From the NCBI GenBank assembly GCA_027026255.1, contig JALVOT010000017.1, positions 177,670-241,669 on the forward strand: 64,000 nt of DNA, given 5' to 3'. Numbering within the stretch: the first letter of the stretch is position 1; the number at the start of each line of letters is the position of its first letter. The stretch is from a candidate division WOR-3 bacterium. Lineage in GTDB: Bacteria > Hydrothermota > Tepidihabitantia > SM23-42. The position numbers were made by a program, and so were the translations under genes. The notes beneath the pieces are model-generated. The model had not been told where the DNA came from, made no database searches, and saw nothing but the letters and a program-made list of their open reading frames with translations. Below are positions 1 to 64,000 of this stretch, one piece after another.

Positions 1-477
1 AAGATAAGACGAAAAAGGGAAAACTGGGAATATTCCTGGGTTCTAATTATTTCGTTTGTCATCAGTGCCTTTATCGGACTTTTCGGCGGTGTGGCAGGAA
101 CCGGCCCCCTACCAACGAAGATTGCGAATTTTCCCTTTGATATTCAGACATTATATGTCAATATTCTGGTTCCACTCGGTTCTACAATGTTCGCCCTGCT
201 CGCCTTCTTTATGACATCCGCGGCATATCGGGCTTTCCGTGCCCGCTCATTTGAAGCAACCCTGTTACTTATTGCGGCGTTTATTGTTATGCTGGGAATA
301 ATCCCCCTTGGTGGCAGAATTTCCCATCACCTGCCTTCATTTGCCCAGTGGATAATGAATGTCCCCAATGTTGCCGGACAGAGGGGTATTTTATTCGGCA
401 TCGCCTTAGGAATGCTTGCTACTGCGTTAAAAATAATTTTGGGGATTGAACGTGCCTGGCTTGGAGGTGGAGAATGA
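1..477 (+). CDS. Polytopic membrane protein, 5' end truncated by the window edge. Paralogue of the C-terminal half of the protein at 21211..21834.
   Basis: The frame is open from nt 1. The translation aligns with the 207-aa protein at 21211-21834 (RRLRDWQYSIILL / [14 protein letters not shown]; [35 protein letters not shown] / [35 protein letters not shown]). Its stop overlaps the next start (ATGA). Confidence 0.7.
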
Positions 478-1337
478 AGATAATTAATATGCTGACCAAT
501 ATCGACCGCAGAATCATATATCTGATTCTTGCCGCTGCAGTAATCCTGCCCCTGGTTTTTCCATCCGTAGAGAGGGTAAGGGTAATGCCTCCGGTGCAGA
601 AACTCTATAATGCAATCGACCAGATACCCGAAGATAAGGCACTGATTATAGATTTTGATTATGACCCTCAGACCCAGCCTGAATTAGAACCGATGGGCTT
701 TGCTTTACTACGCCATGCATTTAAAAGAAGAATCAAAGTTCTTGTGCTCAGTCTTTATGTGCAGCCTCTGGGTCTGGCAAAAAAGGCACTGACCCAGGTC
801 ATCAAAGAATTCAATGAGAAGGCGACAACATATAATGATAGTATTATCTATGGAAGGGACTATGTATTTTTAGGCTGGCAACCTCCACCCCTTGTTCCGA
901 TACTGGGTATGGGTGAAAGCATCACCCGGGTTTATAAGACTGACTATTACGGTAATAAGACCGATACCCTGCCCCTGATGAAGAAGATTAAAAACTATAA
1001 CGATGTGGGTATGCTTGTCTCCCTGGCGGGCTCGGCGATACCTAAAACCTGGGTCGCCTATGCCCAGAATCGGTTTGGGGTTCAAATCGGCGCCGGTGTA
1101 ACCGCAGTGTCAGCCGCCGACTTTTATCCTTATCTTCAAACCGGCCAGTTCAGTGGACTGATGGTTGGAATGAAAGGCGGAGCAGAATACGAAGAACTGG
1201 TGGAAAGACGATTGGGTTTAAAGGCAAGACGTCGGGCAAGTGAGGCACTACCGTCTTTAACTTATGCCCATCTTATAATGATAATATTCATTACAATCGG
1301 CAATATCGGATATTTCATAAAGAGGAGGTCAAAATGA
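474..1337 (+). CDS. Bitopic membrane protein with N- and C-terminal TM helices and a large central domain. Paralogue of 20376..21209.
   Basis: 287-aa ORF that aligns with the minus-strand protein at 20376-21209 ([17 protein letters not shown] / DRRIIFLLVAVAVIVPL; [12 protein letters not shown] / DYDPGSEAELYP; [12 protein letters not shown] / GAAEYETLVKRR). Translationally coupled to its neighbours. Confidence 0.65.
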
Positions 1338-1975
1338 ATATCTCTTTAGACCCCTGGGTATGGATTAGTGCCTTATTAAGTCTGGCTATTCTATCCTTTC
1401 TGTATCGTGATAACCCCTTTTACAAATTTGCCGAACATCTATTCGTCGGTGTTGCCAATGGTTATGCCGTAACATTCTATTGGCACAACATTCTGGTGCC
1501 TGCATTATTCAATCCTCTCTTCCGTGAGGGCCGATTATATTTTATTATTCCCTTTATTATCGGTATGCTTTATCTCACTCGATTTATCCCCAGAATTTCA
1601 TGGTTGGTCAGGATACCCATCGGTATTGCAATCGGTTACTATACCGGAGCATCGATTCCAGCCACCATTCAGGCGAGTATCATAAAACAAATTCAGGGAA
1701 CTATATTAACCCCGGAAAACTTTGCTTCCTGGCATGCTGGTTCTGCAGGAATTATCTGGTCAATAATTCTCTTTATCGGTGTCCTCTGCACTATATCATA
1801 TTTTTACTTCTCTAAAGAACATAAAGGATTTCTGGGAACAACCTCAAGAATCGGCATCATTTATGTAATGATCGGTTTCGGAGCGGCATTCGGCTACACT
1901 GTGATGGCACGAATCAGCCTCTTAATCGGTCGTCTGCAGTTTTTATTAAGAGACTGGCTGGGTATCATCAGATAA
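1334..1975 (+). CDS. Polytopic (about 6 TM) membrane protein. Paralogue of 19762..20376.
   Basis: 213-aa ORF that aligns over its whole length with the 204-aa protein at 19762-20376 (FLYRDNPFYKFAEHLFVG / FLYKDNPFYKVAEHIFVG; YFYFSKEHKG and FGYTVMARISLLIGR are shared). Confidence 0.65.
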   Translation: MNISLDPWVWISALLSLAILSFLYRDNPFYKFAEHLFVGVANGYAVTFYWHNILVPALFNPLFREGRLYFIIPFIIGMLYLTRFIPRISWLVRIPIGIAIGYYTGASIPATIQASIIKQIQGTILTPENFASWHAGSAGIIWSIILFIGVLCTISYFYFSKEHKGFLGTTSRIGIIYVMIGFGAAFGYTVMARISLLIGRLQFLLRDWLGIIR

Positions 1976-1991
1976 AACCAGAAAAGAGAAA

Positions 1992-2026
1992 AGGGGCAGG
2001 ATAGAAAATCCTGCCCCTTTTTTTTC
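1992..2026. terminator. Bidirectional intrinsic terminator between convergent genes.
   Basis: AGGGGCAGGAT-agaaa-ATCCTGCCCCT followed by T8. The same hairpin has an A-tract on the other strand. Confidence 0.8.
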
Positions 2027-2040
2027 AGTAAATTCCTGTA

Positions 2041-3840
2041 TCAGTGCGTAACCACCACAGTCCTGGATACCTTCTTCTCTGGTGCCTGAAGCAGCACAAA
2101 ATAGGTTCCATTGGCAAGATTGCGGGTAGAAAGATTAACAGAATATGTCCCGGTATTACGATAACCCTGGTCAATCGTCCTTACCTGACGGCCGGTAACA
2201 TCATAGAGATTCAATACTATATTTCCGGAATGTGCAATATTATAAGAAATTGTTGCACAGCCAGAAACCGGATTCGGATATAATGTCAACGAAGTATTAA
2301 CCGGGCGATCAGCCTGACTATGTTCAGCAATACCCATAAATGTATGTTTATCAATAACCCAGCAGCGCACCGGATTTTCCGTACGCTCACTTTCTGGTCC
2401 CCCAACACAAGCACCCGCATCCTTATCCTCGACATAGGTAATAAAGATTGAATCGTTAACAAGTAAAGGACAGACGGTTGCATAATCCTCATCATCACAG
2501 GCACCTGCAGCACCACCCGGGGTCCGGGTATTGGTCAGATTCACATATTTTGCCCAGGTTAAACCATTATCCGTTGAATAAGAAGCATATAACTCACCAT
2601 TAAAATTGGCCGGCTTTCCAACTGTATCTGAATAATCTGTGGTATCATCCTGGCCGTGCCATAAACAGAAAAGGGTATCACTATTCGGGTCAACAATAAG
2701 CTGAGGCTGATCCGCCGCGGTCCTCCAGCCACCAGCCCTATCAAACTCATCAAGCCACCAGCCTTCAGGCTGATTATAATAGGTGCTTGGACTGTTTACC
2801 ACACTAATCGTATTGGAAACCTCATCCCAGTGGAAAATCTTGGCGCGGTCAAACACATGAAGAGTATCATTATCAATATGAGCCTGATAAGCACCCCAGA
2901 CAATATGCAGATGGTCATTGCGGTCAAAGACCCCATTTACATCACAGTATGCCCAGGTTGCAGTATCAGAAACTTGAGAAAAAGGTTTATAATGGGTAAG
3001 ATTCACCGGATTACCCCAAGTCACCCCGCCATCAGTAGAGAGCACATAATAAACATCATTATTAATTTGATCATTATTAGAATCAACTATCTCAATATAT
3101 TGAGTCCAGATATACACCACCTTATTAGAACCGGAGTTCTGTGAGGCACGGACAAATTGAGAAACGGTGCCACAGGAATCAACTGCCATTTTCTCGGTCC
3201 AGGAATTACCTGCGTCTGTCGTCAACCAGAGATGCTGGTCTGCACCTCCATATTTAGCACTTACCATCACGATATTGCCGTTATTTGCCACCGCAATATA
3301 AGGCCAGATCTGGTCTGTTGCAGATGGAGTCTTGGGATCATTGGGCCAGGTTCCCCAGAGATTACCTCCATCAATGTCAATCCAGGAAAAATATCCCTGA
3401 CCGGCATCATAATGGTAGGCGATAACTGTGCGCTGGGTATCGGCGTTGGCATCCCTGGTTATATCAAGCTGGACATAACCGGACCAGGATGGAGAACCCG
3501 GGGTCTCACCAAAATATGTGCCATCCGTATATCGAGCATTCCAGCCACAAAAACGTTTGTTCGCTGCTGAATCCTGTGCCATCCAGTTGATATGCGCCTG
3601 ACCTTTATCATCCACATCAATACGCTGGCCAAAAGAACCGTTTGCCTGATAGTCATACCAGGTAGTTCCTATCTTGTCACCGGGACTGCGTGAACCACCA
3701 AGATACGGTATCGGGTTACCATTAGCAATCCTCTCATTACCAATCAGTTTCTGATACGGTCCCCCACCTTTTATAACCAGACTAAACCCCATTGTAGCAA
3801 CTATTGCTACAACCATCAGTATTTTGCCCATATCCTTCAT
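2041..3840 (-). CDS. Secreted BNR/Asp-box repeat protein (sialidase-like fold) with a T9SS C-terminal sorting domain.
   Basis: 599-aa ORF with an N-terminal signal peptide. BNR motifs are STDGGVTW, YSTDNGLTW and TTDAGNSW. The C-terminus resembles a Por-secretion CTD (GTYFVLLQAPEKKVSRTVVVTH). Confidence 0.65.
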   Translation of the reverse strand: MKDMGKILMVVAIVATMGFSLVIKGGGPYQKLIGNERIANGNPIPYLGGSRSPGDKIGTTWYDYQANGSFGQRIDVDDKGQAHINWMAQDSAANKRFCGWNARYTDGTYFGETPGSPSWSGYVQLDITRDANADTQRTVIAYHYDAGQGYFSWIDIDGGNLWGTWPNDPKTPSATDQIWPYIAVANNGNIVMVSAKYGGADQHLWLTTDAGNSWTEKMAVDSCGTVSQFVRASQNSGSNKVVYIWTQYIEIVDSNNDQINNDVYYVLSTDGGVTWGNPVNLTHYKPFSQVSDTATWAYCDVNGVFDRNDHLHIVWGAYQAHIDNDTLHVFDRAKIFHWDEVSNTISVVNSPSTYYNQPEGWWLDEFDRAGGWRTAADQPQLIVDPNSDTLFCLWHGQDDTTDYSDTVGKPANFNGELYASYSTDNGLTWAKYVNLTNTRTPGGAAGACDDEDYATVCPLLVNDSIFITYVEDKDAGACVGGPESERTENPVRCWVIDKHTFMGIAEHSQADRPVNTSLTLYPNPVSGCATISYNIAHSGNIVLNLYDVTGRQVRTIDQGYRNTGTYSVNLSTRNLANGTYFVLLQAPEKKVSRTVVVTH

Positions 3841-3855
3841 TTTGCCTCCTTTCTT

Positions 3856-6465
3856 TTATTTCAAAAAAACTGCCTTTCTCGCCACGGCCTTGCTGTCTCT
3901 TTTCAGTTGTATAAAATAGACGCCGGCATTTTCGAGTGAAAAACTATATTCATAAGCGCCCGGGCTGAGTACCTTCTGAATAAAATCAATCTGCCTTCCT
4001 GATATATCGTAGATATCCAACCGTATTTTACCGCGAGATTTTAAAGTAAATCCAACCTTAAGAATTCCTTTCTGAGGTGAAGGAATATTAAGAGAGGCGG
4101 AAATCCCTTTTTCTTTATAGGCTTCAATTCCTGTAAGATATTCACGAATTAGATAGACACCGTCAGATTCATCTGCAAGATAAAGCATACGGCCGCTACA
4201 GGCGAGATTGACAGCATTGCCAAAAGACTCCATATATCCAATTTCCCTTGGATTTAAGGAGTCTGAAACATCAATCATCCTGACACCTTCAAAACCATCA
4301 GCCACAAAAAGACCATCACTCAGGAGCACCTTATTGGCAGTGCCCGGCGTATCAAGAGTGCCAAGCTGTTCCGGATTTACAGGATCGGAAATATTAAATA
4401 TCTTTATCCCGCGTCCACCGTCAGCCAGGTATATTAGATTATTTTTTAATACCAGACCCCGGGTAATGCCGTTTGTATTATAAAAACCGATCTCAACCGG
4501 AGCGGTGGGATCTGCGACATTTACCACCCTTAATCCCTTAGTTCCATCTGCCACAAAAGCAATGGTATCTCTTATTACAACATCATAGGCCTGTCCCGGA
4601 CTATCATACCTGCCTTCAAGTGATGGATTAGACGGCCTGGAAATATTAATTATAACAACCCCTGAAATTCGGCAGGCAGCATAAGCATAATTTCCGGAAA
4701 CGCAAATCGCCATTGGCTGGTCAACATTTAATCCCAGTTTTCCCACCTGGGCTGGATTGGTTGGACTGGAAATATCAATTACCCGAAGAGTATCTTCCTG
4801 GTCCAGGACATAAAGGTAAGAACCCGATGCCGCCAGGGCGACACTATTTCCTGGCAGAGCCAGATGATAGACCTCATCAGGCAGACTTGAATCAGAAAAG
4901 TCTGCAACCAATAAACCATCGGTTCCGTTCACAATATATGCATAATTCCCTGACAACACAAGTGCCTTTGCTGAATGAGGCAAACCATAGTGTCCAACCA
5001 GTTTCAGATTCGAACTATGTGCCGGAAAAGTTGATTGAATTTTATTAAAACTTCCGTCTGCAGCGAGCTTCTGATTTGAACTATTTAATCCGGCAATATT
5101 AATTCGGAATACAGAATCTATATCTGGAGCTACCCACAGATATTTACCCGTATTAGAAACATTATCCTTAATAAGCGTCCAGTTAAGAGAATCATAACTC
5201 GAAGATTGCCTGCCAATTGAATACCAGATTTTCAGATGATCAATATCCGAACCAGTTGTTGACCATTTAATCCAGTATTTCAGGTCCTTAAAAACAAATC
5301 CACCCCGGGGAAAATCGAGAAATATATTATCATTCACTGAACCGCCCGGGACAAATGTGACCACATAGTCATTAGAATATGTCCCCTGATAGTAAGTCCA
5401 GAGATTCCAGTACGGCTCGCCGCTCCAGCCCCAGGTAGTATGAACCTGCACAAATGTATCAGGCGGCTCAATCAGATAGCCTATTCCGGTCAAACAATGA
5501 TGGATGAATTGATTTCCATAATAATAATATGAAACCGCCCAGACGCAGGGTCTTCCTCCATCAATCTCATCCTTTAACCAGGAAAAGACCCATTGATTCC
5601 AGGAACTACCCTGGGATGATGTTAAGCTGTTGCAGGAATAGCCATTTACAGAATTAGCGACTGTTATCATACCGGGTTTTATATTGCTGATATAGGTTCC
5701 CCCGGTCATTGAATCGGTATTCATTGCCAGGGCAAGTTCCTTGGCAACATTAACACATTCCTTCCACTGGCTATAAGGTGGGTCATAACGGGTAAAATAG
5801 AAATCAACAAGCCGACCATAGCCGCGCGAATCCCAGTATCCGAAAATCATTGATGCCGATGTCGGACAACAGCCATAAACCCAGTCCTGGAAAGGAACTC
5901 CGGAAATATAAGCCGAATCCTGACGGGTTGTAAATGATGGAGTATTAAAATATCTTTCCCATTTTTCTCTGGTTAAAAGTTCAAGCGCTTTATCAGATTT
6001 AATCCGGGATTTTAAATCCCCTTTATCTATTTTTTTAAGTGTGGCTGAATTAATTAGAATTTCTTTATCCTGACATTTAAATCCGCAATATTCTTCACCC
6101 GGACCAAAATAGTATACCCTTTGAAATTGAGGTTCCATTTTAAATTCTTTCCTTGCCGCATTCAAAATTTTATCATAACCGGTTTTAAATCCTGGTAAAT
6201 CAAATGAAATCTCCCCAATCGGGGATGATGTCCATCTTGCACCCATTACAATATTTATAATATGATTATTAATGTTTTTATAAATCATCGCATAAGCATT
6301 TGGTTTATCATCAATACCGTAATAGGTCACTATCTGGTCCAGTTGATAATTACCAAAGCGTTCATTAATGAATTTTTCAGAAAGCGCCTTAACTTTTCCA
6401 AAAGGGATGAAATCTGAAGCAAAACTTAAACAAAAAATCATCAACAGCATAACCGCCTTTTTCAT
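3856..6465 (-). CDS. Peptidase C10 (streptopain/PrtT-like) domain fused to an LVIVD-repeat beta-propeller and a T9SS C-terminal sorting domain.
   Basis: 869-aa ORF with a signal peptide. The active-site Cys region is GCCPTSASMIFGYWD (compare GCVATAxAQIMKY of C10 peptidases) and the downstream signature is VHTTWGWSGEPYW. Repeated GxYxYxxxxxxGLxVIDISxPxxP units are LVIVD-like. The C-terminal CTD is GVYFIQLKRDSKAVARKAVFLK. Confidence 0.7.
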   Translation of the reverse strand: MKKAVMLLMIFCLSFASDFIPFGKVKALSEKFINERFGNYQLDQIVTYYGIDDKPNAYAMIYKNINNHIINIVMGARWTSSPIGEISFDLPGFKTGYDKILNAARKEFKMEPQFQRVYYFGPGEEYCGFKCQDKEILINSATLKKIDKGDLKSRIKSDKALELLTREKWERYFNTPSFTTRQDSAYISGVPFQDWVYGCCPTSASMIFGYWDSRGYGRLVDFYFTRYDPPYSQWKECVNVAKELALAMNTDSMTGGTYISNIKPGMITVANSVNGYSCNSLTSSQGSSWNQWVFSWLKDEIDGGRPCVWAVSYYYYGNQFIHHCLTGIGYLIEPPDTFVQVHTTWGWSGEPYWNLWTYYQGTYSNDYVVTFVPGGSVNDNIFLDFPRGGFVFKDLKYWIKWSTTGSDIDHLKIWYSIGRQSSSYDSLNWTLIKDNVSNTGKYLWVAPDIDSVFRINIAGLNSSNQKLAADGSFNKIQSTFPAHSSNLKLVGHYGLPHSAKALVLSGNYAYIVNGTDGLLVADFSDSSLPDEVYHLALPGNSVALAASGSYLYVLDQEDTLRVIDISSPTNPAQVGKLGLNVDQPMAICVSGNYAYAACRISGVVIINISRPSNPSLEGRYDSPGQAYDVVIRDTIAFVADGTKGLRVVNVADPTAPVEIGFYNTNGITRGLVLKNNLIYLADGGRGIKIFNISDPVNPEQLGTLDTPGTANKVLLSDGLFVADGFEGVRMIDVSDSLNPREIGYMESFGNAVNLACSGRMLYLADESDGVYLIREYLTGIEAYKEKGISASLNIPSPQKGILKVGFTLKSRGKIRLDIYDISGRQIDFIQKVLSPGAYEYSFSLENAGVYFIQLKRDSKAVARKAVFLK

Positions 6466-6570
6466 AATAATCTCCTTAAATTGTTTCCCGAAAAAAACAA
6501 TTTTTTCTCCATAAACCCCCTGTTCTAATCGGGGTGTGAAGGTATTTTACCTTCACACCCCGGAATTTCC

Positions 6571-7686
6571 CTAAAATTCTATACTCAATCCAAGTCTATG
6601 CGTCGCCTTAAGAATTCCCTTATTCATATATGCATAATCAATACGAAACCCTGTATTACCGGTTTTCACATTAAACCCAACCCCGGCGGTAAGATTATTA
6701 AGCAGCCACTCGGTTTTATCACCCCAATTATAACCGGTTGTCTCATTCGTTGTGGTATCAATTATCGGTTTGCCACCCGTCATCGCCTTCACATAATCAA
6801 TATTCAAATACATCTTGTAACCTGCCCTTAAGAAAAATGTATTGAGATAGGCATATTCAAAACCGAGATTAATTGTTTCGTAATTATCATTAGGATGATT
6901 AAGGTCTAAATCCATTGTCAACCGGGATGACTCATTAGAAATAGGGTCAAATGCCAGACCAAATCGGAATATCAGAGGTAAAGGATACGGTGTGGTCTTG
7001 TAAGTACTCGGTATCGGTTCATAATCAAGTGGGGAATCTGGAAACGGATTTTCCGCAAACTCCAGGTTCCGACCGCTGAAACTTATATCCGAACCGAAGT
7101 TGCTCATTGCCGCAGCAATCTTAAGGCCTTTAAACCCGGTATTATAATGAATTCCAAAATCAGTTGCAATACCGGTTGCGGTCATACTCCAAACAATTTC
7201 CTGGACTCCCTTAATGGTTAATCCTGCTGCGAGTCGATCCGTGAACATTCGACCAAATGATATACCAACGGCAAAATCCGAAGCATTAAAATAAGTTCCT
7301 GTTCCGGTATCCTCACGAATGGTCGTATTGGGATTGTCAACCCCGGTAATCTCCATCTTTCCCATTGTTAATGCCGTCACACTTAATCCCATCGTTCCAA
7401 AATTACCCAGGGGCAAAGCTGCAGTCAGATAGTCATGACGAATATCCGCAATCCATTCATTATGCTGAAGACTTATCTGTCTCTTCTCAATTGTTCCCAA
7501 TCCAGCAGGATTCCAGTAGGTCGCTGAGGCATCATCAGCAATCGCAACAAATGCCTCGCCCATTGCTGCACCCCGACCTACACCAATCTTCAGAAACTGA
7601 GCACCTGAAGTCCCCAGTTTTGCAAAGTCAGCATAGAGGGGCAACATTAAAATCAAGAGTAGGCTGATGTATTTTATCCTTTTCAT
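6571..7686 (-). CDS. PorV/PorQ-family outer-membrane beta-barrel protein (T9SS-associated).
   Basis: 371-aa ORF with a signal peptide. The N-terminal motif is AKLGTSGAQFLKIGVGRGAAMGEAFVAIADDASATYWNPAGL. The C-terminus ends in aromatic residues (EF). Confidence 0.55.
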   Translation of the reverse strand: MKRIKYISLLLILMLPLYADFAKLGTSGAQFLKIGVGRGAAMGEAFVAIADDASATYWNPAGLGTIEKRQISLQHNEWIADIRHDYLTAALPLGNFGTMGLSVTALTMGKMEITGVDNPNTTIREDTGTGTYFNASDFAVGISFGRMFTDRLAAGLTIKGVQEIVWSMTATGIATDFGIHYNTGFKGLKIAAAMSNFGSDISFSGRNLEFAENPFPDSPLDYEPIPSTYKTTPYPLPLIFRFGLAFDPISNESSRLTMDLDLNHPNDNYETINLGFEYAYLNTFFLRAGYKMYLNIDYVKAMTGGKPIIDTTTNETTGYNWGDKTEWLLNNLTAGVGFNVKTGNTGFRIDYAYMNKGILKATHRLGLSIEF

Positions 7687-7695
7687 TCTAACCTC

Positions 7696-10662
7696 CTATC
7701 GAACAACAACAAATTTGCCAACCTGTTCACCGACATCAGATTGAATATGGAAGACATAAACACCGCTCGCAACCAGCTGATGATTCTCACTCAATAAATC
7801 CCATTCCTCATCGCCGCCTAAATCATTAATCACACCACCACCCGAACTCGCCTTATGACAAATTACCTTAACCAACTCACCATTCAAATTGAATATCCGT
7901 ATCGTACAATTCGAAGGCAAATTGATAAACCGCAACCGACGCCGTAAACTCGACTGCTGCCACTCGTTATGAATAATATACGGATTAGGCACCACCTTGA
8001 CATGTAAACTAAAAGTATCCACCGACGCAAATTCCCCGGGCACCGAATGAATCCTGAACAGCCCATTTGCCATCACCGGACTAAACTCCGTATTCGCATG
8101 GACCACCCAAACATCACCACTCCGCGGCAACTCATCTCCCGGCATCAACGGTCCGCCTCTTTTCAACCCCACGAGACCACCGCATATATACAGGAACTTC
8201 GTATTATACTGCGGAGCCGGACTACCATGCAACACCAGTGTATCTGAAAAACCGCGCAGCGACAGAAAACTCCAGCCATCCGCTAAAGTATCATTCAAAG
8301 GATCACCAGAAACCGGTCGATAAGGAGTAAAGTTAATCGTATCCCCGGCATTTAAATCAATCACCACCACACTGTTTGCGGTATTGCTCCCCGCTGTCGA
8401 AAACCAGTGCACCTCATAATCATTACCGCGATAAGGCCAAAAATTCCAATAATTGGCCCAGGCACCAGGTGTAGAAGGCACCAATAAACTCTCGGGATAC
8501 GAACCGGTCTTCACTTCAATCGCCTCAAATATCGACTTATCGGTCGGCAACAAATCCCGGACAAAATGTAAGCCTATACTCAAACCATTATAAACCGGAA
8601 ATGTATGCGGCACATCCAACGAATCATTAACACCAACCACCTTAATACTATCAATATGACCACCATCCGCATCCTCTAAATATCCCTTATAAAGAGGAAC
8701 AACCACAACCACCGTATCTGTATCATGAATAATTCTCACAATGCTCCAATCAATCGGCATAAGCTCCAACTGAATAATATCATCTTTCATCTCAAGCGGA
8801 TTCACAATACTCACATTAATACTATCTCCAAGCAGCTCATTACCATAAATCCGTTCCAACGAATACTCACCAGGAACTAAATTCGCCGGTTCACGCCTCG
8901 GCACAACCGGCACTCCACTCAAACCGCTCTCAAACCAGATTGGACGACCATACTCCTGACCCGACGAATCCACATCCTTTACTAAATTATAATCATAAGA
9001 AGTCACCGCATAATAATAAGTAAACCCATTGCGCACATCCTCATCCACATAAGAATGAACCAAACCCTTATCATCCGCATATATCCTTATCGATTCCGGT
9101 GCGGTCGTATCTTCAAAAACAATGTTGTTAAACAGGTCATAACGGCCAAGCAAGCTCCAGTCTCCGGTCTTCCCGGTCAAACTCTTCCAGACTCCATAAC
9201 CCTCAAAATCATACTGACGGTAAAATGTATCGGTTAAAGGCGTTCCCGGAATACTCACAATATCATAATAAGGATCAGGAGTATGTTCAGGGGCATTATC
9301 CCAAACCAGGGTCACCCGGGCATCACCGGGCACACAGGTTAAAGTCGGGGGCGGGGGCGGACCAGGCAGTAACCAGTTCTTATCATAGATAAATTGACAG
9401 GTATTATCAATATTTACCAGGGCGGTATCCGGGGTGCTGTATGTATCATGCCAGTAGGCAAGAATAATGCCGACCAGAATCGTCGCGACTGAATCCGGAG
9501 CAATGTCAAATGGTCCGCTGCACTGTAAAAACCTCTGATCATCTGGACCTGATGGTGCAGTGTCTACAAACGGCTCATAAACCATCGTCTTAAAGTTATA
9601 ACCGGCAAGGGTCACATACCGCTCATTATCCTTAGTCGGCTCAAGACTAAGTGTGAAACGTTTGAATGCGGTCATACCGAGCTGCGGTATCTCTGAAGGG
9701 TCGCGCCAGTCCGGGGTCCCATCAAGGTCAACATCCCACATTGAATCCGGCAGATTTGTTACATAATAAGAACTATCCCGTTCATACTGGTCAGGAATCC
9801 CGTCCTCATCCTTGTCCATATTCTCTTTTAAATCATAAGGACTCTGTAAATAATCATAACCGATTGTCCCGGGAAATTCACTCCAGCCGGCTTCTTTTGT
9901 ATCCTGCCATTGATAACCGAGGTTATCAACCCAGAGCGATTCTCCATCAACCACATACCATCGACCTACAATACCGGCGATGCGGTCATTGGCGCTTCCA
10001 GGGGACTCATTACCGATATCATTATCAGCACAGACCCCGAAGTAGCATTTTCGCAGGGTATCGCCTGAAACATTTCTCAACTCATATTTGATGAATATTA
10101 TATCCTGTGTTGTGCTCAAATTCCAGGCATAAACCGTTTGATAAATCACCAGACCAATCGGCCTTGTATCTCCCGGGTTATGTTGCGTTTTATCAAGGTC
10201 ATTGATTACACACCAGGAATCCTGATGAGATTTATTTTTCTGCGGCGGTTCTGCAGTGGTCCAGCCTTCAACCGGCGGGGGCCAGGTCTCAGGATACATA
10301 AAAATAATCGCATTGGGATCACTCTGGGACATACCTTTATCACCGGGGACAAATTCAGTCTCAGCGCCGGATGGACCATAACCGATTGAAACCAAGGTAT
10401 CACCGCTTGTTTGATCAATCGTTCCGAACCAGGGTCCAGCACCAAATACATAACTGTGGCGAGAACCTTTGGGCCACCATAGACCTGCTTTTTCACCCTC
10501 ACGCTGGCCAAACTTCCCAAAGTTTGAGACACACATCTCAACCTGGTTCACATTATGAACTTTTATCTGGAACTCACGACCTGCATCAGGATTTATAACC
10601 GCAGGTCGGGCTAAAGCAAAGACTACAATTGTCAAGATTGGAATTAAAACCTTCTTCATCAT
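7696..10662 (-). CDS. Large secreted protein with thrombospondin-type-3-like Ca-binding Asp-rich motifs and a T9SS C-terminal sorting domain.
   Basis: 988-aa ORF with a signal peptide. It contains DKDEDGIPDQYERD and DVDLDGTPDWRD. The C-terminal CTD is GVYVFHIQSDVGEQVGKFVVVR. Confidence 0.6.
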   Translation of the reverse strand: MMKKVLIPILTIVVFALARPAVINPDAGREFQIKVHNVNQVEMCVSNFGKFGQREGEKAGLWWPKGSRHSYVFGAGPWFGTIDQTSGDTLVSIGYGPSGAETEFVPGDKGMSQSDPNAIIFMYPETWPPPVEGWTTAEPPQKNKSHQDSWCVINDLDKTQHNPGDTRPIGLVIYQTVYAWNLSTTQDIIFIKYELRNVSGDTLRKCYFGVCADNDIGNESPGSANDRIAGIVGRWYVVDGESLWVDNLGYQWQDTKEAGWSEFPGTIGYDYLQSPYDLKENMDKDEDGIPDQYERDSSYYVTNLPDSMWDVDLDGTPDWRDPSEIPQLGMTAFKRFTLSLEPTKDNERYVTLAGYNFKTMVYEPFVDTAPSGPDDQRFLQCSGPFDIAPDSVATILVGIILAYWHDTYSTPDTALVNIDNTCQFIYDKNWLLPGPPPPPTLTCVPGDARVTLVWDNAPEHTPDPYYDIVSIPGTPLTDTFYRQYDFEGYGVWKSLTGKTGDWSLLGRYDLFNNIVFEDTTAPESIRIYADDKGLVHSYVDEDVRNGFTYYYAVTSYDYNLVKDVDSSGQEYGRPIWFESGLSGVPVVPRREPANLVPGEYSLERIYGNELLGDSINVSIVNPLEMKDDIIQLELMPIDWSIVRIIHDTDTVVVVVPLYKGYLEDADGGHIDSIKVVGVNDSLDVPHTFPVYNGLSIGLHFVRDLLPTDKSIFEAIEVKTGSYPESLLVPSTPGAWANYWNFWPYRGNDYEVHWFSTAGSNTANSVVVIDLNAGDTINFTPYRPVSGDPLNDTLADGWSFLSLRGFSDTLVLHGSPAPQYNTKFLYICGGLVGLKRGGPLMPGDELPRSGDVWVVHANTEFSPVMANGLFRIHSVPGEFASVDTFSLHVKVVPNPYIIHNEWQQSSLRRRLRFINLPSNCTIRIFNLNGELVKVICHKASSGGGVINDLGGDEEWDLLSENHQLVASGVYVFHIQSDVGEQVGKFVVVR

Positions 10663-10669
10663 CTACCTC

Positions 10670-13429
10670 CTAAAATCCAATGCCGATACCCAAACGCATT
10701 CTGAATGGGCCATTATGATTCCTGGGGTCAATATAGTAATCATTTCGCGCCGCAATATATGCCCGCTTCTGTTCATAAGGATTAATCAGACCATCGTGAT
10801 TATAATCAGCCTGGGGTGAGTAATGAGAACTCGCAATCGATATATAACCGAATTGCCCGATTGACGGTTCCGGGTCACCATGATTATCCGGCTCGCCCGT
10901 GGTTGAATAAACATCAATCACCTGGTCCGTATTGAACAGATTATATATCATACTCTCTAAGGTCAGATTCAACGGACCCAATTTGATTAACCTGCTGAAA
11001 CTCCAGTCGACATTCCAGTATCCAGGCATCCGCGCTGAATTTTCATCACCCAAACGATTTCCCCTCAAATCTTCAGGGGTATATGGATGACCAGAATGGA
11101 ATGAAAAGACCCAGGAACTATTCAGATTCTGTAAAGGGATAAAGAAAAAGTCCTCGGGTAAACTCAAATCGAAATTGGCGTTGACAATATGGCGCTCATC
11201 AAAATCGAGCCAGTAGTCGATAACCGGCGGTTCCACACCATAATAGTAGTTGTCATAATACCATTCACTTGCATAGGCAGCAGTGCCTTTGGCGAACTGA
11301 AGTGTATAAGTAATACCCAATGCCCACATATTCGACATACGCTTGCTAAGGGTAAATTCGAAGCCCTTCACATTCCCGTAATCGACATTCTTGAACTGGA
11401 AATAAGAAGTAGGCAGTGCAATCACCTCACGGATCTGGGAAAGGTCATAGATATCCTTAAAATAGGCGCTGAAACTGAACGCCATATCATCGGTAAGCTG
11501 GTCTTCCATACCAAATTCATACTTTACTGTTTTCTGCGGCTTTATAAAAACATTTCCGATAACTGCATTACCACGCGAAATCAGGGCTCGAATCACCGAG
11601 GTATCGGTTGAACTATACATATTATCGAGTGCCGGAAGCTGGAAATAGTGGCCATAATCAAAACGGAACTTCATCCGATCCGTAACCGGCAGAGAAAATC
11701 CCAGTCGCGGTGAAATTTTATAACTGCCCGGGGCATTAACCAGTGTATCATTCAAAAAATCACTTGGTTTCTTGAATGTGAATGCCTTGGGGTCGAAATA
11801 ATCAAATCGGAATCCGACACGGGCAATAAGCCCTTCAAAATCCATCTTATCCTGAATATATCCGGCAAGTTGAATCGGTGAACGGTCATAGTAATCCCAG
11901 AATGGATTGGATACCCAGGGAAGATTATTATCAAAGAATTTCATTCGGTATTGAATTACATCAAAACCGGACTTGAATTCATGAATTTTGCCCACTGAAT
12001 GGCTGATGTCGGCTCGAACCTGAAGGTTCTGATTCCACCAGTAGCGCCAGACCCGGTAATCTCCATAGGTATAATACATTCCTTCCACACCATAGGGGTT
12101 GTTGCGTAATGCTGCAACACCGCGGTTTGTGTATTGGGTATGATATTGCATCATACTATCAATTACAATATGGCGAATCATTGAATCCGGAGTTGCATCA
12201 TCAAGAAGTAAAGGAATCAGATGCTCTGCACAGAAACGGTAATCCTCATACCACGCCCGACCGGTTGAGTCTTCCCAGGCATAATCCCGATTTCCATAAG
12301 CCCTGTTATAATGGGTCCAGCCTCCTTTTACCGATACCAGAGTCTGGGCAGTTAACATATAATTAAAAGTCGCCGAGAGAATGGAATTTTTAATTCGACT
12401 CATCGGCATATGGTTAAAGTATTTCAGATTACCGCTTCTCCAGTAGACAAACTGCTCGCGGGAATTATGTGCCGATAAAGTAATCTTTCCCTTGGCATTG
12501 GGAAGATGATATGAGAACTTTGCCTGACTACGATAATCCATCCTTGGTGAAGGCACCCGATAATATGCCTCTACCCAGGAATCGGTAAGCATCAATTCGC
12601 CGGAAAGAAAATAGCGAAAGCGCGGAAGTTTTGGTACCGGACCACCCAGAGAAAGGTTATAGAGGTTATATCCATAGTTCAACTTATTTTTCCAGGCATC
12701 CACTGCTGAGAAGACCTCATCGGTCAAATATCGAAAATTGCCGGCGAATTTTGGTCCGCCTTCTTTGGTCACGATATTAACGACTCCGGAAAGTGCATCT
12801 CCATATTCTGCATCAAACCCACCGGTTTCAACATCAACCTCCTCAACCGCATTGGGACTGATTCGTGCCGATTGATATCCGGTATTCGGCACCTTGGTGA
12901 TAATACCGTCGACAAAATAGGCAACCTCATTACCGCGTCCACCCCGGATATGGGTACCAAGACCGCTCTGGACAACACCTGCCTGCAGGGTGATTACCTG
13001 GTTAATCGTCGTCACCGGAAGTCGCTCCATCTCTTTTGCCGTCACCGATCTTCGTGTGTGCACCTGGTCTCGCACAATTATTTCGCGCTCCGCCTCCACT
13101 GTAACACCTTTAACCGTAATCACCGTTGGAGTTAATTTGAAATTAAGTGCTGTAGTTTGATCTGTATTTACTACAACATTTTTGTAAGTATAGGGATCAT
13201 AACTTATGTATGATGCAGTAACCCGATATGTTCCGGCCGGAACATATAAAATTACAAACTCACCATTCTCGTCGGTAGCTGCACCCAGTTCACTCCCTTC
13301 GATAATTACATCTGCACCGATAAGGGGTTCCCCGGTCTCTTTATCGATAACCCGACCGGTGATCCTGCCAAATTCACCGGCAAAGAGGAAAACCCCGGCA
13401 ATAAGTAGACCAATTATTATCTTTTTCAT
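10670..13429 (-). CDS. TonB-dependent receptor, SusC/RagA-like, with an N-terminal carboxypeptidase-regulatory-like domain.
   Basis: The likely start is MKKIIIGLLIAG (a signal peptide). The CarbopepD_reg-like segment is GRITGRVIDKETGEPLIGADVII...ENGEFVI. A plug-like region follows, then a long beta-barrel ending in a C-terminal Phe. Confidence 0.6.
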   Translation of the reverse strand: MKKIIIGLLIAGVFLFAGEFGRITGRVIDKETGEPLIGADVIIEGSELGAATDENGEFVILYVPAGTYRVTASYISYDPYTYKNVVVNTDQTTALNFKLTPTVITVKGVTVEAEREIIVRDQVHTRRSVTAKEMERLPVTTINQVITLQAGVVQSGLGTHIRGGRGNEVAYFVDGIITKVPNTGYQSARISPNAVEEVDVETGGFDAEYGDALSGVVNIVTKEGGPKFAGNFRYLTDEVFSAVDAWKNKLNYGYNLYNLSLGGPVPKLPRFRYFLSGELMLTDSWVEAYYRVPSPRMDYRSQAKFSYHLPNAKGKITLSAHNSREQFVYWRSGNLKYFNHMPMSRIKNSILSATFNYMLTAQTLVSVKGGWTHYNRAYGNRDYAWEDSTGRAWYEDYRFCAEHLIPLLLDDATPDSMIRHIVIDSMMQYHTQYTNRGVAALRNNPYGVEGMYYTYGDYRVWRYWWNQNLQVRADISHSVGKIHEFKSGFDVIQYRMKFFDNNLPWVSNPFWDYYDRSPIQLAGYIQDKMDFEGLIARVGFRFDYFDPKAFTFKKPSDFLNDTLVNAPGSYKISPRLGFSLPVTDRMKFRFDYGHYFQLPALDNMYSSTDTSVIRALISRGNAVIGNVFIKPQKTVKYEFGMEDQLTDDMAFSFSAYFKDIYDLSQIREVIALPTSYFQFKNVDYGNVKGFEFTLSKRMSNMWALGITYTLQFAKGTAAYASEWYYDNYYYGVEPPVIDYWLDFDERHIVNANFDLSLPEDFFFIPLQNLNSSWVFSFHSGHPYTPEDLRGNRLGDENSARMPGYWNVDWSFSRLIKLGPLNLTLESMIYNLFNTDQVIDVYSTTGEPDNHGDPEPSIGQFGYISIASSHYSPQADYNHDGLINPYEQKRAYIAARNDYYIDPRNHNGPFRMRLGIGIGF

Positions 13430-13440
13430 TATGAACCCCC

Positions 13441-14478
13441 TTACTCTACCCTGACAGGAATCAACCATACAACCGCACTATATCCCTTATTCGGGGTAAC
13501 ATAGTAATACGAATCCTTTGCAACCGCTTCAATATACAGATTTTCAATTCCCTGTCCAGTAATCACAAAACTTCCTGTTCCATCGACCAATTGCACTCTT
13601 TTCTGACCACCCAATGATACAAAGTAAAAATAATCATTTTGCAGCTCAGCGGGGGATATGCTAACCCTGGCAAACAAAGTTTCATTCGCCGGATAAGTTA
13701 ACAAAGAATCTACAGCGCGAAGTCTATTCATTGCGTGACCGGTGTAGGTAGTATCATAACTCGAATACCATACGGTATCAGAAATACCCAAATTCTCGTT
13801 ATAAAAAACTACATTATAAATAGATGCCACAACACCACCCCGATTAGGGAAATAATAGATTCCATATGAGACCCTTTTCAAAACCCATTCACGCGGTTCA
13901 ATAAGATTATTTACACTATCCCTTTTCGGCTCCAGAAAGATCAATCTTGTTCCTTCGCCAACGATATTCTTGGTCTGGTATGCCGTACCCGGACCGGGGT
14001 TTATTATCGTATCCATTGTCTTCAGCTTCATAGCGAGTGTTTCGCCGGTGCCAGGATCAATGATTACACTATCATAGTGCCCGACATATCTAATGTCCTC
14101 ATGCATCTTGGAAATTACACTAAATGTATCCCACAGATAAACCGTGCAGGTAGTATCCTTGGCATACCAGAAATCAGCGAAACGGCTGGAATCACTGATT
14201 GACAGTGCACAGCTATCAATATGCTGCTTTACGAGCGGAGAATCAACACGAAAATAACTGTCAACACCAGGAAAATCAACCGAGGGCATCGTAAACGGTA
14301 TATAGTTTTCAACAAATTGATCGACTGTATTAAGGAATTCAGGATGGGCATCAAGCTGAGCTTGAATCAGTGAATCATCTTGCGGTGTTCCGTTATAGAA
14401 TCCCTCTGGTGGTTCATTGCCGCAGGTAATAAATAACACACCCGCACCTACCAAGAGGCTCAGAAGATATCTCTTCAT
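13441..14478 (-). CDS. Lipoprotein of unknown function.
   Basis: The start is chosen at MKRYLLSLLVGAGVLFITC (signal peptide plus lipobox Cys). The ORF track's longer N-terminus would overlap the upstream gene. Confidence 0.5.
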   Translation of the reverse strand: MKRYLLSLLVGAGVLFITCGNEPPEGFYNGTPQDDSLIQAQLDAHPEFLNTVDQFVENYIPFTMPSVDFPGVDSYFRVDSPLVKQHIDSCALSISDSSRFADFWYAKDTTCTVYLWDTFSVISKMHEDIRYVGHYDSVIIDPGTGETLAMKLKTMDTIINPGPGTAYQTKNIVGEGTRLIFLEPKRDSVNNLIEPREWVLKRVSYGIYYFPNRGGVVASIYNVVFYNENLGISDTVWYSSYDTTYTGHAMNRLRAVDSLLTYPANETLFARVSISPAELQNDYFYFVSLGGQKRVQLVDGTGSFVITGQGIENLYIEAVAKDSYYYVTPNKGYSAVVWLIPVRVE

Positions 14479-14582
14479 TATTCCTCCTTTCTTCTTTTTA
14501 TTTTTATTTCTCACTACCAACGAATTTTTTATTTATCACCTCCTTGCTGAATTTTTAAATTTTTCTTCTTTACTAAAAGCAA

Positions 14583-15197
14583 TTATGGCGAACGAAGATT
14601 AAATGTCACGGGAAACGCCAATCGGACTGGAACCGGCTTATCCCGCTGTTTTGCAGGACTCCATCGGGTCTTTCTCGCTGCTGCAATAGCGGCCTCGTCC
14701 AGTAATGGGTTGCCGCTCGATTTCAGAATCCTTGCGTCGGTCACGCTTCCATCGATACCGACAATAATCATAAGAATAACTTTCCCCTCAATGCCGGCTT
14801 TCCTTGCCATCTCAGGGTATTTTGGTTTCACCGGTTTGATAAGCTTTGGTTTAACCTCCACCCGGGCATAAGGAACAACCTCAATCTCGGGACCGGTAGG
14901 AACTGTCCGAATAATATCTTCTTTAAACTCTGTTGCGGCAATCGTCTCCACCGCCTCTTCTTCAGCAACCTTTGACTCCGCCTCAACCGCAACCTTGGGT
15001 CGCTCCTTTGGAGGTGGTTCCTCATATTTATCAATCTCGGCGGAGATCTCTTCAATCATCGTCACCACTTCATGTTTCAATTTATATGGGGTAGGTTCAG
15101 AATAAGGCACAAATGCAAACAGCAAAATAAAAATAACAAGACTGGCAAATATTCCGGTGCGCAGATATACCCCATATAAGAGTTTATGATCACGCAT
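14583..15197 (-). CDS. tonB: TonB-like energy transducer with a C-terminal TonB domain.
   Basis: 204-aa ORF with an N-terminal TM helix and a Pro/Glu/Lys-rich linker (EEPPPKERPKVAVEAE). The C-terminal region is KPKYPEMARKAGIEGKVILMIIVGIDGSV. Confidence 0.65.
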   Translation of the reverse strand: MRDHKLLYGVYLRTGIFASLVIFILLFAFVPYSEPTPYKLKHEVVTMIEEISAEIDKYEEPPPKERPKVAVEAESKVAEEEAVETIAATEFKEDIIRTVPTGPEIEVVPYARVEVKPKLIKPVKPKYPEMARKAGIEGKVILMIIVGIDGSVTDARILKSSGNPLLDEAAIAAARKTRWSPAKQRDKPVPVRLAFPVTFNLRSP

Positions 15198-15199
15198 TC

Positions 15200-15616
15200 T
15201 TACCTCCTGAATTCAGTGGCAAAAGTAATCTTAAATGCCTTCGCCTCTTTCAGTTGATCAAGCACCTTATCAACCGTTCCATAATTCACCACTTCATCAA
15301 CATTCAGGATTGTAATAAGTTCTGGATTCTCCAAAACCTTGGGCCTCATCTTATCAGCAATCACCTGAGGTGAGATTAAATTATCATCAATATATATCTT
15401 ACTGTTATTATCAATCCAGATATGGCTGACATTTCTGCGCATTAAAATTCGTTCTGTAGACATCGCCTGCGGCAAACGGATGTTTAGATGGAGTCGGGTC
15501 GCCCTGAAAACCGTCGTCACCATAAAAAAGAGGATAAGCAAAAATGCGATATCTGCTGTCGAAGCCGTAGGGATTTCCGGTGTCTGTGTAAAGCGTCTAA
15601 TAATACTCTTTCTCAT
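15200..15616 (-). CDS. exbD: ExbD/TolR-family protein, second copy.
   Basis: 138-aa ORF with a single N-terminal TM (IAFLLILFFMVTTVF). Its size and topology are typical of ExbD. Confidence 0.65.
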   Translation of the reverse strand: MRKSIIRRFTQTPEIPTASTADIAFLLILFFMVTTVFRATRLHLNIRLPQAMSTERILMRRNVSHIWIDNNSKIYIDDNLISPQVIADKMRPKVLENPELITILNVDEVVNYGTVDKVLDQLKEAKAFKITFATEFRR

Positions 15617-16089
15617 TATTTCTTCTCCCCACTGGCCGGAATAAGACTTATCTTCTTGGCTCGAACCTCCCGGCCATCAGGCATCGTTACCTTACACAAT
15701 TTAATCTGATCCAGAACCGCAATCATATTTTTATATGGAGCCTCTTTACTGGCACGCAGCGAAACAACCAGCAGGGTATCCCGTTCACGCAGACGTTCTT
15801 CAACAATTTGCCGTATCTTATCATAATCATCCGATTTTATAATTTCATCATAGCCTACGGTCTTTACCTTCACCTCACCAGCCGGGTTGATTGCAATCGT
15901 AACAATATTTTCCTTCACCACCTTAACCTTCTGTTCCTTTTTTGTCTTTTCTGGCAAAAGCATCTTCAGACCTTTATCCCGGGTAAACACCGTGGAGGTA
16001 AGAAAGAATATCAAAATCAAAAACGCCACATCCCCCATTGATGCGGTAGGGATAGCGGGCGGATTTTTTTTCTTTTCTTTTAATTTCAT
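15616..16089 (-). CDS. exbD: ExbD/TolR-family protein, first copy.
   Basis: 157-aa ORF with an N-terminal TM (MGDVAFLILIFFLTSTVF). Translationally coupled to its neighbours. Confidence 0.7.
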   Translation of the reverse strand: MKLKEKKKNPPAIPTASMGDVAFLILIFFLTSTVFTRDKGLKMLLPEKTKKEQKVKVVKENIVTIAINPAGEVKVKTVGYDEIIKSDDYDKIRQIVEERLRERDTLLVVSLRASKEAPYKNMIAVLDQIKLCKVTMPDGREVRAKKISLIPASGEKK

Positions 16090-16093
16090 TATT

Positions 16094-16732
16094 TCATTTC
16101 TTCCTCTTGGGATATTGTTCGATCAAATAATCAATCAAACCACTTGCTGCCTCCTCCATATCCCTGGTATAACCATCCACCTTGCCGCTAAAGAGGATAT
16201 GGATAATCGCCAGAGGTGCAGCAATAATCAATCCCCATTTTGTGGTGATAAGTGCGGTTGAAATTCCGCTGGCAACAACCGTAGGTTCTACCTCACCAGC
16301 CCGCGCGATTGCTGCAAATGCGGTAATCATACCCATAACTGTCCCCAGAAATCCTAAAAAAGGCGCCACGGTGGTAAGACCGGCGAGTAATGCCATCCCG
16401 CGATCAAGAAAACCGAGTTCGGTTGCTGCACTGCGGGTAACCATCTCCTCCATCGCATCCTTTCCCTGATGCGCTTTTTCCAGGACTGAACGCAAAATTT
16501 TGGCTACCGGAGCCGCGGTCTGATCACAAAGTGCAATACCGGCATTAATTCCCTGTGAATCTATTATCGATATTAAACGCTCTAAAAATCCCCGGGGGTT
16601 AAGTCGTGCCTTGATAAAAAGGCTGTATAATCTCTCCAGAATCAATGCAACACCAAGTATCGCACACACCAATAAAAACCACATTGCAAAACCACCACCA
16701 CCTTCTGTCCCCAATTGGAATTCCCTTATCAT
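16094..16732 (-). CDS. exbB: MotA/TolQ/ExbB proton-channel family protein.
   Basis: 212-aa ORF with three TM helices. The C-terminal TM region LTTVAPFLGFLGTVMGMITAF is typical of ExbB/TolQ. Confidence 0.75.
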   Translation of the reverse strand: MIREFQLGTEGGGGFAMWFLLVCAILGVALILERLYSLFIKARLNPRGFLERLISIIDSQGINAGIALCDQTAAPVAKILRSVLEKAHQGKDAMEEMVTRSAATELGFLDRGMALLAGLTTVAPFLGFLGTVMGMITAFAAIARAGEVEPTVVASGISTALITTKWGLIIAAPLAIIHILFSGKVDGYTRDMEEAASGLIDYLIEQYPKRKK

Positions 16733-16785
16733 ACCTATCCTCCTTTCGTTTTTTTGCCTTTAATAAAAATTAATAAACAACAGTG

Positions 16786-16813
16786 AATTATATTAAAAAT
16801 TTCATAAATGTCA
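16786..16813 (-). promoter_or_regulatory. Sigma70-type promoter for the exbB-exbD-exbD-tonB unit, internal to the long minus-strand array.
   Basis: On the minus strand: TTGACA - 16 nt - TATAAT. A 5'UTR of about 50 nt follows, with a GAAAGGAGG Shine-Dalgarno. Confidence 0.6.
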
Positions 16814-16865
16814 AGAGTAAAAAACCTCATATTATCACCGATTTTTTGACTTAAGTCTTGTTCGG

Positions 16866-17216
16866 TTATCTTGAACTCGCGGTGTAATAGAGAAGCCCTC
16901 CGATAAGAGAAAAGATACCGGCACCCAAGAGAAAAAGACTCTCAATCCGGGCAAGATTCAGTGAACCGATAATCAAATCAAACAGGTTCGAGGGACCAGC
17001 GGTTCCCAGTAGAGGAAAGTAAAAAAGCATTCGGTAAATATGGAAAATCGCCAGGACGATTAAAAAAACTCCGCCGATAATCGGTAATATCCAGATCCCT
17101 TTGCCCTGAATCAGGATAAGAAGTCTTTTTATTATCAACCCATAAATCAAAAGAGCTGCTACGGTCAATAATATTGCAACGATGAAAAGTATCTCAGCCG
17201 GTATGTCTGCCTTCAT
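16866..17216 (-). CDS. Small polytopic membrane protein.
   Basis: 116-aa ORF consisting almost entirely of 3-4 hydrophobic helices. Confidence 0.5.
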   Translation of the reverse strand: MKADIPAEILFIVAILLTVAALLIYGLIIKRLLILIQGKGIWILPIIGGVFLIVLAIFHIYRMLFYFPLLGTAGPSNLFDLIIGSLNLARIESLFLLGAGIFSLIGGLLYYTASSR

Positions 17217-17243
17217 AAAACCTCCTTTTAAGACACAACAATT

Positions 17244-17615
17244 CTATTTACCTCTTGTAACTGCGTAAAATCTGAGATTGGCAACCAGCGAAAGAACCCC
17301 GGAGATAAAGAAAAACCCATAAGCAAGATAGTTAACCCCGGCCTTCGGCAACATTATCCTTCCACCAATACCGCAATAAAAAAGTTGAATAATCGCAAAG
17401 ATAAGGATACCCGTAGGTGCAATAATCATAAACTGCCAGTCTGTATGCTCACCCAGGACAATCTCATAGCGTCGGGCGATTATCCCCAAGAAGATGAAGG
17501 CAAGCCATAAAAGAACTGCTCCGAGTATAAGAAGAAAGTTGGGGACAACCGCCAGGGAATGATAGGTGTCCGGGTCCATTCCAAATGGCGCCATAATCAA
17601 CATAATCTGTAGCAT
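17244..17615 (-). CDS. Small polytopic membrane protein.
   Basis: 123-aa ORF with 4 predicted TM helices. Confidence 0.5.
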   Translation of the reverse strand: MLQIMLIMAPFGMDPDTYHSLAVVPNFLLILGAVLLWLAFIFLGIIARRYEIVLGEHTDWQFMIIAPTGILIFAIIQLFYCGIGGRIMLPKAGVNYLAYGFFFISGVLSLVANLRFYAVTRGK

Positions 17616-17649
17616 AAAACCTCCTGAAAATTTAAATAAATTTTTTAAT

Positions 17650-18234
17650 TCACTTCACAAGTTCTAATAATTTATTTGTCAAACTGGCTCCCCGGGATGG
17701 TCCGATAACCATACCTGCAGCCTTACCCAGGGCAAAGATAAAACGTCGGATATCATCCTCATATAGTTCATCAGGATTTATCTTCTGGGTCTTCAATTGA
17801 TTTTTATAGATTCTTTCTGTAAAATCCCCCAAGTAATCACTCATAACGGCCTTGATTTTATCCAGAAGTTCCGGACCCATTACCGACCCGGGTTTTTCTT
17901 CAGCTTCAGCTTCCGGCTTTCCTTTCAGTTCCTCAAGCAGGTTATAAAGTTGAGAAACATCCAGCCCGGCTCTGGAATCAAAAAGGGTTCCCACCAGAAA
18001 ATCATCTTCAAACTCTATAATTAAGGACTTCTTCTCACCCAGTATCTCCAGGGTATCAATCTTCACATCACCCACTGCATTGATTGTCTCAAAGAGCACA
18101 GTCGCGGTATGGGAAAATTTTTCAATCAGTGCCTCACCAGAACCGGTAGTGGAAACCTCACCGGAACTGGTTGCCGTAAAAGGACAGGGAAGTCCCCGGG
18201 ATTCAATCTTTTCCAATATATCTCTTTCTATCAT
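17650..18234 (-). CDS. Roadblock/LC7 (MglB-like) domain protein.
   Basis: 194-aa ORF. The N-terminal roughly 110 aa have the roadblock-like alternation, and an acidic C-terminal extension follows. The assignment comes from pattern and context, not from strict motifs. Confidence 0.4.
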   Translation of the reverse strand: MIERDILEKIESRGLPCPFTATSSGEVSTTGSGEALIEKFSHTATVLFETINAVGDVKIDTLEILGEKKSLIIEFEDDFLVGTLFDSRAGLDVSQLYNLLEELKGKPEAEAEEKPGSVMGPELLDKIKAVMSDYLGDFTERIYKNQLKTQKINPDELYEDDIRRFIFALGKAAGMVIGPSRGASLTNKLLELVK

Positions 18235-18914
18235 TTCATCCTTTCAATAACCGCCTGAACCTTAGCTCTTGCCTGGGATGAACCCATCTCTTCAACCGCC
18301 TCCTTTACCAGAAAGTCTATGATTGTGCGCAGTCCTTTAAGAAAATCTTCTTCTTTATCCTCAGGAGGTTTACTCTTAAAGACAAGTTTATTCTCAACAA
18401 TACCAACGAAAGGAAGCAAATCACCGGCGAACACAGTCAACCCCTTATTTAGACAATCAAGCCAATGTTTCAGATTTCCCTCACCGCCGAATTCACTCAC
18501 CAGAAGATTAATCTGACGCAGCTTGGAACTGAGACTTCGGGGAATCTCAGTCTTTGATTTTTCCTCTACCTCTACCTTTTTCTCTATCTCTACCTTTTCC
18601 TCTGCCTTCTTCCCGGCATCAGCCCGGATTCTTTCGATTATTGCCCGGGGATTGGCCTCGGCTTTAATCTCAAGACCAAGATATTTTGATTCATACAAAA
18701 AGATTAACAGCCGATTGCCGCCGTAATTGAATAATATGTATTTAATCTCACCAAGCTCCAGACTATTCTTTATCACCTCACCGGCTGATGAAAAAAAGGC
18801 GGTCAGGTCACCCAGAGGTCGGGATGAAGAACCCTTGACCTCTTCAACCGAACCATCCTCAGCATTGACAACCGCATACCCCAAAACCTCAACAATCTTA
18901 TCCAGTATCTCCAT
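18231..18914 (-). CDS. Roadblock/LC7 (MglB-like) domain protein.
   Basis: 227-aa ORF. The N-terminal region MEILDKIVEVLGYAVVNAEDGSVEEVKGS...GNRLLIFLYESKYLGLEIKAEANP resembles the LC7/roadblock fold. A charged C-terminal tail follows. Confidence 0.45.
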   Translation of the reverse strand: MEILDKIVEVLGYAVVNAEDGSVEEVKGSSSRPLGDLTAFFSSAGEVIKNSLELGEIKYILFNYGGNRLLIFLYESKYLGLEIKAEANPRAIIERIRADAGKKAEEKVEIEKKVEVEEKSKTEIPRSLSSKLRQINLLVSEFGGEGNLKHWLDCLNKGLTVFAGDLLPFVGIVENKLVFKSKPPEDKEEDFLKGLRTIIDFLVKEAVEEMGSSQARAKVQAVIERMK

Positions 18915-18916
18915 CG

Positions 18917-19762
18917 CTATTTTTCATTCTTCAACTTGTTGTTAAACTCTTCATATTTCTTTTTAAAAAGTAATTTGCCGTAGAGTTTTTGCCCTTCTTT
19001 TTTGAGGAACTGATTAAAATCCTTGAAAAAGTGTTCAATAATATCCTGCCCCACCTTGGCTCCAACCTTAATCTCTAAATATTCCTGCTCAATATGAAGG
19101 GCATTAAAGAGTGCTTTATTTTTCTCATCCAGTTCTGCCCACCGCTTTAACCAGTTGAATCCATTCTTCTTGAAGACCTCAAAAAACCTTTCCAGATAAT
19201 TTACCACCTTTGCCATCACCCGTTCCGCCTCTTTGGGGTCATAAATCAAACCCTTCTCCTTTAACCAGACAATGGTTTTGACCGCCTCATATCCTCCAAT
19301 CTTTGAACCGGCAATAACCTCGGCCAAACTCTTTTTACCATCAATAAGGGCGAGAACCTGCCAGTCGGTTCTTCTTAAAGCAACTGCAGATTCTAATTCC
19401 TTTGTTGACTTGGTGAGCACCGCGTCCATTGGGGGCAGATTATCTTTTATCTTCTGAAATTCAATACGCCGTTTTTCAATCCTTTCCCTTAACTTCCCCA
19501 CCCCTACGGAAATTGTCTGTTGCGGAGGTTCCACCCCGACATCAAAAGCCGCCTTTTCCGCCTCAATAAAAGAAAGATTGATTAACGCCTCCATCCCTTC
19601 CCGGGAACCGTCTGTAGCATGAACAACAAGCCCGTCCTTTAAAAATATCTCACCACCAATATTACCGAGCACCCTCAAAACCCCGGTCTTTTTAACCCGG
19701 CTGAGAAATTCCAGGACATCACCAAGTTTGAATTCCTGAAGGTCAATTTCAAAACAGGACAC
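18917..19762 (-). CDS. DUF4388-domain protein.
   Basis: 281-aa ORF. Its N-terminus (FKLGDVLEFLSRVKKTGVLRVLGNIGGEIFLKDGLVVHATDGSREGMEALINL) matches the DUF4388 pattern (G-L-x-x-F-x-L-x-D-L-L-Q-x-L ... G-x-L ... G-x-I-x-F-x-x-G). Confidence 0.6.
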   Translation of the reverse strand: MSCFEIDLQEFKLGDVLEFLSRVKKTGVLRVLGNIGGEIFLKDGLVVHATDGSREGMEALINLSFIEAEKAAFDVGVEPPQQTISVGVGKLRERIEKRRIEFQKIKDNLPPMDAVLTKSTKELESAVALRRTDWQVLALIDGKKSLAEVIAGSKIGGYEAVKTIVWLKEKGLIYDPKEAERVMAKVVNYLERFFEVFKKNGFNWLKRWAELDEKNKALFNALHIEQEYLEIKVGAKVGQDIIEHFFKDFNQFLKKEGQKLYGKLLFKKKYEEFNNKLKNEK

Positions 19763-20376
19763 TATATTATCCCCAACCAGTTATGAAGCAGAAAATAGAC
19801 CCGGCCGATTAAAAGGGAGATTCGCGCCATTACGGTATAACCAAATGAAGCACCAAATGAAACCATCATAAACCAGATTCCCACTTTTGCAGCAAAACCT
19901 AAGGTTCCTTTATGCTCCTTGGAAAAATAGAAATATATTAATGTAAAAACAACCCCGGCAATGATAAGAAGATTGGAAAAGACCTTGAATGGATGAATCC
20001 CGGCCAGGGGCAAAAATGTCGCCTGAAGTTGAGGCAGGATATCGCCTTGAATAATCTGGGTGATAAAAAGGGCCATTGAAATTCCCATCGTAAAGGTAAG
20101 GGGAATTCTTACCAACCAGCTCAGCTTTGGGATAAAAGGGGCAAACATCAAAAGTCCAATGATAATTGGAATAAGATAGACCATATTACCTTTGACAATC
20201 AGGGGTTCAAACAGATTGGGCCAGGCAAAATCAAACCAGAGAATCACTGCCCAATATCCTGCAGAAATACCAACAAAGATATGCTCGGCAACCTTATAAA
20301 ATGGGTTATCCTTATATAAAAATGAATAGATTGCCAGGGTCAAAAGGGAAGCAATCCAGACACCCAGAACCTCCAT
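19762..20376 (-). CDS. Polytopic membrane protein. Paralogue of 1334..1975.
   Basis: 204 aa; see the reciprocal alignment at 1334..1975. Confidence 0.65.
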   Translation of the reverse strand: MEVLGVWIASLLTLAIYSFLYKDNPFYKVAEHIFVGISAGYWAVILWFDFAWPNLFEPLIVKGNMVYLIPIIIGLLMFAPFIPKLSWLVRIPLTFTMGISMALFITQIIQGDILPQLQATFLPLAGIHPFKVFSNLLIIAGVVFTLIYFYFSKEHKGTLGFAAKVGIWFMMVSFGASFGYTVMARISLLIGRVYFLLHNWLGII

Positions 20377-21209
20377 TACCGTTTACTCCTTTGATAAACG
20401 AGAATCACATTTCCCAGAATAATAAATAGAACAAGCAGTGCATGAACAATTGACTGGGAATCCATACCGGCAAGTGCTCGACCCCTTCTTTTAACCAGGG
20501 TTTCATATTCCGCAGCACCCTTTAATCCACCCATAAGCCCCACCAACTGTCCTGATGCAAGATATGGATATTGCTGGGGAGCCATAATCGCTGTGGTTGC
20601 TGCACAGACCGGAATCCCGAATCGGGCGTGGAAATAGATAATCCAGTGCAGGACCCCGGGATCACCGGCTGATAAACTCATCACCAGCGCCATATCCCGG
20701 GCCGACTTCACCTCTTTACCCAGGGGCAAAGAATCGATCGGCACTCCAGCATAATCAGTTTTAACCATATCACCGACATTTTTCCCTAGGCTGAGCAGCA
20801 TCACCGGACCGCCTGGTTTATATCCTACATTAATATAATCAACTCCATACTTTTTATTGTAATGTGCCCCGATATTTTCCAATGCCATATTACCCAGGGG
20901 AGTTCCTGCGGGCCATAATGCAAGCATAAAGATGCGTAGATTTTTTCGAAAGCAGTGTTCAAGAAATGCCTCGGTTGCAGGATAAAGTTCCGCCTCACTT
21001 CCCGGGTCATAATCAATGGAAACAACCACCACCGAACCTTCAGGCAGGGACTCTACTTTATCATATATATTCTTAACCGGCTTTGTAATATCCACGGGCA
21101 GACCGATCGGGATAAGCAGCGGAACAATTACTGCAACGGCAACCAATAAAAAGATAATTCTTCGATCTAAAGCGGACAATCGGGCAAGTATATTATTCAC
21201 CTGCCCCAT
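20376..21209 (-). CDS. Bitopic membrane protein. Paralogue of 474..1337.
   Basis: The start is trimmed to the Met (MGQVNNILARL...) whose ATG overlaps the upstream stop. This is the same coupling as in the + strand copy. Confidence 0.6.
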   Translation of the reverse strand: MGQVNNILARLSALDRRIIFLLVAVAVIVPLLIPIGLPVDITKPVKNIYDKVESLPEGSVVVVSIDYDPGSEAELYPATEAFLEHCFRKNLRIFMLALWPAGTPLGNMALENIGAHYNKKYGVDYINVGYKPGGPVMLLSLGKNVGDMVKTDYAGVPIDSLPLGKEVKSARDMALVMSLSAGDPGVLHWIIYFHARFGIPVCAATTAIMAPQQYPYLASGQLVGLMGGLKGAAEYETLVKRRGRALAGMDSQSIVHALLVLFIILGNVILVYQRSKR

Positions 21210-21210
21210 A

Positions 21211-21834
21211 CTACTCCTTACCTCCGCCCATATAACTTCTCTCAATCCCTAATAAGACCCTCAAGCCCATAGAAATCATACCCAGGTCAATACCGAATAG
21301 AATTCCCCTTTTTGCTGCGGTATTGGGAACAGTCATTATCCATTCAACCAGATTGGGAAATCCATGCCAGATCCAGTAACCGATTGGAACCCGGCCGATC
21401 ATTACAAGCACGGCGGCAATCAAAAGCAGGGTCGCCTCAGGACTTCTGGCTCGAAACGCCCGAAATGCTGCTGAGGCGACAAAGAACGCCAGCAGTGAAA
21501 ACATCGTCGCACCCAAGGGAATCTGAACATTTTTGTAAAAATATAAAAACAATCCACCTTCGGGTCCGCCGATAAAACCGGCTGCCATCATAACCAGGAG
21601 GCAGATTAAAAGAATGATGCTGTACTGCCAATCCCTTAATCTTCTCTGAATCTTTTCAAGATTTATCTTAATGATATTAAATATTCCGATAAAGATAAAG
21701 AATGCCATCACCCCAATATACCAGTTCTGAAAGGTCTGGGATGTATCCTGAATTCCTTTCAAGGGAATAAAGAAACTTACCAGCATAAAGAAACCAAATC
21801 CAAAAACCACGATTATCGGTAAAATACTTTTCAT
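21211..21834 (-). CDS. Polytopic membrane protein. Paralogue of 1..477.
   Basis: 207 aa with 5-6 TM helices. Confidence 0.65.
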   Translation of the reverse strand: MKSILPIIVVFGFGFFMLVSFFIPLKGIQDTSQTFQNWYIGVMAFFIFIGIFNIIKINLEKIQRRLRDWQYSIILLICLLVMMAAGFIGGPEGGLFLYFYKNVQIPLGATMFSLLAFFVASAAFRAFRARSPEATLLLIAAVLVMIGRVPIGYWIWHGFPNLVEWIMTVPNTAAKRGILFGIDLGMISMGLRVLLGIERSYMGGGKE

Positions 21835-22913
21835 TATCTTGTTGTCTTAAAAAGGTTATAAAAATATTGATTGCCTAAGAGTCTTGTAATAACGCCAATC
21901 ACAATCACCAGAATAAATATCAGTTTGCCAAAATCCTGTCCTTTTAAAGAGCCAATTTGAATCGGTTCCTGGGATAGATAGGCACTTGCCGCATAAAGCT
22001 CTTCACCGAGCAGGGTGTAATCACAGGCCGCCACGAAGAATGGTAATTGATCAGGCATCGCCGTTCCTGCAATCTGGATTGCGCCGGTATAATGTCCGGT
22101 CTCAGCCAGAATGAGTGATTCTGCATAAAAGCAGCCGAGATAGAGATTGGTTGCCGGTTTCTCTCGAACCATCATACCATCCACCGCAGAGACATAACCG
22201 AACTGGTCGTCAGTAAGATACCGGATATTATCGGCATTAAACCAGTCAGGTCTTCCCACCTTGGTCGCTGACTCTTTAACTACCTGCTGCGCCATACTCA
22301 TCGCCATCGCCTTACTGGTCGGCACATAAAGTGGGGTGCCGTATTCTGCAGTCTTTTCCGCAACCCTGGCAAGGATACTCATCGCGGCAATGGTCTGGGG
22401 ATTATCGATATCCATTATCCCGGGGACAAACAGCACCGGCTTACCCATCTCAGTCGCCCGACCGATCGCCTCTTCGACCGCTGTAAGGGCTGGAATCTTT
22501 CTGATGTATAACTTTTCACCCTTGCGGGCACGGGAAATGTAGAAAAGAATTACGGCGAACAGGATAATCATACAGACGGCAATATTCAGACGGCCAAGAT
22601 TGAAAATCTGGGCAATCGGCCTTACCGGCCCCGCAGTATTTGAAAAAAACACCGTATCCAATCCGGCGCCTTTGATGCGATAATAATATTTAGTTCCGGC
22701 CTTTACCGCGGTATCCACATAGGTTGTCTTACCCGATTCAACCCGGGCGATCTCTTTAAAATCATGCTCCGGGAAGATACTGCGCAGGATTTGATAACTA
22801 CTTATTAATGTATCACTACTCCAGGACAGTGTAATACTGGAACCGTCGTCATTGGGTGTATCATAAACATCAAGACTTATCCCCTGCACCAGTATTAATA
22901 ATATCAAAAACAT
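21834..22913 (-). CDS. Membrane protein with an N-terminal fibronectin-III-like domain, two TM segments and a central domain of about 200 aa. First gene of the long minus-strand array.
   Basis: 359-aa ORF. The FN3-like region is SITLSWSS...YYYRIKGAG, followed by a TM helix LNIAVCMIILFAVILFYI. A leaderless sigma70 promoter lies immediately upstream. Confidence 0.5.
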   Translation of the reverse strand: MFLILLILVQGISLDVYDTPNDDGSSITLSWSSDTLISSYQILRSIFPEHDFKEIARVESGKTTYVDTAVKAGTKYYYRIKGAGLDTVFFSNTAGPVRPIAQIFNLGRLNIAVCMIILFAVILFYISRARKGEKLYIRKIPALTAVEEAIGRATEMGKPVLFVPGIMDIDNPQTIAAMSILARVAEKTAEYGTPLYVPTSKAMAMSMAQQVVKESATKVGRPDWFNADNIRYLTDDQFGYVSAVDGMMVREKPATNLYLGCFYAESLILAETGHYTGAIQIAGTAMPDQLPFFVAACDYTLLGEELYAASAYLSQEPIQIGSLKGQDFGKLIFILVIVIGVITRLLGNQYFYNLFKTTR

Positions 22914-22959
22914 TATATTATAATATTCAAATTTAAATAAATGTCAAGATGTAGAGGTT

Positions 22960-23364
22960 CTTACTCCTCTCCACTTTTTTCATTGTGCCTCCCGGATTAA
23001 TTGCAACGGTATTCTGGACAGAATAAATTTCCCTGAGATTATTAAACCAGGACGAAAAATACTCAACAACTTCGTTTTACTTTTTTATATTATTTTATTG
23101 GTCATTTGAAAAATTTCTCTACCATCTTTACTTGGTCCCATTTTCTCAGCGCGGACGGCATTTCCATTTTCTCAGCGCGGGCGGCGTTTCCATTTTTCTC
23201 AGCGCGGGCGGCGTTTCTCATTTTTCTCAGCGCGGGCGGCGTCCCCGCCGCCCGCTGGAGGTTTATCATTCCTGCAGCCCGCCAGGCGCCCTGCCTCGGG
23301 ACGGGACGCCCCCCGGCTATATTGTACTTACAAAAAGCCGGGACAAAAAGTGGAGGGAAATCAG
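22960..23364 (+). repeat. Repeat element copy A. It is full length and carries four 27-bp tandem units.
   Basis: Left terminal inverted repeat (TIR) CTTACTCCTCTCCACTTTTT, right TIR AAAAAGTGGAGGGAAATCAG. Internally, TTTTCTCAGCGCGGGCGGCGTTTCCAT-type units repeat four times and end in the hairpin GCGGGCGGC-gtcccc-GCCGCCCGC. Confidence 0.85.
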
Positions 23365-23523
23365 GTAGAGGTTTAAAACATTGCATCCATCCCAGGAAAA
23401 ATTTTTGAGGTGAAGAAGGATGTCTGTTCAGCAGAAATTATTCTAAAATAACTTCCTTGACTTTCCGATAAAATTTGCTAAACTAACTCACCAATTAACA
23501 ATAAAACTTTTAAAGGAGGTCTG

Positions 23524-24672
23524 ATGGAATATTTTCTTACGGACGAAGAAAAAGAATTAAAAAAACGGATTAGAAAATTTGCCGAAGAAAAGATTCTTCC
23601 GGTGCGTGATAAACTTGATGAAGCTGCAGAATTTCCCTATGAAATAATTAAAGAGATGGGGAAACAGGGATTCTTAAAAATATTTATTCCCAGGGAATAT
23701 GGTGGAACCGGTGCAAGGATTATGGATATGTGCATCGCCTGTGAAGAGGTTGCCCGGATATGTGCCGGCGTAGCAACCGCATATGCAGTTGGTGCCTTGG
23801 GTTCGGGACCAATCGTCTACTTTGCCAGCAAAGAACAGAAACAAAAATACCTCCCCCGAATCGCCACCGGAGAAATGCTCTGTGCCTTCGGCCTTACCGA
23901 AGCCCAGGCGGGAAGTGATGTTGCCAATATCCAGACCACCGCAACGAAAGAGGGTGACTATTATATATTGAACGGGGTGAAACAGTTCATCTCAAATGGC
24001 AGTATTGCCGATGTCTATGTGGTGCTTGCAAATACTGATAAATCGCGTGGACCGAGAGGAATCTCAGCCTTCATTGTTGAAAAGGGTATGCCAGGATTCA
24101 CATTCGGAAGGGAGGAGAATAAACTCGGAATCCGCGCTTCAACCACAACCGAACTTGTCTTTGATAACTGCAAGGTGCCCGGGGAAAATTTAATGGGCCG
24201 GGAAGGTGCCGGCTTTATCTATACGATGCGTAACTTTGATCGCGCCCGTCCGGGGGTTGGTGCCATCGGCCTTGGTATCGCCCAGGGGGCGTTCGAATCG
24301 GCACTCAATTTCGCCTATAACCACCAATTAATGAGTAATCAATATATACAATCGCGTCTTGCTGATATGGCAACCCGGGTCGAATCCGCAAGGGCACTTT
24401 TATATGCTACAGCCCGAATGATCGACGCCGGAATAAAACGATTCTCAATGGAATCTTCATTTGCCAAACTCTACCTTTCAGACCTGGCAATGCAAACGAC
24501 CCGTGAGGCGATTGAAATCTTCGGACCCTATGGACTATTAAAGGAATACAATATAGAGAAGATGCTACGCGACGCCAAAATTACCCAGATTTATGAAGGA
24601 ACAAATGAAATCCAGCGCAGTGTTATTGCATTAGAGCTTATCCATAATATGGATAAAATGGCAAAGGAGTAA
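23524..24672 (+). CDS. Acyl-CoA dehydrogenase.
   Basis: 382-aa ORF with the ACAD signature regions (YGGTG, GEMLCAFGLTEAQAGSD, C-terminal YEGTNEIQRSVIA). Confidence 0.9.
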   Translation: MEYFLTDEEKELKKRIRKFAEEKILPVRDKLDEAAEFPYEIIKEMGKQGFLKIFIPREYGGTGARIMDMCIACEEVARICAGVATAYAVGALGSGPIVYFASKEQKQKYLPRIATGEMLCAFGLTEAQAGSDVANIQTTATKEGDYYILNGVKQFISNGSIADVYVVLANTDKSRGPRGISAFIVEKGMPGFTFGREENKLGIRASTTTELVFDNCKVPGENLMGREGAGFIYTMRNFDRARPGVGAIGLGIAQGAFESALNFAYNHQLMSNQYIQSRLADMATRVESARALLYATARMIDAGIKRFSMESSFAKLYLSDLAMQTTREAIEIFGPYGLLKEYNIEKMLRDAKITQIYEGTNEIQRSVIALELIHNMDKMAKE

Positions 24673-25751
24673 TGATGGAATTAAATCAAACCGCAGCCTT
24701 AATCAAAAATGAATTGAGAAAATTTGCCCAGGAAGTATTACTGGAAAAGGCGGATGAACTGGATAAGAACCGCACCTTTCCCGAAGACAGCTTACAAAAA
24801 CTTGCAGAAATGGGAATCCTTGGTGCCCTGCTACCTGAAGAATATGGTGGAGCGGAACTTGATACACTCAGTTTTATACTGGGACTTGAGGAATTGAGTA
24901 AGGTCTGTCCTTCTACTGCATTTATAATCCTTATCCATAACTGTCTATTCTCAATGCCCATTTTAAAATCAAATAAATCAGAATTAAAAGACCGCTATCT
25001 CAAGCCATCAGCCACCGGAGAAATCATCGGCGGGTTTACGGAAAATCATACAAATAATATTGATTCCAAAAAGGTCTCTGACAAATACATAATTAATGGG
25101 AAAAACCCCTTTCTTTTTAACGGTGCTGCCCGGGGTCCATTTATCGGTCTCATTCCGGATTCAGAAAATCTAAAACTCTTTATCGGCACTAAAGAAAAGT
25201 CCGGGATAAAGATATCCCCCAATCTCCGTTCCCTCGGACTCAATGCCGGCGGAATTTGTGAGGTTCAATTTAATGAATACGAAATAACCGAATCAGAAAT
25301 TATTGATGAGCCGGGATTATTATCTGAAATAAACAGCCTGGTTCAACTTGGCCTTGCTGCAATCTCGCTGGGAATTGGAGAAGGGGCAACCGAATATGCG
25401 GTCAAATATGCCCGGGAAAGAGTTCAATTTGGTAAATCAATCATCAATTTCGGTATGGTTCGGGAGAAACTTGCCTGGTGCTTTACAAGGATTGAACTGA
25501 TCAGGGCGCTGCTCTACGACACCGCATCTAACTTTAATGAAAAAAAGAAAACCGGCCCGGCGATCCTGAAATATTATGCGGGTAAATCCGCAGTTGAAAT
25601 TACTACCCGGGCAATCCAGGTTTATGGTGGATATGGATATATGAAGGACTATCCGGTGGAACGCTATTTCCGTGATGCCCAGATGATAAATGTTCTATTC
25701 CATACTCCGATTGAACTTGAAGAAGAAATCGTCAAAAACAGCATCGAATAA
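24672..25751 (+). CDS. Divergent acyl-CoA dehydrogenase-like protein.
   Basis: 359-aa ORF with ACAD-like N-terminal (LPEEYGGAELD) and C-terminal (AIQVYGGYGYMKDYPVERYFRDAQM) regions, but degenerate central motifs. Its start overlaps the upstream stop. Confidence 0.6.
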   Translation: MMELNQTAALIKNELRKFAQEVLLEKADELDKNRTFPEDSLQKLAEMGILGALLPEEYGGAELDTLSFILGLEELSKVCPSTAFIILIHNCLFSMPILKSNKSELKDRYLKPSATGEIIGGFTENHTNNIDSKKVSDKYIINGKNPFLFNGAARGPFIGLIPDSENLKLFIGTKEKSGIKISPNLRSLGLNAGGICEVQFNEYEITESEIIDEPGLLSEINSLVQLGLAAISLGIGEGATEYAVKYARERVQFGKSIINFGMVREKLAWCFTRIELIRALLYDTASNFNEKKKTGPAILKYYAGKSAVEITTRAIQVYGGYGYMKDYPVERYFRDAQMINVLFHTPIELEEEIVKNSIE

Positions 25752-25862
25752 AATAGCGGCTAAATCGAACCAGAACAAAACAGCAAAAAGGATGAAATAA
25801 AGAAGTTATACGAGAAAACGGAAAAATTTAAAAAACCAGACAGCCTAAATATCATCCGGTAA

Positions 25863-26897
25863 TCAATATAGTGCAATTCTTTCTTTTAAAAACTCGGGTG
25901 AAAGTTTACCTTCCGACACCAATCTCCTTTTTGACTGTTCAAGGTTTTGCATGCCAAACTGACGCCCGGTCTGGATTACCGATTCAATCTGATGTACCTT
26001 TTCCTCACGAATCAGATTGCGCACCGATTGGGTTGCAATCATAATTTCAAATGCCGCAACCCGACCGGAGCTGTCCCGGCGTGGATATAGCCTCTGGGCA
26101 ATCACCGCCTGCAGTGATTCAGAAAGTTGCAGCCTGATTTGATTCTTCTGACCGGCAGGGAAGATATCAATTATTCTTGTGATGGTCTTGGCGGCGCTTG
26201 ATGTGTGCAGGGTAGCAAAAACTAAATGGCCGGTCTCAGCCGCGGTCAGGGCAAGTGAGATTGTCTCCAAATCCCGCATCTCACCGACCAGAATATAATC
26301 AGGGTCCTGACGCAGGGCGCTTCTTAAGGCAATAGAAAAAGAGTGAGCATTGGTTCCCAATTCCCGTTGATTAACCACACATTTTTTTGAATGATGGATA
26401 TACTCAATCGGGTCCTCGATTGTGATAATATGACCTTCTTTATTAGAGTTTAGAAAATCAATCATCGCTGCCAATGTGGTAGATTTACCACTGCCGGTGG
26501 GTCCGGTAACAAGTATTAAACCATAATCAAGATTAATCACTTCTTTAATTATTCTGGGGAGCCCGATCTCTTCCATATCAGGAATTTTTGTCGGAATGAT
26601 TCTAAAGACGGCAGCCAGACCCTGCCTCTGATAAAATACATTCACCCGGAATCTTCCCAATCCAGAAAATTCTAAGGAAAAATCAATCTCCCTGGTCTTT
26701 TGCAATTCTACTTTTTGGCTTTCTGACAAAATCTGATTGATAAACATTTCGATGATTTCATTATCAAGTAATTCTTTATTCAGCGGCTGCATCCGACCAC
26801 ATACCCTCAGCATAATCGGAGAACCGGCGCTGAGATGGAGGTCACTCGCCTTCTGCTCAACTGAATATCCAAGTAATTCCCTGATATCATTCTTCAT
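25863..26897 (-). CDS. pilT: Type IV pilus retraction ATPase PilT.
   Basis: 344-aa ORF with the Walker A motif GPTGSGKSTT and PilT-type length and signature regions. Confidence 0.9.
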   Translation of the reverse strand: MKNDIRELLGYSVEQKASDLHLSAGSPIMLRVCGRMQPLNKELLDNEIIEMFINQILSESQKVELQKTREIDFSLEFSGLGRFRVNVFYQRQGLAAVFRIIPTKIPDMEEIGLPRIIKEVINLDYGLILVTGPTGSGKSTTLAAMIDFLNSNKEGHIITIEDPIEYIHHSKKCVVNQRELGTNAHSFSIALRSALRQDPDYILVGEMRDLETISLALTAAETGHLVFATLHTSSAAKTITRIIDIFPAGQKNQIRLQLSESLQAVIAQRLYPRRDSSGRVAAFEIMIATQSVRNLIREEKVHQIESVIQTGRQFGMQNLEQSKRRLVSEGKLSPEFLKERIALY

Positions 26898-27468
26898 ATT
26901 GTTTCTCCAATTCGATTATAATCTTCACATTCCCCTTCTTTTTTTGTTTACCATCTTTATCTTCAATCTCAATGACCGCCTGGTCGGCTCGTATCTCAAT
27001 CCTTTGCCTCTGTTTAATCGAGGTTTCAATTACCGCCTCCGTCCCTTTATGAAGAAAAAATTTATTGAGTATTTGTTCAATCTTAGCCGGGTCTGCCCCG
27101 GATACTACTACATCTTTATTGAGAGTCTTTTTAATTTTTTCAATAACCGAAATATTCGTCGGGTCACCGATAACTACATAAATCTTGTTCTCGGTCTGAT
27201 AAAGCGGCAGGATGCAGTTGTCCAGTAAAAGTTTTTCAGGGAATTTACTGATTAATTGATTATCGAACATCTCCGGATTCAATTGAACAAAAGGGATATC
27301 CGCCTGTTCACTCAACATCCAGAAAAGATCACTCGAAGATATATAGCCCAGTTCAATCAAAATTTCACCGAGGCGTTTTCCTTTCTCTTTCTGTAATTTC
27401 AAAGCGGTATCAAGCTGTTCCTGAGTAATAATTCCATACTTCACCATCATCTCACCCAGAAGAAACAT
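26887..27468 (-). CDS. Stand-alone T2SSE_N/MshEN-like domain protein (putative c-di-GMP receptor).
   Basis: 193-aa ORF with tandem 24-residue motifs YGIITQEQLDTALKLQ and RLGEILIELGYISSSDLFWMLSEQ. These match the MshEN consensus RLGxxLLxxGLLxxxxLxxxLxxQ. Confidence 0.65.
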   Translation of the reverse strand: MFLLGEMMVKYGIITQEQLDTALKLQKEKGKRLGEILIELGYISSSDLFWMLSEQADIPFVQLNPEMFDNQLISKFPEKLLLDNCILPLYQTENKIYVVIGDPTNISVIEKIKKTLNKDVVVSGADPAKIEQILNKFFLHKGTEAVIETSIKQRQRIEIRADQAVIEIEDKDGKQKKKGNVKIIIELEKQYEE

Positions 27469-27470
27469 TC

Positions 27471-27830
27471 CTATACCCCTATCAATTCAAAGACCTTGGA
27501 CTTCAAGGCACTGATATCAATCGGCTTGGTGATAAATGCCGCAACATCCGAAGTCTTAACCACCATATCATCTTCCATCAAACGATAGGCTGAGCATATA
27601 ATAATAGGAATATTCTTATTCCTTTCCCTTATCCGTTCAATCGCCTCAAGACCATGGGTCCCCGGCATCTTGATATCAATAATGAGCAGGTCAAATGATT
27701 CCCGGGTAATAAGTTTCACCGCCTCCCGACCATCAACCGCCTCACTTATGTCATAGTCATCTCCTAAGGTTTCCCTTAACAGGAGTCGAATCGACTCCTC
27801 ATCATCACAGACCAAAATCCTTTTCTTCAT
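27471..27830 (-). CDS. Single-domain response regulator (CheY-like receiver).
   Basis: 119-aa ORF with the receiver-domain residues DD...D...K (ILVCDDEESIR, LLIIDIKMPG, ITKP). Confidence 0.85.
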   Translation of the reverse strand: MKKRILVCDDEESIRLLLRETLGDDYDISEAVDGREAVKLITRESFDLLIIDIKMPGTHGLEAIERIRERNKNIPIIICSAYRLMEDDMVVKTSDVAAFITKPIDISALKSKVFELIGV

Positions 27831-29410
27831 AAAACCTCCTTTTTCACCCTGGGCAGATAGACCCGGCAGGTCGTTCCAATATTTTCCTTACTGGTTATCT
27901 CAATCTTTCCCTGATAGTCATCAAGAATCTTTTTTACGATTGCCAGACCAAGACCGGTGCCCCGTTGTTTTGTCGTAAAGAAAGGTGTGAAAAGATTCTT
28001 CAAATTTTCTTCAGGTATACCATTACCATTATCGATAATTTCAGTAACACAGAAATCACCGTCTTCGGAAAATCTTATCTTCAAAATACCCTGCTCACCC
28101 ATCGCCTCACAGGCGTTATTAATTAGATTGACGAAAACCCTTCGGATTGATTCAGGGTCACCCCGGATGATCGGTTCGACACCTTCAATCGAAATCTTCA
28201 CATTTTTCAAATCCTTAACAATCGCATCGATTAATGATTTCAGGTTGATCCGGGATAGAACAACCTGACGCCGGGCTCTTCCGAATGCCAGAATATCATC
28301 AATTATATTATTAATTCTTCGAGTGCCCTTTTGAATCTCGGCACTAAACTGTCTTATTTTTTCTTTATCCTCGGTTGTCTGTAAGAGCTGGGCGAAACCG
28401 TCAATTGAGGTTAAAGGATTTCTTATCTCATGGGCAACCCAGCTCGCCATCTTTCCTAAGTAGGTTAAACGTTCAGCATGTTTCAACTTCTGTTCCAATG
28501 CCTTGATTTCAGAAAGGTCCTTTAATATAACAACGCATCCGGAAAATCGATGTTCTGCACCGGTAATCGGTGATATCGAGAAACCGATCGGCACGGACTT
28601 ATCATTTTCAACTGTGATTAAAACCTCATCCCTCTTTATGGTTTCACCGGTCTCCATCGCATGCGCTATCTTCTCCCAAAAATTATTAAGTCTCTCAATA
28701 TTCTTAATATTGGTTCCTTCAGCCTCTTCTTTATTCAATCTCAGAATCCGTGCCGCCTCCGGGTTAATAGTGGTAATAACCCCATCATTGCGTATCGCAA
28801 TTACGCCGCTGGAGACACTGTTTATTATCTTCTCACTGTATTTACGCAGTTCAATCTCTTCAGCCGCAACCCGGGCAACCTCCTTTTTTAAGGCGATATT
28901 AAACCTTTCTAAATCTTCCTTCTCTTTCATCGCCTTACGGGTGGCACTCGACCAATAACTGCTGATAAGAGAAATAATAAAAAAGAAGGGAACCCGGATA
29001 AGGATTGCCGAATCGAGCAATGAAATTCCCGGTTTTGATCGATATATAAGCCAGCCGTAGAGGATACTGGCAACAATCGCAATCGGTAAACTACCACCAA
29101 TATCCTGCCCCACCGATGCGATGAAGATTACAAGAAAATAAATCAGATAAAAATCGGTCTGCATCCCCTCGCTGAAATAGATTGCCAGAGAGATGATAAT
29201 AATATCAAAAAGGAATATGCCAAATGTAGCATAGGGGCGATTGAATAACCTTTCAGGAAGATAATAGAATATAAGGTTTGAAATAAAATAGACGAGCGCG
29301 ATGATATAGCCCGGTTCCGTGGGTTTAAGACCCTTCTTTGCATAGGTCATCACCAAAATCGTGGTCAGGATTAGAAAAAATCTTAAGAATAGCAATGTCC
29401 TCTTATTCAT
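27827..29410 (-). CDS. Membrane-bound sensor histidine kinase (PAS plus HisKA plus HATPase).
   Basis: 527-aa ORF with 5-6 N-terminal TM helices. The H-box is HEIRNPLTSIDGF, and the N/G-boxes are NLINNACEAM and GTGLGLAIVKKIL. Confidence 0.85.
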   Translation of the reverse strand: MNKRTLLFLRFFLILTTILVMTYAKKGLKPTEPGYIIALVYFISNLIFYYLPERLFNRPYATFGIFLFDIIIISLAIYFSEGMQTDFYLIYFLVIFIASVGQDIGGSLPIAIVASILYGWLIYRSKPGISLLDSAILIRVPFFFIISLISSYWSSATRKAMKEKEDLERFNIALKKEVARVAAEEIELRKYSEKIINSVSSGVIAIRNDGVITTINPEAARILRLNKEEAEGTNIKNIERLNNFWEKIAHAMETGETIKRDEVLITVENDKSVPIGFSISPITGAEHRFSGCVVILKDLSEIKALEQKLKHAERLTYLGKMASWVAHEIRNPLTSIDGFAQLLQTTEDKEKIRQFSAEIQKGTRRINNIIDDILAFGRARRQVVLSRINLKSLIDAIVKDLKNVKISIEGVEPIIRGDPESIRRVFVNLINNACEAMGEQGILKIRFSEDGDFCVTEIIDNGNGIPEENLKNLFTPFFTTKQRGTGLGLAIVKKILDDYQGKIEITSKENIGTTCRVYLPRVKKEVL

Positions 29411-29442
29411 TTTAAACTCCTTTAGACTTAAGTATATAATAA

Positions 29443-29470
29443 ATTATAACTAAATTTTTTAATTTGTCAA
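29443..29470 (-). promoter_or_regulatory. Sigma70-type promoter in front of the kinase gene.
   Basis: On the minus strand: TTGACA - 16 nt - TATAAT. A GC hairpin (29487..29510) lies just upstream. Confidence 0.5.
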
Positions 29471-29564
29471 TGCCCAATAATATCCCGGGCCGGGGTGTGT
29501 GCCCCGGCCCAAAAGGAGAAGGTAGAAAAATATACATCTGCTGACCACCTTTACAGGAATCCCG

Positions 29565-30842
29565 TTACATTCGTAAAAAGGCTTTTACAACCGTTGGGTC
29601 AAGTTGTGTACCCGCTACCCTTTGTAATTCCTTTTTTGCTTCGATTCTACTGAACCGCTTCCGATACGGCCGATCACTTATCATTGCTGAATATGTATCA
29701 CACACTGAAAGAATCCTGGCATTTAACGGTATACGATTTCCCTTGAGTCCTGCAGGATAACCTCGACCATCCCAGCGTTCATGATGATAATGAATCCAGG
29801 AACGGATCGACTGCAGTTGAACCAAGGGTTCAATAATTCTGGCACTCTTTTCTGGATGCTGTTTTATTATCTTCCACTCATTATCACTAAGTGGTCCAGG
29901 CTTCTGTAAAATACTTTCAGGCACGGCAATCTTTCCAACATCATGGAGCAGTCCTGCATATCTGATTAACTGCAGTTCCCGTTCTGAAAAATCGAACGCC
30001 TTGCCCAGCTGAAATGACAGATTGGCGACCTGAAGTGAATGTCCCCTTGTGTAGCTGTCTCTAATCTCGATTGCCTGCACCAGGGCAAGCACCGACTCAA
30101 AATTCACCTCCTCTAATCTTTTAATAAACCGCTCCCGGTCAAGGGCAATTCCGATCTGTCTGCTGATACCGTTAATAAACTGAATTTCTTCTTTATTATA
30201 AGAAAACCGTTTATTAGAATACAATGTCAGAATCCCGACCGGGACTCCTCCCTTGGTGATTACCGGTGCAGCAATACAGGACTTAAATTGACCGACCAGG
30301 TCTCCATCATCTTTAAATAACAAAGGACCGCGATTATTCAGAATCGACTGCAGCAATCGCTCTTTTTGATTAATAATTATATTTTGAGAAAACTCCGGCT
30401 CAAGATTTTGCGATACAAGAAGATTTAAATTCCTGCCGTCCTTATTTATTACAAAAAGGCCGATTCCATCCGGGGACAGATTCTTTGACAGTTTCTCCAT
30501 AACCACATTCATTACACCATTATTACTAAAACTGGAAAGTATGGCCTGATCTACCTCCTGCAGGGATTTTAAACGCACCAGACTTTCTTGATGTTCCCTA
30601 ACCATCCTTAGAATAGCAACTATACCAATCAACCAGAGAATACTAATCCCGGAGAGACAGAAATTCAATAATAGATTAGTACTGTGTCTTCCATAGCCGC
30701 CTTCTATCCCTATCAACACCATAAATATCATCCCCAAGGCAATAAATATCCGGGCAATTCCCAGCCTCTTTCTAACCCGCAACAGGATAAATATACCGAT
30801 TGCCAATTCCAGGATAATTGAGATAAAAAAGGCTGACTTCAT
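29565..30842 (-). CDS. Membrane-anchored GAF-domain HD-GYP phosphodiesterase (c-di-GMP hydrolase).
   Basis: 425-aa ORF. The HD-GYP core is IRDSYTRGHSLQVANLS...LLHDVGKIAVPESIL...HHERWDGRGYP. Confidence 0.85.
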   Translation of the reverse strand: MKSAFFISIILELAIGIFILLRVRKRLGIARIFIALGMIFMVLIGIEGGYGRHSTNLLLNFCLSGISILWLIGIVAILRMVREHQESLVRLKSLQEVDQAILSSFSNNGVMNVVMEKLSKNLSPDGIGLFVINKDGRNLNLLVSQNLEPEFSQNIIINQKERLLQSILNNRGPLLFKDDGDLVGQFKSCIAAPVITKGGVPVGILTLYSNKRFSYNKEEIQFINGISRQIGIALDRERFIKRLEEVNFESVLALVQAIEIRDSYTRGHSLQVANLSFQLGKAFDFSERELQLIRYAGLLHDVGKIAVPESILQKPGPLSDNEWKIIKQHPEKSARIIEPLVQLQSIRSWIHYHHERWDGRGYPAGLKGNRIPLNARILSVCDTYSAMISDRPYRKRFSRIEAKKELQRVAGTQLDPTVVKAFLRM

Positions 30843-30860
30843 TTATCGGTTTAAACCCGG

Positions 30861-31061
30861 TCAGCTGGCAAATGCATAGACCCTTTGCCAGCCTATATCA
30901 TGGATTGAAACTATGCCGTTATAGAAGAGCCGCAGTTTCTGCTCAACCGAACTCTGTCTCAGTTTTAATACAATCATCTTATCATCTTTATATGCAATCT
31001 CACCCTGATACCGGGTTCCGTCCACCAGCCTTACCTCATACAGATGCAGTGCCTTCATCAT
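30861..31061 (-). CDS. Small protein of unknown function.
   Basis: The start is chosen at MMKALHLYEV, which is preceded by GGGGG and the stop of the upstream peptide gene. Confidence 0.4.
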   Translation of the reverse strand: MMKALHLYEVRLVDGTRYQGEIAYKDDKMIVLKLRQSSVEQKLRLFYNGIVSIHDIGWQRVYAFAS

Positions 31062-31071
31062 AACCCCCAGA

Positions 31072-31284
31072 TTAATCGATTGGCGGCGGCGGTTGAGGCG
31101 GTGGAATAATACCATCGGCATCCGAATCAGAATCAGCAAAACAGGAAACCGGGGTGAGCGCCTGAAGCACCGAGCCGACAACCGGCGCCTTCTTTACTGT
31201 ATTTATCTGCGGTGACTGAAGTCCGATACCCAGAACACCGCCCAAGAACAATACAATCAATAGATAGATTAAAAGATGCTTCAT
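31072..31284 (-). CDS. Small secreted Pro-rich peptide (70 aa).
   Basis: Signal peptide MKHLLIYLLIVLFLGGVLG, a strong Shine-Dalgarno AAAAGGAGG, and the C-terminal tail DSDSDADGIIPPPQPPPPID. The gene sits directly downstream of a sigma54 promoter. Confidence 0.6.
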   Translation of the reverse strand: MKHLLIYLLIVLFLGGVLGIGLQSPQINTVKKAPVVGSVLQALTPVSCFADSDSDADGIIPPPQPPPPID

Positions 31285-31309
31285 AAAAACCTCCTTTTAC
31301 ATACTTTAT

Positions 31310-31326
31310 GTGCAAAATCCGTGCCA
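31310..31326 (-). promoter_or_regulatory. Sigma54 (RpoN) -24/-12 promoter.
   Basis: The minus strand reads TGGCACG-GATT-TTGCA, a perfect match to TGGCACG-N4-TTGCW. It lies about 25 nt upstream of the small peptide ATG and is followed by an RBS. Confidence 0.75.
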
Positions 31327-31378
31327 GACCATTTTGTCTGGAATTTCAAGGTTTTGCCGAAAAAAGACAAACAAAAAA

Positions 31379-31395
31379 TGTGCCAAAATGGCACA
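31379..31395. promoter_or_regulatory. Palindromic upstream activator sequence 1 (candidate enhancer-binding-protein site).
   Basis: TGTGCCA-AAA-TGGCACA. This is a perfect 7-bp inverted repeat about 65 bp upstream of the -24 element. Confidence 0.55.
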
Positions 31396-31448
31396 TTTTC
31401 GGGCTGTTCTGTAAAGCATTGCAAACACTGCATTCACCAGATAGGAAG

Positions 31449-31465
31449 TGTGTCATTTTGGCACA
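31449..31465. promoter_or_regulatory. Palindromic upstream activator sequence 2.
   Basis: TGTGTCA-TTT-TGGCACA (one mismatch to site 1), about 135 bp upstream of -24. Another TGTGCCA half-site follows at 31468..31474. Confidence 0.5.
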
Positions 31466-31803
31466 TATGTGCCAGCAGCCCTGCAGTTTTTATGCCTGAA
31501 CCGGGCTGACTGAGTAATACTACCTACATATTTATTATGAAATCTCCTGAAATTTAAGCTTTTTCATTAAGGTACCCGCTTCTCTGATGACTTTACCATC
31601 ACAAAAGATTTATCCCCGGGTGTAATCACACATACCTGCCGGAACGACCGATATCCGGGCGAATTATTATCTTAAACCTCTCCCGGATTTCCTGACAATT
31701 ACTCTGCGGTGATTCTTCGCTGAATGACTTTTCTTTCTTTAATAGTCTGCTTCCGACTGAATTCTAAATTCAGGTGAATATCTCCGGTTATCAACCTGAT
31801 AGT

Positions 31804-31915
31804 CTGACTCCTCTCCACTTTTTGTCCTGGTTTTTTGTAAGCTATGTAGGTTACAATATAGCCGGGCGGCGTCTCGCCCCGAGGCGGGGACGCCGCCTTC
31901 GCTGAGAAAAATTGA
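31804..31915 (-). repeat. Repeat element copy F. It is a right-end stub in minus orientation.
   Basis: The reverse complement reads ...GCGGCGTCCCCGCCTCGGGGCGAGACGCC..CCGGCTATATTGTAACCTACATAGCTTACAAAAAACCAGGACAAAAAGTGGAGAGGAGTCAG. Confidence 0.75.
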
Positions 31916-31994
31916 TAAATATATTTTTTGAGAAATGAAACAGAAGATAAAAAGATGGTTAAATTACAATGGTCTTCCGGGGTTACCGGAAAAA

Positions 31995-34900
31995 TCAGTC
32001 GAAGGCGTTAACCTGTGGATGCCTGATCCTTTTTAATGATATCCATACCCTGTTGCCATTGATATCAAGGTCTTTATCTATTTCGCCCGTCTCTTTTTCA
32101 TCCATCGCCTCAATCACCTCAAGGGCAAGGGTTTCGTTTTTCAAATAATCAAGATTATTTATTATGGCATTCTTCAACCTTTCATCGGTTTGATAAAATA
32201 TTATGATGCGATCAACCAGGTTAAAATCCGCCTCTTTACGCAAAAGTTGAATCCTATGAATCAATTCCCGGACCAGACCTTCATCTTCAAGTTCCGGAGA
32301 TAACCGGGTATTGATACCAACCCCCAACTCCCTCTCTCTTACTACACTCCATCCCGCCTTTTCGACAATCACTACCTCAACATCGGTTTCTTCTATCCTG
32401 ACCTTCTTACCATTATAGTCTATGGTCAGAGATTTACTCTTCATAAATTCCTTAATCCTATCCGGACTGAGCGATTTGATAAGCTGGGCGATATTGCCAG
32501 CATCCCTGCCAAATTTGGGTCCGAGCTGGTCGAATCTGGGTTTAAGCTGGTAGGTGATGAGGTTATCCAGGGCACCGGGTTCGGCTGTTTTTATCCCCTT
32601 TACATTTAACTCCTCCTGAATGATTTTGATGTCGTCTTCTGACGGCCGGGGAAAACCATCCGGAATTTCAACAATCATCTCTTTAAGGGGCTGACGAATT
32701 TTGATTCTGACCTTATTGCGTGCGGAACGACCCAATGATACAATCTCCCTTGTTAACTGAACCTCATTTTCCAAATCTTCATCAATCATCTCTTCGCTGA
32801 CTTCAGGAAAATCATTAAGATGGATGCTAACTGGAGATTCCTTATCGACCCGGACCACTATATTCTGATAAATCTCTTCGGTTAAAAATGGCATTATCGG
32901 TGCGATAAGTTTGAGTAATTTAACAAGACATTCATATAACACGCAGTATGCATTCATCTTATCCTGGTCATTCTCAGATTTCCAGAAGCGTCTTCGGGTG
33001 CGCCGGATATACCAGTTGGAGAGCTCATCAAAGAACCGTTCGGTCTGCTTTACCACTGATACGACATCGTAATCATCATAAAATTTTTCACAGTTTCTAA
33101 TCAGGGAATTTAATCGCGAGAGTATCCAGCGGTCAAGTTTTGTAATACTATTTTTATCAACTTCTTTACCAGACGGGTTAAATCCATCGATATTGGCATA
33201 GGTGACAAAGAATGAATAGATGTTCCAGAAGGTTAAAAGGTTCCTCTTGATCTCTTTTGCCGGACCATAACCAAAATTTAAATTTTGAACCGGATTATGC
33301 CCGGCAAACATCCAGCGCATAACATCAGCTCCAATCTTCTCCGCCGCCTCCTCAAACCAGATTGCATTACCCTTGCTCTTATGCATCTCTTCACCGTGTT
33401 CATCCCGAATCAGGGCATGGCCTAAGAGCACCTTAAACGGCGGTTGTTTTTCCAGAACCGTGCTCATCGTAAGGATTGCATAAAACCAGTTGCGGAACTG
33501 CCCGGGAAAACATTCAGTAATGAAATCGGCCGGGAACCAATCTTTCCAGTAAGACTTATCATAAGGATAACCATTTTTTAGATTATGCATATCATCAGGC
33601 GGTCTGATGGTTGAATAAGGAACAATACCGGCATCAAGCCAGGGGTTACCGACATCAGGAATCCGGGAGACAAGTTTTCCACATTTTTCACACTTAATCT
33701 TTATCTTATCAACCCAGGGTCGGTGAGGTGAATGACCCTCAAATTCATCCCAACCTTGAATTGCTTTCTCTTTCAATTCATCCTTTGAACCGATAACTGT
33801 AAAATGGCCGCAGGAGCATTCCCAGATCGGCAGGGCAAGGCCCCAGTATCGTTTTTTCGAGATACACCAATCCGACATATTTTTTAGCCAGTCAAGTTCC
33901 CGGTCCAGACCGTATTCTGGAATCCAGCGTTCTACTTTTCTGGTAACCTCGGCAATTTCATAACGCAAACTATCCATTGAAATAAACCATTCATCAACCA
34001 AACGGAAGATTAATTCACTCTGACAGCGCCAGCAGATTGGGTAACGATGGGTATAATCTTCTACACTATACAGCTGTCCCTGTTTTTTCAAATCCTCAAT
34101 AATCGGATTGGCAACATTTTTTACATCCATATGGCTGAGCCAGTCGAAACCATCAACATAACAACCCAGCTCATCAAGAGGGGCAATGGTTGCCAGGCCA
34201 AATTCCTTACCCAGGGTAAAATCTTCTTTACCACAACCCGGAGCAATATGAACAAGTCCGGTTCCTTCTTCCTCACTGATTTCCTCCCAGGGTATTACCT
34301 TGTGCACTATACCCTTTTGCACAGGCAGATATTCAAAAGGCCCTTTATATGTTAAACCGATAAGTTTCTTACCGGGGAACTCTTCTAAAACCTGATAATC
34401 TCCTTTTAATACCTTTAATAGTTTTTTTGCCAGATAATATATCGCCCCATTATTTTTCACCTTTACATAGATGAGTTCCGGATGCACCGCAACCGCGGTA
34501 TTTGATGTCAGGGTCCAGGGTGTAGTCGTCCAGACCAGTAAATACTCCTGCTGCCGGCCGATAATGGGAAATCGAACAACCACCGCCCTGTGGGTCAACT
34601 CCTGATATCCTTCCGTGGCGATTTCCATATCACTTATTGCGGTTCCGCATCGTGCACACCAGGGCATAACATCCGCACCTTTATAGATCAATCCCCGTTC
34701 ATTACAGCGTTTTAGAAAATGCCAGATTGTATAATTATTTACATCACTCATCGTATAATAGGAATGGCTCTTCTCCATCCATTTTGGGTCATCAAGCGCG
34801 GTGAGCCATTCACCCCAGTCCATCCACATCCCCAGGCGGATTGACTGTTCAGTCTGTATCATTGAATATCGATGAGCCCGTTCCTTACATTTGCAGACAA

Positions 34901-35249
34901 ACTTATCAATACCGTATTTTTCAATATCCCGTTTTGAATTGAAACCGAGTTCCCTCTCCACTTCAACCTCAACCCAGAGCCCCTGACAGTCAAATCCATT
35001 CTGATAGCGTTGCTCAAATCCCTGCATTGTCTTATACCGCTGGAAGATATCCTTATAGGTTCTACCCCAGGCATGATGCACCCCCATCGGATTATTTGCC
35101 GTGATTGGACCATCCTGGAATGACCATTTTTTCTTACCCCTGTTCTTGTTTTTATATCTGGTAAAAATATCCTGACTATCCCAGAACTTGAGGATGCGAT
35201 GTTCGATTTCAACAAAGTTGAGTTCCCTGGGCACCTTATTAAAAAGCAT
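31995..35249 (-). CDS. ileS: Isoleucine--tRNA ligase, type 2.
   Basis: 1084-aa ORF with the HIGH-region variant PMGVHHAWGRTYKD, KMSKS as KMHKSKGN, and a zinc-binding C-terminal domain. A leaderless TTGACA-17-TATAAT promoter lies immediately upstream. Confidence 0.95.
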   Translation of the reverse strand: MLFNKVPRELNFVEIEHRILKFWDSQDIFTRYKNKNRGKKKWSFQDGPITANNPMGVHHAWGRTYKDIFQRYKTMQGFEQRYQNGFDCQGLWVEVEVERELGFNSKRDIEKYGIDKFVCKCKERAHRYSMIQTEQSIRLGMWMDWGEWLTALDDPKWMEKSHSYYTMSDVNNYTIWHFLKRCNERGLIYKGADVMPWCARCGTAISDMEIATEGYQELTHRAVVVRFPIIGRQQEYLLVWTTTPWTLTSNTAVAVHPELIYVKVKNNGAIYYLAKKLLKVLKGDYQVLEEFPGKKLIGLTYKGPFEYLPVQKGIVHKVIPWEEISEEEGTGLVHIAPGCGKEDFTLGKEFGLATIAPLDELGCYVDGFDWLSHMDVKNVANPIIEDLKKQGQLYSVEDYTHRYPICWRCQSELIFRLVDEWFISMDSLRYEIAEVTRKVERWIPEYGLDRELDWLKNMSDWCISKKRYWGLALPIWECSCGHFTVIGSKDELKEKAIQGWDEFEGHSPHRPWVDKIKIKCEKCGKLVSRIPDVGNPWLDAGIVPYSTIRPPDDMHNLKNGYPYDKSYWKDWFPADFITECFPGQFRNWFYAILTMSTVLEKQPPFKVLLGHALIRDEHGEEMHKSKGNAIWFEEAAEKIGADVMRWMFAGHNPVQNLNFGYGPAKEIKRNLLTFWNIYSFFVTYANIDGFNPSGKEVDKNSITKLDRWILSRLNSLIRNCEKFYDDYDVVSVVKQTERFFDELSNWYIRRTRRRFWKSENDQDKMNAYCVLYECLVKLLKLIAPIMPFLTEEIYQNIVVRVDKESPVSIHLNDFPEVSEEMIDEDLENEVQLTREIVSLGRSARNKVRIKIRQPLKEMIVEIPDGFPRPSEDDIKIIQEELNVKGIKTAEPGALDNLITYQLKPRFDQLGPKFGRDAGNIAQLIKSLSPDRIKEFMKSKSLTIDYNGKKVRIEETDVEVVIVEKAGWSVVRERELGVGINTRLSPELEDEGLVRELIHRIQLLRKEADFNLVDRIIIFYQTDERLKNAIINNLDYLKNETLALEVIEAMDEKETGEIDKDLDINGNRVWISLKRIRHPQVNAFD

Positions 35250-35398
35250 AGTAGTATTATATCAGATTTTTAATGACTGTCAAGTGCAACCTGGCAAAAG
35301 TTCAGCATCGGATATTTTCAGGACAATAACTTGATTATTATTTTGTAAGATAACAAATGAAAAAAAAGAAAAAAAAATCATTCCTTATTATTTATTAT

Positions 35399-35769
35399 TT
35401 AACTCCTCTCCATTTTTTTCATTGTGCCTCCCGGATTAATTGCAACGGTATTCTGGACAGAATAAACTTCTCTGAGATTATTAAACCAAGACGAAAAATA
35501 TTCAACAACTTCGTTTTACTTTGTATTTATTTGTCATTTGAAAAATTTCTCTACCATCTTCGCCCGGTTCCGTTTTTCTCAGCGTGGGCGGCGTCCCCGT
35601 TTTTTTCAGCGCGGGCGGCGTTTCCATTTTTTTCAGCGCGGGCGGCGTCCCCGCCGCCCGCTGGAGGTTTATCATTCTTACAGCCCGCCAGGCGCCCTGT
35701 CTCGGGGCGGGACGCCCCCGGCTATATTGTACTTACAAAAAACCGGGACAAAAAGTGGAGGAAAGTCAG
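35399..35769 (+). repeat. Repeat element copy B. It is full length and carries three tandem units.
   Basis: Left TIR ..AACTCCTCTCCATTTTTTT and right TIR AAAAAGTGGAGGAAAGTCAG. The internal sequence is about 90% identical to copy A. Confidence 0.85.
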
Positions 35770-35815
35770 CCTTATTATACCTTGACAACTAAAAAATTAT
35801 GAATAGAATCAGAAT

Positions 35816-36331
35816 ATGAAAGGGATATCAAGGGTGATTCTATTTAAATATTTGACTCCTCAAGAAGTAAACTGGATGCTGGTAAAATGGCAGCCCAAGG
35901 AAGTGCGTGAGGGCACGGTTATTATTAAAGAAGGAACAACCGGTGATGAGATGTACATTATTGAATCAGGTAAGGTCGAGGTCTATCTCACCCGGGGAGA
36001 TGTTGTGCTTCTTCTGTCTGAATTGCAAGAGGCATCATTCTTTGGGGAAATGACCCTGCTAACCGATAAGCCTCGTTCCGCAACGGTTAAGGCAAAAACA
36101 AATTGTCGGTTACTGATCCTGAAAAAACAGGAATTTATGAAAATTATTGATGAGAATCCCCGGATTGCAGCAAAATTTCTTATGGCAATGGGTGAAGACC
36201 TTTCCAATCGAATAATGGCGACCAATGCCAATTTAGAAAATTATTTTCTGATAAATCAGGCGATTGTCGATAACAAATCCTTTCGGGATCTTTATATCCT
36301 TACCCATAAGGCCCCATCGTCTAGCGGTTAG
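35816..36331 (+). CDS. Cyclic-nucleotide-binding domain protein.
   Basis: 171-aa ORF with the cNMP-binding signature (FGEMTLLTDKPRSATVKA). There is no obvious DNA-binding HTH. The 3' end overlaps tRNA-Glu. Confidence 0.7.
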   Translation: MKGISRVILFKYLTPQEVNWMLVKWQPKEVREGTVIIKEGTTGDEMYIIESGKVEVYLTRGDVVLLLSELQEASFFGEMTLLTDKPRSATVKAKTNCRLLILKKQEFMKIIDENPRIAAKFLMAMGEDLSNRIMATNANLENYFLINQAIVDNKSFRDLYILTHKAPSSSG

Positions 36332-36381
36332 GACATCACTCTTTCAAGGTGGAGACACGGGTTCGATTCCCGTTGGGGCCG
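36310..36381 (+). tRNA. tRNA-Glu (anticodon UUC).
   Basis: The cloverleaf is GGCCCCA-UC-GUCUAGCGGUUAGGAC-A-UCACU-CUUUCAA-GGUGG-AGAC-ACGGG-UUCGAUU-CCCGU-UGGGGCC-G. Its Glu-type D-arm is closely similar to E. coli tRNA-Glu. Confidence 0.85.
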
Positions 36382-36404
36382 TATTATTTAATTAAGGAGG
36401 AATT

Positions 36405-38474
36405 ATGAAGAAGCTGTTCTTGGTATTATTAACGGTGCCTTTCCTGCTCCTTGCTCAGGAGATTACCATCTATGGAAATCATGGAATGTTCCGGATACAG
36501 TATGCCCAGCCCCATAATATGGGTATGTTCTCATTCCATTTTGCTCCTCAGGAAAGGTTTGAGAGTTTTAATGTTCAAATCAATGGTCAGACCACAACAG
36601 ACCGACGCCACTATTTTGATTTAACCACTGGATTATCCTATGCAATTACCGATTTCCTTGAAACCCGGTTTCATGCCACGCCGTTTACGAAATGGTATGA
36701 AGCAAATGATTACCCTGAAGAGAGAGGGGACCCTTATCCACCGATTGGGGTCAAAGACTTAGAGCTCGGCGCCAAAGGAGGTTATCTCTTTGCTGTTGAT
36801 AAACAGACACCAATCTCTTATGCGTTGGGTGTTGATGCCTATTTAAGATTTGGCCCGGGTCTTTCTAAAGATTACTTTTCCAATGCCTGGAACAATGACC
36901 GTGCATTATATGCAGATACCTTCCATCATATTGCCCCGCATTTTCCACCCTATATACCCCATGACCCTGATTACGGCGTAACCGGACTTTTCGACTTTCG
37001 AATCGGCCCTTTTGCCACCCACTTCAATGTTGGATACTGGTCCACAGGCCGGGACATAAATCCTGGTTATGTCCGTTATGAAGATATGCACCAGAGACCT
37101 GATTACATAACCAACGCCGCAGGTATTGAGCTGTTACCGTCTGACGATATTAGAATTCTTTTTGAGGCATACGGACTTTTTGATACTGACGCAAGTACGG
37201 AATCATTATGGGTGACCCCGGGGTTGCGATTCGGTGCGCATAGTGTCAGCTTTGATTTAGGATGTGATCTGGGAATAGTTAACCCTGATATTCATACCCC
37301 ATTCTGGTGGAAAGCATTCTTTAACTTATCTACAGGTGCCGATCTGGTCAAAAAAGTAGAAGTCCATATACCTGTGGCGAAAGTTTCCGGTAAAGTAATT
37401 GATTCCCAGACCGAAGAACCGGTTGCTGCGACCATCACCTTCCCGGGTTCAGATAAAGAACCGATAAAAACATCTGCTGATGGTTATTATGAAACAACAT
37501 TCTCGCCGGGCACCTACCGACTCCATTTTGCCGCCCCTAATTACCGCTGGCAGGAAAAAGGTGTGGTCTTAAAGGATGGAGACCAGATTATCCTGGATAT
37601 TAAACTGCATCGCAAACTTGTCACCAAAATTATCGGTAAAGTCTATGATATTGATACCAAGGAACCTCTAATCGCCCAGATCAGCTTTCCTCAGACGAAA
37701 TTTAAACCAATCACCACAGATACTGCAGGTTTCTATTCTGCCACCCTGGGTCCGGGTATATTCCGAATTCATGTTGAGGCAACCAATTATCAATTTGGCG
37801 AAAAGGTGATTACCTTAAAATCCGGTGAATCAAAGGTTGTCGATATTGGATTAAAGAAACTCGGTGTTGCCCAGGCAATATTAACCGGTAAGATTTCCGA
37901 TGTGAAGACTGGAAAACCGCTCCTTGCCCAGGTTACATTCGTGGGCACAAAGATTCCCGTTGTTACAACCGACCCCGGCACCGGTATATATAAGGTAACG
38001 GTTCCACCGGGAACATATTCATTAAAAATAACTGCAGAAAACTATGTACCGGAGAGTGCTCCAATTGTGCTTAAAAAGGATGAGACGAAAATTCAAAATT
38101 TCTCCCTGAAGCCGATACCCAAAGTCGGTGAAAAGATAATTCTTAAGGGAATCTACTTTGACTTCAATTCAGCAGTAATAAAACCTGAATCCTATCCGGT
38201 TCTGGACGACGCAGCCAGGATCCTCAAGGCGAAGCCCAATATGCGGGTAGAAATCGGTGGTCATACCGATAGCATCGGTTCTGATTCCTATAATATGAAA
38301 CTCTCATATCAGCGGGCGAATGCGGTAAGGGATTATCTGATACGCTACCACAATATTGACCCATCAAGGTTGATTGCGGTCGGTTATGGAGAAACCAGAC
38401 CGATTGCCGACAACCGAACCAGGGCGGGTCGGGATCTGAACCGTCGAATTGAGTTCAAGATCTTAAGCTGGTAG
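36405..38474 (+). CDS. OmpA-family outer-membrane protein with four carboxypeptidase-regulatory-like (CarbopepD_reg) repeats.
   Basis: 689-aa ORF with a signal peptide and four repeats of the type KVSGKVIDSQTEEPVAATITFPG...DGYYETTFSPGTYRL. The C-terminal OmpA domain is GIYFDFNSAVIKPES...GHTDSIGSDSYNMKLSYQRANAV. Confidence 0.85.
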   Translation: MKKLFLVLLTVPFLLLAQEITIYGNHGMFRIQYAQPHNMGMFSFHFAPQERFESFNVQINGQTTTDRRHYFDLTTGLSYAITDFLETRFHATPFTKWYEANDYPEERGDPYPPIGVKDLELGAKGGYLFAVDKQTPISYALGVDAYLRFGPGLSKDYFSNAWNNDRALYADTFHHIAPHFPPYIPHDPDYGVTGLFDFRIGPFATHFNVGYWSTGRDINPGYVRYEDMHQRPDYITNAAGIELLPSDDIRILFEAYGLFDTDASTESLWVTPGLRFGAHSVSFDLGCDLGIVNPDIHTPFWWKAFFNLSTGADLVKKVEVHIPVAKVSGKVIDSQTEEPVAATITFPGSDKEPIKTSADGYYETTFSPGTYRLHFAAPNYRWQEKGVVLKDGDQIILDIKLHRKLVTKIIGKVYDIDTKEPLIAQISFPQTKFKPITTDTAGFYSATLGPGIFRIHVEATNYQFGEKVITLKSGESKVVDIGLKKLGVAQAILTGKISDVKTGKPLLAQVTFVGTKIPVVTTDPGTGIYKVTVPPGTYSLKITAENYVPESAPIVLKKDETKIQNFSLKPIPKVGEKIILKGIYFDFNSAVIKPESYPVLDDAARILKAKPNMRVEIGGHTDSIGSDSYNMKLSYQRANAVRDYLIRYHNIDPSRLIAVGYGETRPIADNRTRAGRDLNRRIEFKILSW

Positions 38475-38484
38475 AAATTTAAAA

Positions 38485-38513
38485 GAGGGGGCATTTAGCC
38501 CCCTCTTTTTTTA
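38485..38513 (+). terminator. Intrinsic terminator.
   Basis: GAGGGGGC-attta-GCCCCCTC followed by T7. Confidence 0.8.
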
Positions 38514-38699
38514 TTCCATTCTAAAAAATCTCCGTCTTTTATATATTCACAATTTTTTGTTTCCCTCACAACATCTTATCTTCTTGACTTCACTTTTTTC
38601 AAATTTGCAGTGTATTTTCGGTTTGTAAATTTAAATATATACTACTTAACAACCGTGTATAATTAAATACAATCCATCCATAATAATGAATATCCCTTT

Positions 38700-39236
38700 T
38701 CATTTAATTAAATAATTCCTGCATAAGGCAATTAGATATATTAAAATAATAATCAAAACAGTCGGCCATTCTGCTTTTAAGTTTCTCAGTTGAAATTTTT
38801 CTTTTTTTGTTGTTAGATTTTTCAGATAACGGGTTTCCGCATTGCTGATGATTGAATACTCGGCGATAAAGCAGAGAATAATTATTATTGACAACCAGGG
38901 TTGAGGGTTGAATAGAATTATTACGCCGCAGACAAGAAAGAAATTGCCGAAGTAAATCGGATGTTTTAAAAGTTTGAATGGACCATTTTCTATTTTAGAT
39001 TCTGTATTGAATTCTGAACCCCTCGATTTTTGACCCAGATATCCAACTGCCCATAACCTCAGACCAATACCTGTTATAATAAATGGAATTGACGACAAAT
39101 TCGCTTCCCGGGCAAAAATAATAATTAAAATAAAAAACGGCGCCGGGATGATGCCACGATGGTGATATAAAAAATGTCCTAAATTATAGATTTTTTTCAA
39201 CCCTATTGATTGGTCGATAGATATAATAATCTCCAA
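38700..39236 (-). CDS. Isoprenylcysteine carboxyl methyltransferase-family (ICMT/PEMT-like) membrane methyltransferase.
   Basis: 178-aa polytopic ORF. Its C-terminal region NGPFKLLKHPIYFGNFFLVCG is typical of the family. Confidence 0.6.
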   Translation of the reverse strand: MEIIISIDQSIGLKKIYNLGHFLYHHRGIIPAPFFILIIIFAREANLSSIPFIITGIGLRLWAVGYLGQKSRGSEFNTESKIENGPFKLLKHPIYFGNFFLVCGVIILFNPQPWLSIIIILCFIAEYSIISNAETRYLKNLTTKKEKFQLRNLKAEWPTVLIIILIYLIALCRNYLIK

Positions 39237-40623
39237 TCCTCTGCTGCAGAATGTAATTATCTTTTATCATTTCAGCCATCGCCTCGGTTAATCGGGTTCT
39301 ATCGATGGTTTTATTAAGGTCAAAGGTGAGAATAATTTTAGAAAATTTCCTTTCCCTTATATCCTGAAGAAAATCATTCTGTTTCCAGATTCTCTGGTTT
39401 GACAACTGGGTGAAGATAAAAGGCTGGAATAAAACTTCTTTATTATTAAGCACCAAAAGGCCGGCATCCTCGGATAAAATCGGTTCCGGGCTATGTTTGA
39501 TTACATCGGATAATATCCGCATCTGACGCTGACTTAGTCGCTTTCTGGTATATCCGGTTAAATAAGGAATATGGAAAAAGATTATTAATTGTATCAATAA
39601 AAGGGAATAGATTATAAACTTTTCTTTCTCTAATTTGTTTAAGACGCTTCCAATTATGATGGCACCGGCACCGATGAATTCACAGAAATAATTATAATTG
39701 GAGCCGACCTTCCCGGCACTCAATGCAACAATTCCGGATAGAATAAAGTAGTATATGAATAAATGATTCTGTTTGGGTCTATAAATAATCCAGAAAAATG
39801 TGAGACCGATTATTATTGAATGAATCTGCAGGGTTCTGATATACATCTTTATTAACTGATGCAGACTAAAAGTATTAATATTATAAATATAATTATGGAG
39901 AAAGAATTGTCCGTGGGTAAAATGGTTAATAAAAAAGAAGATTATTAAATAAAGACCAATCAATAAACAGACAAAGATGAGTGCCTTTTTGTAGTCTTTT
40001 GACAGCAGATATACCACTGCGGCGGCCGGTGCCGCGATAAAGGACTGTTTGGTATATAAGGCGAGGATAAAAAAAATTACCGCGCTGAAGACGATTCGGG
40101 AATTTTCAAATCTATAGATAAAATATAAACCTGCAAGGCTGAATAAAAATGCGAGGACATCAACCCTTGCGATTGGGAAATAATTATAGATATACGGTGA
40201 AGCGATAAAGAGCCCGGCAGCCAGAAATGCGCCAGGACGGTTTTTATCTTCTGCCTGATTCGATTTTTTTGATATGATATAGATCAACAATGCAGAAAAA
40301 AGGGTTGCCAGAAAGGTGATAAGACGGCCGGGGATAAATGAGATACCAAATAGTTTGATAAAAATGCTGTTTAAAAATGGAAACAAAGGGGGATAATTAC
40401 TTACAATATAGGGGTAGATATGGATATCTTGATAGATTGATTTTCCTTGGGCAAGCAGATCCGCCTGATTCAAAACAATGCCCTCACCATAGGCGACAGG
40501 AAACGGATAGGTGACTAAAAGATAAGATTGTAAAATAAAGAAAAGGGAATATACAATCAGCCCAACGATGATTGCAATTTTGAGCATCTTAAACATCGTT
40601 TTATGATATGAATCTTCTTTCAT
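39184..40623 (-). CDS. Polytopic glycosyltransferase, family 39/83-like (ArnT/PMT-type).
   Basis: 479-aa ORF with at least 10 TM helices. Its N-terminal architecture resembles dolichyl-phosphate-mannose / undecaprenyl-phosphate sugar transferases. Confidence 0.5.
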   Translation of the reverse strand: MKEDSYHKTMFKMLKIAIIVGLIVYSLFFILQSYLLVTYPFPVAYGEGIVLNQADLLAQGKSIYQDIHIYPYIVSNYPPLFPFLNSIFIKLFGISFIPGRLITFLATLFSALLIYIISKKSNQAEDKNRPGAFLAAGLFIASPYIYNYFPIARVDVLAFLFSLAGLYFIYRFENSRIVFSAVIFFILALYTKQSFIAAPAAAVVYLLSKDYKKALIFVCLLIGLYLIIFFFINHFTHGQFFLHNYIYNINTFSLHQLIKMYIRTLQIHSIIIGLTFFWIIYRPKQNHLFIYYFILSGIVALSAGKVGSNYNYFCEFIGAGAIIIGSVLNKLEKEKFIIYSLLLIQLIIFFHIPYLTGYTRKRLSQRQMRILSDVIKHSPEPILSEDAGLLVLNNKEVLFQPFIFTQLSNQRIWKQNDFLQDIRERKFSKIILTFDLNKTIDRTRLTEAMAEMIKDNYILQQRIGDYYIYRPINRVEKNL

Positions 40624-40631
40624 AAAATAAA

Positions 40632-40715
40632 TGCCGGGAAGGGGATTTGAACCCCTACACCCTTTCAGGCATTAGGTCCTGAACCTAACGCGTCTGCCAA
40701 TTCCGCCATCCCGGC
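40632..40715 (-). tRNA. tRNA-Leu (anticodon CAG).
   Basis: The reverse complement gives GCCGGGA-UG-GCGGAAUUGGCAGACGC-GUUAGG-UUCAGGA-CCUAA-long variable arm-AGGGG-UUCAAAU-CCCCU-UCCCGGC-A. Confidence 0.8.
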
Positions 40716-40867
40716 CTGGTCTATGATATACAATTATTAAAGGATGTCAAGTTTCACCATCTATCATTGGTTTTTAAAAATTACATTCTCAGTAAATTTA
40801 TGGCAATTCACTGACTTATAATTTCAGCCAAAGAAAAACGATTAGAAACCCTGCTTGCTTAAAATAA

Positions 40868-41086
40868 TCATTTCTTATTCAGCTGTTCTTCAAGTTCAAC
40901 AACCCTTCGGGCGAGTTTTTCCTTTTCACCTTCCTTTTCTTTACTCCAGATTCTTGTAAGCATTCCGAATGATATTATCATAAGAATCAGACCCCAGAAC
41001 GGAATAAACCAGGTAAACAGATTGAATATATGAAATAGTAATGCGACCAACCCGATAATAAAGACAATAAATGCCCAGTTAATCAT
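40868..41086 (-). CDS. Small membrane protein (72 aa) with a charged C-terminal coiled segment.
   Basis: Two TM helices and a good Shine-Dalgarno (AAGGAGGG). A repeat-motif-associated promoter lies upstream. Confidence 0.5.
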   Translation of the reverse strand: MINWAFIVFIIGLVALLFHIFNLFTWFIPFWGLILMIISFGMLTRIWSKEKEGEKEKLARRVVELEEQLNKK

Positions 41087-41150
41087 AAAGCCCTCCTTAT
41101 AAACTATAATATTCTAAAGAGAATTTTGTCTTTGTCAAGGGAGTTGTCCC

Positions 41151-41205
41151 CTGACTCCTCTCCACTTTTTATCTTGATTGTTTAAGAAATATGTAAGTTA
41201 CAGTG
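41151..41205 (-). repeat. Repeat element copy G. It is a short right-end stub in minus orientation.
   Basis: The reverse complement reads ...TGTAACTTACATATTTCTTAAACAATCAAGATAAAAAGTGGAGAGGAGTCAG. A further 16 nt separate this from TTGACA. Confidence 0.75.
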
Positions 41206-41339
41206 CAGTTTTCCCCTATATCCTTTATCCCAAAATTTCCTCCGGCCCCTGATGGAAAGATTCACCTCGTATATCCCCCGTCCTTAATGGAAGAAGATTA
41301 AGGAGAAAGTGTATTTTTATGGTGTCAATTAAATTGAAA

Positions 41340-42416
41340 TCACCCTTTTTTAAATTTTTTCTTACCGGAGATTATTCTCTGTTCAAATGGAGATTTTCGG
41401 ATTATCGAAAGTTCTGATTTTGCATCTTTAATAACAGCCTGAGCATTACTGTTTTCTCCAGATATCGTCTGAAAGGCACTTGCCCCGGCAATTCTGCCTT
41501 CCAGCATTGCTGTGGATGCCTCTTCAATTGAGGCAAGGTCTCCACAGACAAAGATATGGGGCCTGGAAGTCATCATATCTTCATTATGAACCGGCACATT
41601 TCCTCCAAGTTCCGGTATATACTGAATCTGGCAACCGGCTTGATAAAGCAGATCACATAAGGGGGAAAGTCCGATCGCAATAAGAATCATATCACATTCT
41701 ATTCTCTTTTCTGTTCCCTTGATGGGTTTGAAATTTTCATCCACCCTGGTGATGAAGGCAGATTCCACAGTTTCTTTCCCCTGCGCCTCGATTATTGTGT
41801 GGCTCAGATAAACAGGAACTCCTGCCCTTTTTATCTTTGCCGCATGCACATAATATCCACCCACCCTATCAAGAATTTCAACGATCCCGGCAACCTCAAC
41901 ACCAGCCTGTAATAATTGATAAGGAACAATTAAACCGATATTTCCGGAGCCTATTACCAATGCCTTTTTTCCCGGTATTACCCCATAAACATTCATTAAA
42001 GTCTGGACTGCACCAGCCCCATATACTCCAGGTAGATCAGAATTTTCAAAGGTGAGCATATTTTCGGTTGCTCCGGTTGCAAAGATATACCTCTTCGCCT
42101 TCACATTAAAAAGACTATCATGCTTCAGAACACCGATTGAATCGTCGTCATAGTATCCAATTACCGTAGCAGGATTTATTGTCTCAACCGCCATTTCTTC
42201 AACCTTATGGCTAAGAATTCTGGCGATATCAATACCACGAATGCCGCAATAATGTTTTTTCGAACCAAAGAATTTATGGGTTTGTTTGATAAGCTGACCA
42301 CCCAGAACCGGATTGTCATCGATTATTAAAACCCGGGCGCCCAATTCCCGGGCAACAATGGCGGCCTGGAGCCCGGCCGGGCCGCCGCCAATTACACATA
42401 TATCGGTCTGTATCAT
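41340..42416 (-). CDS. FAD/NAD(P)-binding oxidoreductase (pyridine nucleotide-disulfide oxidoreductase family; sarcosine/opine oxidase alpha-like or HcnB-like).
   Basis: 358-aa ORF with the dinucleotide-binding motif DICVIGGGPAGLQAA and a second GxGxxG motif (ALVIGSGNIGL). Confidence 0.6.
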   Translation of the reverse strand: MIQTDICVIGGGPAGLQAAIVARELGARVLIIDDNPVLGGQLIKQTHKFFGSKKHYCGIRGIDIARILSHKVEEMAVETINPATVIGYYDDDSIGVLKHDSLFNVKAKRYIFATGATENMLTFENSDLPGVYGAGAVQTLMNVYGVIPGKKALVIGSGNIGLIVPYQLLQAGVEVAGIVEILDRVGGYYVHAAKIKRAGVPVYLSHTIIEAQGKETVESAFITRVDENFKPIKGTEKRIECDMILIAIGLSPLCDLLYQAGCQIQYIPELGGNVPVHNEDMMTSRPHIFVCGDLASIEEASTAMLEGRIAGASAFQTISGENSNAQAVIKDAKSELSIIRKSPFEQRIISGKKKFKKG

Positions 42417-42724
42417 CTAAGCCGTCCCCTGCCTTTTTGACGATAGACCCTCATCCCCTGTTTCAAAGGCTCCATACAGACCATCACATTGGGTCTGCCG
42501 TCCACCTCCATCAGACAGGAAGAACATTTACCCACGGCGCAGAAGAATCCCCGGGGGCGATTGTAGCGTTCTGAATAACGGAGCACCCTTATCCCTGCAG
42601 CATGAAGAGCGGCTGCAATGGGCTGGCCTTCATAACCTTCAAGTTCTTTATCTTCAAAATAGAATTTTACCTTTTTACCTCTGCTGAATTTCAAGATTGG
42701 ATGTTCAAAAATATAACCTTTCAT
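42413..42724 (-). CDS. (2Fe-2S)-binding protein (small subunit of an oxidase, HcnA / sarcosine oxidase alpha N-terminal-like).
   Basis: 103-aa ORF with the Cys cluster CAVGKCSSCLMEV...CME. Its start overlaps the downstream gene. Confidence 0.55.
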   Translation of the reverse strand: MKGYIFEHPILKFSRGKKVKFYFEDKELEGYEGQPIAAALHAAGIRVLRYSERYNRPRGFFCAVGKCSSCLMEVDGRPNVMVCMEPLKQGMRVYRQKGRGRLR

Positions 42725-43488
42725 TATATTTTAAAATATCTTACAGCATTTTTAAAAATAAGTAATCCATCACCGGACTCGGGTAAATTCTTTCGAGTAT
42801 GATTGGGATGCTGAAGATAAGAGATAAAACGTTCAGGATGGGGCATCAATCCCAGAATCCTGCCGGTCGGGTCCGCAATACCCGCGATATTCATCATTGA
42901 ACCGTTGGGATTGAATGGATAACCGGCTGGCTCACCTTTATCATTAACATATTGAAATACGATATAATTTTTTATTTTATCCAGAACTCCATTCTCAGTT
43001 ACAAATTTACCTTCGGCATGGGCGACTGGCAGGGTAATCAGAGATTTGATACCCCGGGTAAACACTGAATGTTCCGCATCGACCTTTAAAAATACCCAGC
43101 GGTCTTCAAATCTCTCGGAATCATTTGTAATGAGACTCACACACTGTTTTTTAAAATAACCATTGATTCCCGGCAGGATACCGGCTTTAACCAGAACCTG
43201 AAATCCATTACAGATTCCAATGATTAATCTGTCCTTTTCAATAAATTTCAGAAGTTTGTCCTGGAGCTTATACTTAATCTCATTGGCGAGAATCTTACCT
43301 GCAGAGATATCATCACCATAGGTAAATCCACCAGGCAGGGCGATGACCTGATATTTCAAAATATCCATCCTGATGATTTCATCGATGTAGACCCTTTCTG
43401 GTTCAGCACCTGCCTTTTCAAAGGCAAAGGCGGTTTCAATATCGCAATTTGTTCCTGCTGCCCTTAGAACCAGAACCTTTGGTTTCAT
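42724..43488 (-). CDS. purQ: Phosphoribosylformylglycinamidine synthase glutaminase subunit PurQ-like.
   Basis: 254-aa ORF with a class I GATase domain. The catalytic Cys is in GICNGFQVL, and the FGAM-synthase glutaminase signature is LGLMPHPER. Confidence 0.7.
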   Translation of the reverse strand: MKPKVLVLRAAGTNCDIETAFAFEKAGAEPERVYIDEIIRMDILKYQVIALPGGFTYGDDISAGKILANEIKYKLQDKLLKFIEKDRLIIGICNGFQVLVKAGILPGINGYFKKQCVSLITNDSERFEDRWVFLKVDAEHSVFTRGIKSLITLPVAHAEGKFVTENGVLDKIKNYIVFQYVNDKGEPAGYPFNPNGSMMNIAGIADPTGRILGLMPHPERFISYLQHPNHTRKNLPESGDGLLIFKNAVRYFKI

Positions 43489-43499
43489 AAAAATGAATT

Positions 43500-44321
43500 T
43501 TATTCCAGGATAATCTTCTTGCTGTCAAATGCAGCCTCAATTTTATAATCAGGAAATTTGGTCCGTAATTCTCCGATCTGTTTATCAATGAATTGGTCCG
43601 AACTCATTGGGTCGTGATGGGTAAAGACGACATATTTTACCTGTGCGGCCTGAACGAGTTCAATCACCTGATTATAGGTCGAATGCCCCCAGCCTTTTTT
43701 GACTTTATATGCTTCATCATCATATTGGGCATCATGAATTAATAAATCACTATCTTTTATAAAATCGACAAAACTTTTATATGAAGTTCGGTGGCTTTCT
43801 GCATATATTTCATTATCGGTGAGAAAGCAAAAACTTCTCCCGCCCTCGGTGAATTTTAATCCGACTGTATAGTTGGGGTGGTTGTTAGTAATGGACTCAA
43901 CCCTGATGTGGTCAAGTGTAAAGGACTTTTCTATTGTTTTAAAGACAATCCTGGAAGGAAGGCCGTCAAACAGTGCCGGGAAAAAGGGCATTGCCATCTG
44001 ATATGAGAGGGCTTTTTTCGCCTCAATCTCTTTTGATGGACCATATATCTGAAGCTGGGTATCTTTAATATAAATCGGAATAAAAAATGGAAATCCCTGA
44101 ATATGATCCCAGTGATAATGGGTGAAGATTAAATTTATATTCTGTATTTTATTCTTAACCAAATAAAGACCAAGTTCGCGAATTCCGGTCCCGGCATCAA
44201 TCACTATTGGATTACCATCTTTTGATTCCACATAGATACAGGTAGTATTTCCTCCATACTTCCTGGTTTGATTGTCAGAAACCGGAATTGAACCACGAGT
44301 GCCGAAAAACTGAATTTTCAT
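43500..44321 (-). CDS. MBL-fold metallo-hydrolase.
   Basis: 273-aa ORF with the motif FTHYHWDHIQG (HxHxDH). Confidence 0.8.
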   Translation of the reverse strand: MKIQFFGTRGSIPVSDNQTRKYGGNTTCIYVESKDGNPIVIDAGTGIRELGLYLVKNKIQNINLIFTHYHWDHIQGFPFFIPIYIKDTQLQIYGPSKEIEAKKALSYQMAMPFFPALFDGLPSRIVFKTIEKSFTLDHIRVESITNNHPNYTVGLKFTEGGRSFCFLTDNEIYAESHRTSYKSFVDFIKDSDLLIHDAQYDDEAYKVKKGWGHSTYNQVIELVQAAQVKYVVFTHHDPMSSDQFIDKQIGELRTKFPDYKIEAAFDSKKIILE

Positions 44322-44324
44322 AAT

Positions 44325-44675
44325 CTATGTTTTATCTTTTGCTGTCTTCTGAGACATCCGACAGTTTCCCTCAAAGAAAACGCCTTTCTGCACAATAAGA
44401 CCCTTACAGACAACATCCCCCAGCATCGCAGCACCGCTCTGAAATTCGATCATCTCCTGGGCATTTATATTACCCTGAACCCGGCCGCCAACAATGGCAT
44501 CGCGGCAGACGATATTTCCTTTCACAACGGAACCCTTACCAATAATCACACTACCCTTAGTTGAGATATTACCTTCGACCGCACCATCAACCTTTGTAGC
44601 ACCATCAACCTTAATATCACCTTTTATCTTAGTCCCTTTTCCAATCACACTATCAATCCGTTCTTCCTTGCTCAT
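44325..44675 (-). CDS. Bactofilin (polymer-forming cytoskeletal protein).
   Basis: 116-aa ORF with the beta-helical repeat pattern IKGDIKVDGATKVDGAVEGNISTKGSVIIGKGSVVKGNIVC. Confidence 0.8.
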   Translation of the reverse strand: MSKEERIDSVIGKGTKIKGDIKVDGATKVDGAVEGNISTKGSVIIGKGSVVKGNIVCRDAIVGGRVQGNINAQEMIEFQSGAAMLGDVVCKGLIVQKGVFFEGNCRMSQKTAKDKT

Positions 44676-44946
44676 TCAACCTCCTTCACTTAAATCTAAA
44701 AATAATTATAATTAAATTTGGAAATAAGTCAATAATTTTTTGTAGCGGTAAAGTTCCGGATACTTCTCCTCAGTACCGCACCGCCTCCTCAATAAAACCA
44801 AACCGCCCCGCATTATCTCCCGACAGGCAGCCGGCTTATCCAGAATCCTCTCCCGCTCTTTCTTTATTCTGATAGATTATGTATTCACATACTGATTATA
44901 GCCAGAATCGAAAAACCATCAAACAAAATCAAACAAAAAAAATCCT

Positions 44947-45162
44947 GCTTCGCGCGGTTCAATTTTTACCAGTGCGGGCGGTATTTCCATTTTTCTCAGC
45001 GCGGGCGGCGTCCCCGCCGCCCGCTGGAAATTTGTCATCCTCAACTCGTTTCAGAATCTCCTGCAGCCCGCCAGGCGCCCTGCCTCGGGGCGGGACGCCC
45101 GCCGGCTATATTGTAACCTACACAGCTTACAAAAACCGGGACAAAAAGTGGAGAGGAATCAG
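44947..45162 (+). repeat. Repeat element copy C. It is the right half only, with a roughly 45-bp internal insertion that is shared with copy E.
   Basis: ...CAGTGCGGGCGGTATTTCCATTTTTCTCAGCGCGGGCGGCGTCCCCGCCGCCCGC...CCGGCTATATTGTAACCTACACAGCTTACAAAAACCGGGACAAAAAGTGGAGAGGAATCAG. Confidence 0.8.
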
Positions 45163-45208
45163 AAATTTAATCTATTGACTTTTCATAATTTTTTATTACA
45201 ATATCAGT

Positions 45209-46312
45209 ATGAAGATATGCGTTGTGGGTGGAGGCAGACAGGGCAGAGTGGCTGCCCAGGATTTGGCTGAATCCGGGTATCGGGTTACGGTCCTGGATAT
45301 AAATAAAAAGAATCTTAAAAATCTTTCACAACATAAAAATATTACCACCAGGGTTTTTACGGTCGAGAACCGAAAACAGTTTGTGAAACTCTTGAAAAAA
45401 TTTGACCTCATTGTCGGTGCTCTGCCGGCAAGATTGGGCAGGTATTTAATGGAATGTGCAATTGATGCAGGGATCGACCTTGTTGACCTATCCTATTTAC
45501 CGGAAGACCCTTTCCTGCTTGATAAAAAGGCAAAGGCGAAGAAGGTGCGTATCGTTCCTGATGCCGGATTCGCCCCTGGTCTCAGTAATATTATTGTTGG
45601 TAGATTCAATGAAGAGTTTGGGGGTCTGGATTATATTAAGATTATGGTCGGTGGATTACCGCAGAAACCGGTTCCGCCATTCAATTACTACATTACCTGG
45701 TCACCGGTGGATCTGATTGAGGAGTATACAAGAACAGCCCGTATTGTAAGGAATGATAAAATATTAAAGATCGAACCCTTAACCGGGATTGAGGAGTTCA
45801 AGATACCCCGGATTGGTCGGCTTGAAGCATTTTATACAGATGGCTTAAGAACGCTGCTTCGCACATTTAAAAAAACCAAAAATATGGAAGAAAAAACAAT
45901 TCGTTATACTGGTCATGCCCGGATTTTCAAAACCCTGATCGATATCGGTCTTTTTTCAGACAGAAAGATTAAAATTAATAGAAGCAACATCATACTTAAA
46001 AATTTTACGCTTGAATTTTTAAAAGAGGCGTTAACCCGGGGTGATGAAAAAGATATCTCCATCCTCAGAATTGAATTGAAAAAAGGAAGAAAAAGATGTC
46101 GGATTGAATGTATTGATTATTATGATACACATAAGAAGATAACATCAATGGCAAGACTCACCGCATATACCGGTTCAATTATTGCCCAGCATATCAAGGA
46201 ATATCCAAAATTTGGTGTTATCGCTCCAGAATACCTCGGTCAGAACCGGGATATCTGGGATAAAATCGAAACCGAACTCAAAAAACGAAGGATTAAATTA
46301 AGCTATAGATAA
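45209..46312 (+). CDS. Saccharopine dehydrogenase-family NAD(P)-binding oxidoreductase.
   Basis: 367-aa ORF with the N-terminal Rossmann motif MKICVVGGGRQGRVAA. A leaderless promoter TTGACT-16-TACAAT-6-ATG lies upstream. Confidence 0.65.
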   Translation: MKICVVGGGRQGRVAAQDLAESGYRVTVLDINKKNLKNLSQHKNITTRVFTVENRKQFVKLLKKFDLIVGALPARLGRYLMECAIDAGIDLVDLSYLPEDPFLLDKKAKAKKVRIVPDAGFAPGLSNIIVGRFNEEFGGLDYIKIMVGGLPQKPVPPFNYYITWSPVDLIEEYTRTARIVRNDKILKIEPLTGIEEFKIPRIGRLEAFYTDGLRTLLRTFKKTKNMEEKTIRYTGHARIFKTLIDIGLFSDRKIKINRSNIILKNFTLEFLKEALTRGDEKDISILRIELKKGRKRCRIECIDYYDTHKKITSMARLTAYTGSIIAQHIKEYPKFGVIAPEYLGQNRDIWDKIETELKKRRIKLSYR

Positions 46313-46574
46313 AAAACCCGCGGTCCCTGAAGATATTGAGGTTGAATGGTATTCAGAAAAAGGGATTCATACAAGGCCGAAGAGACTATGTATCAGGGGT
46401 ATCTGGTATGAGGTCTTCCAATATGAAAAGCGTATTGTTGAGGACAGAAAATCAAAAAAGAGACAGATAATTTTCTCCTGTCATATTGGCGACAACCTTA
46501 TTGTGGAGGTTAAGGTTGAATACAGATAATCCTCCGGTCATAAAACACTCCGGCAGGGTAGTATGTAAAAAAAT

Positions 46575-46857
46575 CAGATAACCGAGATTATTAAACTAAG
46601 ACGGAAAAATACTCAACAACTTCGTTTTACTTTTTTTATATTATTTTATTGGTTATTTGAAAAAATTCTCTACCATCTTCGCCCGGTTCAATTTTTCTCA
46701 GCGCTGACGGCGTCCCCTTTTTTCTCAGCGCGGGCGGCGTCCCCGCCGCCCGCTGGAGGTTTGTCATTCTTACAACCCGCCAGGCACCCTGCCTCGGGGC
46801 GAGACGCCCCCGGCTATATTGTACTTACAAAAAACCGGGATAAAAAGTGAAGCTGAA
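46575..46857 (+). repeat. Repeat element copy D. It lacks the left terminus and has two tandem units and a degenerate right end.
   Basis: GAGATTATTAAACTAAGACGGAAAAATACTCAACAACTTCGTTTTAC...GCGGGCGGCGTCCCCGCCGCCCGC...CCGGCTATATTGTACTTACAAAAAACCGGGATAAAAAGTGAAGCTGAA. Confidence 0.8.
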
Positions 46858-46906
46858 CCATCCCTTTCAACCTTGACATTCAATCTTTTCCAGATATTAT
46901 GTAGTT

Positions 46907-47359
46907 ATGATTCTTTTTCTTATCTCCTTTTCATTGGCTGTTGAAGGCGGTTATTTCCAGCCATTTAATGGTTTTGAAGATATAAATAGGGGTGTTTGTT
47001 TGACCATCACAATGAAGAAAAACGAATCACCTATAATCTATGGTCTTTTTTTTAACACAATGTATTGCCCGGGCAAGAATCCAGATTATTCCCTGAACAA
47101 AACCGACCTGGGGTTTATTATATATCAGGGAAGATGGCGGCTGTCCCCGGTATTTGAGTTCGGCGTCGATTATATTAAGCGTCATCTTTCAGAATATCAA
47201 GAGATCGGTTATGGATTTTCATACGGAATTGGTGTATTATTCAATTTTAATTATGAACAGATTCATATTATTCCCGGGATATATTATGACGGCGTTACTG
47301 ACTTTAAAGAGAACGGGGGATTTCTGGGATTACGATTGGGAATCGATTATGAAATATAA
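46907..47359 (+). CDS. Hypothetical protein.
   Basis: 150-aa ORF rich in Tyr/Gly/Phe, suggesting a beta-rich fold. A leaderless promoter lies upstream. Confidence 0.4.
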   Translation: MILFLISFSLAVEGGYFQPFNGFEDINRGVCLTITMKKNESPIIYGLFFNTMYCPGKNPDYSLNKTDLGFIIYQGRWRLSPVFEFGVDYIKRHLSEYQEIGYGFSYGIGVLFNFNYEQIHIIPGIYYDGVTDFKENGGFLGLRLGIDYEI

Positions 47360-47963
47360 GATAATTTTATTTTTACTATTTATTATTTATTGCGGGGATA
47401 ACCATATCATTCAGCGCAGTGCTGGAAACTATTTCCCGATGAAAGAGAATATGTGGTGGAAGTATGTATCCGACGGAGATACAATATTCACTCTGGTGGA
47501 AGGATTGGATACCTTACTTGGACAAAAATGCTGCCTGTTCAGTCAGAATGGTGTAGCAAATTATTATACCATAACCAATCGCGGTTCAATCAATAAATAT
47601 GTCCGCTTAATCTATAACTACGGCGGAGACGATTATACAGTAATTGAATCATTTGTATTGTATTTAGAATTACCATTTATTACCGGCAATACATTCCAGG
47701 ATTCACTGTGCGACTCAATCCTTGTTGCAAATCAATGGATAGTGGGAAGCTATCGGGTTGAAGGAACGGTATCCGGTTATCAGGTCGATAGTATTTATGG
47801 TGATGTTTACAGGGTGGATAGTAAGGTTGTCGAGTATATTAATAGTCCGGATACAACAATTTCTGATACTACATTTTTCACCGCGTATTATGCAAATAAT
47901 ATTGGGTTGATAAAATTTACCGACCGGAACGGCGAGTATTCTCTTATTGAATACGGTGAATAA
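47349..47963 (+). CDS. Hypothetical lipoprotein.
   Basis: The start is chosen at MKYKIILFLLFIIYCGD (signal peptide plus lipobox). It overlaps the upstream stop by 11 nt. Confidence 0.45.
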   Translation: MKYKIILFLLFIIYCGDNHIIQRSAGNYFPMKENMWWKYVSDGDTIFTLVEGLDTLLGQKCCLFSQNGVANYYTITNRGSINKYVRLIYNYGGDDYTVIESFVLYLELPFITGNTFQDSLCDSILVANQWIVGSYRVEGTVSGYQVDSIYGDVYRVDSKVVEYINSPDTTISDTTFFTAYYANNIGLIKFTDRNGEYSLIEYGE

Positions 47964-47978
47964 TTTCGCCGGAAAGTT

Positions 47979-48647
47979 ATGTCGCAAAAAATAAGAAAAA
48001 AGAAGATTCCATCCCGCGACCTATTAAAGATTTATAAATTACTCTATGATACATTTGGCCCCCAGCACTGGTGGCCGGGAGAAACACCTTTTGAAATAAT
48101 GATTGGTGCAATCCTCACCCAGAATACAAACTGGAATAATGTGGAGTGGGCAATCAACAACATCAAGCAGGCAAGACTTTTAACCCCTGAAAGTCTGCTT
48201 AAAGCGAGGAAGCGGATTCCATTATTGATTCGGCCCTCTGGTTTTTATAGATTAAAGGCGCAAAGGCTTATAGAATTTTTAGAATATTTTGTTGAAAATT
48301 ATCAGGGCAGGGTGGAGTTGATGGCAAAGAAAGGTGTGCAGGATTTAAGAAAAGAATTACTCAGTATTTCCGGAATCGGTAAGGAAACCGCTGACTCAAT
48401 TCTCCTCTATGCACTAAAAAAACCGATCTTTGTTATCGATGCCTATACAAGAAGAATATTCTCCCGTCATAAACTTATCGATTACAACCTTGCCTATGAT
48501 GATATAAGATTAATATTTGAAAAAAATCTTCCCCGACGCATCCAGCTCTTTAATGAATATCATGCCCTGCTTGTGCGCCTGGGAAAGGAGTATTGTAAGA
48601 AGAATGTGCCTCTATGTAATACTTGCCCTGTGCACAATAAATTTTAG
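47979..48647 (+). CDS. Endonuclease III-like HhH-GPD DNA glycosylase.
   Basis: 222-aa ORF with the HhH motif LLSISGIGKETADSILLYAL, the signature GAILTQNTNW, and C-terminal Cys residues (CKKNVPLCNTCPV). Confidence 0.7.
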   Translation: MSQKIRKKKIPSRDLLKIYKLLYDTFGPQHWWPGETPFEIMIGAILTQNTNWNNVEWAINNIKQARLLTPESLLKARKRIPLLIRPSGFYRLKAQRLIEFLEYFVENYQGRVELMAKKGVQDLRKELLSISGIGKETADSILLYALKKPIFVIDAYTRRIFSRHKLIDYNLAYDDIRLIFEKNLPRRIQLFNEYHALLVRLGKEYCKKNVPLCNTCPVHNKF

Positions 48648-49812
48648 TGAAGCCGACTCTCTTGTGCGGGGAATCTACATCAATCCCTATCAGGCGGCAA
48701 GGCGGGTTTATTTAAAAAAGGTATTTGCCCGGGCGGACTCTGGTCTGATAAACACAATTGTGGTTGATTTCAAAAGTGATTATGGATTTCTCAGCTATCG
48801 GTCAAAATTAAAGATAGTAAGAGAACTGAATGCTTACAGGCCATACCTTAATGTCAATTACCTGGTAGAAAATGCCCGGGCGCATAATCTAAAACTCGTT
48901 GCCCGGATTGTCTGTTTCCGCGATAGATACCTTGCATTTTATAAAGATTATGGTATTAAAGATGACCAAGGAAAGGTCTGGCTTGATAATAAAGGTATCG
49001 CCTGGTTAAATCCCTATAAAAAAGGTGTGCAGGATTATCTCATAAAGGTTGCCCGGGAGATAACAGACCTGGGGATAAAATCTATCGTATTTGATTATGT
49101 CCGTTTTCCTGCGGATGGCGATGTGAAAAAGATTCGTTTGACTGCGGTTTCAGGACCCAGAACAAAGCCGATTGTGGAATTTCTAAAAAGGGCGCGTGCG
49201 GAGATTGATGCGGAAATTGGGGTCTGTGTTTATGGCTATGCGGTCTGGCGAACATTGAAGGCCGAGGGTCAGGACATAACAAAGATGAAATACTATATCG
49301 ATATTCTCTGTCCGATGCTCTATCCCTCACATTTCGGTGCAAGTTTTTGCAAGGGTATAAATGAATACTGGCGCAATTACTGGATCTATTTTGATTCAGT
49401 AAAAAGGGCAAAAAAAGAGCTGGCTGGCCGGGTCCGGGTTATCCCATTTATTCAGGGTTTTGATTACCGGGTTGAAGAATTTAACCCTCACTACATAATT
49501 TCCCAGATGGACGGATTATTATCGGCCGGGGCTAATGGATTTATTATCTGGCATGCCGGGGCAGATTACACTATTTCCTGGCCCGCGCTTTCGTGGGCGC
49601 ATAATGCAGTCCTAATTCAAGACGCTCAGAATTTCCTAAGTAACCATAGGAGAGCATTAATCCGCCGACATCAAGAAACAGGGATGGAGAAAGTATTATC
49701 TCCAGGGAAAAGCCGAATGAAAAACCAGAAAGTGTCCCCTCACCATAGCCTGATCGATAACCTGCCATCAGGGCAAACCCTGAAATCTTTTTCTGACCCA
49801 TTGATTCCATAA
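48604..49812 (+). CDS. Putative secreted glycoside-hydrolase-like TIM-barrel protein (DUF4015/GH-like).
   Basis: The start is chosen at MCLYVILALCTINFSEA (a signal peptide), not at the TTG of the ORF track. The low-complexity C-terminal tail overlaps the convergent gene. Confidence 0.4.
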   Translation: MCLYVILALCTINFSEADSLVRGIYINPYQAARRVYLKKVFARADSGLINTIVVDFKSDYGFLSYRSKLKIVRELNAYRPYLNVNYLVENARAHNLKLVARIVCFRDRYLAFYKDYGIKDDQGKVWLDNKGIAWLNPYKKGVQDYLIKVAREITDLGIKSIVFDYVRFPADGDVKKIRLTAVSGPRTKPIVEFLKRARAEIDAEIGVCVYGYAVWRTLKAEGQDITKMKYYIDILCPMLYPSHFGASFCKGINEYWRNYWIYFDSVKRAKKELAGRVRVIPFIQGFDYRVEEFNPHYIISQMDGLLSAGANGFIIWHAGADYTISWPALSWAHNAVLIQDAQNFLSNHRRALIRRHQETGMEKVLSPGKSRMKNQKVSPHHSLIDNLPSGQTLKSFSDPLIP

Positions 49813-50542
49813 ATTCCGGGGCATGGATACGGAGTTCCGCACCCGCGGAAAATGATGGAGCAACATCAGGGTATACTGAGTAGTCAAAACTCAGGGTGAA
49901 TTGATTTCCCCAGAACGGCAATTTCAGGGCAACCCCCTGGCAAAAGTTTACCGGAGGATACTCTAAACGTTCAATAAATCGACGTGGGGTGCCAAGATTC
50001 TTTACTGTGCTTCCGAAATAGAGAAATCTGTAGGGGTTAAATACCAATCCGAAATCCAGCAATCCTCCGTAGGCAGTATATCGATATAACTGACTCCGAA
50101 CAATCTTTATTCCTCCGCCGAATGAGACAATCTTATGTCTTCCATAGGAATAGCCGTATCCGATATTCAACAACATATCTGAATTGGTAAATTCACTGCC
50201 CTGCTCTCCGCGCTCAGAATATTCAACATCATCGGCCCCGAGATAGGATAGTCCAATACCCAGACCACTATGTTTACTTAAAGGAATGGCTGAAGCTAAG
50301 GTGTAGTAATTAAAATAGAGCAGATGGTTCATCGCCATTCCGGAAAGCCAGTATTTTTTTATAATTCCCAGACCTCCAGGATTCCAGAACAGGGCGTTGG
50401 CATCATCGCTGATTGCAGTAAATGCACCACCCATTGCTACAGGCCTTACCCCGATACCCAGTTTAAGAAATGTATAACCGGTTGCCCCGGGTTTGAAGAT
50501 TGAACCGATAATAAAAAAAGCAAATAATATTGGTTGCACCAT
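49571..50542 (-). CDS. PorV/PorQ-family outer-membrane protein, second copy.
   Basis: 323-aa ORF. The N-terminal motif GATGYTFLKLGIGVRPVAMGGAFTAISDDANALFWNPGGLG parallels the protein at 6571..7686. Confidence 0.5.
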   Translation of the reverse strand: MVQPILFAFFIIGSIFKPGATGYTFLKLGIGVRPVAMGGAFTAISDDANALFWNPGGLGIIKKYWLSGMAMNHLLYFNYYTLASAIPLSKHSGLGIGLSYLGADDVEYSERGEQGSEFTNSDMLLNIGYGYSYGRHKIVSFGGGIKIVRSQLYRYTAYGGLLDFGLVFNPYRFLYFGSTVKNLGTPRRFIERLEYPPVNFCQGVALKLPFWGNQFTLSFDYSVYPDVAPSFSAGAELRIHAPEFMESMGQKKISGFALMAGYRSGYGEGTLSGFSFGFSLEIILSPSLFLDVGGLMLSYGYLGNSERLELGLHYAPTKARARK

Positions 50543-51252
50543 TATTTTTTGAATAAAAATTCTAAACTGAATCCCGGAATATCCCTGCTCATAAAGATAT
50601 TAAGGCCTAAACCAAAATATGTGAACCGCCTTATAATGCTGAGGGTGCCGACTGGGTAAAATTTATTTGCCGAATATTCCTCTATCCGGTAATCAGGTTC
50701 TGCTTCTTGCCAGTGCCGACCGGAAATCATAAAGTACTGGACGCCTAATCCGAAATTGATGATAAGCCCGGCACCGGTTGTTTCAATTCCCAGTTTAGTG
50801 ACGATATGATTCAGGGTCTTATATTGGGCTGTGAAATTCGGGTCCTGGTTAAAAAAGTGGAGTCTTTTTAATCGATGGAATGAAATGTCGAGCAGGATAT
50901 TTTTTAGAAAATCATAACGCAGGAGGTTAAATCTTAACCCCACCCCATAGAATGGTTCTGGAGTTCGGGTTCTGTTTTTAATGTATAGACCGATGCCCGT
51001 ATGGATATTTAAGCTATTATTTAAACCGACAGTTAAATGAACCGCACCCGAAGGAACCCATGCCCGCTTTGTATACGGATACAACTGAAAGGGACAGGAG
51101 ATGACCTGCAGAGAAAGGCATACATCTTTTTTATTCAAGAATGGACCGGCTTCGGAAATTAAATTTCCACCCAGTCCGGGCGTAACCTTTTCGAAGAATT
51201 GTTCAGACCCGGACTGGGTAATAAGAATTAATATTAGAATAACCGAATGCAA
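50542..51252 (-). CDS. Putative outer-membrane beta-barrel protein.
   Basis: 236-aa ORF with a hydrophobic N-terminus, an alternating beta-strand pattern and a C-terminus ending in aromatic residues (LEFLFKK). Confidence 0.4.
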   Translation of the reverse strand: MHSVILILILITQSGSEQFFEKVTPGLGGNLISEAGPFLNKKDVCLSLQVISCPFQLYPYTKRAWVPSGAVHLTVGLNNSLNIHTGIGLYIKNRTRTPEPFYGVGLRFNLLRYDFLKNILLDISFHRLKRLHFFNQDPNFTAQYKTLNHIVTKLGIETTGAGLIINFGLGVQYFMISGRHWQEAEPDYRIEEYSANKFYPVGTLSIIRRFTYFGLGLNIFMSRDIPGFSLEFLFKK

Positions 51253-51261
51253 ATTATCCCT

Positions 51262-52350
51262 TTATTTAAATCGATCCTTTAGTTTATTGAGGACCTGGGG
51301 CAGAGTTGTATATTCCATATCTGAAAGGGGCAGGCGCTGCGGTTCAAACGGACCATGCCTGCGGATATAATTGGCAATCTCATTAGCCTTCTGCCTTGCC
51401 AGGTCATAACTGGGATCCGCAAACATATCACGCGGACCGATAAAGGTTCCCTGACTGAGCTGAAAACCAAGGGCAATGACCCGCGGCGGGCCGTCAAATC
51501 GGGTTGGATGGGCATCCTTGACCGAAACCGGCATAAATGGTCCCCAGTGTGAACCCCTCATCCAGCCGGCAACCATATATGGCAGGGAAAATGGTTCAAG
51601 CACCTCGCCTACTGCAGGCAGACCACTCTGGCAGCGGACCATCATCACGGGGTCATCTTTACCAACATACCTCCCGGCGATGAGATTTACCTTCTGAGTG
51701 GATGTTACTGCGGCAATCTCACCATTCTTATTATATACTGATTTAATAATATAATGTTCAGATGCACCGATTAGACATAAAAGGTCATAAATATCCTCAG
51801 GTGAATTAAGCTTTACAATTTTGTTTTCAAAGATATCAAGCACCTCAAAGGTAAATCCGTCATGCATTTTGGGGTCAATCACCAGACCGATTGTGTTAAA
51901 GGGATCAGCAAAGATTTTGTAAAGGGGCATATTCCAGGCACCGGGTGAGGTCTTATCCGCAGCAAAAATTATGATGGGTTCACTCTCGCGTTCCTCAAAT
52001 GTCATCTCGGCACAGCCCGGTCCCATCCCCTTGACATTACCAGCAAAGGCGTCAGAGAGCAAATCCTGTCCCGCACCATATAGTTTTAATTGTTTTGCAA
52101 CCTCGGTGCATTCAACAAAAAGGTCCCATGCCATCTTGTGAATCTCTCCGGAATTTTCCCCCTGGTTATGGGACAAGAGCAATTCCAGGTCATCACCGCA
52201 GTGGGTTACATAAAAGTCAATCAATAACCCTTTTTTCTTCTGGTCATCAAGTATCTGCATTGCCCTGGTAAGAATATTGGGATGCATACTTGAATGGCCA
52301 ACATAGCCGCCAATATCTGCCTTAATTACACTAATCGTGATTTTTGCCAT
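51262..52350 (-). CDS. fbp: Bifunctional fructose-1,6-bisphosphate aldolase/phosphatase (class V FBPase, archaeal type).
   Basis: 362-aa ORF. The N-terminus MAKITISVIKADIGGYVGHSSMHP matches the hallmark MKTTxSVIKADIG...GH of FBP aldolase/phosphatases, and the length is appropriate. Confidence 0.75.
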   Translation of the reverse strand: MAKITISVIKADIGGYVGHSSMHPNILTRAMQILDDQKKKGLLIDFYVTHCGDDLELLLSHNQGENSGEIHKMAWDLFVECTEVAKQLKLYGAGQDLLSDAFAGNVKGMGPGCAEMTFEERESEPIIIFAADKTSPGAWNMPLYKIFADPFNTIGLVIDPKMHDGFTFEVLDIFENKIVKLNSPEDIYDLLCLIGASEHYIIKSVYNKNGEIAAVTSTQKVNLIAGRYVGKDDPVMMVRCQSGLPAVGEVLEPFSLPYMVAGWMRGSHWGPFMPVSVKDAHPTRFDGPPRVIALGFQLSQGTFIGPRDMFADPSYDLARQKANEIANYIRRHGPFEPQRLPLSDMEYTTLPQVLNKLKDRFK

Positions 52351-52378
52351 TTTAAACCTCCTTCTTCAATACACCGAT

Positions 52379-52406
52379 ATTATAATAAAAAAAGGTCTGA
52401 AGTCAA
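52379..52406 (-). promoter_or_regulatory. Sigma70-type promoter of the FBP aldolase/phosphatase gene.
   Basis: On the minus strand: TTGACT - 16 nt - TATAAT, with AGGAGG about 10 nt before the ATG. A repeat-family motif (52471..52490, minus orientation) lies about 70 nt upstream. Confidence 0.55.
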
Positions 52407-52714
52407 CACACTTACTGTGGGTCAAACCTCTTTTTATACTTATCAATTAATTATTAAATTCAAAGATTATCAGGTTATCTTCCACTTTTTGACTTCTCTT
52501 TCTGGATAAGAACAATCCACGATTCCGTATAAAAGATTGAATCGGGATGCCGGCTTAAAAATATGAAGAAGTCATAGAAAAGCGATTTTGAAATAAAACC
52601 ACACAAATCACAAAACCAAATAGGCTCGAATTCTTTGTCTGTAAACAGTTAACCGCTTTTAAAATTTTTAAATATATAATTGACAAATTTTAAAAAATTG
52701 TTATAATGAACAAT

Positions 52715-52790
52715 AGCGCCATCGTCTAGTCTGGCCCAGGACGTCGCCCTCTCAAGGCGAAGATCACGGGTTCAAATCCCGTTGGCGCTA
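52715..52790 (+). tRNA. tRNA-Glu (anticodon CUC).
   Basis: AGCGCCA-UC-GUCUAGUCUGGCCCAGGAC-G-UCGCC-CUCUCAA-GGCGA-AGAUC-ACGGG-UUCAAAU-CCCGU-UGGCGCU-A. Confidence 0.85.
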
Positions 52791-52907
52791 TTTTTATAAT
52801 AATCTGCCGGACATATCGTATTCAGAATCTTGAACCGCTGTATTGTGCTATTGACTTTTTAAAAATTTTGAAGATAATAGATGCCAATATCGAAAGGAGG
52901 TAAGATT

Positions 52908-54035
52908 ATGTACGACAAAAAGACTGACCTTGCTGGACCAGGAGTCTCCACCTATGAAGAACTGGAGAATATTCTGCCCAACGATTATGAACCAATCCTT
53001 CCCCCCAAGGAAAGGATGCATGCGCTATTTGAGGTCAAAAAATATATCGAGGATAATCTCTGCAAAGAGTTGAATCTCTTTATGGTTCAGGTTCCCCTGA
53101 TTGTGGATGAAAAGAGTGGGGTTAATGATATGCTGGACCGGGATGGTTCACGCACACCGGTTACATTCAACTGTGGTCTGGGATTAAAAGAACCGATCCG
53201 TGCCCAGATTGTCCAGGCGGCGACTAAGTGGAAACGTCTTGCCCTGAAGCAGTTTGATTGCAACCTCGGCGAAGGTATCCTTACTGATATGAGGGCGGTG
53301 CGTAAAGACTATTTTCTTGACCACGACCATTCTTCTTATGTTGACCAGTGGGATTGGGAGAGGGTAATTACTGACAAGGACCGTAACTTAGATTTTTTAA
53401 AAGATATCGTAAAGAGAATCTGGAAGGTCATTTATGGCGCCGGGAAATATGTTCAGGAATTATTCCCGAAATTGAAGACCAGTAAGTATTCTGACTTTCC
53501 TGAAGAACTGACATTCTTACATGCCGAGGATATCCTTGATATGTACCCGGACCTTCCCCGTAAACAGCGTGAGACAAAGGTTCTTCAAAAATATCCAGCG
53601 ATATTTATTATCGGCATCGGTTATCCATTAAAGGACGGCTATCCCCATGAAATGAGGGCGGCGGACTATGATGATTGGATTACCGAAACAAAATCCGAGG
53701 ACGGCAGAACAATGCACGGACTTAATGGTGATATTCTGGTCTGGAATCCAGTAACCAGAAGACGGCATGAACTGACCTCAATGGGGATTCGTGTCACCAA
53801 AGAGACATTGGTCAAACAGCTGGAGATGGCCGGACAATTGGAAAATCTCAAACTGCCCTACCATCAGAAGATAATGAATGATGAAATTCCATTATGCATC
53901 GGCGGCGGTATTGGTCAGTCAAGGACCTATATGTATCTTCTGAGAACCGCTCATCTGGGTGAGGTAAGTGTTACGGTCTGGCCTGATGTCCTTAAAAAGA
54001 TGTGCGCAAAGCGAAATATCTTTGTGCTTGAATAA
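52908..54035 (+). CDS. asnA: Aspartate--ammonia ligase (asparagine synthetase A).
   Basis: The start is at MYDKK, preceded by AAGGAGG. Long colinear matches to E. coli AsnA include YVDQWDWERV, DYDDW, LNGDILVWNPV..ELSSMGIRV and IGGGIGQSR. Confidence 0.9.
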   Translation: MYDKKTDLAGPGVSTYEELENILPNDYEPILPPKERMHALFEVKKYIEDNLCKELNLFMVQVPLIVDEKSGVNDMLDRDGSRTPVTFNCGLGLKEPIRAQIVQAATKWKRLALKQFDCNLGEGILTDMRAVRKDYFLDHDHSSYVDQWDWERVITDKDRNLDFLKDIVKRIWKVIYGAGKYVQELFPKLKTSKYSDFPEELTFLHAEDILDMYPDLPRKQRETKVLQKYPAIFIIGIGYPLKDGYPHEMRAADYDDWITETKSEDGRTMHGLNGDILVWNPVTRRRHELTSMGIRVTKETLVKQLEMAGQLENLKLPYHQKIMNDEIPLCIGGGIGQSRTYMYLLRTAHLGEVSVTVWPDVLKKMCAKRNIFVLE

Positions 54036-54099
54036 TACAACCATTTAATCGGTCGTTATCCCGCCCTGCTAAACCAACCCGGGAATTAGCTCTCCTAAA

Positions 54100-54138
54100 C
54101 TTGACATTTCCTGCTGCACCTGAAATGTCAAGTTTAGG
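54100..54138 (+). terminator. Hairpin terminator candidate downstream of asnA.
   Basis: CTTGACATTTC-ctgctgcacct-GAAATGTCAAG followed by TTTAGG. The T-tract is weak. Confidence 0.45.
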
Positions 54139-54156
54139 ATTACCGCTTATTCTCAG

Positions 54157-54496
54157 CTGATTCCTATCCACTTTTTTCATTATGCCTCCGGGATTAATTG
54201 CAACGGTATTCTGGACAGAATAAACTTCCCTGAGATTAGTAAAATAAGATGAAAAATACTCAACAACTTCGTTTTACTTTTTTTATATTATTATTGGTCA
54301 TTTGAAAAATTTCTCTACCATCTCCGCCCGGTTCAATTTTTTCTCAGCGCGGGCGGCGTCCCCGCCGCCCGCTGGAGGTTTGTCATCCTCAACTCGTTTC
54401 ATACTCGCCGGGCGCCCTGCCTCGGGGCGAGACGCCCCTCCGGCTATATTGTAACATAGTTTAAAAAAACCGGGACAAAAAGTGGAGAGAAGTCAG
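54157..54496 (+). repeat. Repeat element copy E. It is full length and carries one tandem unit.
   Basis: Left TIR CTGATTCCTATCCACTTTTT and right TIR AAAAAGTGGAGAGAAGTCAG. Sixteen nt downstream lies TTGATT-16-TATAAT-6-ATG of the pcrB-like gene. Confidence 0.85.
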
Positions 54497-54542
54497 TATT
54501 CTCAGCCCTTGATTTTTTTCCTTACTCAGGTATAATCAAGAT

Positions 54543-55271
54543 ATGGCAATAAAAAAGGTCTCGGCACTTCTTAATAGACTAAAACCCGGGGTGCTGGCTT
54601 TATTCGACCCGGACCGAATACAATGGGGAAACATTGAATCCCTGACCCGGTTCGTATGCGAATCCGGTGTAAAAGGTATCCTTATCGGTTCATCAATCCT
54701 GCTCAACCCCAATTTCGAGCAATTCGTCCTTAAGGTTAAGAAAAATGCTACCTGTCCGGTAATCCTCTTTCCCGGAGGCTCACATCAATTATCTTCCTAT
54801 GCTGATGCCATCTTCTTCCTTTCACTTTTAAGCGGCAGAAATCCTCAATTTTTAATCGGTGAACAGATTAAGGCGGTCTTTTTAATAAAAGAATATAACT
54901 TAGAAGTGATTCCGGTCGGTTATATTCTGATTGAATCAGGAAGCCTTACGGCGGTGGAATATATTTCCGGAACAAAACCCATTCCATATTCCAAACCGGA
55001 GATTGTTATCGCCCATTGTCTTGCCGGACAATATTTCGGGATGAAATATATCTATCTTGAAGCCGGGAGTGGCGCGAAAAGACCGGTTCCGGAAAATGTC
55101 GTCCGGATGGTCAAAAAATATATTAACATCCCCTTAATTGTTGGTGGTGGTATCCGTCGGGAAAAAGATGCCCGGGAGCTTCTGAATGCCGGTGCCGATT
55201 ATATTGTCTTGGGAAGTGTAATTGAGAAATCAAAAAAGACCTTTAAAAAAATTATGAGGAGTTTAATATGA
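54543..55271 (+). CDS. (Hepta)prenylglyceryl-phosphate synthase family protein (PcrB/GGGPS-like TIM barrel).
   Basis: 242-aa ORF with the C-terminal phosphate-binding motif IPLIVGGGIRREKDARELLNAGADYIVLGS. Confidence 0.6.
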   Translation: MAIKKVSALLNRLKPGVLALFDPDRIQWGNIESLTRFVCESGVKGILIGSSILLNPNFEQFVLKVKKNATCPVILFPGGSHQLSSYADAIFFLSLLSGRNPQFLIGEQIKAVFLIKEYNLEVIPVGYILIESGSLTAVEYISGTKPIPYSKPEIVIAHCLAGQYFGMKYIYLEAGSGAKRPVPENVVRMVKKYINIPLIVGGGIRREKDARELLNAGADYIVLGSVIEKSKKTFKKIMRSLI

Positions 55272-56554
55272 AGGTTTTAATTATCGGTGGTGGAGGCAGG
55301 GAACATGCCCTTGCCTGGAAATTGAAGCGTGCCAAAAAGGTGAAACAGATTTATGCGGCACCGGGGAATCCTGGTATTGCCCAGCTCGGAACCTGTGTAA
55401 ATATCCTCACCTCAGATATACCAGGACTCCTGCGCTTTGCCGAAGAGAAAAAGATCGACCTCACGGTAGTGGGTCCAGAACTACCTCTGGCAATGGGCAT
55501 TGTGGATGAATTTCAGAAAAAGGGATTAAAGATATTTGGTCCGAATAAAAAGGCAAGCAAGATTGAGGCAGATAAATCATTTGCCCGTGAATTTATAAAT
55601 AAATTTGGCATCCCGGCACCAAAATTCCAGGTCTATGAGACCGCACACGAGGCTCATCGCTATACCAAGACAATAAATAAGTTTCCCGTGGTTGTAAAGG
55701 CATCCGGGCTGGCGGGCGGTAAAGGGACATTTATTGTGAACAATCGTAAAGAATATGAAAAAGTCGTGGATGAACTTCTGATTCAGCATCGCCTTGGTGA
55801 GGCAGGAAAGAGAATTGTGGTTGAGGAATTTCTTATTGGCCAGGAGATGTCGGTCTTCGTCCTTACTGATGGACTTTCTATTGTCTATCTACCTTCAGCC
55901 CAGGATCATAAAAGATTATATGACCGAAATCGTGGACCCAATACCGGTGGAATGGGTGCCTATGCACCATATCCAACAAATAAAAGAATCACCAATATTA
56001 TAGAACAGGTGATTATTCAACCGACCATACTTTCATTAAGGGACCAGGGTGTAGATTATCAGGGGGTGCTGTATACAGGATTGATTTTAACCTCATTGGG
56101 ACCAATGGTTCTGGAATTCAACTGCCGATTTGGTGACCCGGAAACCCAGGTCATTCTGCCCTTGATTGAAGGTGACTTCTTCACCCCGCTTCTTGCCGTC
56201 GCCGAAAAAAGACTTTCTGAAATCAATCTCAGGGTGAAAAACCTCTGGGCGATATGTGTGGTTCTTGCCTCAGCCGGATATCCTTATGACTATCATATCG
56301 GTGAAGAGATTCAATTCAAACAGAAACTCGATTCCAAAACCCTGCTCTTCCATGCCGGAACAAAGATGGTGGATTCGCATCTGGTTACTGCATCAGGTCG
56401 AGTGCTCAATGTTGTAACCGTCCACGAAAATTTAAAGGTCGCAAAACAGCGTGTCTATGAAGAGATTAAAAAAATTCATTTTTCCGGGATGTATTACCGT
56501 AAGGATATCGGTAATACTGGAATGAAAAAGATGAAGAGGAAGAGACGAAGATGA
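55268..56554 (+). CDS. purD: Phosphoribosylamine--glycine ligase.
   Basis: 428-aa ORF with the N-terminus MKVLIIGGGGREHALAWKL and an ATP-grasp core. Confidence 0.9.
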   Translation: MKVLIIGGGGREHALAWKLKRAKKVKQIYAAPGNPGIAQLGTCVNILTSDIPGLLRFAEEKKIDLTVVGPELPLAMGIVDEFQKKGLKIFGPNKKASKIEADKSFAREFINKFGIPAPKFQVYETAHEAHRYTKTINKFPVVVKASGLAGGKGTFIVNNRKEYEKVVDELLIQHRLGEAGKRIVVEEFLIGQEMSVFVLTDGLSIVYLPSAQDHKRLYDRNRGPNTGGMGAYAPYPTNKRITNIIEQVIIQPTILSLRDQGVDYQGVLYTGLILTSLGPMVLEFNCRFGDPETQVILPLIEGDFFTPLLAVAEKRLSEINLRVKNLWAICVVLASAGYPYDYHIGEEIQFKQKLDSKTLLFHAGTKMVDSHLVTASGRVLNVVTVHENLKVAKQRVYEEIKKIHFSGMYYRKDIGNTGMKKMKRKRRR

Positions 56555-56961
56555 AAGTCTGGATATTTATGGGAAGCAAATCGGATATTGAAATAATGTC
56601 CCATGCCGAGGAGGTCTTAAAATCACAATCTGTTCCCTATGAAAGGTTTATCTATTCTGCACACCGGGAACCAGAAAAGATTCGTGAGTTGATACAAAAG
56701 GCAAAATCTCAAGATGTAGTTGTAATCATCGCCGGAGCGGGATTATCCGCACATCTGCCTGGATTCATCGCCTCACTCACCGATATCCCGGTGCTGGGTG
56801 TTCCCCTGCCCGCATCTTCACTTGGAGGAATCGATTCACTCCTTTCAATTGTGCAGATGCCTAAGGGAGTGCCGGTCGCAACATTCGGAATCGGTAAGCA
56901 TGGGGTAGTAAATGCGGCGATATTCGCCTGCCGACTCTTTAAACAGTTAGAGAAAAAATAA
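56551..56961 (+). CDS. purE: N5-carboxyaminoimidazole ribonucleotide mutase (PurE-family).
   Basis: 136-aa ORF with the regions MGSKSDIEIM, VIIAGAGLSAHLPG and PVLGVP. Confidence 0.75.
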   Translation: MKVWIFMGSKSDIEIMSHAEEVLKSQSVPYERFIYSAHREPEKIRELIQKAKSQDVVVIIAGAGLSAHLPGFIASLTDIPVLGVPLPASSLGGIDSLLSIVQMPKGVPVATFGIGKHGVVNAAIFACRLFKQLEKK

Positions 56962-56973
56962 TCTATATATCCA

Positions 56974-58050
56974 ATGATAATTAATATTAAGCAGGCAGAC
57001 AGGGCTTGTGATAAAATTATTCAGACCCTTGAAAAAGGCGGCATTGTGGCTATTCCCACCGATACGGTCTACGGCCTTGCGGTCGACGGCACAAATAAAT
57101 CAGCGGTGCAGAATCTTCTGGCATTAAAGAAAAGAAAGAATCGTCCCTTCACATTTTTTATTCCCAAAGTAAAGATCGACAACTATGCCGTAATAACAAA
57201 AAAGCAGATAATTGAACACCTTATCCCCGGTCCTCTAACCATAATCCTGGAAAAAAGGTGTAATGTATCACTCCCTTTAATTGACAACAAGATTGGTATA
57301 AGGGTTCCAAAGACCGACTTCGTCATTGAATTATTAAACCGATTTGATAAACCCCTGGCGGTGACAAGTGCTAACCTCACGGGATATCCACCCATAATCT
57401 CGGCATACGAAATTGTCGAAAAATTTCCTGAAGTAGAGATTGTTGTCGATGCCGGAATATTAAGCCCCCGGGTATCAACCATCGTTGATTTAACCACCAC
57501 ACCGCCACTAATAAAAAGAAAGGGCGCCTTACCAATCCTGAAACTGGAAAAGATATACGGCGATTCTCTCTTAATGGATAAAGACCTTAAATTCAATGTC
57601 CTCTTTGTCTGTACCGGTAATACCTGCCGCAGCCCAATGGCAATGGGGCTCCTTGAGACCCTGATCGAACCTCGATTCGCGCAAATCGATTCTGCAGGCA
57701 CCGCAGCAATATCAGGACTGCCCCCGGCACAATTCGCAATCGATATTGTAAAAGAATTTGGCGGTTCAATTGAAAACTATCAAACCAAATATCTATCCTG
57801 TGAACTTATTGAATGGGCCGATTTGATCCTGGTAATGGAACAGAAACATTATAATGCTGTTTTAGAGCTATTGCCCCGTTCAAAGGCAAAGCTGTTTTTC
57901 CTGCGCGCTTATAAAAAAAATGGAGAAGAAAGAGAAGTCCCTGACCCTGTAGGCCGGGGCCGTTCGGCATACGAAAGGGTTGCAAAAATTATGCTCCCAT
58001 CATTAAAAAAAGTGGCACAGGATATAAAAAATCGTTTTAGACAAATATGA
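56974..58050 (+). CDS. Fusion of threonylcarbamoyl-AMP synthase (TsaC/Sua5/YrdC) with a low-molecular-weight protein-tyrosine phosphatase.
   Basis: The N-terminal YrdC domain has GGIVAIPTDTVYGLAVD. The C-terminal domain has the LMW-PTP P-loop VLFVCTGNTCRSPMA (CX5R) and an Asp loop. Confidence 0.8.
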   Translation: MIINIKQADRACDKIIQTLEKGGIVAIPTDTVYGLAVDGTNKSAVQNLLALKKRKNRPFTFFIPKVKIDNYAVITKKQIIEHLIPGPLTIILEKRCNVSLPLIDNKIGIRVPKTDFVIELLNRFDKPLAVTSANLTGYPPIISAYEIVEKFPEVEIVVDAGILSPRVSTIVDLTTTPPLIKRKGALPILKLEKIYGDSLLMDKDLKFNVLFVCTGNTCRSPMAMGLLETLIEPRFAQIDSAGTAAISGLPPAQFAIDIVKEFGGSIENYQTKYLSCELIEWADLILVMEQKHYNAVLELLPRSKAKLFFLRAYKKNGEEREVPDPVGRGRSAYERVAKIMLPSLKKVAQDIKNRFRQI

Positions 58051-59519
58051 AAGTTATACTTGCCGGTTATAATATCGATATCAATCTCTTAAAGCAGAAA
58101 GAAAAAAATATTGTTTTAAGCCCGGAATCGATCTCTGCTGCCTACGCCCGGATCAGTCGAAGTCCAAAATCGGTCAATAAATTGAGAGAGGAGGCAAGAA
58201 ATGAGGTTACCAGGGCACGCCGTTCTAACCGAAGAATCATCTTTGAAATGGGGCACCATTCGGTTGCCGAACATTCGGTCTTCAATTTTGATATTATTGG
58301 AATTTCAAGAAGGGCGGTGGAAGAGTTGGAAAGATTTCGACTCTGCTCATACACTGAAAAATCCCAGCGTTATGTAACATTAAAGGGGGATTTTACCATT
58401 CCGGATGAAATAAAAGGTTCTAATCTTGAAGATGATTTCTGTAATATAATTCATATTCAGAATAACCTTTATAAGACCCTTTTTGTGAAATTAAAAAACT
58501 ATTATTTCAAAAAATTTTCTGATTTAGTCAAAGAAAAAAAATCACAACGCCTTTTAGAAAATCGGGCGAAGGAAGATGCCCGGTACATCCTGCCCTTAGC
58601 AACCCAGACCCAGCTCGGGGCGACAATCAACGCCCGGAATCTTGAATTGATGATTCGCAGATTTGCCTCCCATCCCCTTGCCGAAATAAGAGAACTGGGT
58701 AAAAAACTTTACACAAAAGTAAAAAAAATTGCCCCCTCAATAATCCTCTTTTATCAGGCAAATGACTATGACCGTTTTACCTATGCTGAACTTTCGGCAT
58801 TTGCACAGAAGCTGAAGTTCAGCCAGAGAAATGCAAAATTCGATGATGTAGAACTGATATACTGCACCCCTGATGCCGACAACAGGATTCTTGCCGGCTT
58901 ATTATTCAGGGTATCGGATAAGGATTTTAAAACCTGTCTGCAGACTGTGCAAAAGATGGATAAAAAGAAAAAGGTTGAACTCTTCAAAAGGGCCTGCTGC
59001 CACTTAGAATTATATGATACTTTATTAAGGGAATTTGAGTTTGTAAATCTCTGTTATGGATTAGTGGTATCCGGCGCCTGTTTCGGACAATTAAAAAGGC
59101 ATCGGATGGCATCAATCACCTGGCAGGCATATAATCCTGACCTTGGGGTAACAGTGCCAGAGGCAATCAGGAAAATTGGCGCCAAAACAGAGTTTATGAA
59201 AATTATAAAAAAAACCGAAAATATGTATAAAAAGATTGAGAAAAAACATCCCGGGATTGGCAGTTATATCCTCACCAACGCCCATCAGAGAAGGGTATTA
59301 CTCAATATTAATTTAAGGGAACTCTACCACATTTCAAGATTAAGAGAAGACCCAACCGCCCAATGGGACATCAGAAACAAAGCTGAAAAACTTTCCCGAT
59401 TGGCAAAAAGTCGGCTGCCGATTACTACACTGCTGCTTGGGGGTAAAAGCGATTACCCCGGATTATATAAAAGATTATTCGGCAAAAACCCGAAGGTTAC
59501 CGCGGTCCCTGAACCTTAA
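58047..59519 (+). CDS. thyX: Tandem-domain flavin-dependent thymidylate synthase (ThyX-ThyX).
   Basis: 490-aa ORF. The N-terminal repeat has GHHSVAEHSVFNFDIIGISRRAVEELERFR..S (RFR in place of RHR). The C-terminal repeat has the canonical QLKRHRMAS (RHR-x7-S-like). Confidence 0.75.
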   Translation: MKVILAGYNIDINLLKQKEKNIVLSPESISAAYARISRSPKSVNKLREEARNEVTRARRSNRRIIFEMGHHSVAEHSVFNFDIIGISRRAVEELERFRLCSYTEKSQRYVTLKGDFTIPDEIKGSNLEDDFCNIIHIQNNLYKTLFVKLKNYYFKKFSDLVKEKKSQRLLENRAKEDARYILPLATQTQLGATINARNLELMIRRFASHPLAEIRELGKKLYTKVKKIAPSIILFYQANDYDRFTYAELSAFAQKLKFSQRNAKFDDVELIYCTPDADNRILAGLLFRVSDKDFKTCLQTVQKMDKKKKVELFKRACCHLELYDTLLREFEFVNLCYGLVVSGACFGQLKRHRMASITWQAYNPDLGVTVPEAIRKIGAKTEFMKIIKKTENMYKKIEKKHPGIGSYILTNAHQRRVLLNINLRELYHISRLREDPTAQWDIRNKAEKLSRLAKSRLPITTLLLGGKSDYPGLYKRLFGKNPKVTAVPEP

Positions 59520-59694
59520 GCGTCAGAGACGGGGTTTAACATTCGACATATTATTCCGGAAATCAAAATTGCTGGCGAAGAGTGTCATAACAGTATAGGT
59601 GTAACAAAATTTTCTTAAGTGTTGAACACAGTGTCCGGAAACATTCTGGGTTGACACAACCAGGATTATGAATATCATAATCCTGAGGTGAAAT

Positions 59695-60138
59695 ATGTTA
59701 AATCAAAAAATTTCTGAAAGGAACAGAATTGTGGCCAGATATCAGGATGGAAGGATTATAAAAGGTTATACCCATGACTTCTCCCCGGCAAAAGAGACCT
59801 TTCATCTAACCGTTGTCAAAGAAGGAGTTGAAGGCGAAGTAATTGAAATTAACACCACAGAACTGAAGGCGATATTTTTTGTCAAATCATTTGAAGGCAA
59901 AAAAGACTACAATGAGAAGAAACAATTTAACGAAGTTGATATATCGAATCTGCGTGGGATGAAGATTAAAGTAGAATTTAATGACGGTGAGATTATTCGC
60001 GGTGTAAGTCTGGGCTATAGTAAACAGAGAAAAGGATTTTTCATCGTCCCCCTTGACCCGGAAAGCAATAACGAAAGAATCTATGTTATCGCCCGCTCCG
60101 TAAAAGATGTTAAATTAGGAAGTTTAGCCGATTCATAG
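59695..60138 (+). CDS. Hypothetical protein.
   Basis: 147-aa ORF with a TTGACA-17-CATAAT promoter upstream. I found no recognisable motifs. Confidence 0.4.
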   Translation: MLNQKISERNRIVARYQDGRIIKGYTHDFSPAKETFHLTVVKEGVEGEVIEINTTELKAIFFVKSFEGKKDYNEKKQFNEVDISNLRGMKIKVEFNDGEIIRGVSLGYSKQRKGFFIVPLDPESNNERIYVIARSVKDVKLGSLADS

Positions 60139-60440
60139 GCGGCGATGGTTAATTGATACTCTGGTCTCAAGCCACAATATAAAAATCCACCCCCGGGCAA
60201 AACACTGTCCGGTGAAATAATCGGCACGGTGGATTTTGTAAAAAACTAACGATGCACTATCCCCCCATAAGAATGGGAAATGTTTCCAACCACTGAACAG
60301 ATTGTAAGCCGTTGATGGAATCATTCAGGGATTTGAAAATAGACATCGTGTTGATGTAAATGATTCGGCTAAGATGGACTGAAGAGGAATAAATAACATT
60401 CGATAAACTAAAAAATTCTCAACCACCGTTCTCAAAGAAA

Positions 60441-60476
60441 AAGGGGGATGGTAAAACCATCCCCCTTTTTTGTTTT
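60441..60476. terminator. Bidirectional intrinsic terminator.
   Basis: AAGGGGGATGG-taaaa-CCATCCCCCTT followed by TTTTGTTTTT, with an A-tract on the opposite strand. Confidence 0.8.
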
Positions 60477-60483
60477 TCTTTCG

Positions 60484-63375
60484 CTATTTCACTATAATAA
60501 ATGATCTATTCGTATTTTTCTCCGGAGTTTCAACGCGAATAAAGTATATTCCGCTTGCAAAATCAGCACTATTAATCTTTAAACTGTATTCTCCGGGTTT
60601 TTTCGTTTCATCCACAAGCCGTTTTTGTAATCTTCCAGTAATATCATAGACCGAAATTTTCACGGGTCCCTTCTTCTGCACATTGTAATTCAACTGCGCT
60701 GTTCTTCGCACCGGGTTGGGCGCCAGAGAAATTTCCTTAATATAACCGGTCTTTACCTCGGCCATTCCTGCAACCCAGTCACTGCGGTCAAAATAGGCAG
60801 CCTGAACATATGGGCTTGTCCAGCTCAGATAGACAATACCGAAAACACCATCACCGATATATTCAATTGACGGCTTATTGTAGTATGGTTGATGATCGGC
60901 GATGCTGACCGGAGATGACCAGGAACCACTGTAATTACGCCAGGTATATCTCAATTCCCGGGGCGAAGTGTAAATCCGGTAAATCACGCCTTCACCGCCG
61001 CCGTCCCGACAGGTGACATCCGGAGATTCCTGAATTATTGTCGTATCATCAAAGAAATCCCAGCGCCAGTTATTACCTCCATTATAACTTGTGCTGTAGC
61101 GAACCCAGAGCCTTGCCCCATGATAATCATAAGCAACAATCATCGTATCTTTATAAGCACTAATTGCGGTGTAATCTGTACCTGTACCCACATTATAAGT
61201 ATAGAGAGTAGAAAAACTCTCACGAACAACCGGAACATTGGCGGTATAGCGCCGGTAATTTGCTTTGGTAACGGTAACAAGCATTGTATCACCCACGCTC
61301 TGTGCAGGTATATGAATAGCAACCGGAGACCCGGTCCCCTGAGCAACCCCGATTATCTCACCGTTGACTGTCAAGGCGATAACAGATTGATTATTGGCGG
61401 TAACTCTGAATATAGTATCACCTTCAAACAGATAGGAATTATGACTCACATTGAGATTCTGGGGCACCCTGCTGTATAAAGTCATAAAACAATCACCATG
61501 ATGATGGAACAGTCCATAGGTTATAGATTTACTACTGGTATTATAAGGCCAGTTATGTGCGGAAAGATAGTATTTACCATAGGTCTGAGCCATACAGGGT
61601 CGAAGATTATCAGGCCCGGTCATTTCATAGGTTGGGTATCCCGGATCAAATTGAGGCCAGAGACAGTCATAGGTTCCCCATACATAGGTATCATTAACAA
61701 AAGAATAACTGATTCTCGTTGCCGCATTTACACCAAGGGCACCGTGTGTTATCCGATGGAATTTTTCAGTAAAACAGCGTCTTGAGTAATCATACCAACC
61801 GGTCCGACAATTGGTTGAATATACAAATGGGAACATAGTATTGGTCAAACTATTAAGGTTTGTAGTATCATAACTGGGTTCACCCCAACCATCAATATTT
61901 CCGTGGTCCCGATGCTGAACAATAAATGCCCCTGAATTTATGGCATTATTGATTCCATTCACTGAACCGCTATTCCACCAGGTTGAATTATGCTGATTTA
62001 AGGTGTCATCAAGCCAGCCTGTATTATACCAGTATTGAACCACAGTGCGGGTATTGGGTGCCGTAGACCAGGGTCCGCCAACAGTTGGTGTTCCTGAATA
62101 GATCTTATATTGTCGCGCCGGAGTTTTATGCAAACTATGAATAAAGAAACCCCTTACCACCTCACAACAGAGCTGAAACCATCTTTGGGTCTGCCAGGCA
62201 CCGGCAACCAGAGGGTGGTCATAAAAATTGGTCGAGGTGTAGGGATTTCGTTCATAGTTCAGCATTTTATTAATCATTGTGGAAAGGTCAGCACCTGTTC
62301 GGGCACAGATTCTTCCATGATGAAGTTCCGGCAGTGTATCACCATCAAAATCTGCATACCAGTTATCAGAAGTCATAGTCCCCTCGTGTGGATGACGGAT
62401 ATGGGGGGATGTAATACCATAGGCATCACCGCTTGCCGGATAGTCTGACAACAATAAAAAGGCAACGGGTGCAGGATCCCAGTTATTATATGCATTCCGC
62501 AAGAAATTTTTGATTGAAGCAGAATCTGAACCGCCCACATCGTTTAGAGTATAGACTTCACATGATATACCCTGCAGTTTCCGCCACCGCTTCAGGGTAT
62601 CAGCCCAGGCTTCAAATGTCGCATCATTAGGAACGATAATAATATATTCATAACCGGCCCGTGCCTGCATTCGTTTACGAGAGTAGAAGTCAATCTTCGG
62701 CAGTGATTTATAATTCAGAATATTACCCTGTAATATCGGTTCCCAGAATCTGCTCCTTAATCGGTCCTCACCAAAATGGCCGTTGCCGCCGATGAACTTA
62801 ACCTTAAGTTTGACATCCTTATAGACGATCAATTCCTTAGTCACCGGATTATATCTAAATGGATTGATTGCCAGCATAACAACATCCACACCCCGAATCT
62901 TTTTTGGTTTAGAAACCACCACAATCTTTTCCGGGAAATAGGCATTGCGTGCATAAATCTCGGGGTCTTTATGAAACCGTAAGGGAGAATCATCATTCTC
63001 TTCAGGAATATTCGGTGCCGGGGCAACAAGGACATTATGATAGACCTCGGTGCGCATATTTAGAATTTCCACCTCAACCCGTGCTCCCTGAGGAATTGCG
63101 ATATATCTTGAGACCGCACCAAGATTGGGTGAGCCTTCGTCAGTAGGCAGGAAAATACCGGGGACGCCGAAATTCTTCATCATCACGCCATCAATATTCA
63201 CATCTTCAATCACCATTTCGTGCATACTGAAGACAAGATCCACACCCTGGGATGACTGGTTCGTGACATTAATTAATGGATTCTCTGCCCAATTGTTGTC
63301 AAATTTTACTGTCCGAGCAAAACTTGCAACAAAGACCATCAAAAACAAAGTAATTATTTTCTGTTGAGTAGACAT
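60484..63375 (-). CDS. Gingipain-like peptidase C25 with a T9SS C-terminal sorting domain.
   Basis: 963-aa ORF with a signal peptide and a propeptide/catalytic arrangement (YEYIIIVPNDATFEAWADTLKRWRKLQGISCEVYTLNDVG) that is typical of C25. The C-terminal CTD is GIYFIRVETPEKNTNRSFIIVK. Confidence 0.75.
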   Translation of the reverse strand: MSTQQKIITLFLMVFVASFARTVKFDNNWAENPLINVTNQSSQGVDLVFSMHEMVIEDVNIDGVMMKNFGVPGIFLPTDEGSPNLGAVSRYIAIPQGARVEVEILNMRTEVYHNVLVAPAPNIPEENDDSPLRFHKDPEIYARNAYFPEKIVVVSKPKKIRGVDVVMLAINPFRYNPVTKELIVYKDVKLKVKFIGGNGHFGEDRLRSRFWEPILQGNILNYKSLPKIDFYSRKRMQARAGYEYIIIVPNDATFEAWADTLKRWRKLQGISCEVYTLNDVGGSDSASIKNFLRNAYNNWDPAPVAFLLLSDYPASGDAYGITSPHIRHPHEGTMTSDNWYADFDGDTLPELHHGRICARTGADLSTMINKMLNYERNPYTSTNFYDHPLVAGAWQTQRWFQLCCEVVRGFFIHSLHKTPARQYKIYSGTPTVGGPWSTAPNTRTVVQYWYNTGWLDDTLNQHNSTWWNSGSVNGINNAINSGAFIVQHRDHGNIDGWGEPSYDTTNLNSLTNTMFPFVYSTNCRTGWYDYSRRCFTEKFHRITHGALGVNAATRISYSFVNDTYVWGTYDCLWPQFDPGYPTYEMTGPDNLRPCMAQTYGKYYLSAHNWPYNTSSKSITYGLFHHHGDCFMTLYSRVPQNLNVSHNSYLFEGDTIFRVTANNQSVIALTVNGEIIGVAQGTGSPVAIHIPAQSVGDTMLVTVTKANYRRYTANVPVVRESFSTLYTYNVGTGTDYTAISAYKDTMIVAYDYHGARLWVRYSTSYNGGNNWRWDFFDDTTIIQESPDVTCRDGGGEGVIYRIYTSPRELRYTWRNYSGSWSSPVSIADHQPYYNKPSIEYIGDGVFGIVYLSWTSPYVQAAYFDRSDWVAGMAEVKTGYIKEISLAPNPVRRTAQLNYNVQKKGPVKISVYDITGRLQKRLVDETKKPGEYSLKINSADFASGIYFIRVETPEKNTNRSFIIVK

Positions 63376-63386
63376 ACTTAACCTCC

Positions 63387-64000
63387 TTATCGATTCGATG
63401 CGGGTTTAAAATTACCTGATTCATTCTGCGCCGATTTTCCTGGATTTTTTGCAATCACTTTAACCTGGTTACTGGTATTAATATAGGAGGCAATAAGATA
63501 ATATCGTTCATAGCCTTCATTAAAACTCGCATCAAGCCCCCGGTCTGCATCAGTAATATAGGTATCAACATCAGTCCAGGAAACAGCCTGGGGATCATCC
63601 CATAGAAAGTGCAGGGTGCCACTATAGCAAATAGCAAAGTAATAGAGCCGATTATTAAGGCCATCCTGATTACTGGTAAGCGCTACCTCTTTTATTGAAT
63701 CCCCTGCGACTGAAAAGACATTGATATACGGCCGTCCATTGCTAAAGTTCTCTGCGAGACCATTTGTAACCTTGAACTGACGCAGCCTGGCATCGGTCTG
63801 TCCCGTGCCGCCGGTATACGCCACAAAACAATGCGTATCCACTACGGTTGCCGACAAATCATTAATCCTGTAAGCAGCACCGAACTGGAATGTCTCGGCC
63901 CAGGTTGAACCTCCATTGGTTGAAAGATTGACCGACCAGTAATAATTTGGCCCTGATCGATAGAGTAGTATTGCAAAGAGATTTCCTGAAGCACGATGGA
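63387..64000 (-). CDS. C-terminal part of a BNR-repeat protein, truncated by the window edge.
   Basis: The reading frame stays open upstream of the annotated TTG start all the way to the window end and contains STNGGSTW (BNR/Asp-box). Confidence 0.5.
   Translation of the reverse strand, partial: HRASGNLFAILLYRSGPNYYWSVNLSTNGGSTWAETFQFGAAYRINDLSATVVDTHCFVAYTGGTGQTDARLRQFKVTNGLAENFSNGRPYINVFSVAGDSIKEVALTSNQDGLNNRLYYFAICYSGTLHFLWDDPQAVSWTDVDTYITDADRGLDASFNEGYERYYLIASYINTSNQVKVIAKNPGKSAQNESGNFKPASNR

Follow-up and report, generated by a model that had tools for sequence, protein, structure and literature searches.

The window, i.e. the whole 64,000-nucleotide stretch of DNA that was analysed, contains a conserved, translationally coupled module of four genes, D-A-B-C, in two paralogous versions of ancient origin (type 1 and type 2), the products of which are all integral membrane proteins, none of the subunits having a characterised relative. 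Judging from its neighbourhood, the module may tentatively be seen as a transport unit of the inner membrane that serves an envelope pathway linked to TonB. The genes of both copies within the window are the following, D1 and the first 61 codons of A1 immediately preceding window base 1 on the source contig:

1..477, plus strand: A1, 3' part of the copy-1 polytopic protein (219 aa and about six TM helices in full)
474..1337, plus strand: B1, copy-1 bitopic protein of 287 aa, type 1 subfamily
1334..1975, plus strand: C1, copy-1 polytopic protein of 213 aa with 5–6 TM helices
19762..20376, minus strand: C2, copy-2 polytopic protein of 204 aa
20376..21209, minus strand: B2, copy-2 bitopic protein of 277 aa from the ATG at 21209, type 2 subfamily
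21211..21834, minus strand: A2, copy-2 polytopic protein of 207 aa with six TM helices
21834..22913, minus strand: D2, fourth gene of the module, 359 aa, PF20539

The earlier note had proposed that the segments 1..1975 (plus strand) and 19762..21834 (minus strand) are colinear, diverged paralogues; the open reading frames are present at these coordinates and pairwise BLASTP, run with compositional matrix adjustment, confirms the relationship (36–50 % identity, E 7e-42 to 4e-69). A1, as cut by the window start, and A2 share 50 % identity over 158 aa (E 7e-42), the full-length A1 from the source contig and A2 44 % over 219 aa (E 3e-48), B1 and B2 36 % over 287 aa (E 2e-65), and C1 and C2 50 % over 204 aa (E 4e-69). 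The alignments of A, B and C run end-to-end, covering the soluble domain of B as well as the polar loop motifs, and this, together with the matrix adjustment, identifies the similarity as homology and not as a matter of TM composition. While the paralogy of A, B and C thus stands, the number of three genes does not, since a fourth gene, D, precedes both copies; D1, found on the source contig, is the FN3-TM homologue that had been predicted upstream of copy 1, and it is 47 % identical to D2 (E 8e-113). Tight coupling was likewise found in both copies, but not in the identical ATGA form that had been claimed: copy 1 exhibits 4-nt ATGA overlaps at A1/B1 and B1/C1, whereas in copy 2 both D2/A2 and B2/C2 overlap by 1 nt (TAATG) and a 1-nt spacer (TAGtATG) separates A2 from B2, the stop of C2 overlapping, in addition, the GTG of the following PATAN gene by 1 nt. 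The notion that the similarity is just low-complexity TM composition, or that one of the copies is a decaying pseudo-operon, for which no supporting point was found, is refuted with hardly any doubt left, the composition-adjusted E-values ranging from about 1e-42 to 1e-113, the soluble domains of B and D aligning over their full extent, both copies being intact and retaining the family-invariant residues (in the two copies 58 and 59 of 59 for D, 27 of 27 twice for A, 22 and 27 of 27 for B, and 40 of 40 twice for C), and both types being conserved in many phyla.

Concerning the subunit D, both D1 (as annotated on the source contig) and D2 are clear members of the Pfam family PF20539 (DUF6754), D2 reaching 393.1 bits over a cut-off of 27 (E 5.9e-118). 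This Pfam entry, a domain of unknown function without mention in the literature searched, accounts for just one of the four subunits. D2 consists of an N-terminal hydrophobic segment—a possible signal peptide—followed by an FN3 domain, a TM helix, the highly conserved DUF6754 domain (about 200 aa) and a C-terminal TM helix. From the charge bias and the positive-inside rule, the FN3 domain would be periplasmic and the DUF6754 domain cytoplasmic; the structure model of the DUF6754 core has a pLDDT of about 30.

With regard to the remaining three proteins, hydropathy and charge bias, complemented by an AlphaFold2 model for B, bear out the polytopic/bitopic/polytopic arrangement described previously, A having about six and C 5–6 TM helices, and B being bitopic with a central domain; both termini of A2 are predicted by the positive-inside rule to be cytoplasmic. 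As had also been stated, no family can be named for them: Pfam, NCBIfam and the PDB sequences returned nothing for A, B or C. The model of B2 (pLDDT 93.8) shows a TM helix, a Rossmann-like alpha/beta domain and a second TM helix, and it gave generic fold matches only; B1 has the same layout. The central domain of B is probably periplasmic, as suggested by charge bias and the positive-inside rule, which fits the CARDB-like repeat insertions, of an extracytoplasmic type, and the positively charged tail after the second TM helix seen in relatives of B. Conserved residues of B are located at the C-terminal strand ends (DYDP, SAGDPG and GGxKGAAEYE), and both D and B possess many invariant acidic and polar residues.

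The module is very widespread among uncultured bacteria, its range including candidate phyla of the FCB group, Binatia and anammox Planctomycetota. The order D-A-B-C is kept, where contig ends allow, in all 79 related loci fetched, covering about 12 phyla; it should be pointed out that these are the loci closest to B2, so that the neighbourhood counts derived from them are biased. A single module occurs in 60 of them, two in 17 and three in 2, the multiple copies being in tandem. The B1 clade, consisting of the window B1 and 21 others (22 members), takes exactly one copy from each locus with two or three modules, types 1 and 2 thus being old subtypes that elsewhere usually stand in tandem. The family of B comprises 4953 clusters at 50 % identity, 3660 of them at E<=1e-10, and among the matches listed there are more than 7600 for C and at least 8000 for D. 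All four subunits are 45–50 % identical across phyla. The fixed gene order, the overlapping stops and starts and the matched conservation suggest that the four proteins form one complex in the cytoplasmic membrane, with about 15–16 predicted TM helices and domains on both faces.

As the earlier note had it, the two copies bracket a Ton/T9SS-cargo array, all genes of which are encoded on the minus strand:

18917..19762, minus strand: PATAN/DUF4388 protein, directly downstream of copy 2
18231..18914 and 17650..18234, minus strand: two paralogous soluble proteins
17244..17615 and 16866..17216, minus strand: two small 4-TM proteins
16094..16732, minus strand: ExbB
15616..16089, minus strand: ExbD
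15200..15616, minus strand: second ExbD
14583..15197, minus strand: TonB
13441..14520, minus strand: putative lipoprotein of 359 aa
10670..13468, minus strand: TonB-dependent-receptor-like protein with CarboxypepD_reg and Plug domains
7696..10662, minus strand: 988-aa protein with a T9SS C-terminal sorting domain (CTD)
6571..7686, minus strand: PorV/FadL-like barrel
3856..6465, minus strand: LVIVD propeller protein with a weak C39-like peptidase match and a CTD
2041..3840, minus strand: CTD protein

The genes within 13441..19762 are the direct and those within 2041..13468 the distal operon partners of copy 2. T9SS sorting domains were recognised in four proteins of the array, three above the Pfam cut-off and one sub-threshold. 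No inner-membrane transporter was recognised in 2041..22913, one of the points in favour of the transport unit.

The gene order of the PATAN cluster (13441..19762) is repeated in 21 related loci. Among the 64 loci with enough sequence downstream of the module, 21 have this cluster, 29 a TonB-dependent receptor and 30 neither of them; the suggested co-occurrence with DUF4388/PATAN or T9SS-type genes is therefore frequent, but it does not always apply. In several phyla—WOR-3, Stahlbacteria, TA06, Eisenbacteria and Fermentibacteria—the genes after the module encode the receptor, a large CTD protein and PorV-like barrels, in some cases together with ExbBD-TonB, the Eisenbacteria-type loci having a large CTD protein and then two PorV-like barrels. 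A different context is found upstream of D-A-B-C in 22–26 loci of TA06, WOR-3, Eisenbacteria, Fermentibacteria, Zixibacteria, Binatia and anammox bacteria, where the genes of s137, of a GlmL-like actin-fold ATPase (PF13941, E 7e-127) and of N381 are directly adjacent. N381, a 380-aa protein, has barrel-sandwich-like, Rossmann-like and KOW-like domains and a weak RnfC_N/biotin-lipoyl-like match. In the anammox and Binatia genomes, the module stands beside the GlmL-like ATPase and N381 instead of Ton genes and, in view of this and of the 30 loci mentioned above, the link to Ton is not universal.

Should the module be the transport unit proposed here, D-A-B-C would perform the inner-membrane step of a TonB-linked trans-envelope pathway, the step at the outer membrane being taken by the adjacent TonB-dependent receptor, the PorV/FadL-like barrels and ExbB-ExbD-TonB. 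A and C would form the membrane pathway, B might bind the transported molecule through its conserved residues, which lie where such folds usually have their ligand site, at the C-terminal ends of the strands, and D might couple the complex to cytoplasmic partners, while types 1 and 2 could serve different substrates or form mixed complexes. The neighbouring peptidase and glycine-cleavage genes allow a weak guess at the uptake of peptides or amino acids. Against a transport unit, the searches with the module proteins and their family members revealed no homology to any transporter family, and none of the module's subunits was identified as energy-coupling; moreover, the identity of 45–50 % across phyla is above that usual for nutrient permeases, so that a core machinery or an enzyme complex would fit it better. 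The module could also be an ordinary transporter family diverged past recognition. As in TonB-dependent uptake loci such as the BtuB/BtuCDF or Sus-like ones, an outer-membrane receptor, a Ton motor and a membrane module are encoded together, but here the inner-membrane component belongs to no known transporter family, and PATAN, PorV-like and CTD proteins are not the usual company of such a locus. Neither a SusD-like nor a periplasmic binding protein was recognised, and the two hinged alpha/beta lobes and specific fold similarity of type I periplasmic binding proteins were not found in B. The MotA_ExbB and ExbD models matched none of D, A, B and C, the genuine ExbB and ExbD being separate genes (15200..16732).

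In a less probable reading, D-A-B-C would serve a secretion or cell-surface system as its inner-membrane platform, either as a variant of type IX-style secretion or gliding in lineages of the FCB group or as an accessory to it, and would work with the PorV-like barrels, the Ton-like motor, the PATAN regulator, and the 988-aa CTD and LVIVD/peptidase proteins. The four sorting-domain proteins and the PorV/FadL-like barrel of the array speak for it, as do the recurrent CTD and PorV-like genes of the Eisenbacteria-type loci, the periplasmic FN3 domain predicted in D, typical of envelope scaffolds, and the PATAN protein, such domains being described as regulators of motility machines (10.1101/2021.06.11.447907). 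TonB-dependent receptors are, however, classically importers, the anammox Planctomycetota and Binatia loci have the module without CTD or PorV-like neighbours, and the NCBIfam and Pfam models of T9SS core components (GldK/L/M/N, SprA, PorV etc.) matched none of D2, A2, B1, B2, C1 and C2, Por_Secre_tail or weak PorV signals being confined to the neighbouring genes.

Similarly doubtful is a membrane-bound enzyme or energy-converting complex, in which the alpha/beta domains of B and D would be catalytic or cofactor-binding and which, with the GlmL-like ATPase and N381, would modify or translocate either an ion or a lipid or glycan precursor of the envelope. Its subunit make-up loosely resembles that of Na+-NQR and Rnf—two 6-TM proteins of about 200 aa and a bitopic one whose domain is periplasmic—and the weak RnfC_N-like barrel-sandwich match would make the soluble N381, encoded upstream in other genomes, a loose analogue of NqrA/RnfC. 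The recurrence of s137, the GlmL-like protein and N381, the very high conservation of the latter two across phyla (61–69 % and 43–58 % identity, respectively) and the invariant acidic and polar residues of D and B point in the same direction. On the other hand, the GlmL-like protein and N381 are absent from the window and from the 10 kb upstream of it, the fold matches of B are generic, and comparing the profiles of all these families with one another revealed no relationship. The module differs from Na+-NQR and Rnf also in its gene order and in B being Rossmann-like and not FMN_bind; the Rnf-Nqr, NQR2_RnfD_RnfE and FMN_bind models matched neither the window proteins nor their family members, and A and C exhibit neither conserved cysteines nor conserved Cys/His cofactor motifs.

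Both contexts would be joined if D-A-B-C were the membrane core of an undescribed envelope-spanning machine, driven or serviced, in the complete version, by the GlmL-like ATPase and its 380-aa partner and having the TonB-dependent receptor and PorV/FadL-like barrels in the outer membrane; this is rather unlikely, but it would then represent a new transport or secretion class and not a variant of a known one.

The previous speculation, which takes A and C for ABC-2-type permeases and B for a GldG-like auxiliary, with the ATPase encoded elsewhere, is very improbable and largely refuted at the sequence level. The topology is alike, i.e. two proteins of about 6 TM helices, permease-sized as in GldF/GldG with GldA and other ABC-2 systems, and a bitopic one with the N-terminal TM helix, large extracytoplasmic domain and C-terminal TM helix of GldG, a likeness of layout that does not establish membership; GldG is about twice the size of B (277 aa, a single alpha/beta domain). 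ABC2_membrane-type models, however, matched neither the window proteins (E<=0.1) nor 47 members of A and 44 of C (E<=0.5), and ABC_transp_aux (PF09822) neither B1 and B2 nor 47 members of B (E<=1), sub-threshold hits included. ABC ATPase genes do occur near the module in about 9 of the 79 loci, but they are of mixed types, that in locus L030 lying about 4 kb from the module with an ABC-2 permease of its own next to it and those in locus L080 being OppD/F-like; neither of the window copies contains an ABC_tran gene, nor does the array 2041..22913.

Four co-inherited membrane proteins without a characterised relative, of which B alone forms thousands of sequence clusters in at least 12 phyla, represent a sizeable blind spot in the biology of the bacterial cell envelope. 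The module supplies a context for DUF6754 and defines three families without a Pfam or NCBIfam model. Two handles are at hand—the adjoining TonB-dependent receptors, Ton motors, T9SS-type cargo and PorV-like proteins, and the highly conserved actin-fold ATPase upstream in other phyla—and both could clarify trans-envelope movement in poorly known, mostly protein-degrading candidate phyla.

Finally, a consensus scan alone indicated two signals at the borders of the transcription units:

1989..2021, no strand assigned: palindromic terminator-like hairpin with a 14-bp stem and A-run/T-run flanks
22920..22947, minus strand: sigma-70-like promoter, TTGACA-16-TATTAT, 11/12 match

The hairpin (one found versus 0.2 expected) separates the stop of C1 from that of the CTD-protein gene, which is convergent with it, and is the probable end of both transcription units. 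The promoter-like element, ending 7 nt before the ATG of D2, is a possible start of the long minus-strand operon.

D-A-B-C is a conserved, duplicated four-gene membrane module without characterised relatives, D being a DUF6754 (PF20539) protein, A and C polytopic proteins and B a bitopic protein. Its genes found in the window (those of A, B and C as given in the ORF list, with the suffix denoting the copy) are the following:

..477 (+), A1, cut at base 1
474..1337 (+), B1
1334..1975 (+), C1
19762..20376 (-), C2
20376..21209 (-), B2, read from ATG
21211..21834 (-), A2
21834..22913 (-), D2, a DUF6754 protein of 359 aa, immediately upstream of A2

In composition-adjusted BLASTP, A1 and A2 share 50% identity (E 7e-42), B1 and B2 36% across the full 287 aa (E 2e-65), and C1 and C2 50% (E 4e-69). 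Since the alignments take in the soluble domain of B as well as polar loop motifs, the copies are, as the earlier note had proposed, colinear paralogues, related by homology and not by shared hydrophobicity. In nucleotide sequence, the two copies retain no more than three short stretches of similarity, at 71–74% identity, which indicates that the duplication is old. The plus-strand genes of copy 1 overlap each other, the junctions being ATGA overlaps; those of copy 2 are one-base TAATG overlaps (D2/A2 and B2/C2) and a one-base spacer (A2/B2). The ATGA coupling attributed previously to both copies thus holds as far as the tightness of the junctions is concerned, but not their form. D2 matches DUF6754 with an E-value of 5.9e-118, and the fourth, FN3-TM homologue anticipated upstream of copy 1 is indeed present on the source contig, retrieved by exact-protein look-up: D1, a DUF6754 protein of 361 aa, 47% identical to D2 (E 8e-113) and directly followed by A1, the full length of which is 219 aa. 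As judged from the sequences, both copies are probably functional because almost all family-invariant residues have been retained in each of them.

Concerning the distribution, B yielded 3130 matches in the 90% clustered database, and its profile 4953 clusters at 50% identity (3660 with E ≤ 1e-10); for C and D, there were more than 7600 (a lower bound) and at least 8000 matches, respectively. A genome scan confirmed at least 577 loci, 79 of them being kept, with the labels WOR-3, Eisenbacteria, Stahlbacteria, Latescibacterota, Coatesbacteria, Ignavibacteria, TA06, Zixibacteria, Fermentibacteria, Binatia, UBP2, a Bacillota-labelled bin and Planctomycetota including Scalindua and Anammoxibacter. 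With the window proteins BLASTed onto all locus ORFs, the order D-A-B-C was seen in 79/79 loci as far as the contig ends permit, the module being present as a single copy in 60 of them and in tandem in the others, double in 17 and triple in 2. In the neighbour-joining tree of B, B1 is positioned in a clade of 22 (B1 of the window and 21 others) that contains exactly one member per locus with two or three modules, and B2 groups with the remaining copies. The two module subtypes, type 1 and type 2, represented by copies 1 and 2, are ancient. Two loci from TA06 and WOR-3 (L068 and L072) exhibit the order GcvP, the small protein s137, a GlmL-like ATPase, the protein N381, type 1 module, type 2 module and PATAN, on to the Ton genes. 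In the light of this tandem order, the layout in the window, where the type 1 module stands inverted at the opposite end of the array, looks like a rearranged ancestral tandem pair. The invariant gene order, the overlapping genes and the parallel conservation suggest that the D, A, B and C proteins form one complex.

The D protein begins with a hydrophobic segment, followed by an FN3 domain (a confident model). Next come a TM helix that is strongly basic on its C-terminal side and a highly conserved stretch of about 200 aa, in which many polar residues are invariant; another TM helix closes the protein. By the positive-inside rule, FN3 would be periplasmic and the DUF6754 domain cytoplasmic, the core of the latter being modelled at pLDDT of only about 30. 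A has six TM helices with both termini inside, and C five or six. Of the four subunits, B is the one with a usable structural model. In this model (pLDDT 93.8, pTM 0.90), a six-stranded Rossmann-like α/β domain is flanked by a TM helix at the N-terminus and a long one at the C-terminus, the charge bias placing the central domain in the periplasm. Its invariant residues, i.e. DYDP after strand 1, SAGDPG after strand 4 and GGxKGAAEYE after strand 6, would be situated, according to the secondary-structure map rather than coordinates, at the C-terminal ends of the strands, where folds of this type canonically bind their ligands. Some relatives of B (P0377, P0391, P0404, P0445 and P0506) accommodate very large insertions in a single loop, following approximately residue 115, formed by CARDB-like repeats (about 560 aa), HEAT-like repeats or coiled coils, and in one relative the whole domain is internally duplicated. 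This suggests that the loop faces open periplasmic space, the CARDB-like insertions being consistent with a periplasmic B domain. Rosetta-stone fusions were sought among the long relatives and rejected, their extra length representing loop insertions or internal duplication without informative fused domains.

Copy 2 heads a long minus-strand array in the window. It continues with a PATAN/DUF4388 protein, two paralogous soluble proteins, two small 4-TM proteins, ExbB, ExbD, ExbD, TonB, a putative lipoprotein, a TonB-dependent-receptor-like protein (TBDR) with CarboxypepD_reg and Plug domains, a 988-aa protein with a T9SS C-terminal sorting domain (CTD), a PorV/FadL-like barrel and two further CTD proteins. 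From PATAN to TBDR, this block recurs in identical form in 21 loci; in the Eisenbacteria-type loci, the module is immediately followed by TBDR, a large protein and two PorV-like barrels, and the order in Fermentibacteria is TBDR, ExbB, ExbD, ExbD, TonB. Among the 64 loci with 4 kb or more of downstream sequence, PATAN is found in 21, TBDR in 29 and neither of them in 30. Within 16866..18914 (-), both pairs are made up of weak paralogues, with hhalign E-values of 0.003 for the two soluble proteins and 6e-4 for the two 4-TM proteins; the label ‘roadblock’ given earlier to the soluble pair was not borne out by Pfam or PDB profile searches.

The window array and the Eisenbacteria-type operons carry an outer-membrane receptor and a Ton motor, the window array is without a recognised inner-membrane transporter, and the module supplies about 12 polytopic helices and a predicted periplasmic, ligand-site-bearing domain. 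The most economical functional reading, put forward here tentatively, is therefore that, within a TonB-linked envelope pathway, the module would be responsible for transport across the inner membrane. A role as a platform for export or surface assembly, tied to PATAN and to the CTD and PorV-like proteins, seems rather unlikely.

A second recurrent partner set, revealed by all-against-all clustering of the locus ORFs, is located directly upstream of D. It is composed of s137 (about 120–140 aa), a GlmL/MutL-like ASKHA (actin-fold) ATPase of about 600 aa (PF13941, E 7e-127, yet under the NCBIfam GlmL cut-offs) that is 61–69% identical across phyla, and N381, a protein of about 380 aa without a family, showing weak RnfC_N/biotin-lipoyl-like and KOW-like signals. 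The trio is very conserved and occurs in 22–26 loci from many phyla (L068:1416-4686, L072:1394-4679, L079:4655-8012 and about 20 more), anammox and Binatia genomes being among them; it is absent from the window and its 10 kb upstream. That the module is an enzyme or energy-converting complex acting with the GlmL-like ATPase and N381 would fit both the conservation, which is unusually high, and the occurrences independent of Ton; this reading is considered about as unlikely as the export or surface-assembly platform. A glycine-cleavage P-protein gene often precedes the trio, and in a Scalindua locus (L079:506-4651) an S55 (SpoIVB-like) peptidase and a beta-propeller protein open the operon, followed by s137, the GlmL-like ATPase, N381 and D-A-B-C. 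Two neighbour families that had seemed conserved, s160a and s179, were discarded as spurious alternative-frame ORFs in high-GC genomes.

With regard to known families, a scan covering every gene in 1..24672 gave no Pfam or NCBIfam match for A, B and C. Family members scanned singly against Pfam (47, 47 and 44, respectively) exhibited just scattered sub-threshold TM noise (TMD0_ABC, DUF3704, holin-like), ABC2_membrane and ABC_transp_aux (GldG) being absent among them. ABC ATPases were found near the module in about nine loci; they are heterogeneous, at least one having its own ABC-2 permease, so that they were treated as coincidental and the association rejected as inconsistent. The ABC-2-permease pair with a GldG-like auxiliary, suggested in the earlier note, has thus failed every test run and is highly improbable. 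Against PDB sequences, the A, B and C profiles gave no match at E ≤ 10 and the D profile matched FN3 domains only. In profile-profile comparison, the four families are mutually unrelated, and no hidden internal homology emerged when their profiles and those of N381, the GlmL-like protein, p123 and p116 were compared by hhalign. Literature searches on DUF6754, PF20539, PF13941 and T9SS in WOR-3 retrieved nothing relevant. Only D has a database label, itself a DUF, and the module, which resembles no known kind of system in sequence or, in the case of B, in fold, was rated as lying outside every described family; its mechanism may be conventional after all. Its appeal consists in a large family, clean synteny and an intriguing envelope context, the function being only predicted.

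Several other genes of the window deserve mention. Within 3856..10662 (-), the 988-aa CTD protein shows weak PorZ/PorU CTD-region matches, and an 869-aa protein has an LVIVD propeller and a CTD as well as a weak C39-like cysteine-peptidase match; together with the PorV/FadL-like barrel, they presumably resemble in their make-up the PorU/PorZ/PorV/PorQ attachment complex of P. gingivalis. At 36405..38474 (+), a 689-aa protein possesses CarboxypepD_reg repeats, a sub-threshold PEGA match and an OmpA domain, presumably a PorE-like architecture. The 963-aa gingipain-like C25 peptidase with a T9SS C-terminal domain at 60484..63375 (-) indicates that T9SS-type cargo is present in this WOR-3 genome.

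As for the non-coding elements, an Rfam scan of the window returned three tRNAs and nothing else. A perfect palindrome at 1989..2021, with a 14-bp stem and flanking runs of A and T, separates the stop codon of C1 from that of the convergent gene for a 599-aa CTD protein and is likely a bidirectional terminator. A consensus scan identified a near-consensus candidate promoter, TTGACA-16-TATTAT, at 22920..22947 (-), ending only 7 nt before the ATG of D2, so that the mRNA would have little or no leader, unless the true start codon is further downstream. Four tandem copies of a unit of about 27 nt (consensus about TTCCATTTTTCTCAGCGCGGGCGGCG) are located at 23136..23254, between the D2 operon and divergent acyl-CoA dehydrogenase genes and within a doubtful 94-aa ORF, the product of which would have AARAEK-type repeats; they could be regulatory or encode a small repeat protein.

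Follow-up and report, generated by a model that had tools for sequence, protein, structure and literature searches.

A fixed outer-membrane gene triad of a TonB-dependent receptor, a CTD protein and a PorV-like barrel in WOR-3 and other bacterial lineages

Introduction

PorZ and PorU of Porphyromonas gingivalis are the two T9SS proteins whose C-terminal domains (CTDs) are retained, and each docks by that domain on a cognate barrel of the PorV/PorQ family, PorZ on PorQ and PorU on PorV (PMC10202324). Type B CTD cargo, as in SprB-SprF, has an uncleaved CTD and an adjacent gene for a PorP/SprF-like barrel that serves surface anchorage (PMC9143113, PMC10202324). In Myxococcus, the TBDT Oar, which carries a CarboxypepD_reg N-terminal extension and a Plug, is needed for secretion of the PopC protease in a TonB box-dependent manner (PMC6434023).

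Here we describe a locus of an uncultured WOR-3 bacterium built around a fixed triad of genes, in the order TonB-dependent receptor (TBDR), CTD protein, PorV-like barrel. We found no published description of this triad in the literature, and the TBDR/CTD-protein/PorV-like module appears to be new to it. The locus amounts to a conserved three-gene outer-membrane module, followed by ordinary secreted enzymes.

Results

Gene order and unit boundaries

In the window, which is the whole 64-kb stretch of DNA analysed, all ORFs of the preliminary description were confirmed at the coordinates below, all on the minus strand. Consensus promoter and terminator scans suggest one putative 10-gene unit, in the order exbB-exbD-exbD-tonB, a lipoprotein gene, the TBDR gene, the gene for a 988-aa protein, the PorV/PorQ-family barrel gene and two cargo genes. 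Scores are in bits, each against its family cut-off.

16787..16814, minus: promoter-like match to the sigma-70 consensus (TTGACA-16-TATAAT, 12/12), ~55 nt before exbB
16094..16732, minus: ExbB/TolQ-family proton channel, 212 aa (PF01618, 91.1 vs 22.9)
15616..16089, minus: ExbD/TolR paralog 1, 157 aa (PF02472, 67 vs 25.4)
15200..15616, minus: ExbD/TolR paralog 2, 138 aa (PF02472, 76.9 vs 25.4)
14583..15197, minus: TonB, 204 aa (PF03544, 86.3 vs 24.6; TIGR01352, 76.5 vs 27.1)
13441..14478, minus: lipoprotein, 345 aa from MKRYLL, lipobox ...LFITC|GNE
10670..13429, minus: TBDR, 919 aa from an MKKIII start (CarboxypepD_reg PF13620, 73.4 vs 32.3; Plug PF07715, 42.6 vs 23.9)
7696..10662, minus: 988-aa secreted multidomain protein with signal peptide, supersandwich, FN3/Ig-like domains and family-specific CTD
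7699..8007, minus: CTD of the 988-aa protein, type A but divergent, residues ~886-988 (hhalign)
6571..7686, minus: PorV/PorQ-family outer-membrane barrel, 371 aa, ending ...LSIEF (NF033709, 216.8 vs 90)
3856..6465, minus: 869-aa accessory T9SS cargo (LVIVD, 131.4; Por_Secre_tail, 28.7 vs 27; TIGR04183, 26.9 vs 23)
2041..3840, minus: 599-aa accessory T9SS cargo (Por_Secre_tail, 43.0 vs 27; TIGR04183, 38.0 vs 23)
1989..2021, minus: intrinsic-terminator-like hairpin, 14-bp stem, 7 GC pairs, T-rich tail

The site at 16814-16787 was the sole 12/12 match when 15.6 kb were scanned for the consensus, and by that match it is a candidate promoter. The hairpin (2021-1989) lies 20 nt past the last gene's stop and between convergent genes, since a plus-strand gene ending at 1975 faces the cargo end of the unit. 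No riboswitch was found at the locus, hence no hint of a substrate from that side.

A Ton energiser had been placed beside the receptor, and this held: TonB_C, two ExbD and MotA_ExbB domains each scored above their cut-offs at 14583-16732. TonB has an N-terminal TM helix, a Pro/Glu/Lys-rich linker and a TonB_C domain, and ExbB is 72-97% identical among syntenic WOR-3 loci. The lipoprotein is specific to WOR-3, with C19, G20, N21, E22 and P23 invariant in 104 homologs. Its AF2 model is all-beta (pLDDT 87.2, pTM 0.82); searches gave no PDB match at E ≤ 1e-3, no known fold match and no Pfam or NCBIfam match.

The triad across phyla

The triad order is common to WOR-3, Hydrothermia, Latescibacterota, Gemmatimonadota, Zixibacteria, Calditrichota, Ignavibacteria/Melioribacteraceae and other Bacteroidota. 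In 17 WOR-3/Stahlbacteria loci the order is fixed and the spacing tight (7-10 nt in the window locus), and the order is kept at 23-42% identity in Latescibacterota, Gemmatimonadota, Bacteroidota MAGs, Hydrothermia, Ignavibacteriales and Zixibacteria. A search started from the barrel instead recovered the triad in Calditrichota, where two modules stand in tandem with one PorV-like gene each, and in Melioribacteraceae. Intergenic gaps are 7-100 nt across ~8 phylum-level lineages. The E-values, together with a gene order conserved in ~30 independent loci, exclude chance. Across WOR-3 the TBDR is ~66% and the PorV-like barrel ~74% conserved, which would fit a housekeeping envelope machine as well as a nutrient-specific system.

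The TonB-dependent receptor

The TBDR comprises a signal peptide, a CarboxypepD_reg N-terminal extension, a Plug and a barrel ending ...GIGIGF, with VITVKGVTVEAE as candidate TonB box. The earlier assignment of a CarbopepD_reg TBDR directly upstream of the secreted proteins is thus borne out by its CarboxypepD_reg and Plug scores; its label as "SusC-like" is not, since TIGR04056, the SusC/RagA-class model, gave 60.2 bits against a cut-off of 368.25 and no SusD is present. Identity is 62-87% within WOR-3 and 25-42% in other phyla, and the WOR-3 ortholog at locus L002 matches PF00593. No characterised TBDT is close to the window TBDR, so there is no pointer to a substrate. A paralog of the TBDR, 51% identical and without partner genes, occurs in the same genome.

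The 988-aa protein and its tail

Across the compared loci, the gene directly downstream of the TBDR always encodes the CTD protein. The 988-aa protein begins with a ~430-aa beta-supersandwich with Asp-rich Ca-type loops and has no Pfam domain above threshold. Foldseek matched its AF2 model (pLDDT 82.2) to supersandwich N-domains of GH94/GH15/GH116, and also to PorZ (5m11) and PorU (6za2). Homologs fall into 8387 representative clusters at E ≤ 1e-3.

The preliminary description had three consecutive secreted proteins, all ending in Por-secretion domains. The 599-aa and 869-aa proteins do pass the CTD models, but the 988-aa protein alone stays below the cut-offs (TIGR04183, 15.9 vs 23; Pfam, 12.3 vs 27), and its homology appears on profile comparison, where hhalign aligned the tail to canonical type A CTDs with a probability of 98.2% (E 3.2e-14). 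Nor are the three genes consecutive, as the PorV-like gene lies between the first and the second. Motifs of the 988-aa tail are VVPNPY, F.NLP..CTIRI, GGDEWWDL, VASGVY and GKFVV[IV]R. The tail of this family matches that of PorZ in 33/40 members, that of PorU in 10/40 and TIGR04183 in 14/40.

We saw this CTD subtype only on the 988-aa family, in which its identity (65-82%) exceeds that of the body (48-63%); across triads the middle gene keeps it while the body ranges from 607 to 1347 aa. This pattern suggests a retained docking domain and not a disposable signal. Extra full-length 988-aa paralogs without an adjacent TBDR or PorV-like gene occur at five WOR-3 loci (L005, L010, L015, L017, L037). 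Because partnerless 988-aa and TBDR paralogs exist, the pairing of TBDR, 988-aa protein and PorV-like barrel is not strictly one-to-one.

The PorV-like barrel

A PorV/PorQ-like barrel had been proposed among the cargo genes, and the protein at 6571-7686 passes that general family model (NF033709) clearly. It is not a canonical shuttle, because it fails the equivalog cut-offs of PorV (58.5/250), PorQ (83.2/220) and PorV2 (84.9/325) alike. Its sole PDB sequence match is F. johnsoniae PorV (6h3i_F, E 1.5e-4). Triad barrels form their own subfamily, with cross-phylum members scoring 111-241 bits and non-triad paralogs 48-52; further PorV-family paralogs are present in WOR-3.

Downstream cargo genes

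The 869-aa cargo has a signal peptide, a marginal C39-like cysteine-peptidase domain (Peptidase_C39_2: 22.4 for the whole protein and 24.6 for the N-terminal half, cut-off 24), LVIVD beta-propeller repeats and a type A CTD at 3871-4083. Many WOR-3 loci, though not all, have its gene after the PorV-like one. Its body is 40-75% conserved and its CTD 23-55% or undetectable, the reverse of the 988-aa protein. The 599-aa cargo has Asp-box (SxDxGxTW-like) motifs, with BNR matching below threshold only, and a type A CTD at 2053-2283. Only in L003 and L006 does a close ortholog (49-71% identity) come after the locus; the matches in L016 and L025 are all remote (21-28%). Both genes are variable add-ons, which several WOR-3 loci of otherwise matching synteny lack (L002, L004, L014), so the three CTD proteins, treated as equivalent in the preliminary description, are not: the 988-aa protein belongs to the deeply conserved triad. 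What remains of the proposed dedicated secretion and uptake locus is the co-oriented set of T9SS-type cargo, PorV-family barrel, TBDR and its own Ton motor, but not the receptor class or the equivalence of the CTD proteins.

Discussion

We favor, at a probability of roughly 45%, an importer driven by Ton, the surface binding subunit of which would be exported through the T9SS and stay anchored to a cognate PorV-like barrel by an uncleaved tail. The TBDR would be a gated channel energised by the ExbB-ExbD2-TonB of its own unit. The 988-aa protein would be its surface partner, with a supersandwich and an Ig-like stalk suited to polymer binding, and would pass the outer membrane in the manner of a T9SS substrate. 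This export route is assumed, as the window yielded no core T9SS genes. Its conserved CTD would be kept and would dock on the barrel encoded directly downstream, much as PorZ docks on PorQ and PorU on PorV; the PorV-like/CTD pair would therefore replace the lipid anchor of SusD/RagB-type partners. TBDR, 988-aa protein and barrel would then be physically associated, and the substrate, a peptide or a glycan, would presumably move inward. The 869-aa (C39-like peptidase and LVIVD propeller) and 599-aa (Asp-box) proteins may be T9SS cargo of the usual cleavable kind, co-expressed in this lineage, that probably processes the substrate extracellularly.

Several observations count in favor of the importer, among them the fixed and tightly spaced triad order, the strongly conserved tail with its PorZ and PorU matches, and the separate subfamily of triad barrels. 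A complete Ton set is co-oriented and apparently co-transcribed with the TBDR, which keeps its Plug and N-terminal extension. The 988-aa model has a predicted carbohydrate-binding-type supersandwich and Ig-like domains without a recognisable catalytic fold, and triad neighbors in other lineages are peptidase genes (S51, M24, C39-like) or a CBM48 cargo gene. Against it, the matches to the PorZ/PorU tails are weak (best E 4.3e-5), neither a riboswitch nor a close characterised TBDT hints at a substrate, the partnerless paralogs loosen the pairing, and the high conservation of TBDR and barrel in WOR-3 would suit a housekeeping envelope machine too.

It is doubtful, though conceivable, that the parts are co-regulated and physically independent, with the barrel serving T9SS shuttling or attachment in general, the TBDR as an ordinary co-expressed importer and the 988-aa protein as a further surface cargo, for example an adhesin or a coat protein. 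Such independence would agree with the barrel's match to the general family model, with CTD cargo often following the PorV-like gene (the 869/599-aa genes of WOR-3; L063, 1236 aa; L069, 357 aa; L082, 630 aa) and with the multi-copy state of the 988-aa family, as is often the case in surface/adhesin families. However, co-regulation alone hardly explains an order kept so tightly over so many lineages. The two Calditrichota modules each having their own PorV-like gene, the failed equivalog models, the other PorV-family paralogs of WOR-3 and a CTD subtype confined to the middle-gene family, under stronger constraint than the body, all speak against it as well.

We consider it quite unlikely that the Ton-driven TBDR is instead an Oar-like exit channel for the adjacent CTD protein, and perhaps for other CTD cargo, with the PorV-like barrel receiving and holding what emerges. 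In such a scheme the module would do in compact form, and with Ton power, what SprA-PorV-PorLM does in the T9SS. The CarboxypepD_reg extension and Plug are common to Oar and the window TBDR (PMC6434023), the TBDR is constantly directly upstream of the CTD protein, and a Ton set lies in the unit here and at one Gemmatimonadota triad locus (L056). Core T9SS families had no match among the scanned window ORFs (Pfam, all scanned; NCBIfam, the source of the PorK/L/M/N and SprA equivalog models, 30; a few short ORFs were left out of the scans), and the 64-kb window and the fetched loci showed neither a SprA-sized ORF nor a core T9SS gene. However, the same genomes also encode numerous ordinary type A CTD proteins and additional PorV-family paralogs, as is typical where a full T9SS is present, and the extra 988-aa paralogs have no adjacent TBDR. 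The window TBDR also had no match to the Oar-type barrel PF25183 at E ≤ 0.01, a folded ~100 kDa protein would be a tight fit for a TBDT lumen, and secretion by way of Oar stands as a lone precedent.

The Agl/Glt apparatus of Myxococcus, with its TolQR-like motors and TonB-like proteins, is a model for another reading, to which we give little credence: a surface machine driven by a Ton-type motor for adhesion, motility or envelope maintenance and not import, with the triad as its outer-membrane platform. The conserved genes upstream of exbB (a DUF6754 set, a PATAN/DUF4388 protein and small membrane proteins) would supply its inner-membrane and cytoplasmic parts. More than 15 WOR-3 genomes share in synteny the whole 17-gene stretch that runs from DUF6754 through PATAN and four unknown genes as far as the PorV-like gene, and the conservation of TBDR, barrel and ExbB (~66-87%) exceeds that of typical substrate-specific uptake loci. 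Nonetheless, a perfect consensus promoter-like site separates the upstream genes from exbB, these genes are not linked to the triad outside WOR-3, no motility-family domain was detected, and the upstream unknown proteins had no PDB or Pfam match. Lastly, PorV is itself a member of the FadL-like barrel class, and a FadL/TodX-type channel for hydrophobic molecules beside the TBDR, unrelated to CTD binding, would suit the Pfam scores of the barrel (UPF0164, 30.6 vs 21.4; Toluene_X, 24.3, below 29.7), but it is very improbable given the far higher PorV/PorQ family score, PorV as the only PDB sequence match and the invariable pairing of the barrel with a protein bearing a conserved T9SS-type CTD.

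Comparison with known systems

Like SprB-SprF, the triad pairs a T9SS substrate gene cargo-specifically with a neighboring barrel gene; unlike it, the CTD aligns with type A, the barrel is of the PorV/PorQ family and not PorP/SprF, and a TBDR is part of the module. The likeness to Myxococcus xanthus Oar-PopC is a PF13620 and Plug TBDT with its own neighboring Ton system, tied to a specific secreted protein (PMC6434023). The two differ in that the window TBDR has no detected Oar-type barrel signature, and PopC has neither a CTD nor a PorV-like receiver.

With PorZ-PorQ and PorU-PorV of P. gingivalis the triad shares a CTD that matches the PorZ/PorU tails, the Foldseek hits to 5m11 and 6za2, and an adjacent barrel gene. 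However, the 988-aa body is a supersandwich with Ig-like domains and not the propellers of PorZ or the C25-like peptidase of PorU, and the barrel falls below the PorV and PorQ equivalog cut-offs. The triad pair is always linked to a TBDR, unlike the T9SS attachment complex, and its CTD would be retained by analogy.

With SusCD/RagAB of Bacteroidota it shares a CarboxypepD_reg-type TBDT beside a surface-exposed partner and secreted degradative enzymes, a logic of capture, processing and import. It differs in a TBDT that fails the SusC/RagA model (60 vs 368 bits), in a partner that bears a CTD and has a barrel anchor of its own, not a SusD/RagB lipoprotein, in the dedicated exbB-exbD-exbD-tonB set of the window operon, and in a distribution mainly outside the class Bacteroidia.

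Gene layout of the operon

Ten genes, from exbB to the gene for a 599-aa protein, all occupy the minus strand, and their positions agree with those first reported.

Genes of the operon (window coordinates; TBDR, TonB-dependent receptor; CTD, T9SS C-terminal domain)
16094-16732, minus strand: ExbB (PF01618 91.1, above cut-off)
15616-16089, minus strand: ExbD (PF02472 67.0, above cut-off)
15200-15616, minus strand: ExbD (PF02472 76.9, above cut-off)
14583-15197, minus strand: TonB (PF03544 86.3, above cut-off)
13441-14478, minus strand: 345-aa lipoprotein (LFITC|GNE) without family
10670-13429, minus strand: TBDR
7696-10662, minus strand: 988-aa protein without Pfam domain
6571-7686, minus strand: 371-aa PorV/PorQ-family barrel
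3856-6465, minus strand: 869-aa protein with C39-like peptidase domain, LVIVD repeats and CTD
2041-3840, minus strand: 599-aa protein with Asp-box motifs and CTD

Intergenic gaps inside the unit are mostly 0–15 nt, the largest being about 100 nt. The region's sole 12/12 match to the sigma-70 consensus precedes exbB at a short distance (16814-16787), and a terminator-like hairpin with a 14-bp stem follows the last gene (2021-1989). Because these consensus matches bracket the ten genes, the sequence suggests a single transcription unit. The G+C content of the locus is the same as that of the remainder of the window, and no riboswitch was found in the window at Rfam gathering thresholds. The preliminary description placed a Ton energiser beside the secretion and uptake locus, and this was borne out: ExbB, both ExbD proteins and TonB pass their Pfam cut-offs, which accounts for every element of a Ton energising complex (ExbB, ExbD and the TonB C-terminal domain).

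The lipoprotein is specific to WOR-3, and its CGNEP start does not vary. AF2 modelled it confidently (pLDDT 87, pTM 0.82) as a protein of very long beta-hairpins that carries an Ig/PKD-like domain at its C-terminus. The model had no fold match in the PDB at E ≤ 1e-3, so the fold may be new, and it offered no clue to function.

The receptor

Both the N-terminal CarboxypepD_reg extension and the Plug domain (42.6 vs. a cut-off of 23.9) score above curated cut-offs, as expected of the CarboxypepD_reg-type TonB-dependent receptor originally proposed. The PF00593 barrel model was not reported for the window protein and was reported for its orthologs in three of the fetched homologous loci (L002, L078 and L082). 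Partial barrel matches to TIGR01786 cover residues 441-725, and a candidate TonB box, VITVKGVTVEAE, was picked by eye. The Oar-type barrel model PF25183 had no match in this receptor at E ≤ 0.01; a faint match was seen only in a TBDR paralog from the same genome and in L082. No close characterised TBDT was found for the window receptor.

The receptor had also been called SusC-like, and here we disagree. The SusC model TIGR04056 scores 60.2 vs. 368.25, with the match confined to the N-terminal 200 residues, and a search with Pfam and NCBIfam models for a SusD/RagB-family neighbour found none, the actual neighbours being the family-less lipoprotein and the 988-aa CTD protein. With the SusC model below its cut-off and SusD missing, we rejected a SusC/SusD reading.

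The scaffold carries a second TBDR some 6 kb outside the window, on the side of position 1 (locus L080, 2755-5544). It is 51% identical to the operon receptor and has the same N-terminal extension and Plug, and neither a CTD protein nor a PorV-like gene adjoins it.

Conservation of the gene order

We compared the window proteins by tblastn and blastp with 77 loci recovered with the 988-aa family. In 17 WOR-3/Stahlbacteria loci, the gene for the TBDR is followed on one strand by that for the 988-aa homolog (the middle protein) and then by that for the PorV-like barrel, with identities of 62–87%, 48–64% and 69–86%, respectively. At 23–42% identity, this triad recurs in Latescibacterota, Gemmatimonadota and Longimicrobiales, Hydrothermia, Ignavibacteriales, Zixibacteria and three ‘Bacteroidota’ MAGs; the order was also found on two further long contigs. 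A reverse search from the PorV-like side added Melioribacteraceae and Calditrichota, the latter with two tandem modules that each have their own PorV-like gene. The triad families span approximately eight phylum-level lineages, mostly uncultured, and cluster look-ups and name fields returned MAGs only, with no cultured or characterised carrier. Middle-protein and TBDR paralogs without partners exist, so the pairing of the two is not strictly one-to-one.

The second Calditrichota module adjoins the first (L081, 11569-18870). Its middle position is split into proteins of 330 and 692 aa, with the triad-type CTD on the 692-aa protein only.

Three records titled ‘chromosome’ (CP070664.1, CP070686.1 and CP070834.1, which hold loci L028-L031, L034, L036, L041, L043, L047, L050 and L059) have 100-N spacers every few kb, many of them inside 988-aa paralogs. 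Since these contig joins fall where the paralogs appear truncated, the truncations are assembly breaks, and we rejected gene loss at CP070664, CP070686 and CP070834.

The PorV-like barrel

The assignment of the 371-aa protein to the PorV/PorQ family was confirmed (NF033709, 216.8 vs. a cut-off of 90), and its relatives are labelled ‘PorV/PorQ family protein’ by their sources. It fails the equivalog models for PorV (NF033710, 58.5 vs. 250), PorQ (NF033711, 83.2 vs. 220) and PorV2 (NF052325, 84.9 vs. 325), and it is below the cut-off of the Pfam PorV model (PF19572, 17.6 vs. 27). The sole PDB sequence match is F. johnsoniae PorV (6h3i_F, E 1.5e-4). Triad PorV-likes from different phyla score 111–241 bits against one another and only 48–52 bits against other PorV-family paralogs, including one from a WOR-3 genome and one from the same Gemmatimonadota locus. 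On these scores, the triad PorV-likes are a distinct subfamily. A profile search from the PorV-like proteins retrieved at least 1279 relatives (clusters at 90% identity).

Cargo genes downstream of the triad

The region was first seen as a T9SS substrate cluster. The CTDs of its two cargo proteins do pass, that of the 599-aa protein clearing PF18962 (43.0 vs. 27) and TIGR04183 (38.0 vs. 23) and that of the 869-aa protein doing so by a narrow margin (28.7 vs. 27 and 26.9 vs. 23). However, the conserved unit is the triad, and the cargo genes vary. In many WOR-3 loci, though not all, the triad is followed by the 869-aa gene; clear 599-aa orthologs come after it in two loci only. In other lineages, the same position is taken by a NosD-like protein, a CBM48/X25 protein or a small CTD protein, and in some loci by a GWxTD-domain protein.

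The GWxTD-domain gene (PF20094) comes right after the PorV-like gene at L074 13770-15140, L078 13282-14679 and L079 13295-14773. These triad loci are from Ignavibacteriales and two other lineages, in which the protein may be a fourth component of the module.

Elsewhere in the window, a 963-aa gingipain-like protein (60484-63375, minus strand) combines a C25 propeptide, a Peptidase_C25 domain, a C25 Ig-like domain and a type A CTD, and is another T9SS-type cargo. We rejected its identification as PorU (NF033707, 46 vs. 420).

The middle protein and its tail

The 988-aa protein had been counted as a third protein ending in a CTD. Its tail alone stays below both cut-offs (TIGR04183, 15.9 vs. 23; PF18962, 12.3 vs. 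27), but it is still a type A homolog: a tail profile built from 17 sequences aligned over 83 columns with canonical type A CTDs taken from these loci (hhalign 98.2%, E 3.2e-14), so we regard it as a type A CTD that has diverged and has two inserts. The motifs VVPNPY, F.NLP..CTIRI[FY], WDL, VASGVY and GKF.V[IV][RK] recur in the tail across phyla. The last ~100 residues are always the same CTD subtype, which is confined to the middle-protein family, while the body ranges from 607 to 1347 aa and sometimes lacks the supersandwich described below. Across 15 syntenic WOR-3 loci, the tail is 65–82% identical and the body 48–63%, whereas the LVIVD cargo in those loci shows the opposite (body 40–75%, CTD 23–55% or undetectable).

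Of 40 family members, 33 have a tail that matches the C-terminal end of the PorZ model and 10 have one that matches that of PorU, all weakly (best E 4.3e-5); in 14 the tail matches the generic TIGR04183 (E < 0.01). Two proteins of the T9SS, PorZ and PorU, retain their CTDs and use them to bind PorQ and PorV, and such CTDs have been suggested, in a 2023 review, to be shielded from cleavage by cognate PorV-like barrels (PMC10202324).

No Pfam model covers the 988-aa family, which comprises 8387 representative clusters (50% identity) at E ≤ 1e-3 and 1166 at E ≤ 1e-30. Its homologs are labelled candidate division WOR-3 or Candidatus Stahlbacteria, and a 109-kb ENA metagenome scaffold has a gene identical to that of the window. 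The AF2 model (pLDDT 82.2, pTM 0.66) has four parts, running from an N-terminal beta-supersandwich of ~430 residues with Asp-rich loops, a carbohydrate-binding-type fold, through FN3/Ig-like domains to a C-terminal beta-sandwich. Foldseek retrieved the non-catalytic N-domains of GH94, GH15 and GH116 and YidC P1 (probability 1.0, whole-chain TM ~0.2), as well as FN3 arrays, PorZ (5m11) and PorU (6za2). We assign it no catalytic fold or enzyme family: all Foldseek matches were to non-catalytic supersandwich or Ig/FN3 domains, at this TM, and no HExxH motif was seen by eye. Sequence and hydropathy scans of the 988-, 869- and 599-aa proteins show signal peptide-like N-termini, a basic stretch followed by hydrophobic residues at ~3-21.

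A proposed surface subunit for a TonB-dependent importer

The locus contains a conserved triad that seems to be co-transcribed and has its own Ton motor. Its CTD is under constraint and specific to one protein family, its barrel belongs to a cognate subfamily, and the ordinary cargo downstream varies. Our preferred reading, to which we assign a probability of roughly 0.45, is that the middle protein is the capture subunit of a TonB-dependent importer, exported by the T9SS and held on the barrel by a CTD that it retains. It would leave the cell as a T9SS substrate, keep its CTD, dock on the PorV-like barrel beside the TBDR and serve the importer from the surface. The 869-aa (C39-like/LVIVD) and 599-aa (Asp-box) proteins would be helpers, either released or anchored in the manner of A-LPS. 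Hints of a substrate are few: triads of different lineages are flanked by peptidase genes (S51, M24, C39-like) or a starch-binding cargo gene, and the supersandwich is of a carbohydrate-binding type. Counting against this reading, WOR-3 genomes carry further full-length middle-protein paralogs with no TBDR or barrel next to them, and the genome of the window has the second, partnerless TBDR.

Alternatively, the parts would be independent and only co-regulated, with the barrel as a general shuttle. We consider this unlikely: the synteny is deep, Calditrichota has one barrel per module, the barrel fails the equivalog models, and the CTD subtype does not leave the middle-protein family.

Core T9SS genes and possible export

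No sprA/sov, porK/L/M/N (gldK-N), porU or porZ was found among the window ORFs scanned with Pfam, nor any core T9SS family among the 30 also scanned with NCBIfam, and the 80 fetched loci contain no ORF of 1500 aa or more. The protein of 689 aa at 36405-38474 (plus strand), in which repeated CarboxypepD_reg domains and PEGA are combined with an OmpA domain at the C-terminus, was rejected as the T9SS protein PorE, the match being weak and below the cut-off (94 vs. 600 bits).

The lack of core T9SS genes in these scanned ORFs and loci would fit an Oar-like role, in which the TBDR and its Ton set export the CTD protein. Oar of M. xanthus has an N-terminal extension and a Plug, has its own Ton system and is needed for PopC secretion (PMC6434023). 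The window receptor has the same extension and Plug, and the invariant order of TBDR, cargo and PorV-like barrel with an operonic Ton set suits a compact export device. The triad would then be a self-contained, TonB-powered apparatus to export and display proteins with the triad CTD subtype, perhaps type A cargo generally in WOR-3. The plugged TBDR barrel would be the translocon, ExbBD-TonB would stand in for the PorLM motor, and the substrate would be extracted and held by the PorV-like barrel. We rate such a device as rather improbable.

Genes upstream of the operon and elsewhere in the window

Within WOR-3, synteny reaches nine genes upstream of exbB. They encode a DUF6754 protein and three membrane proteins, then a PATAN/DUF4388 protein, two uncharacterised soluble proteins and two 4-TM proteins. 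These genes raise the possibility, for WOR-3, of a surface or envelope machine tied to them and driven by a Ton-type motor. This seems distinctly improbable, since linkage outside WOR-3 is limited to the Ton genes, and then only occasionally (L056), and the consensus promoter stands between the upstream genes and exbB. A FadL-type lipid channel, the remaining proposal for the barrel, is highly improbable.

The five genes directly upstream of exbB (16866-19762, minus strand), whose synteny extends to more than 15 genomes of WOR-3, encode the PATAN/DUF4388 protein (281 aa), the soluble proteins (227 and 194 aa) and the small 4-TM proteins (123 and 116 aa). The soluble proteins have no Pfam, NCBIfam or PDB match; a Roadblock/LC7-like identity was dropped for lack of support from Pfam and PDB profiles. 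Two paralogous four-gene sets that face each other flank the operon (window 91-1975, plus strand, and 19762-22913, minus strand; L080 8249-11502). In both, a DUF6754 gene precedes the genes for three polytopic membrane proteins of ~207–219, 287–289 and 204–213 aa. The two sets are 36–50% identical to each other and both are kept in other WOR-3 genomes.

Three further loci were noted. The gene at 54543-55271 (plus strand), of the geranylgeranylglyceryl phosphate synthase family (NF003198, 283.6 vs. 247; TIGR01769, 217 vs. 162), encodes an ether-lipid enzyme of archaeal type, here in the genome of a bacterium. A bifunctional fructose-1,6-bisphosphate aldolase/phosphatase is encoded at 51262-52350 (minus strand; NF041126, 594 vs. 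520). At 25863-27468 (minus strand), the gene for a T2SSE-family secretion/pilus ATPase (344 aa) comes after a separate one for an MshEN-domain protein (193 aa); a PAS histidine kinase and also a GAF-HD protein are encoded upstream.

Significance and relation to known systems

Each part is of a known class (TonB-dependent receptor, T9SS-type CTD, PorV-family barrel), and it is their fixed combination that would be new. The papers searched gave no description of such a module, which we call undescribed only provisionally because most subscription-journal papers lie outside the literature covered. The module is widespread, deeply conserved and mechanistically suggestive, with support in silico only. 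If the capture-subunit reading is true, bacteria without SusD-type lipoproteins give TonB transporters a T9SS-delivered surface subunit held non-covalently on a dedicated barrel, the PorZ-PorQ docking principle reaches past the attachment complex, and the annotation of “PUL-like” loci and “T9SS cargo” outside Bacteroidia would change. If the triad instead exports protein, it would be a second case of TonB-dependent protein secretion and might be related in evolution to the T9SS translocon. Under import and export alike, the CTD subtype and the barrel subfamily are sequence markers with which to locate modules.

The locus fails the cut-offs of the SusC, PorV, PorQ, PorV2 and PorU equivalog families and so lies outside each of them. 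In function it comes closest to the docking pairs PorZ-PorQ and PorU-PorV, to the pairs of type B CTDs with PorP/SprF, to the SusCD/RagAB transporters and to Oar-PopC. The SusD/RagB lipoproteins of Bacteroidia do the same capture job that we propose for the middle protein, but they are anchored by a lipid, whereas the anchor here would be a protein–protein contact.

Follow-up and report, generated by a model that had tools for sequence, protein, structure and literature searches.

Do 13 genes lying side by side on one strand of a WOR-3 genome encode a single machine of the cell envelope, or several neighbouring systems? The window analysed here is a stretch of 64,000 nt from a candidate division WOR-3 bacterium (assembly GCA_027026255.1, contig JALVOT010000017.1, positions 177,670–241,669 of the forward strand), in which 13 co-directional ORFs, g01–g13, occupy positions 14583–22913 of the minus strand. 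The first-pass annotation had described them as one translationally coupled array with overlaps or spacing of 0–4 nt throughout. Thirteen minus-strand genes are indeed present, but such tight packing (−4 to +4 nt) was found at only 9 of the 12 gene boundaries, the g07/g08, g08/g09, and g09/exbB gaps being 34, 27, and 133 nt long, respectively. Hydrophobicity analysis indicated that g02, g04, g08, and g09 encode polytopic proteins, g01 and g03 bitopic proteins with large soluble domains, while no hydrophobic segments were found in g05–g07. The array is real and almost invariant across an uncultured WOR-3 lineage, yet it consists of three adjacent transcription units and is composite, combining a membrane cassette A-B-C-D (g01–g04, hereafter ABCD) with the lineage-specific genes g05–g09 and a Ton block.

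Conservation of the array was assessed in 47 metagenomic loci found via g07, and an array was considered testable for a gene if its contig reaches the position of that gene. All of the genes g01–g09 are present wherever the contig extends: g01–g04 are kept in 22/22 to 27/27 testable arrays, g05 in 28/28, and g06 in 29/29. ExbB was found in 25/27, TonB in 19/20, and the downstream TBDT in 12/13 testable arrays. The linkage of the DUF4388 and roadblock genes to exbBD-tonB, proposed earlier as a point to check in related genomes, holds in 25 of the 27 testable arrays of this deep lineage. An order of 13 genes that is almost invariant, while g07 is only 39–54% identical between the loci, would suit an envelope-spanning motor built from all 13 proteins, in which the PATAN/roadblock adaptors would steer an ExbB/ExbD2 stator, by analogy with the action of MglA/MglB on Agl, and ABCD together with g08–g09 would serve as an accessory stator or track.

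The distribution of promoters, however, argues against such a motor. Putative promoters were scored by their match to the sigma-70 consensus TTGACA-16-TATAAT, with a threshold of 10/12. Promoter P1 before g01 (22920–22947, minus strand) reads TTGACA-16-TATTAT, with 11/12 consensus matches, and its −10 box ends 6 nt from the g01 ATG, which implies a leaderless mRNA. A TTGACA-16-TAnnAT motif scoring at least 10/12 precedes g01 in 26/26 orthologous loci, mostly 6–10 nt from the start codon, against 9 of 195 random 205-nt windows that reach this score. Promoter P2 before exbB (16787–16814, minus strand) matches TTGACA-16-TATAAT perfectly and leaves a leader of 54 nt that contains a AAAGGAGG ribosome-binding site; matches of at least 10/12 were found there in 32/33 orthologous loci, compared with 1/45 loci for the g07/g08 gap and 0/40 for the g08/g09 gap. 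Promoter P3 before g14 (14582–14609, minus strand) reads GTGACA-16-CATAAT (10/12 matches), and in the gap between tonB and g14 the 10/12 threshold is reached in 21/21 orthologous loci, with a median of 12/12. The one obvious internal promoter reported previously is thus P2, but further conserved promoters stand before g01 and g14, and together they split the array into g01–g09, exbB–tonB, and g14 onward. The g09/exbB gap showed no terminator-like hairpin, and read-through transcription may span the three units. With exbB and g14 each under a strongly conserved promoter of its own, a single motor made of all 13 proteins appears distinctly unlikely.

The Ton block is the part of the array most readily compared with known systems, and each gene of its ExbB–ExbD–ExbD–TonB row is backed by Pfam profile matches. 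ExbB (g10, 16094–16732, minus strand) matches PF01618 MotA_ExbB (E 6.3e-26) and has three hydrophobic segments. The two ExbD paralogues, g11 (15616–16089, minus strand; PF02472, E 2.3e-18) and g12 (15200–15616, minus strand; PF02472, E 1.9e-21), carry an Asp in the transmembrane segment, within GDVAFL and ADIAFL, respectively. TonB (g13, 14583–15197, minus strand) combines an N-terminal transmembrane anchor, a Pro/Glu/Lys-rich linker, and a TonB_C domain (PF03544, E 1.9e-24; TIGR01352, 76.5 bits versus a cutoff of 27.1). In one locus, L098, the Ton block is cleanly missing from its promoter-flanked slot while the array is otherwise intact, and L094 lacks exbB and exbD; both losses are difficult to reconcile with a single motor. 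In Myxococcus xanthus, Agl-Glt gliding brings a TolQ/ExbB-like protein, two TolR/ExbD-like proteins, and roadblock-type regulators together in one organism, and the same classes of proteins occur here. Unlike the Agl-Glt system, the motor genes of the WOR-3 locus possess a promoter of their own and can be lost from the array, as in L098, TonB and a TBDT are adjacent to them, no MglA is present, and no Glt-like proteins were recognised by Pfam among the window genes scanned. The adjacency of TonB and a Plug-domain TBDT to exbBD is the signature of ordinary Ton clusters. The layout with one ExbB and two ExbD proteins, said in the first-pass annotation to be common to Ton systems and Agl, corresponds to that of the ordinary Ton-Oar cluster of M. 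xanthus, exbB1-exbD1-exbD2-tonB1 plus the TBDT Oar (Gomez-Santos et al. 2019, PMC6434023), and not to the Agl motor. The exbB-exbD-exbD-tonB genes encode a canonical proton-motive-force-driven Ton motor.

The resemblance to Ton-Oar extends to the third unit, which lies downstream of the array and not upstream, as had been stated for its receptor, PorV-like protein, and cargo. Its TBDT, g15 (10670–13429, minus strand), has a CarboxypepD_reg N-terminal extension (PF13620, E 1.9e-20), a Plug domain (PF07715, E 9.6e-11), and matches over the barrel region, the former two being features of the linked TBDT of the Ton-Oar cluster as well (PMC6434023). This places g15 in the Oar subclass; its earlier designation as a SusC-like receptor was rejected, with 60 bits for TIGR04056 versus a cutoff of 368. 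Unlike the Ton-Oar cluster, the locus has a nine-gene operon directly upstream and additional genes on both sides of the TBDT. The TBDT gene is preceded by the lipoprotein gene g14 (13441–14478, minus strand), with a signal peptide followed by Cys-Gly-Asn, which is present in 14/15 testable arrays and was not recognised as a member of any known family. It is followed by g16 (7696–10662, minus strand), which encodes a large secreted protein that weakly matches the T9SS type-A C-terminal sorting domain (tail matches to the PorZ C-terminus, E 2.6e-4, and TIGR04183, E 0.0098), and by g17 (6571–7686, minus strand), an outer-membrane protein of the PorV/PorQ family (NF033709, 216.8 bits versus a cutoff of 90). 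The presence of a PorV-like protein and T9SS cargo is borne out by this assignment and by two Por_Secre_tail proteins downstream of the array. The SusC/SusD loci of Bacteroidota follow the same logic, in that a TBDT of the outer membrane is combined with a surface protein, secreted enzymes, and a component in the inner membrane. Here, however, g15 is outside the SusC family, no SusD or glycoside hydrolases were recognised, and the inner-membrane component falls into none of the known transporter families.

The association of these genes raises the possibility, drawn by analogy, that the system works in export rather than import, with the Oar-type TBDT and Ton motor pushing a product outward and ABCD serving in the inner membrane to export or assemble g16 or a surface polymer. 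The cluster in which Oar is required for secretion of the protease PopC in M. xanthus has the same Oar-subclass architecture and the same exbB-exbD-exbD-tonB layout (PMC6434023). In addition, the large secreted g16 is conserved beside the TBDT and followed by the PorV-family protein, and the length of the A ectodomain varies across its family. However, g16 has its own signal peptide along with its weak T9SS-sorting-domain tail, implying export by Sec plus T9SS, and ABCD resembles no known exporter. To our knowledge, TBDT-driven protein export is represented by a single case, and we regard the export scheme as very unlikely.

The cassette at the head of the array had been described as four unknown membrane proteins, which holds for g02–g04 but not for g01, a member of a family already present in Pfam. 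Protein A (g01, 21834–22913, minus strand) comprises an N-terminal signal or transmembrane segment, a periplasmic FN3 domain, a transmembrane segment, a conserved DUF6754 core (PF20539, E 5.9e-118), and a C-terminal transmembrane segment; at least 8000 relatives were found. The FN3 domain matches titin in a PDB profile search (E 3e-9), in agreement with Foldseek, where it was the only part of A matched. Protein B (g02, 21211–21834, minus strand) is polytopic, with about six transmembrane segments, belongs to no recognised family, and adjoins A in 68 loci. Protein C (g03, 20376–21209, minus strand, with the start reset to the ATG at 21209 after comparison of orthologues) was found in 64 loci and consists of a soluble domain of about 200 aa between two transmembrane segments, which is probably periplasmic by the positive-inside rule. 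Protein D (g04, 19762–20376, minus strand), found in 63 loci, is a polytopic membrane protein likewise not assigned to a known family. No sequence relatives of the A core, B, C, or D were found in the PDB, the AF2 model of the A core is poor (pLDDT < 50 over residues 238–323), and neither fold nor function could be assigned.

The order A-B-C-D is unchanged in 63–73 of 84 loci from at least 15 phylum-level lineages, usually without other array genes and often as tandem copies, double or triple ones being common. It is found widely in the FCB group (Fibrobacterota-Chlorobiota-Bacteroidota with allied candidate phyla) as well as in some other phyla; the hosts include Zixibacteria, Cloacimonadota, Poribacteria, Eisenbacteria, Latescibacteria, Ignavibacteria, Fermentibacteria, Armatimonadota, and others. 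ABCD is therefore an autonomous cassette, which exists in many phyla without any other array gene.

This distribution bears on whether the neighbours share a function at all. ABCD and the trio g05–g07 could form a membrane complex with a housekeeping or metabolic role, with a possible link to a GlmL-type ATPase, that lies beside an unrelated Ton/TBDT nutrient uptake system in an arrangement frozen in one lineage. Most cassette loci of other phyla lack TBDT and Ton genes within 10 kb of ABCD; what accompanies the cassette most often there is a module with a GlmL-like ATPase, c18-c6-c4-c7 (c4 being PF13941, GlmL family), often beside glycine-cleavage genes, which points away from outer-membrane transport. 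The remaining neighbours are heterogeneous, and the units of the array carry independent promoters. On the other hand, the gene order is kept over deep divergence, and at least three more arrangements, from Fermentibacteria/Aegiribacteria and Eisenbacteria-type loci, have a TBDT after ABCD on the same strand. In L010, L013, and L022 (Fermentibacteria, Aegiribacteria), ABCD is followed by a TBDT and then by ExbB, ExbD, and TonB; in L035, L072, and L079, by a TBDT and a g16 orthologue with 24–27% identity, accompanied in L072 and L079 by a g17 orthologue (about 31% identity); and in L070, by a TBDT only. TBDT genes are numerous in FCB genomes, and the adjacency may in part reflect their abundance. 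A second, paralogous cassette copy, B', C', D' (1–1975, plus strand), converges on the first locus, with 50%, 36%, and 50% identity to g02, g03, and g04, respectively. Its A', cut by the window start, carries PF20539 just beyond the edge, and 2.7 kb further out a paralogue of g15 (50.6% identity) encodes an Oar-like TBDT, so that each of the two cassettes in this genome lies near an Oar-type TBDT gene. Taken together, mere juxtaposition seems unlikely to us.

In contrast to the cassette, the trio g05–g07 and the genes g08–g09 are restricted to the WOR-3 lineage. The g05 product (18917–19762, minus strand) is a cytoplasmic protein with a PATAN/DUF4388 domain (PF14332, 39.3 bits versus a cutoff of 25), as annotated before, and in its L040 orthologue the whole domain is covered (E 5.6e-15). 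Its C-terminal domain of about 100 aa is common to g06 (hhalign E 5e-4 over 96 columns; hmmsearch E 1e-8 and 3e-11). The g06 product (18231–18914, minus strand), also cytoplasmic, contains a probable Roadblock/LC7 domain at residues 1–90: the best PDB profile match is the roadblock protein 7yh1_D (E 0.097, full register), the L040 orthologue matches PF03259 over positions 4–90 of 91 (E 7.3e-4, below cutoff), and relatives are labelled 'Roadblock/LC7 domain-containing' in UniRef and NCBI. The cytoplasmic g07 product (17650–18234, minus strand) has an MglB-like Roadblock/LC7 domain at residues 1–103 and a C-terminal three-helix bundle (122–193). Of the two earlier roadblock calls, which reassignment to unrelated folds could have overturned, that of g07 is confirmed structurally, with MglB itself as the closest roadblock fold, while that of g06 is probable from profiles and the names of its relatives. 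Both g08 (17244–17615, minus strand; 33/33 testable arrays, median identity 72%) and g09 (16866–17216, minus strand; 30/30 testable arrays), the last gene of unit 1, encode small membrane proteins with 3–4 transmembrane segments, which are weak paralogues (hhalign E 0.007). The g06 and g07 families comprise 181 and 117 clusters, all taxon-named members being from WOR-3 or TA06, and their profile HMMs found no matches over other cassette loci except L040. In L040 the trio follows ABCD with no Ton genes as far as the locus extends, another point against the single motor.

Roadblock proteins usually act together with a GTPase. None was found in the window by tblastn with MglA and a Walker-A scan, in line with the first-pass annotation, and no MglA-like GTPase is located within 10 kb in any of 131 related loci. 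Unlike MglB of the MglA/MglB systems of M. xanthus and Thermus thermophilus (sequence identity to MglB about 10–16%), both roadblock proteins have extra C-terminal helical domains, and their genes lie inside a membrane-protein operon with no MglA-like GTPase nearby. Streptomyces conservons consist of CvnA–D, including the roadblock protein CvnB, the GTPase CvnD, a DUF742 protein, and the sensor-kinase-like CvnA; no CvnD-type GTPase, DUF742 protein, or CvnA-like protein was recognised here. PATAN regulators reportedly include PatA of Anabaena, and PixG and related Synechocystis proteins are said to bind the type IV pilus motor. The g05 product shares their PATAN domain but has, instead of a receiver domain, the C-terminal domain common to g06, and is encoded among membrane proteins, not chemotaxis-like genes. 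The proximity of g07 to MglB, the downstream T9SS cargo and PorV-family gene, and the novelty of the gene combination would favour a single motor; nevertheless, one translationally coupled, Agl-like machine of 13 genes is not supported, given the three promoters, the Ton genes missing from L098, from L094, and from L040 as far as that locus extends, the autonomy of ABCD, and the absence of a nearby MglA-like GTPase. The claim of novelty itself stands: in the literature searched, no paper mentions DUF6754 and none pairs DUF4388 with roadblock proteins or roadblock/MglB with ExbB, and the nine-gene operon g01–g09 is undescribed there.

The explanation we favour, with about even confidence, is that the locus serves outer-membrane transport of the Ton/Oar type and also encodes a novel inner-membrane complex equipped with a roadblock/PATAN adaptor, all in three separately promoted units. 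It builds on the observed gene content, folds, synteny, modularity, and promoters. From unit 1, transcribed from a leaderless consensus promoter, A-B-C-D would form an inner-membrane complex, in which A contributes a variable periplasmic ectodomain (FN3 here), a transmembrane part, and the strongly conserved core, C a soluble domain between two membrane anchors, and B and D polytopic components. In the WOR-3 lineage the cassette would have gained the cytoplasmic trio of a PATAN/DUF4388 and two Roadblock/LC7 proteins, along with two small paralogous membrane proteins. The Ton motor of unit 2 would energise the Oar-type transporter encoded in unit 3 together with the lipoprotein, the weak-T9SS-sorting-domain protein, and the PorV-family protein. 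As to physical contacts, transport direction, and substrate, we infer that a substrate crosses the outer membrane and that the ABCD complex may act at the inner membrane, either handling this substrate or coupling energy. The two roadblock proteins may constitute a heterodimeric platform that, with the PATAN protein, docks on ABCD and/or g08–g09 and regulates or positions it, working without a GTPase or with one encoded elsewhere. On the best reading, this is an envelope locus that defines the lineage of WOR-3-type bacteria.

The region 14583–22913 is occupied by 13 co-directional ORFs on the minus strand (g01–g13). The tight coupling proposed for all of them in the first-pass annotation was found at nine junctions, with spacings of −4 to +4 nt, but not at g07/g08 (34 nt), g08/g09 (27 nt), and g09/exbB (133 nt). 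The first gene, g01, encodes an FN3 domain and a DUF6754 core (PF20539, E = 5.9e-118; 393.1 bits against a cutoff of 27, profile positions 3–256 of 257), which makes it a member of the DUF6754 family. No family match in Pfam or NCBIfam was obtained for g02, g03, g04, g06, g07, g08, and g09, and the NCBIfam scan of g01–g09 and g14, the gene 3' of the array, gave zero matches. Hydropathy profiles identify g02 and g04 as polytopic. In g01 and g03, the large soluble parts are held by TM segments at the ends, and g08 and g09, which are weak paralogues (E = 0.007), have three to four TM segments each. No hydrophobic segment was present in g05, g06, and g07, and these proteins are therefore predicted to be cytoplasmic. 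A GC-rich unit of about 27 nt (CGCCGCCCGCGCTGAGAAAAATGGAAA, minus strand) occurs four times in tandem at 23136–23254, in the otherwise AT-rich DNA that separates g01 from the divergently oriented acyl-CoA dehydrogenase genes.

A metagenome scan with an alignment of g07 yielded 47 loci, in which g07 is 39–54% identical to the window protein. Gene presence was determined by tblastn and counted only where the contig extends to the expected position. Genes g01–g04 were present in 22/22 to 27/27 testable loci, g05 in 28/28, g06 in 29/29, g08 in 33/33, and g09 in 30/30, while ExbB was found in 25 of 27, TonB in 19 of 20, g14 in 14 of 15, and the TonB-dependent transporter (TBDT) g15 in 12 of 13. The array is repeated in four species genomes, three of WOR-3 and one of Stahlbacteria (L005, L014, L019, and L020). 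Thus, the synteny of the DUF4388/roadblock genes with exbBD-tonB is clearly conserved, in line with the first-pass annotation.

A consensus scan revealed a perfect TTGACA-16-TATAAT promoter 5' of exbB and an 11/12 match 5' of g01. When the equivalent intergenic regions of orthologous loci were scored, matches of at least 10/12 were found before exbB in 32 of 33 loci, before g14 in all 21 (median 12/12), and before g01 in all 26; the controls reached this threshold in 1 of 45 g07/g08 gaps, 0 of 40 g08/g09 gaps, and 9 of 195 random 205-nt windows. The internal promoter previously noted in front of exbB was therefore confirmed, but it is not the only one, since that of g14 is also conserved. In the g01 promoter (22911–22947, minus strand), the −10 box ends 6 nt from the ATG, a distance of usually 6–10 nt across the 26 loci, implying that the mRNA is leaderless; between the exbB promoter and its gene there is a 54-nt leader that contains a AAAGGAGG ribosome-binding site. 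Sigma-70-type promoters that are both perfect and conserved, together with the leaderless mRNA of the first gene, are useful facts on gene expression in the WOR-3 phylum.

In locus L098 (10988–12799), on a 391-kb contig, the genes A-B-C-D (g01–g04) and g05–g09 are directly followed by g14-g15-g16-g17, all four Ton genes being absent exactly at the promoter-flanked slot, and in L094 TonB is retained without exbB and exbD. The conserved promoters and these absences divide the locus into three transcription units: g01–g09 (unit 1), exbB-exbD-exbD-tonB (g10–g13, unit 2), and g14 onward (unit 3). No terminator-like hairpin was seen 3' of g09, so read-through between units is possible. To our knowledge, there is no genetic system for the WOR-3 phylum; the natural variants L098 and L094 could act as natural 'knock-outs' in comparative work.

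The Ton/TBDT half of the locus is ordinary. The g10 product is an ExbB (PF01618, E = 6.3e-26) with three hydrophobic segments, g11 and g12 are ExbD proteins (PF02472) carrying an Asp inside the TM segment (GDVAFL and ADIAFL), and g13 is a TonB (PF03544, E = 1.9e-24; TIGR01352, 76.5 bits, cutoff 27.1) in whose sequence an N-terminal anchor and a Pro-rich linker are visible. The four family matches score far over their thresholds. On the same strand 3' of the array are located a lipoprotein (g14), the TBDT g15 with a CarboxypepD_reg extension and Plug (PF13620, E = 1.9e-20; PF07715, E = 9.6e-11) and with matches to TBDT models in the barrel region, a secreted protein of 988 aa that weakly matches a T9SS sorting domain (g16), and a PorV/PorQ family protein (g17; NF033709, 216.8 bits, cutoff 90). 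A TonB-box-like stretch, VTVEAE, can be seen by eye ahead of the g15 plug and may be a TonB box. The Oar subclass of TBDTs is defined by a CarboxypepD_reg (PF13620) extension, a Plug, and a 22-strand barrel (PMC6434023), and the predicted domains of g15 fit this subclass. The Ton-Oar cluster of M. xanthus comprises exbB1-exbD1-exbD2-tonB1 and Oar (PMC6434023), and the layout of the Ton motor and Oar-subclass TBDT in the window is exactly the same. The receptor had initially been regarded as SusC-like; however, g15 scored only 60.3 bits against a cutoff of 368 with the SusC/RagA model TIGR04056, over its N-terminal part, and g14 has no match to SusD or another family, so that the pair differs from a SusC/SusD polysaccharide utilisation locus. 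The expected PorV-like protein and T9SS cargo were recovered: the type IX secretion accessory set includes g17 and two Por_Secre_tail proteins at 3856–6465 and 2041–3840, on the same strand as the array, and g16 matches weakly. At 49571–50542 (minus strand), a further PorV/PorQ-like paralogue is encoded, with 32% identity to g17 across 191 residues. A search for a riboswitch pointing to the TBDT substrate returned none, only three tRNAs.

The distribution of g01–g04 is quite different from that of the whole array. A scan with the DUF6754 alignment, using one genome per species, identified at least 589 stretches, of which 80 loci were kept and all their ORFs clustered. These loci belong to Zixibacteria, Cloacimonadota, Poribacteria, Eisenbacteria, Ignavibacteria, Fermentibacteria/Aegiribacteria, Stahlbacteria, Coatesbacteria, Edwardsbacteria, Armatimonadota, Gemmatimonadota, and others. 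The order A-B-C-D is retained in 63–73 loci, and the cassette occurs there nearly always without g05–g13; the array is composite, and g01–g04 form a separate cassette. It is about 50% identical between phyla, with dozens of invariant residues, and is often multi-copy, two or three tandem copies being frequent, as in genomes of Zixibacteria and Ignavibacteria (L026, L028, L044, L053, L055, L060, L061, L062, and L066). A second, paralogous cassette at 1–1975 (plus strand) is convergent with the locus. The identity of its B, C, and D to g02–g04 is 36–50%, its A gene lies just past the window start, and an Oar-like TBDT in divergent orientation, 50.6% identical to g15, is found 2.7 kb further (this cassette and its TBDT neighbourhood correspond to window 1–1975 and to L132 8249–11502 and 2755–5544).

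Of the cassette loci not belonging to the WOR-3 lineage, only L040 was matched by the profile HMMs of g05, g06, and g07. There the trio lies 5 kb 3' of the cassette, separated from it by two TPR/PMT_2 proteins and a lipoate ligase, and no Ton genes are seen over the extent of the locus. In other phyla, the cassette is most commonly accompanied by a set of four ORF clusters, c18-c6-c4-c7, located directly 5' of it on the same strand (L001, L010, L013, L022, L040, L044, L047, L060, L072, L079, and others) and often 3' of the glycine-cleavage genes gcvT-H-P1-P2. Of these, c18 is a small TM protein, c6 has about 130 aa, c4 is an actin-fold ATPase of the GlmL/MutL family (PF13941), and c7, with 375 aa, is of no known family. 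None of the four occurs in the window or in the 10 kb preceding it, and they do not explain the WOR-3 arrangement. The candidates c6 and c18 were rejected as roadblock-like proteins, with no Pfam/NCBIfam match and no HMM cross-matches. Other recurrent neighbours, including an M28 peptidase, ABC-2 transporter, DHQ synthase, sulfatase, and Orn/DAP decarboxylase, have no common theme.

A comparison of profiles of A, B, C, and D with PDB sequences gave matches for the FN3 domain of A and for nothing else. In the AF2 model of A, FN3 was confident and residues 238–323 had pLDDT below 50; a Foldseek search with this model returned FN3 matches only, because the conserved core of A was modelled poorly. 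Residues 238–323 of g01 (about 21945–22202), the worst-modelled part, are the most conserved DUF6754 stretch, with many invariant acidic and hydrophobic residues, and may fold only inside a complex or within the membrane. Following the positive-inside rule, the core of A would be cytoplasmic and the soluble domain of C periplasmic. Paralogy of A with C and of B with D was considered, and hhalign gave nothing credible. A search of 1.84 billion cluster representatives produced 2292 DUF6754 matches with E values of 1e-30 or lower; this number is an upper bound, as giant FN3-repeat proteins score too. The DUF6754 core is joined to N-terminal ectodomains of widely differing length, resulting in proteins of about 280 to about 950 residues (P0362–P0507), which suggests that a constant membrane core carries a periplasmic module that varies.

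PATAN and Roadblock/LC7 modules are known elsewhere for regulating small GTPases, pilus motors, and cell polarity. The g05 protein contains a PATAN domain (PF14332, DUF4388; 39.3 bits, cutoff 25). It shares this domain with PATAN-REC regulators of the PatA/PixG type, but no Response_reg match was found, and in place of the receiver its C-terminus is homologous to that of g06: a domain of about 100 residues is common to both (hhalign E = 5e-4 over 96 columns; cross-matches with E = 1e-8 and 3e-11). The extension of this domain to all three proteins was rejected, the C-terminal part of g07 giving no significant match (E = 0.18–0.26). The earlier roadblock call holds for g07, which has the a-b-b-a-b-b-b fold of Roadblock/LC7 (MglB-like) proteins. 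The g06 of the window has no Pfam match, PF03259 included. However, its family profile has its best PDB match in an archaeal roadblock protein, with an alignment that spans the entire domain (E = 0.097, and 0.68 with a deeper alignment), its most divergent orthologue, from L040, aligns with positions 4–90 of 91 of Robl_LC7 PF03259 (E = 7.3e-4; 19.7 bits, below the cutoff of 23), some relatives are named 'Roadblock/LC7 domain-containing' in UniRef and NCBI, and hhalign brings g06 and the roadblock domain of g07 into register, though with E = 0.0046 and a low probability. This coherent though sub-threshold evidence is consistent with g06 being a second roadblock protein. The g06 and g07 families comprise 181 and 117 clusters, respectively, and all members with an informative taxon name are from WOR-3 or TA06.

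A rival reading, that of the first-pass annotation, would make the 13 genes a single Agl-like machine. The Agl-Glt motor has a TolQ/TolR-type stator without TonB, Glt envelope proteins, and MglA control; unlike it, the array stator genes are adjoined by TonB and a TBDT, no Glt-like families were detected in Pfam scans of the window genes, and no MglA gene was found nearby. A tblastn search with an MglA query sequence yielded nothing below E = 2.8 in the window or in 131 loci, and the matches of a Walker-A scan were limited to a PilT-like ATPase and a spurious ORF of 100 aa. No MglA-like GTPase is present in the window or within 10 kb in the 131 related loci, as had been noted for the window, and the array differs from the MglA/MglB polarity module in lacking, in the nearby DNA, a cognate Ras-like GTPase beside the roadblock gene. 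The region 25863–30842 (minus strand) encodes a PilT-like T2SSE ATPase, an MshEN protein, a receiver protein, and a PAS histidine kinase (25863–29410), as well as a GAF-HD_5 protein. This PilT-like/MshEN cluster was rejected as a partner of the PATAN protein, as it is not kept beside the array in other loci.

Several loci place the cassette next to outer-membrane components. In Fermentibacteria and Aegiribacteria (L010, L013, and L022), it precedes a g15-like TBDT, behind which come ExbB, ExbD, and TonB. In L035, L072, and L079, a TBDT and a g16 orthologue (24–27% identical to g16) follow, and L072 and L079 also have a g17 orthologue (about 31%) and a TBDT 27–30% identical over nearly its full length; in L070, only a TBDT follows. 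Both cassettes of the genome studied here have an Oar-type TBDT within a few kb. This adjacency is recurrent and may point to a functional tie between unit 1 and the outer-membrane module; TBDT genes are abundant in these phyla. A rival explanation is that unrelated modules are merely juxtaposed.

Because their layout is that of the M. xanthus Ton-Oar cluster, units 2 and 3 are best read as a proton-motive-force-driven outer-membrane transport module, with g14, g16, and g17 as putative surface partners; another rival explanation is an export role, like that of Oar and PopC. The A-B-C-D complex would be the inner-membrane partner, handling the same substrate or coupling energy. The g06 and g07 proteins, probably as a heterodimer, would form with the PATAN protein g05 a cytoplasmic adaptor on A-B-C-D and/or g08–g09, which would work without a GTPase or with one encoded elsewhere.

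In the literature searched, we found no mention of DUF6754 and nothing on DUF4388 combined with roadblock or on roadblock/MglB combined with ExbB; the g01–g09 operon, and the A-B-C-D cassette generally, is undescribed. The whole is a Ton-linked envelope locus, in which unit 1 has a substantial chance of being categorically new. One could tentatively hypothesise, while considering it rather doubtful as a whole, that g01–g09 represent an unrecognised kind of inner-membrane machine, a four-subunit complex with well over a thousand 50%-identity clusters in at least 15 phylum-level lineages, for which WOR-3 recruited a GTPase-free roadblock heterodimer/PATAN platform and two small membrane subunits, and which works with a Ton-energised outer-membrane gate. 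If this is true, the A-B-C-D core would amount to a novel class of transporter or energy transducer in the envelope.

The A-B-C-D cassette is widespread in uncultured FCB-group and other phyla, without assigned fold, function, or literature, and in WOR-3 it is locked in an operon with PATAN and Roadblock/LC7 proteins, with no GTPase gene nearby. The locus thus offers a testable entry to the function of a large 'dark' membrane-protein family and to the role of bacterial roadblock proteins that have no GTPase gene in their vicinity.
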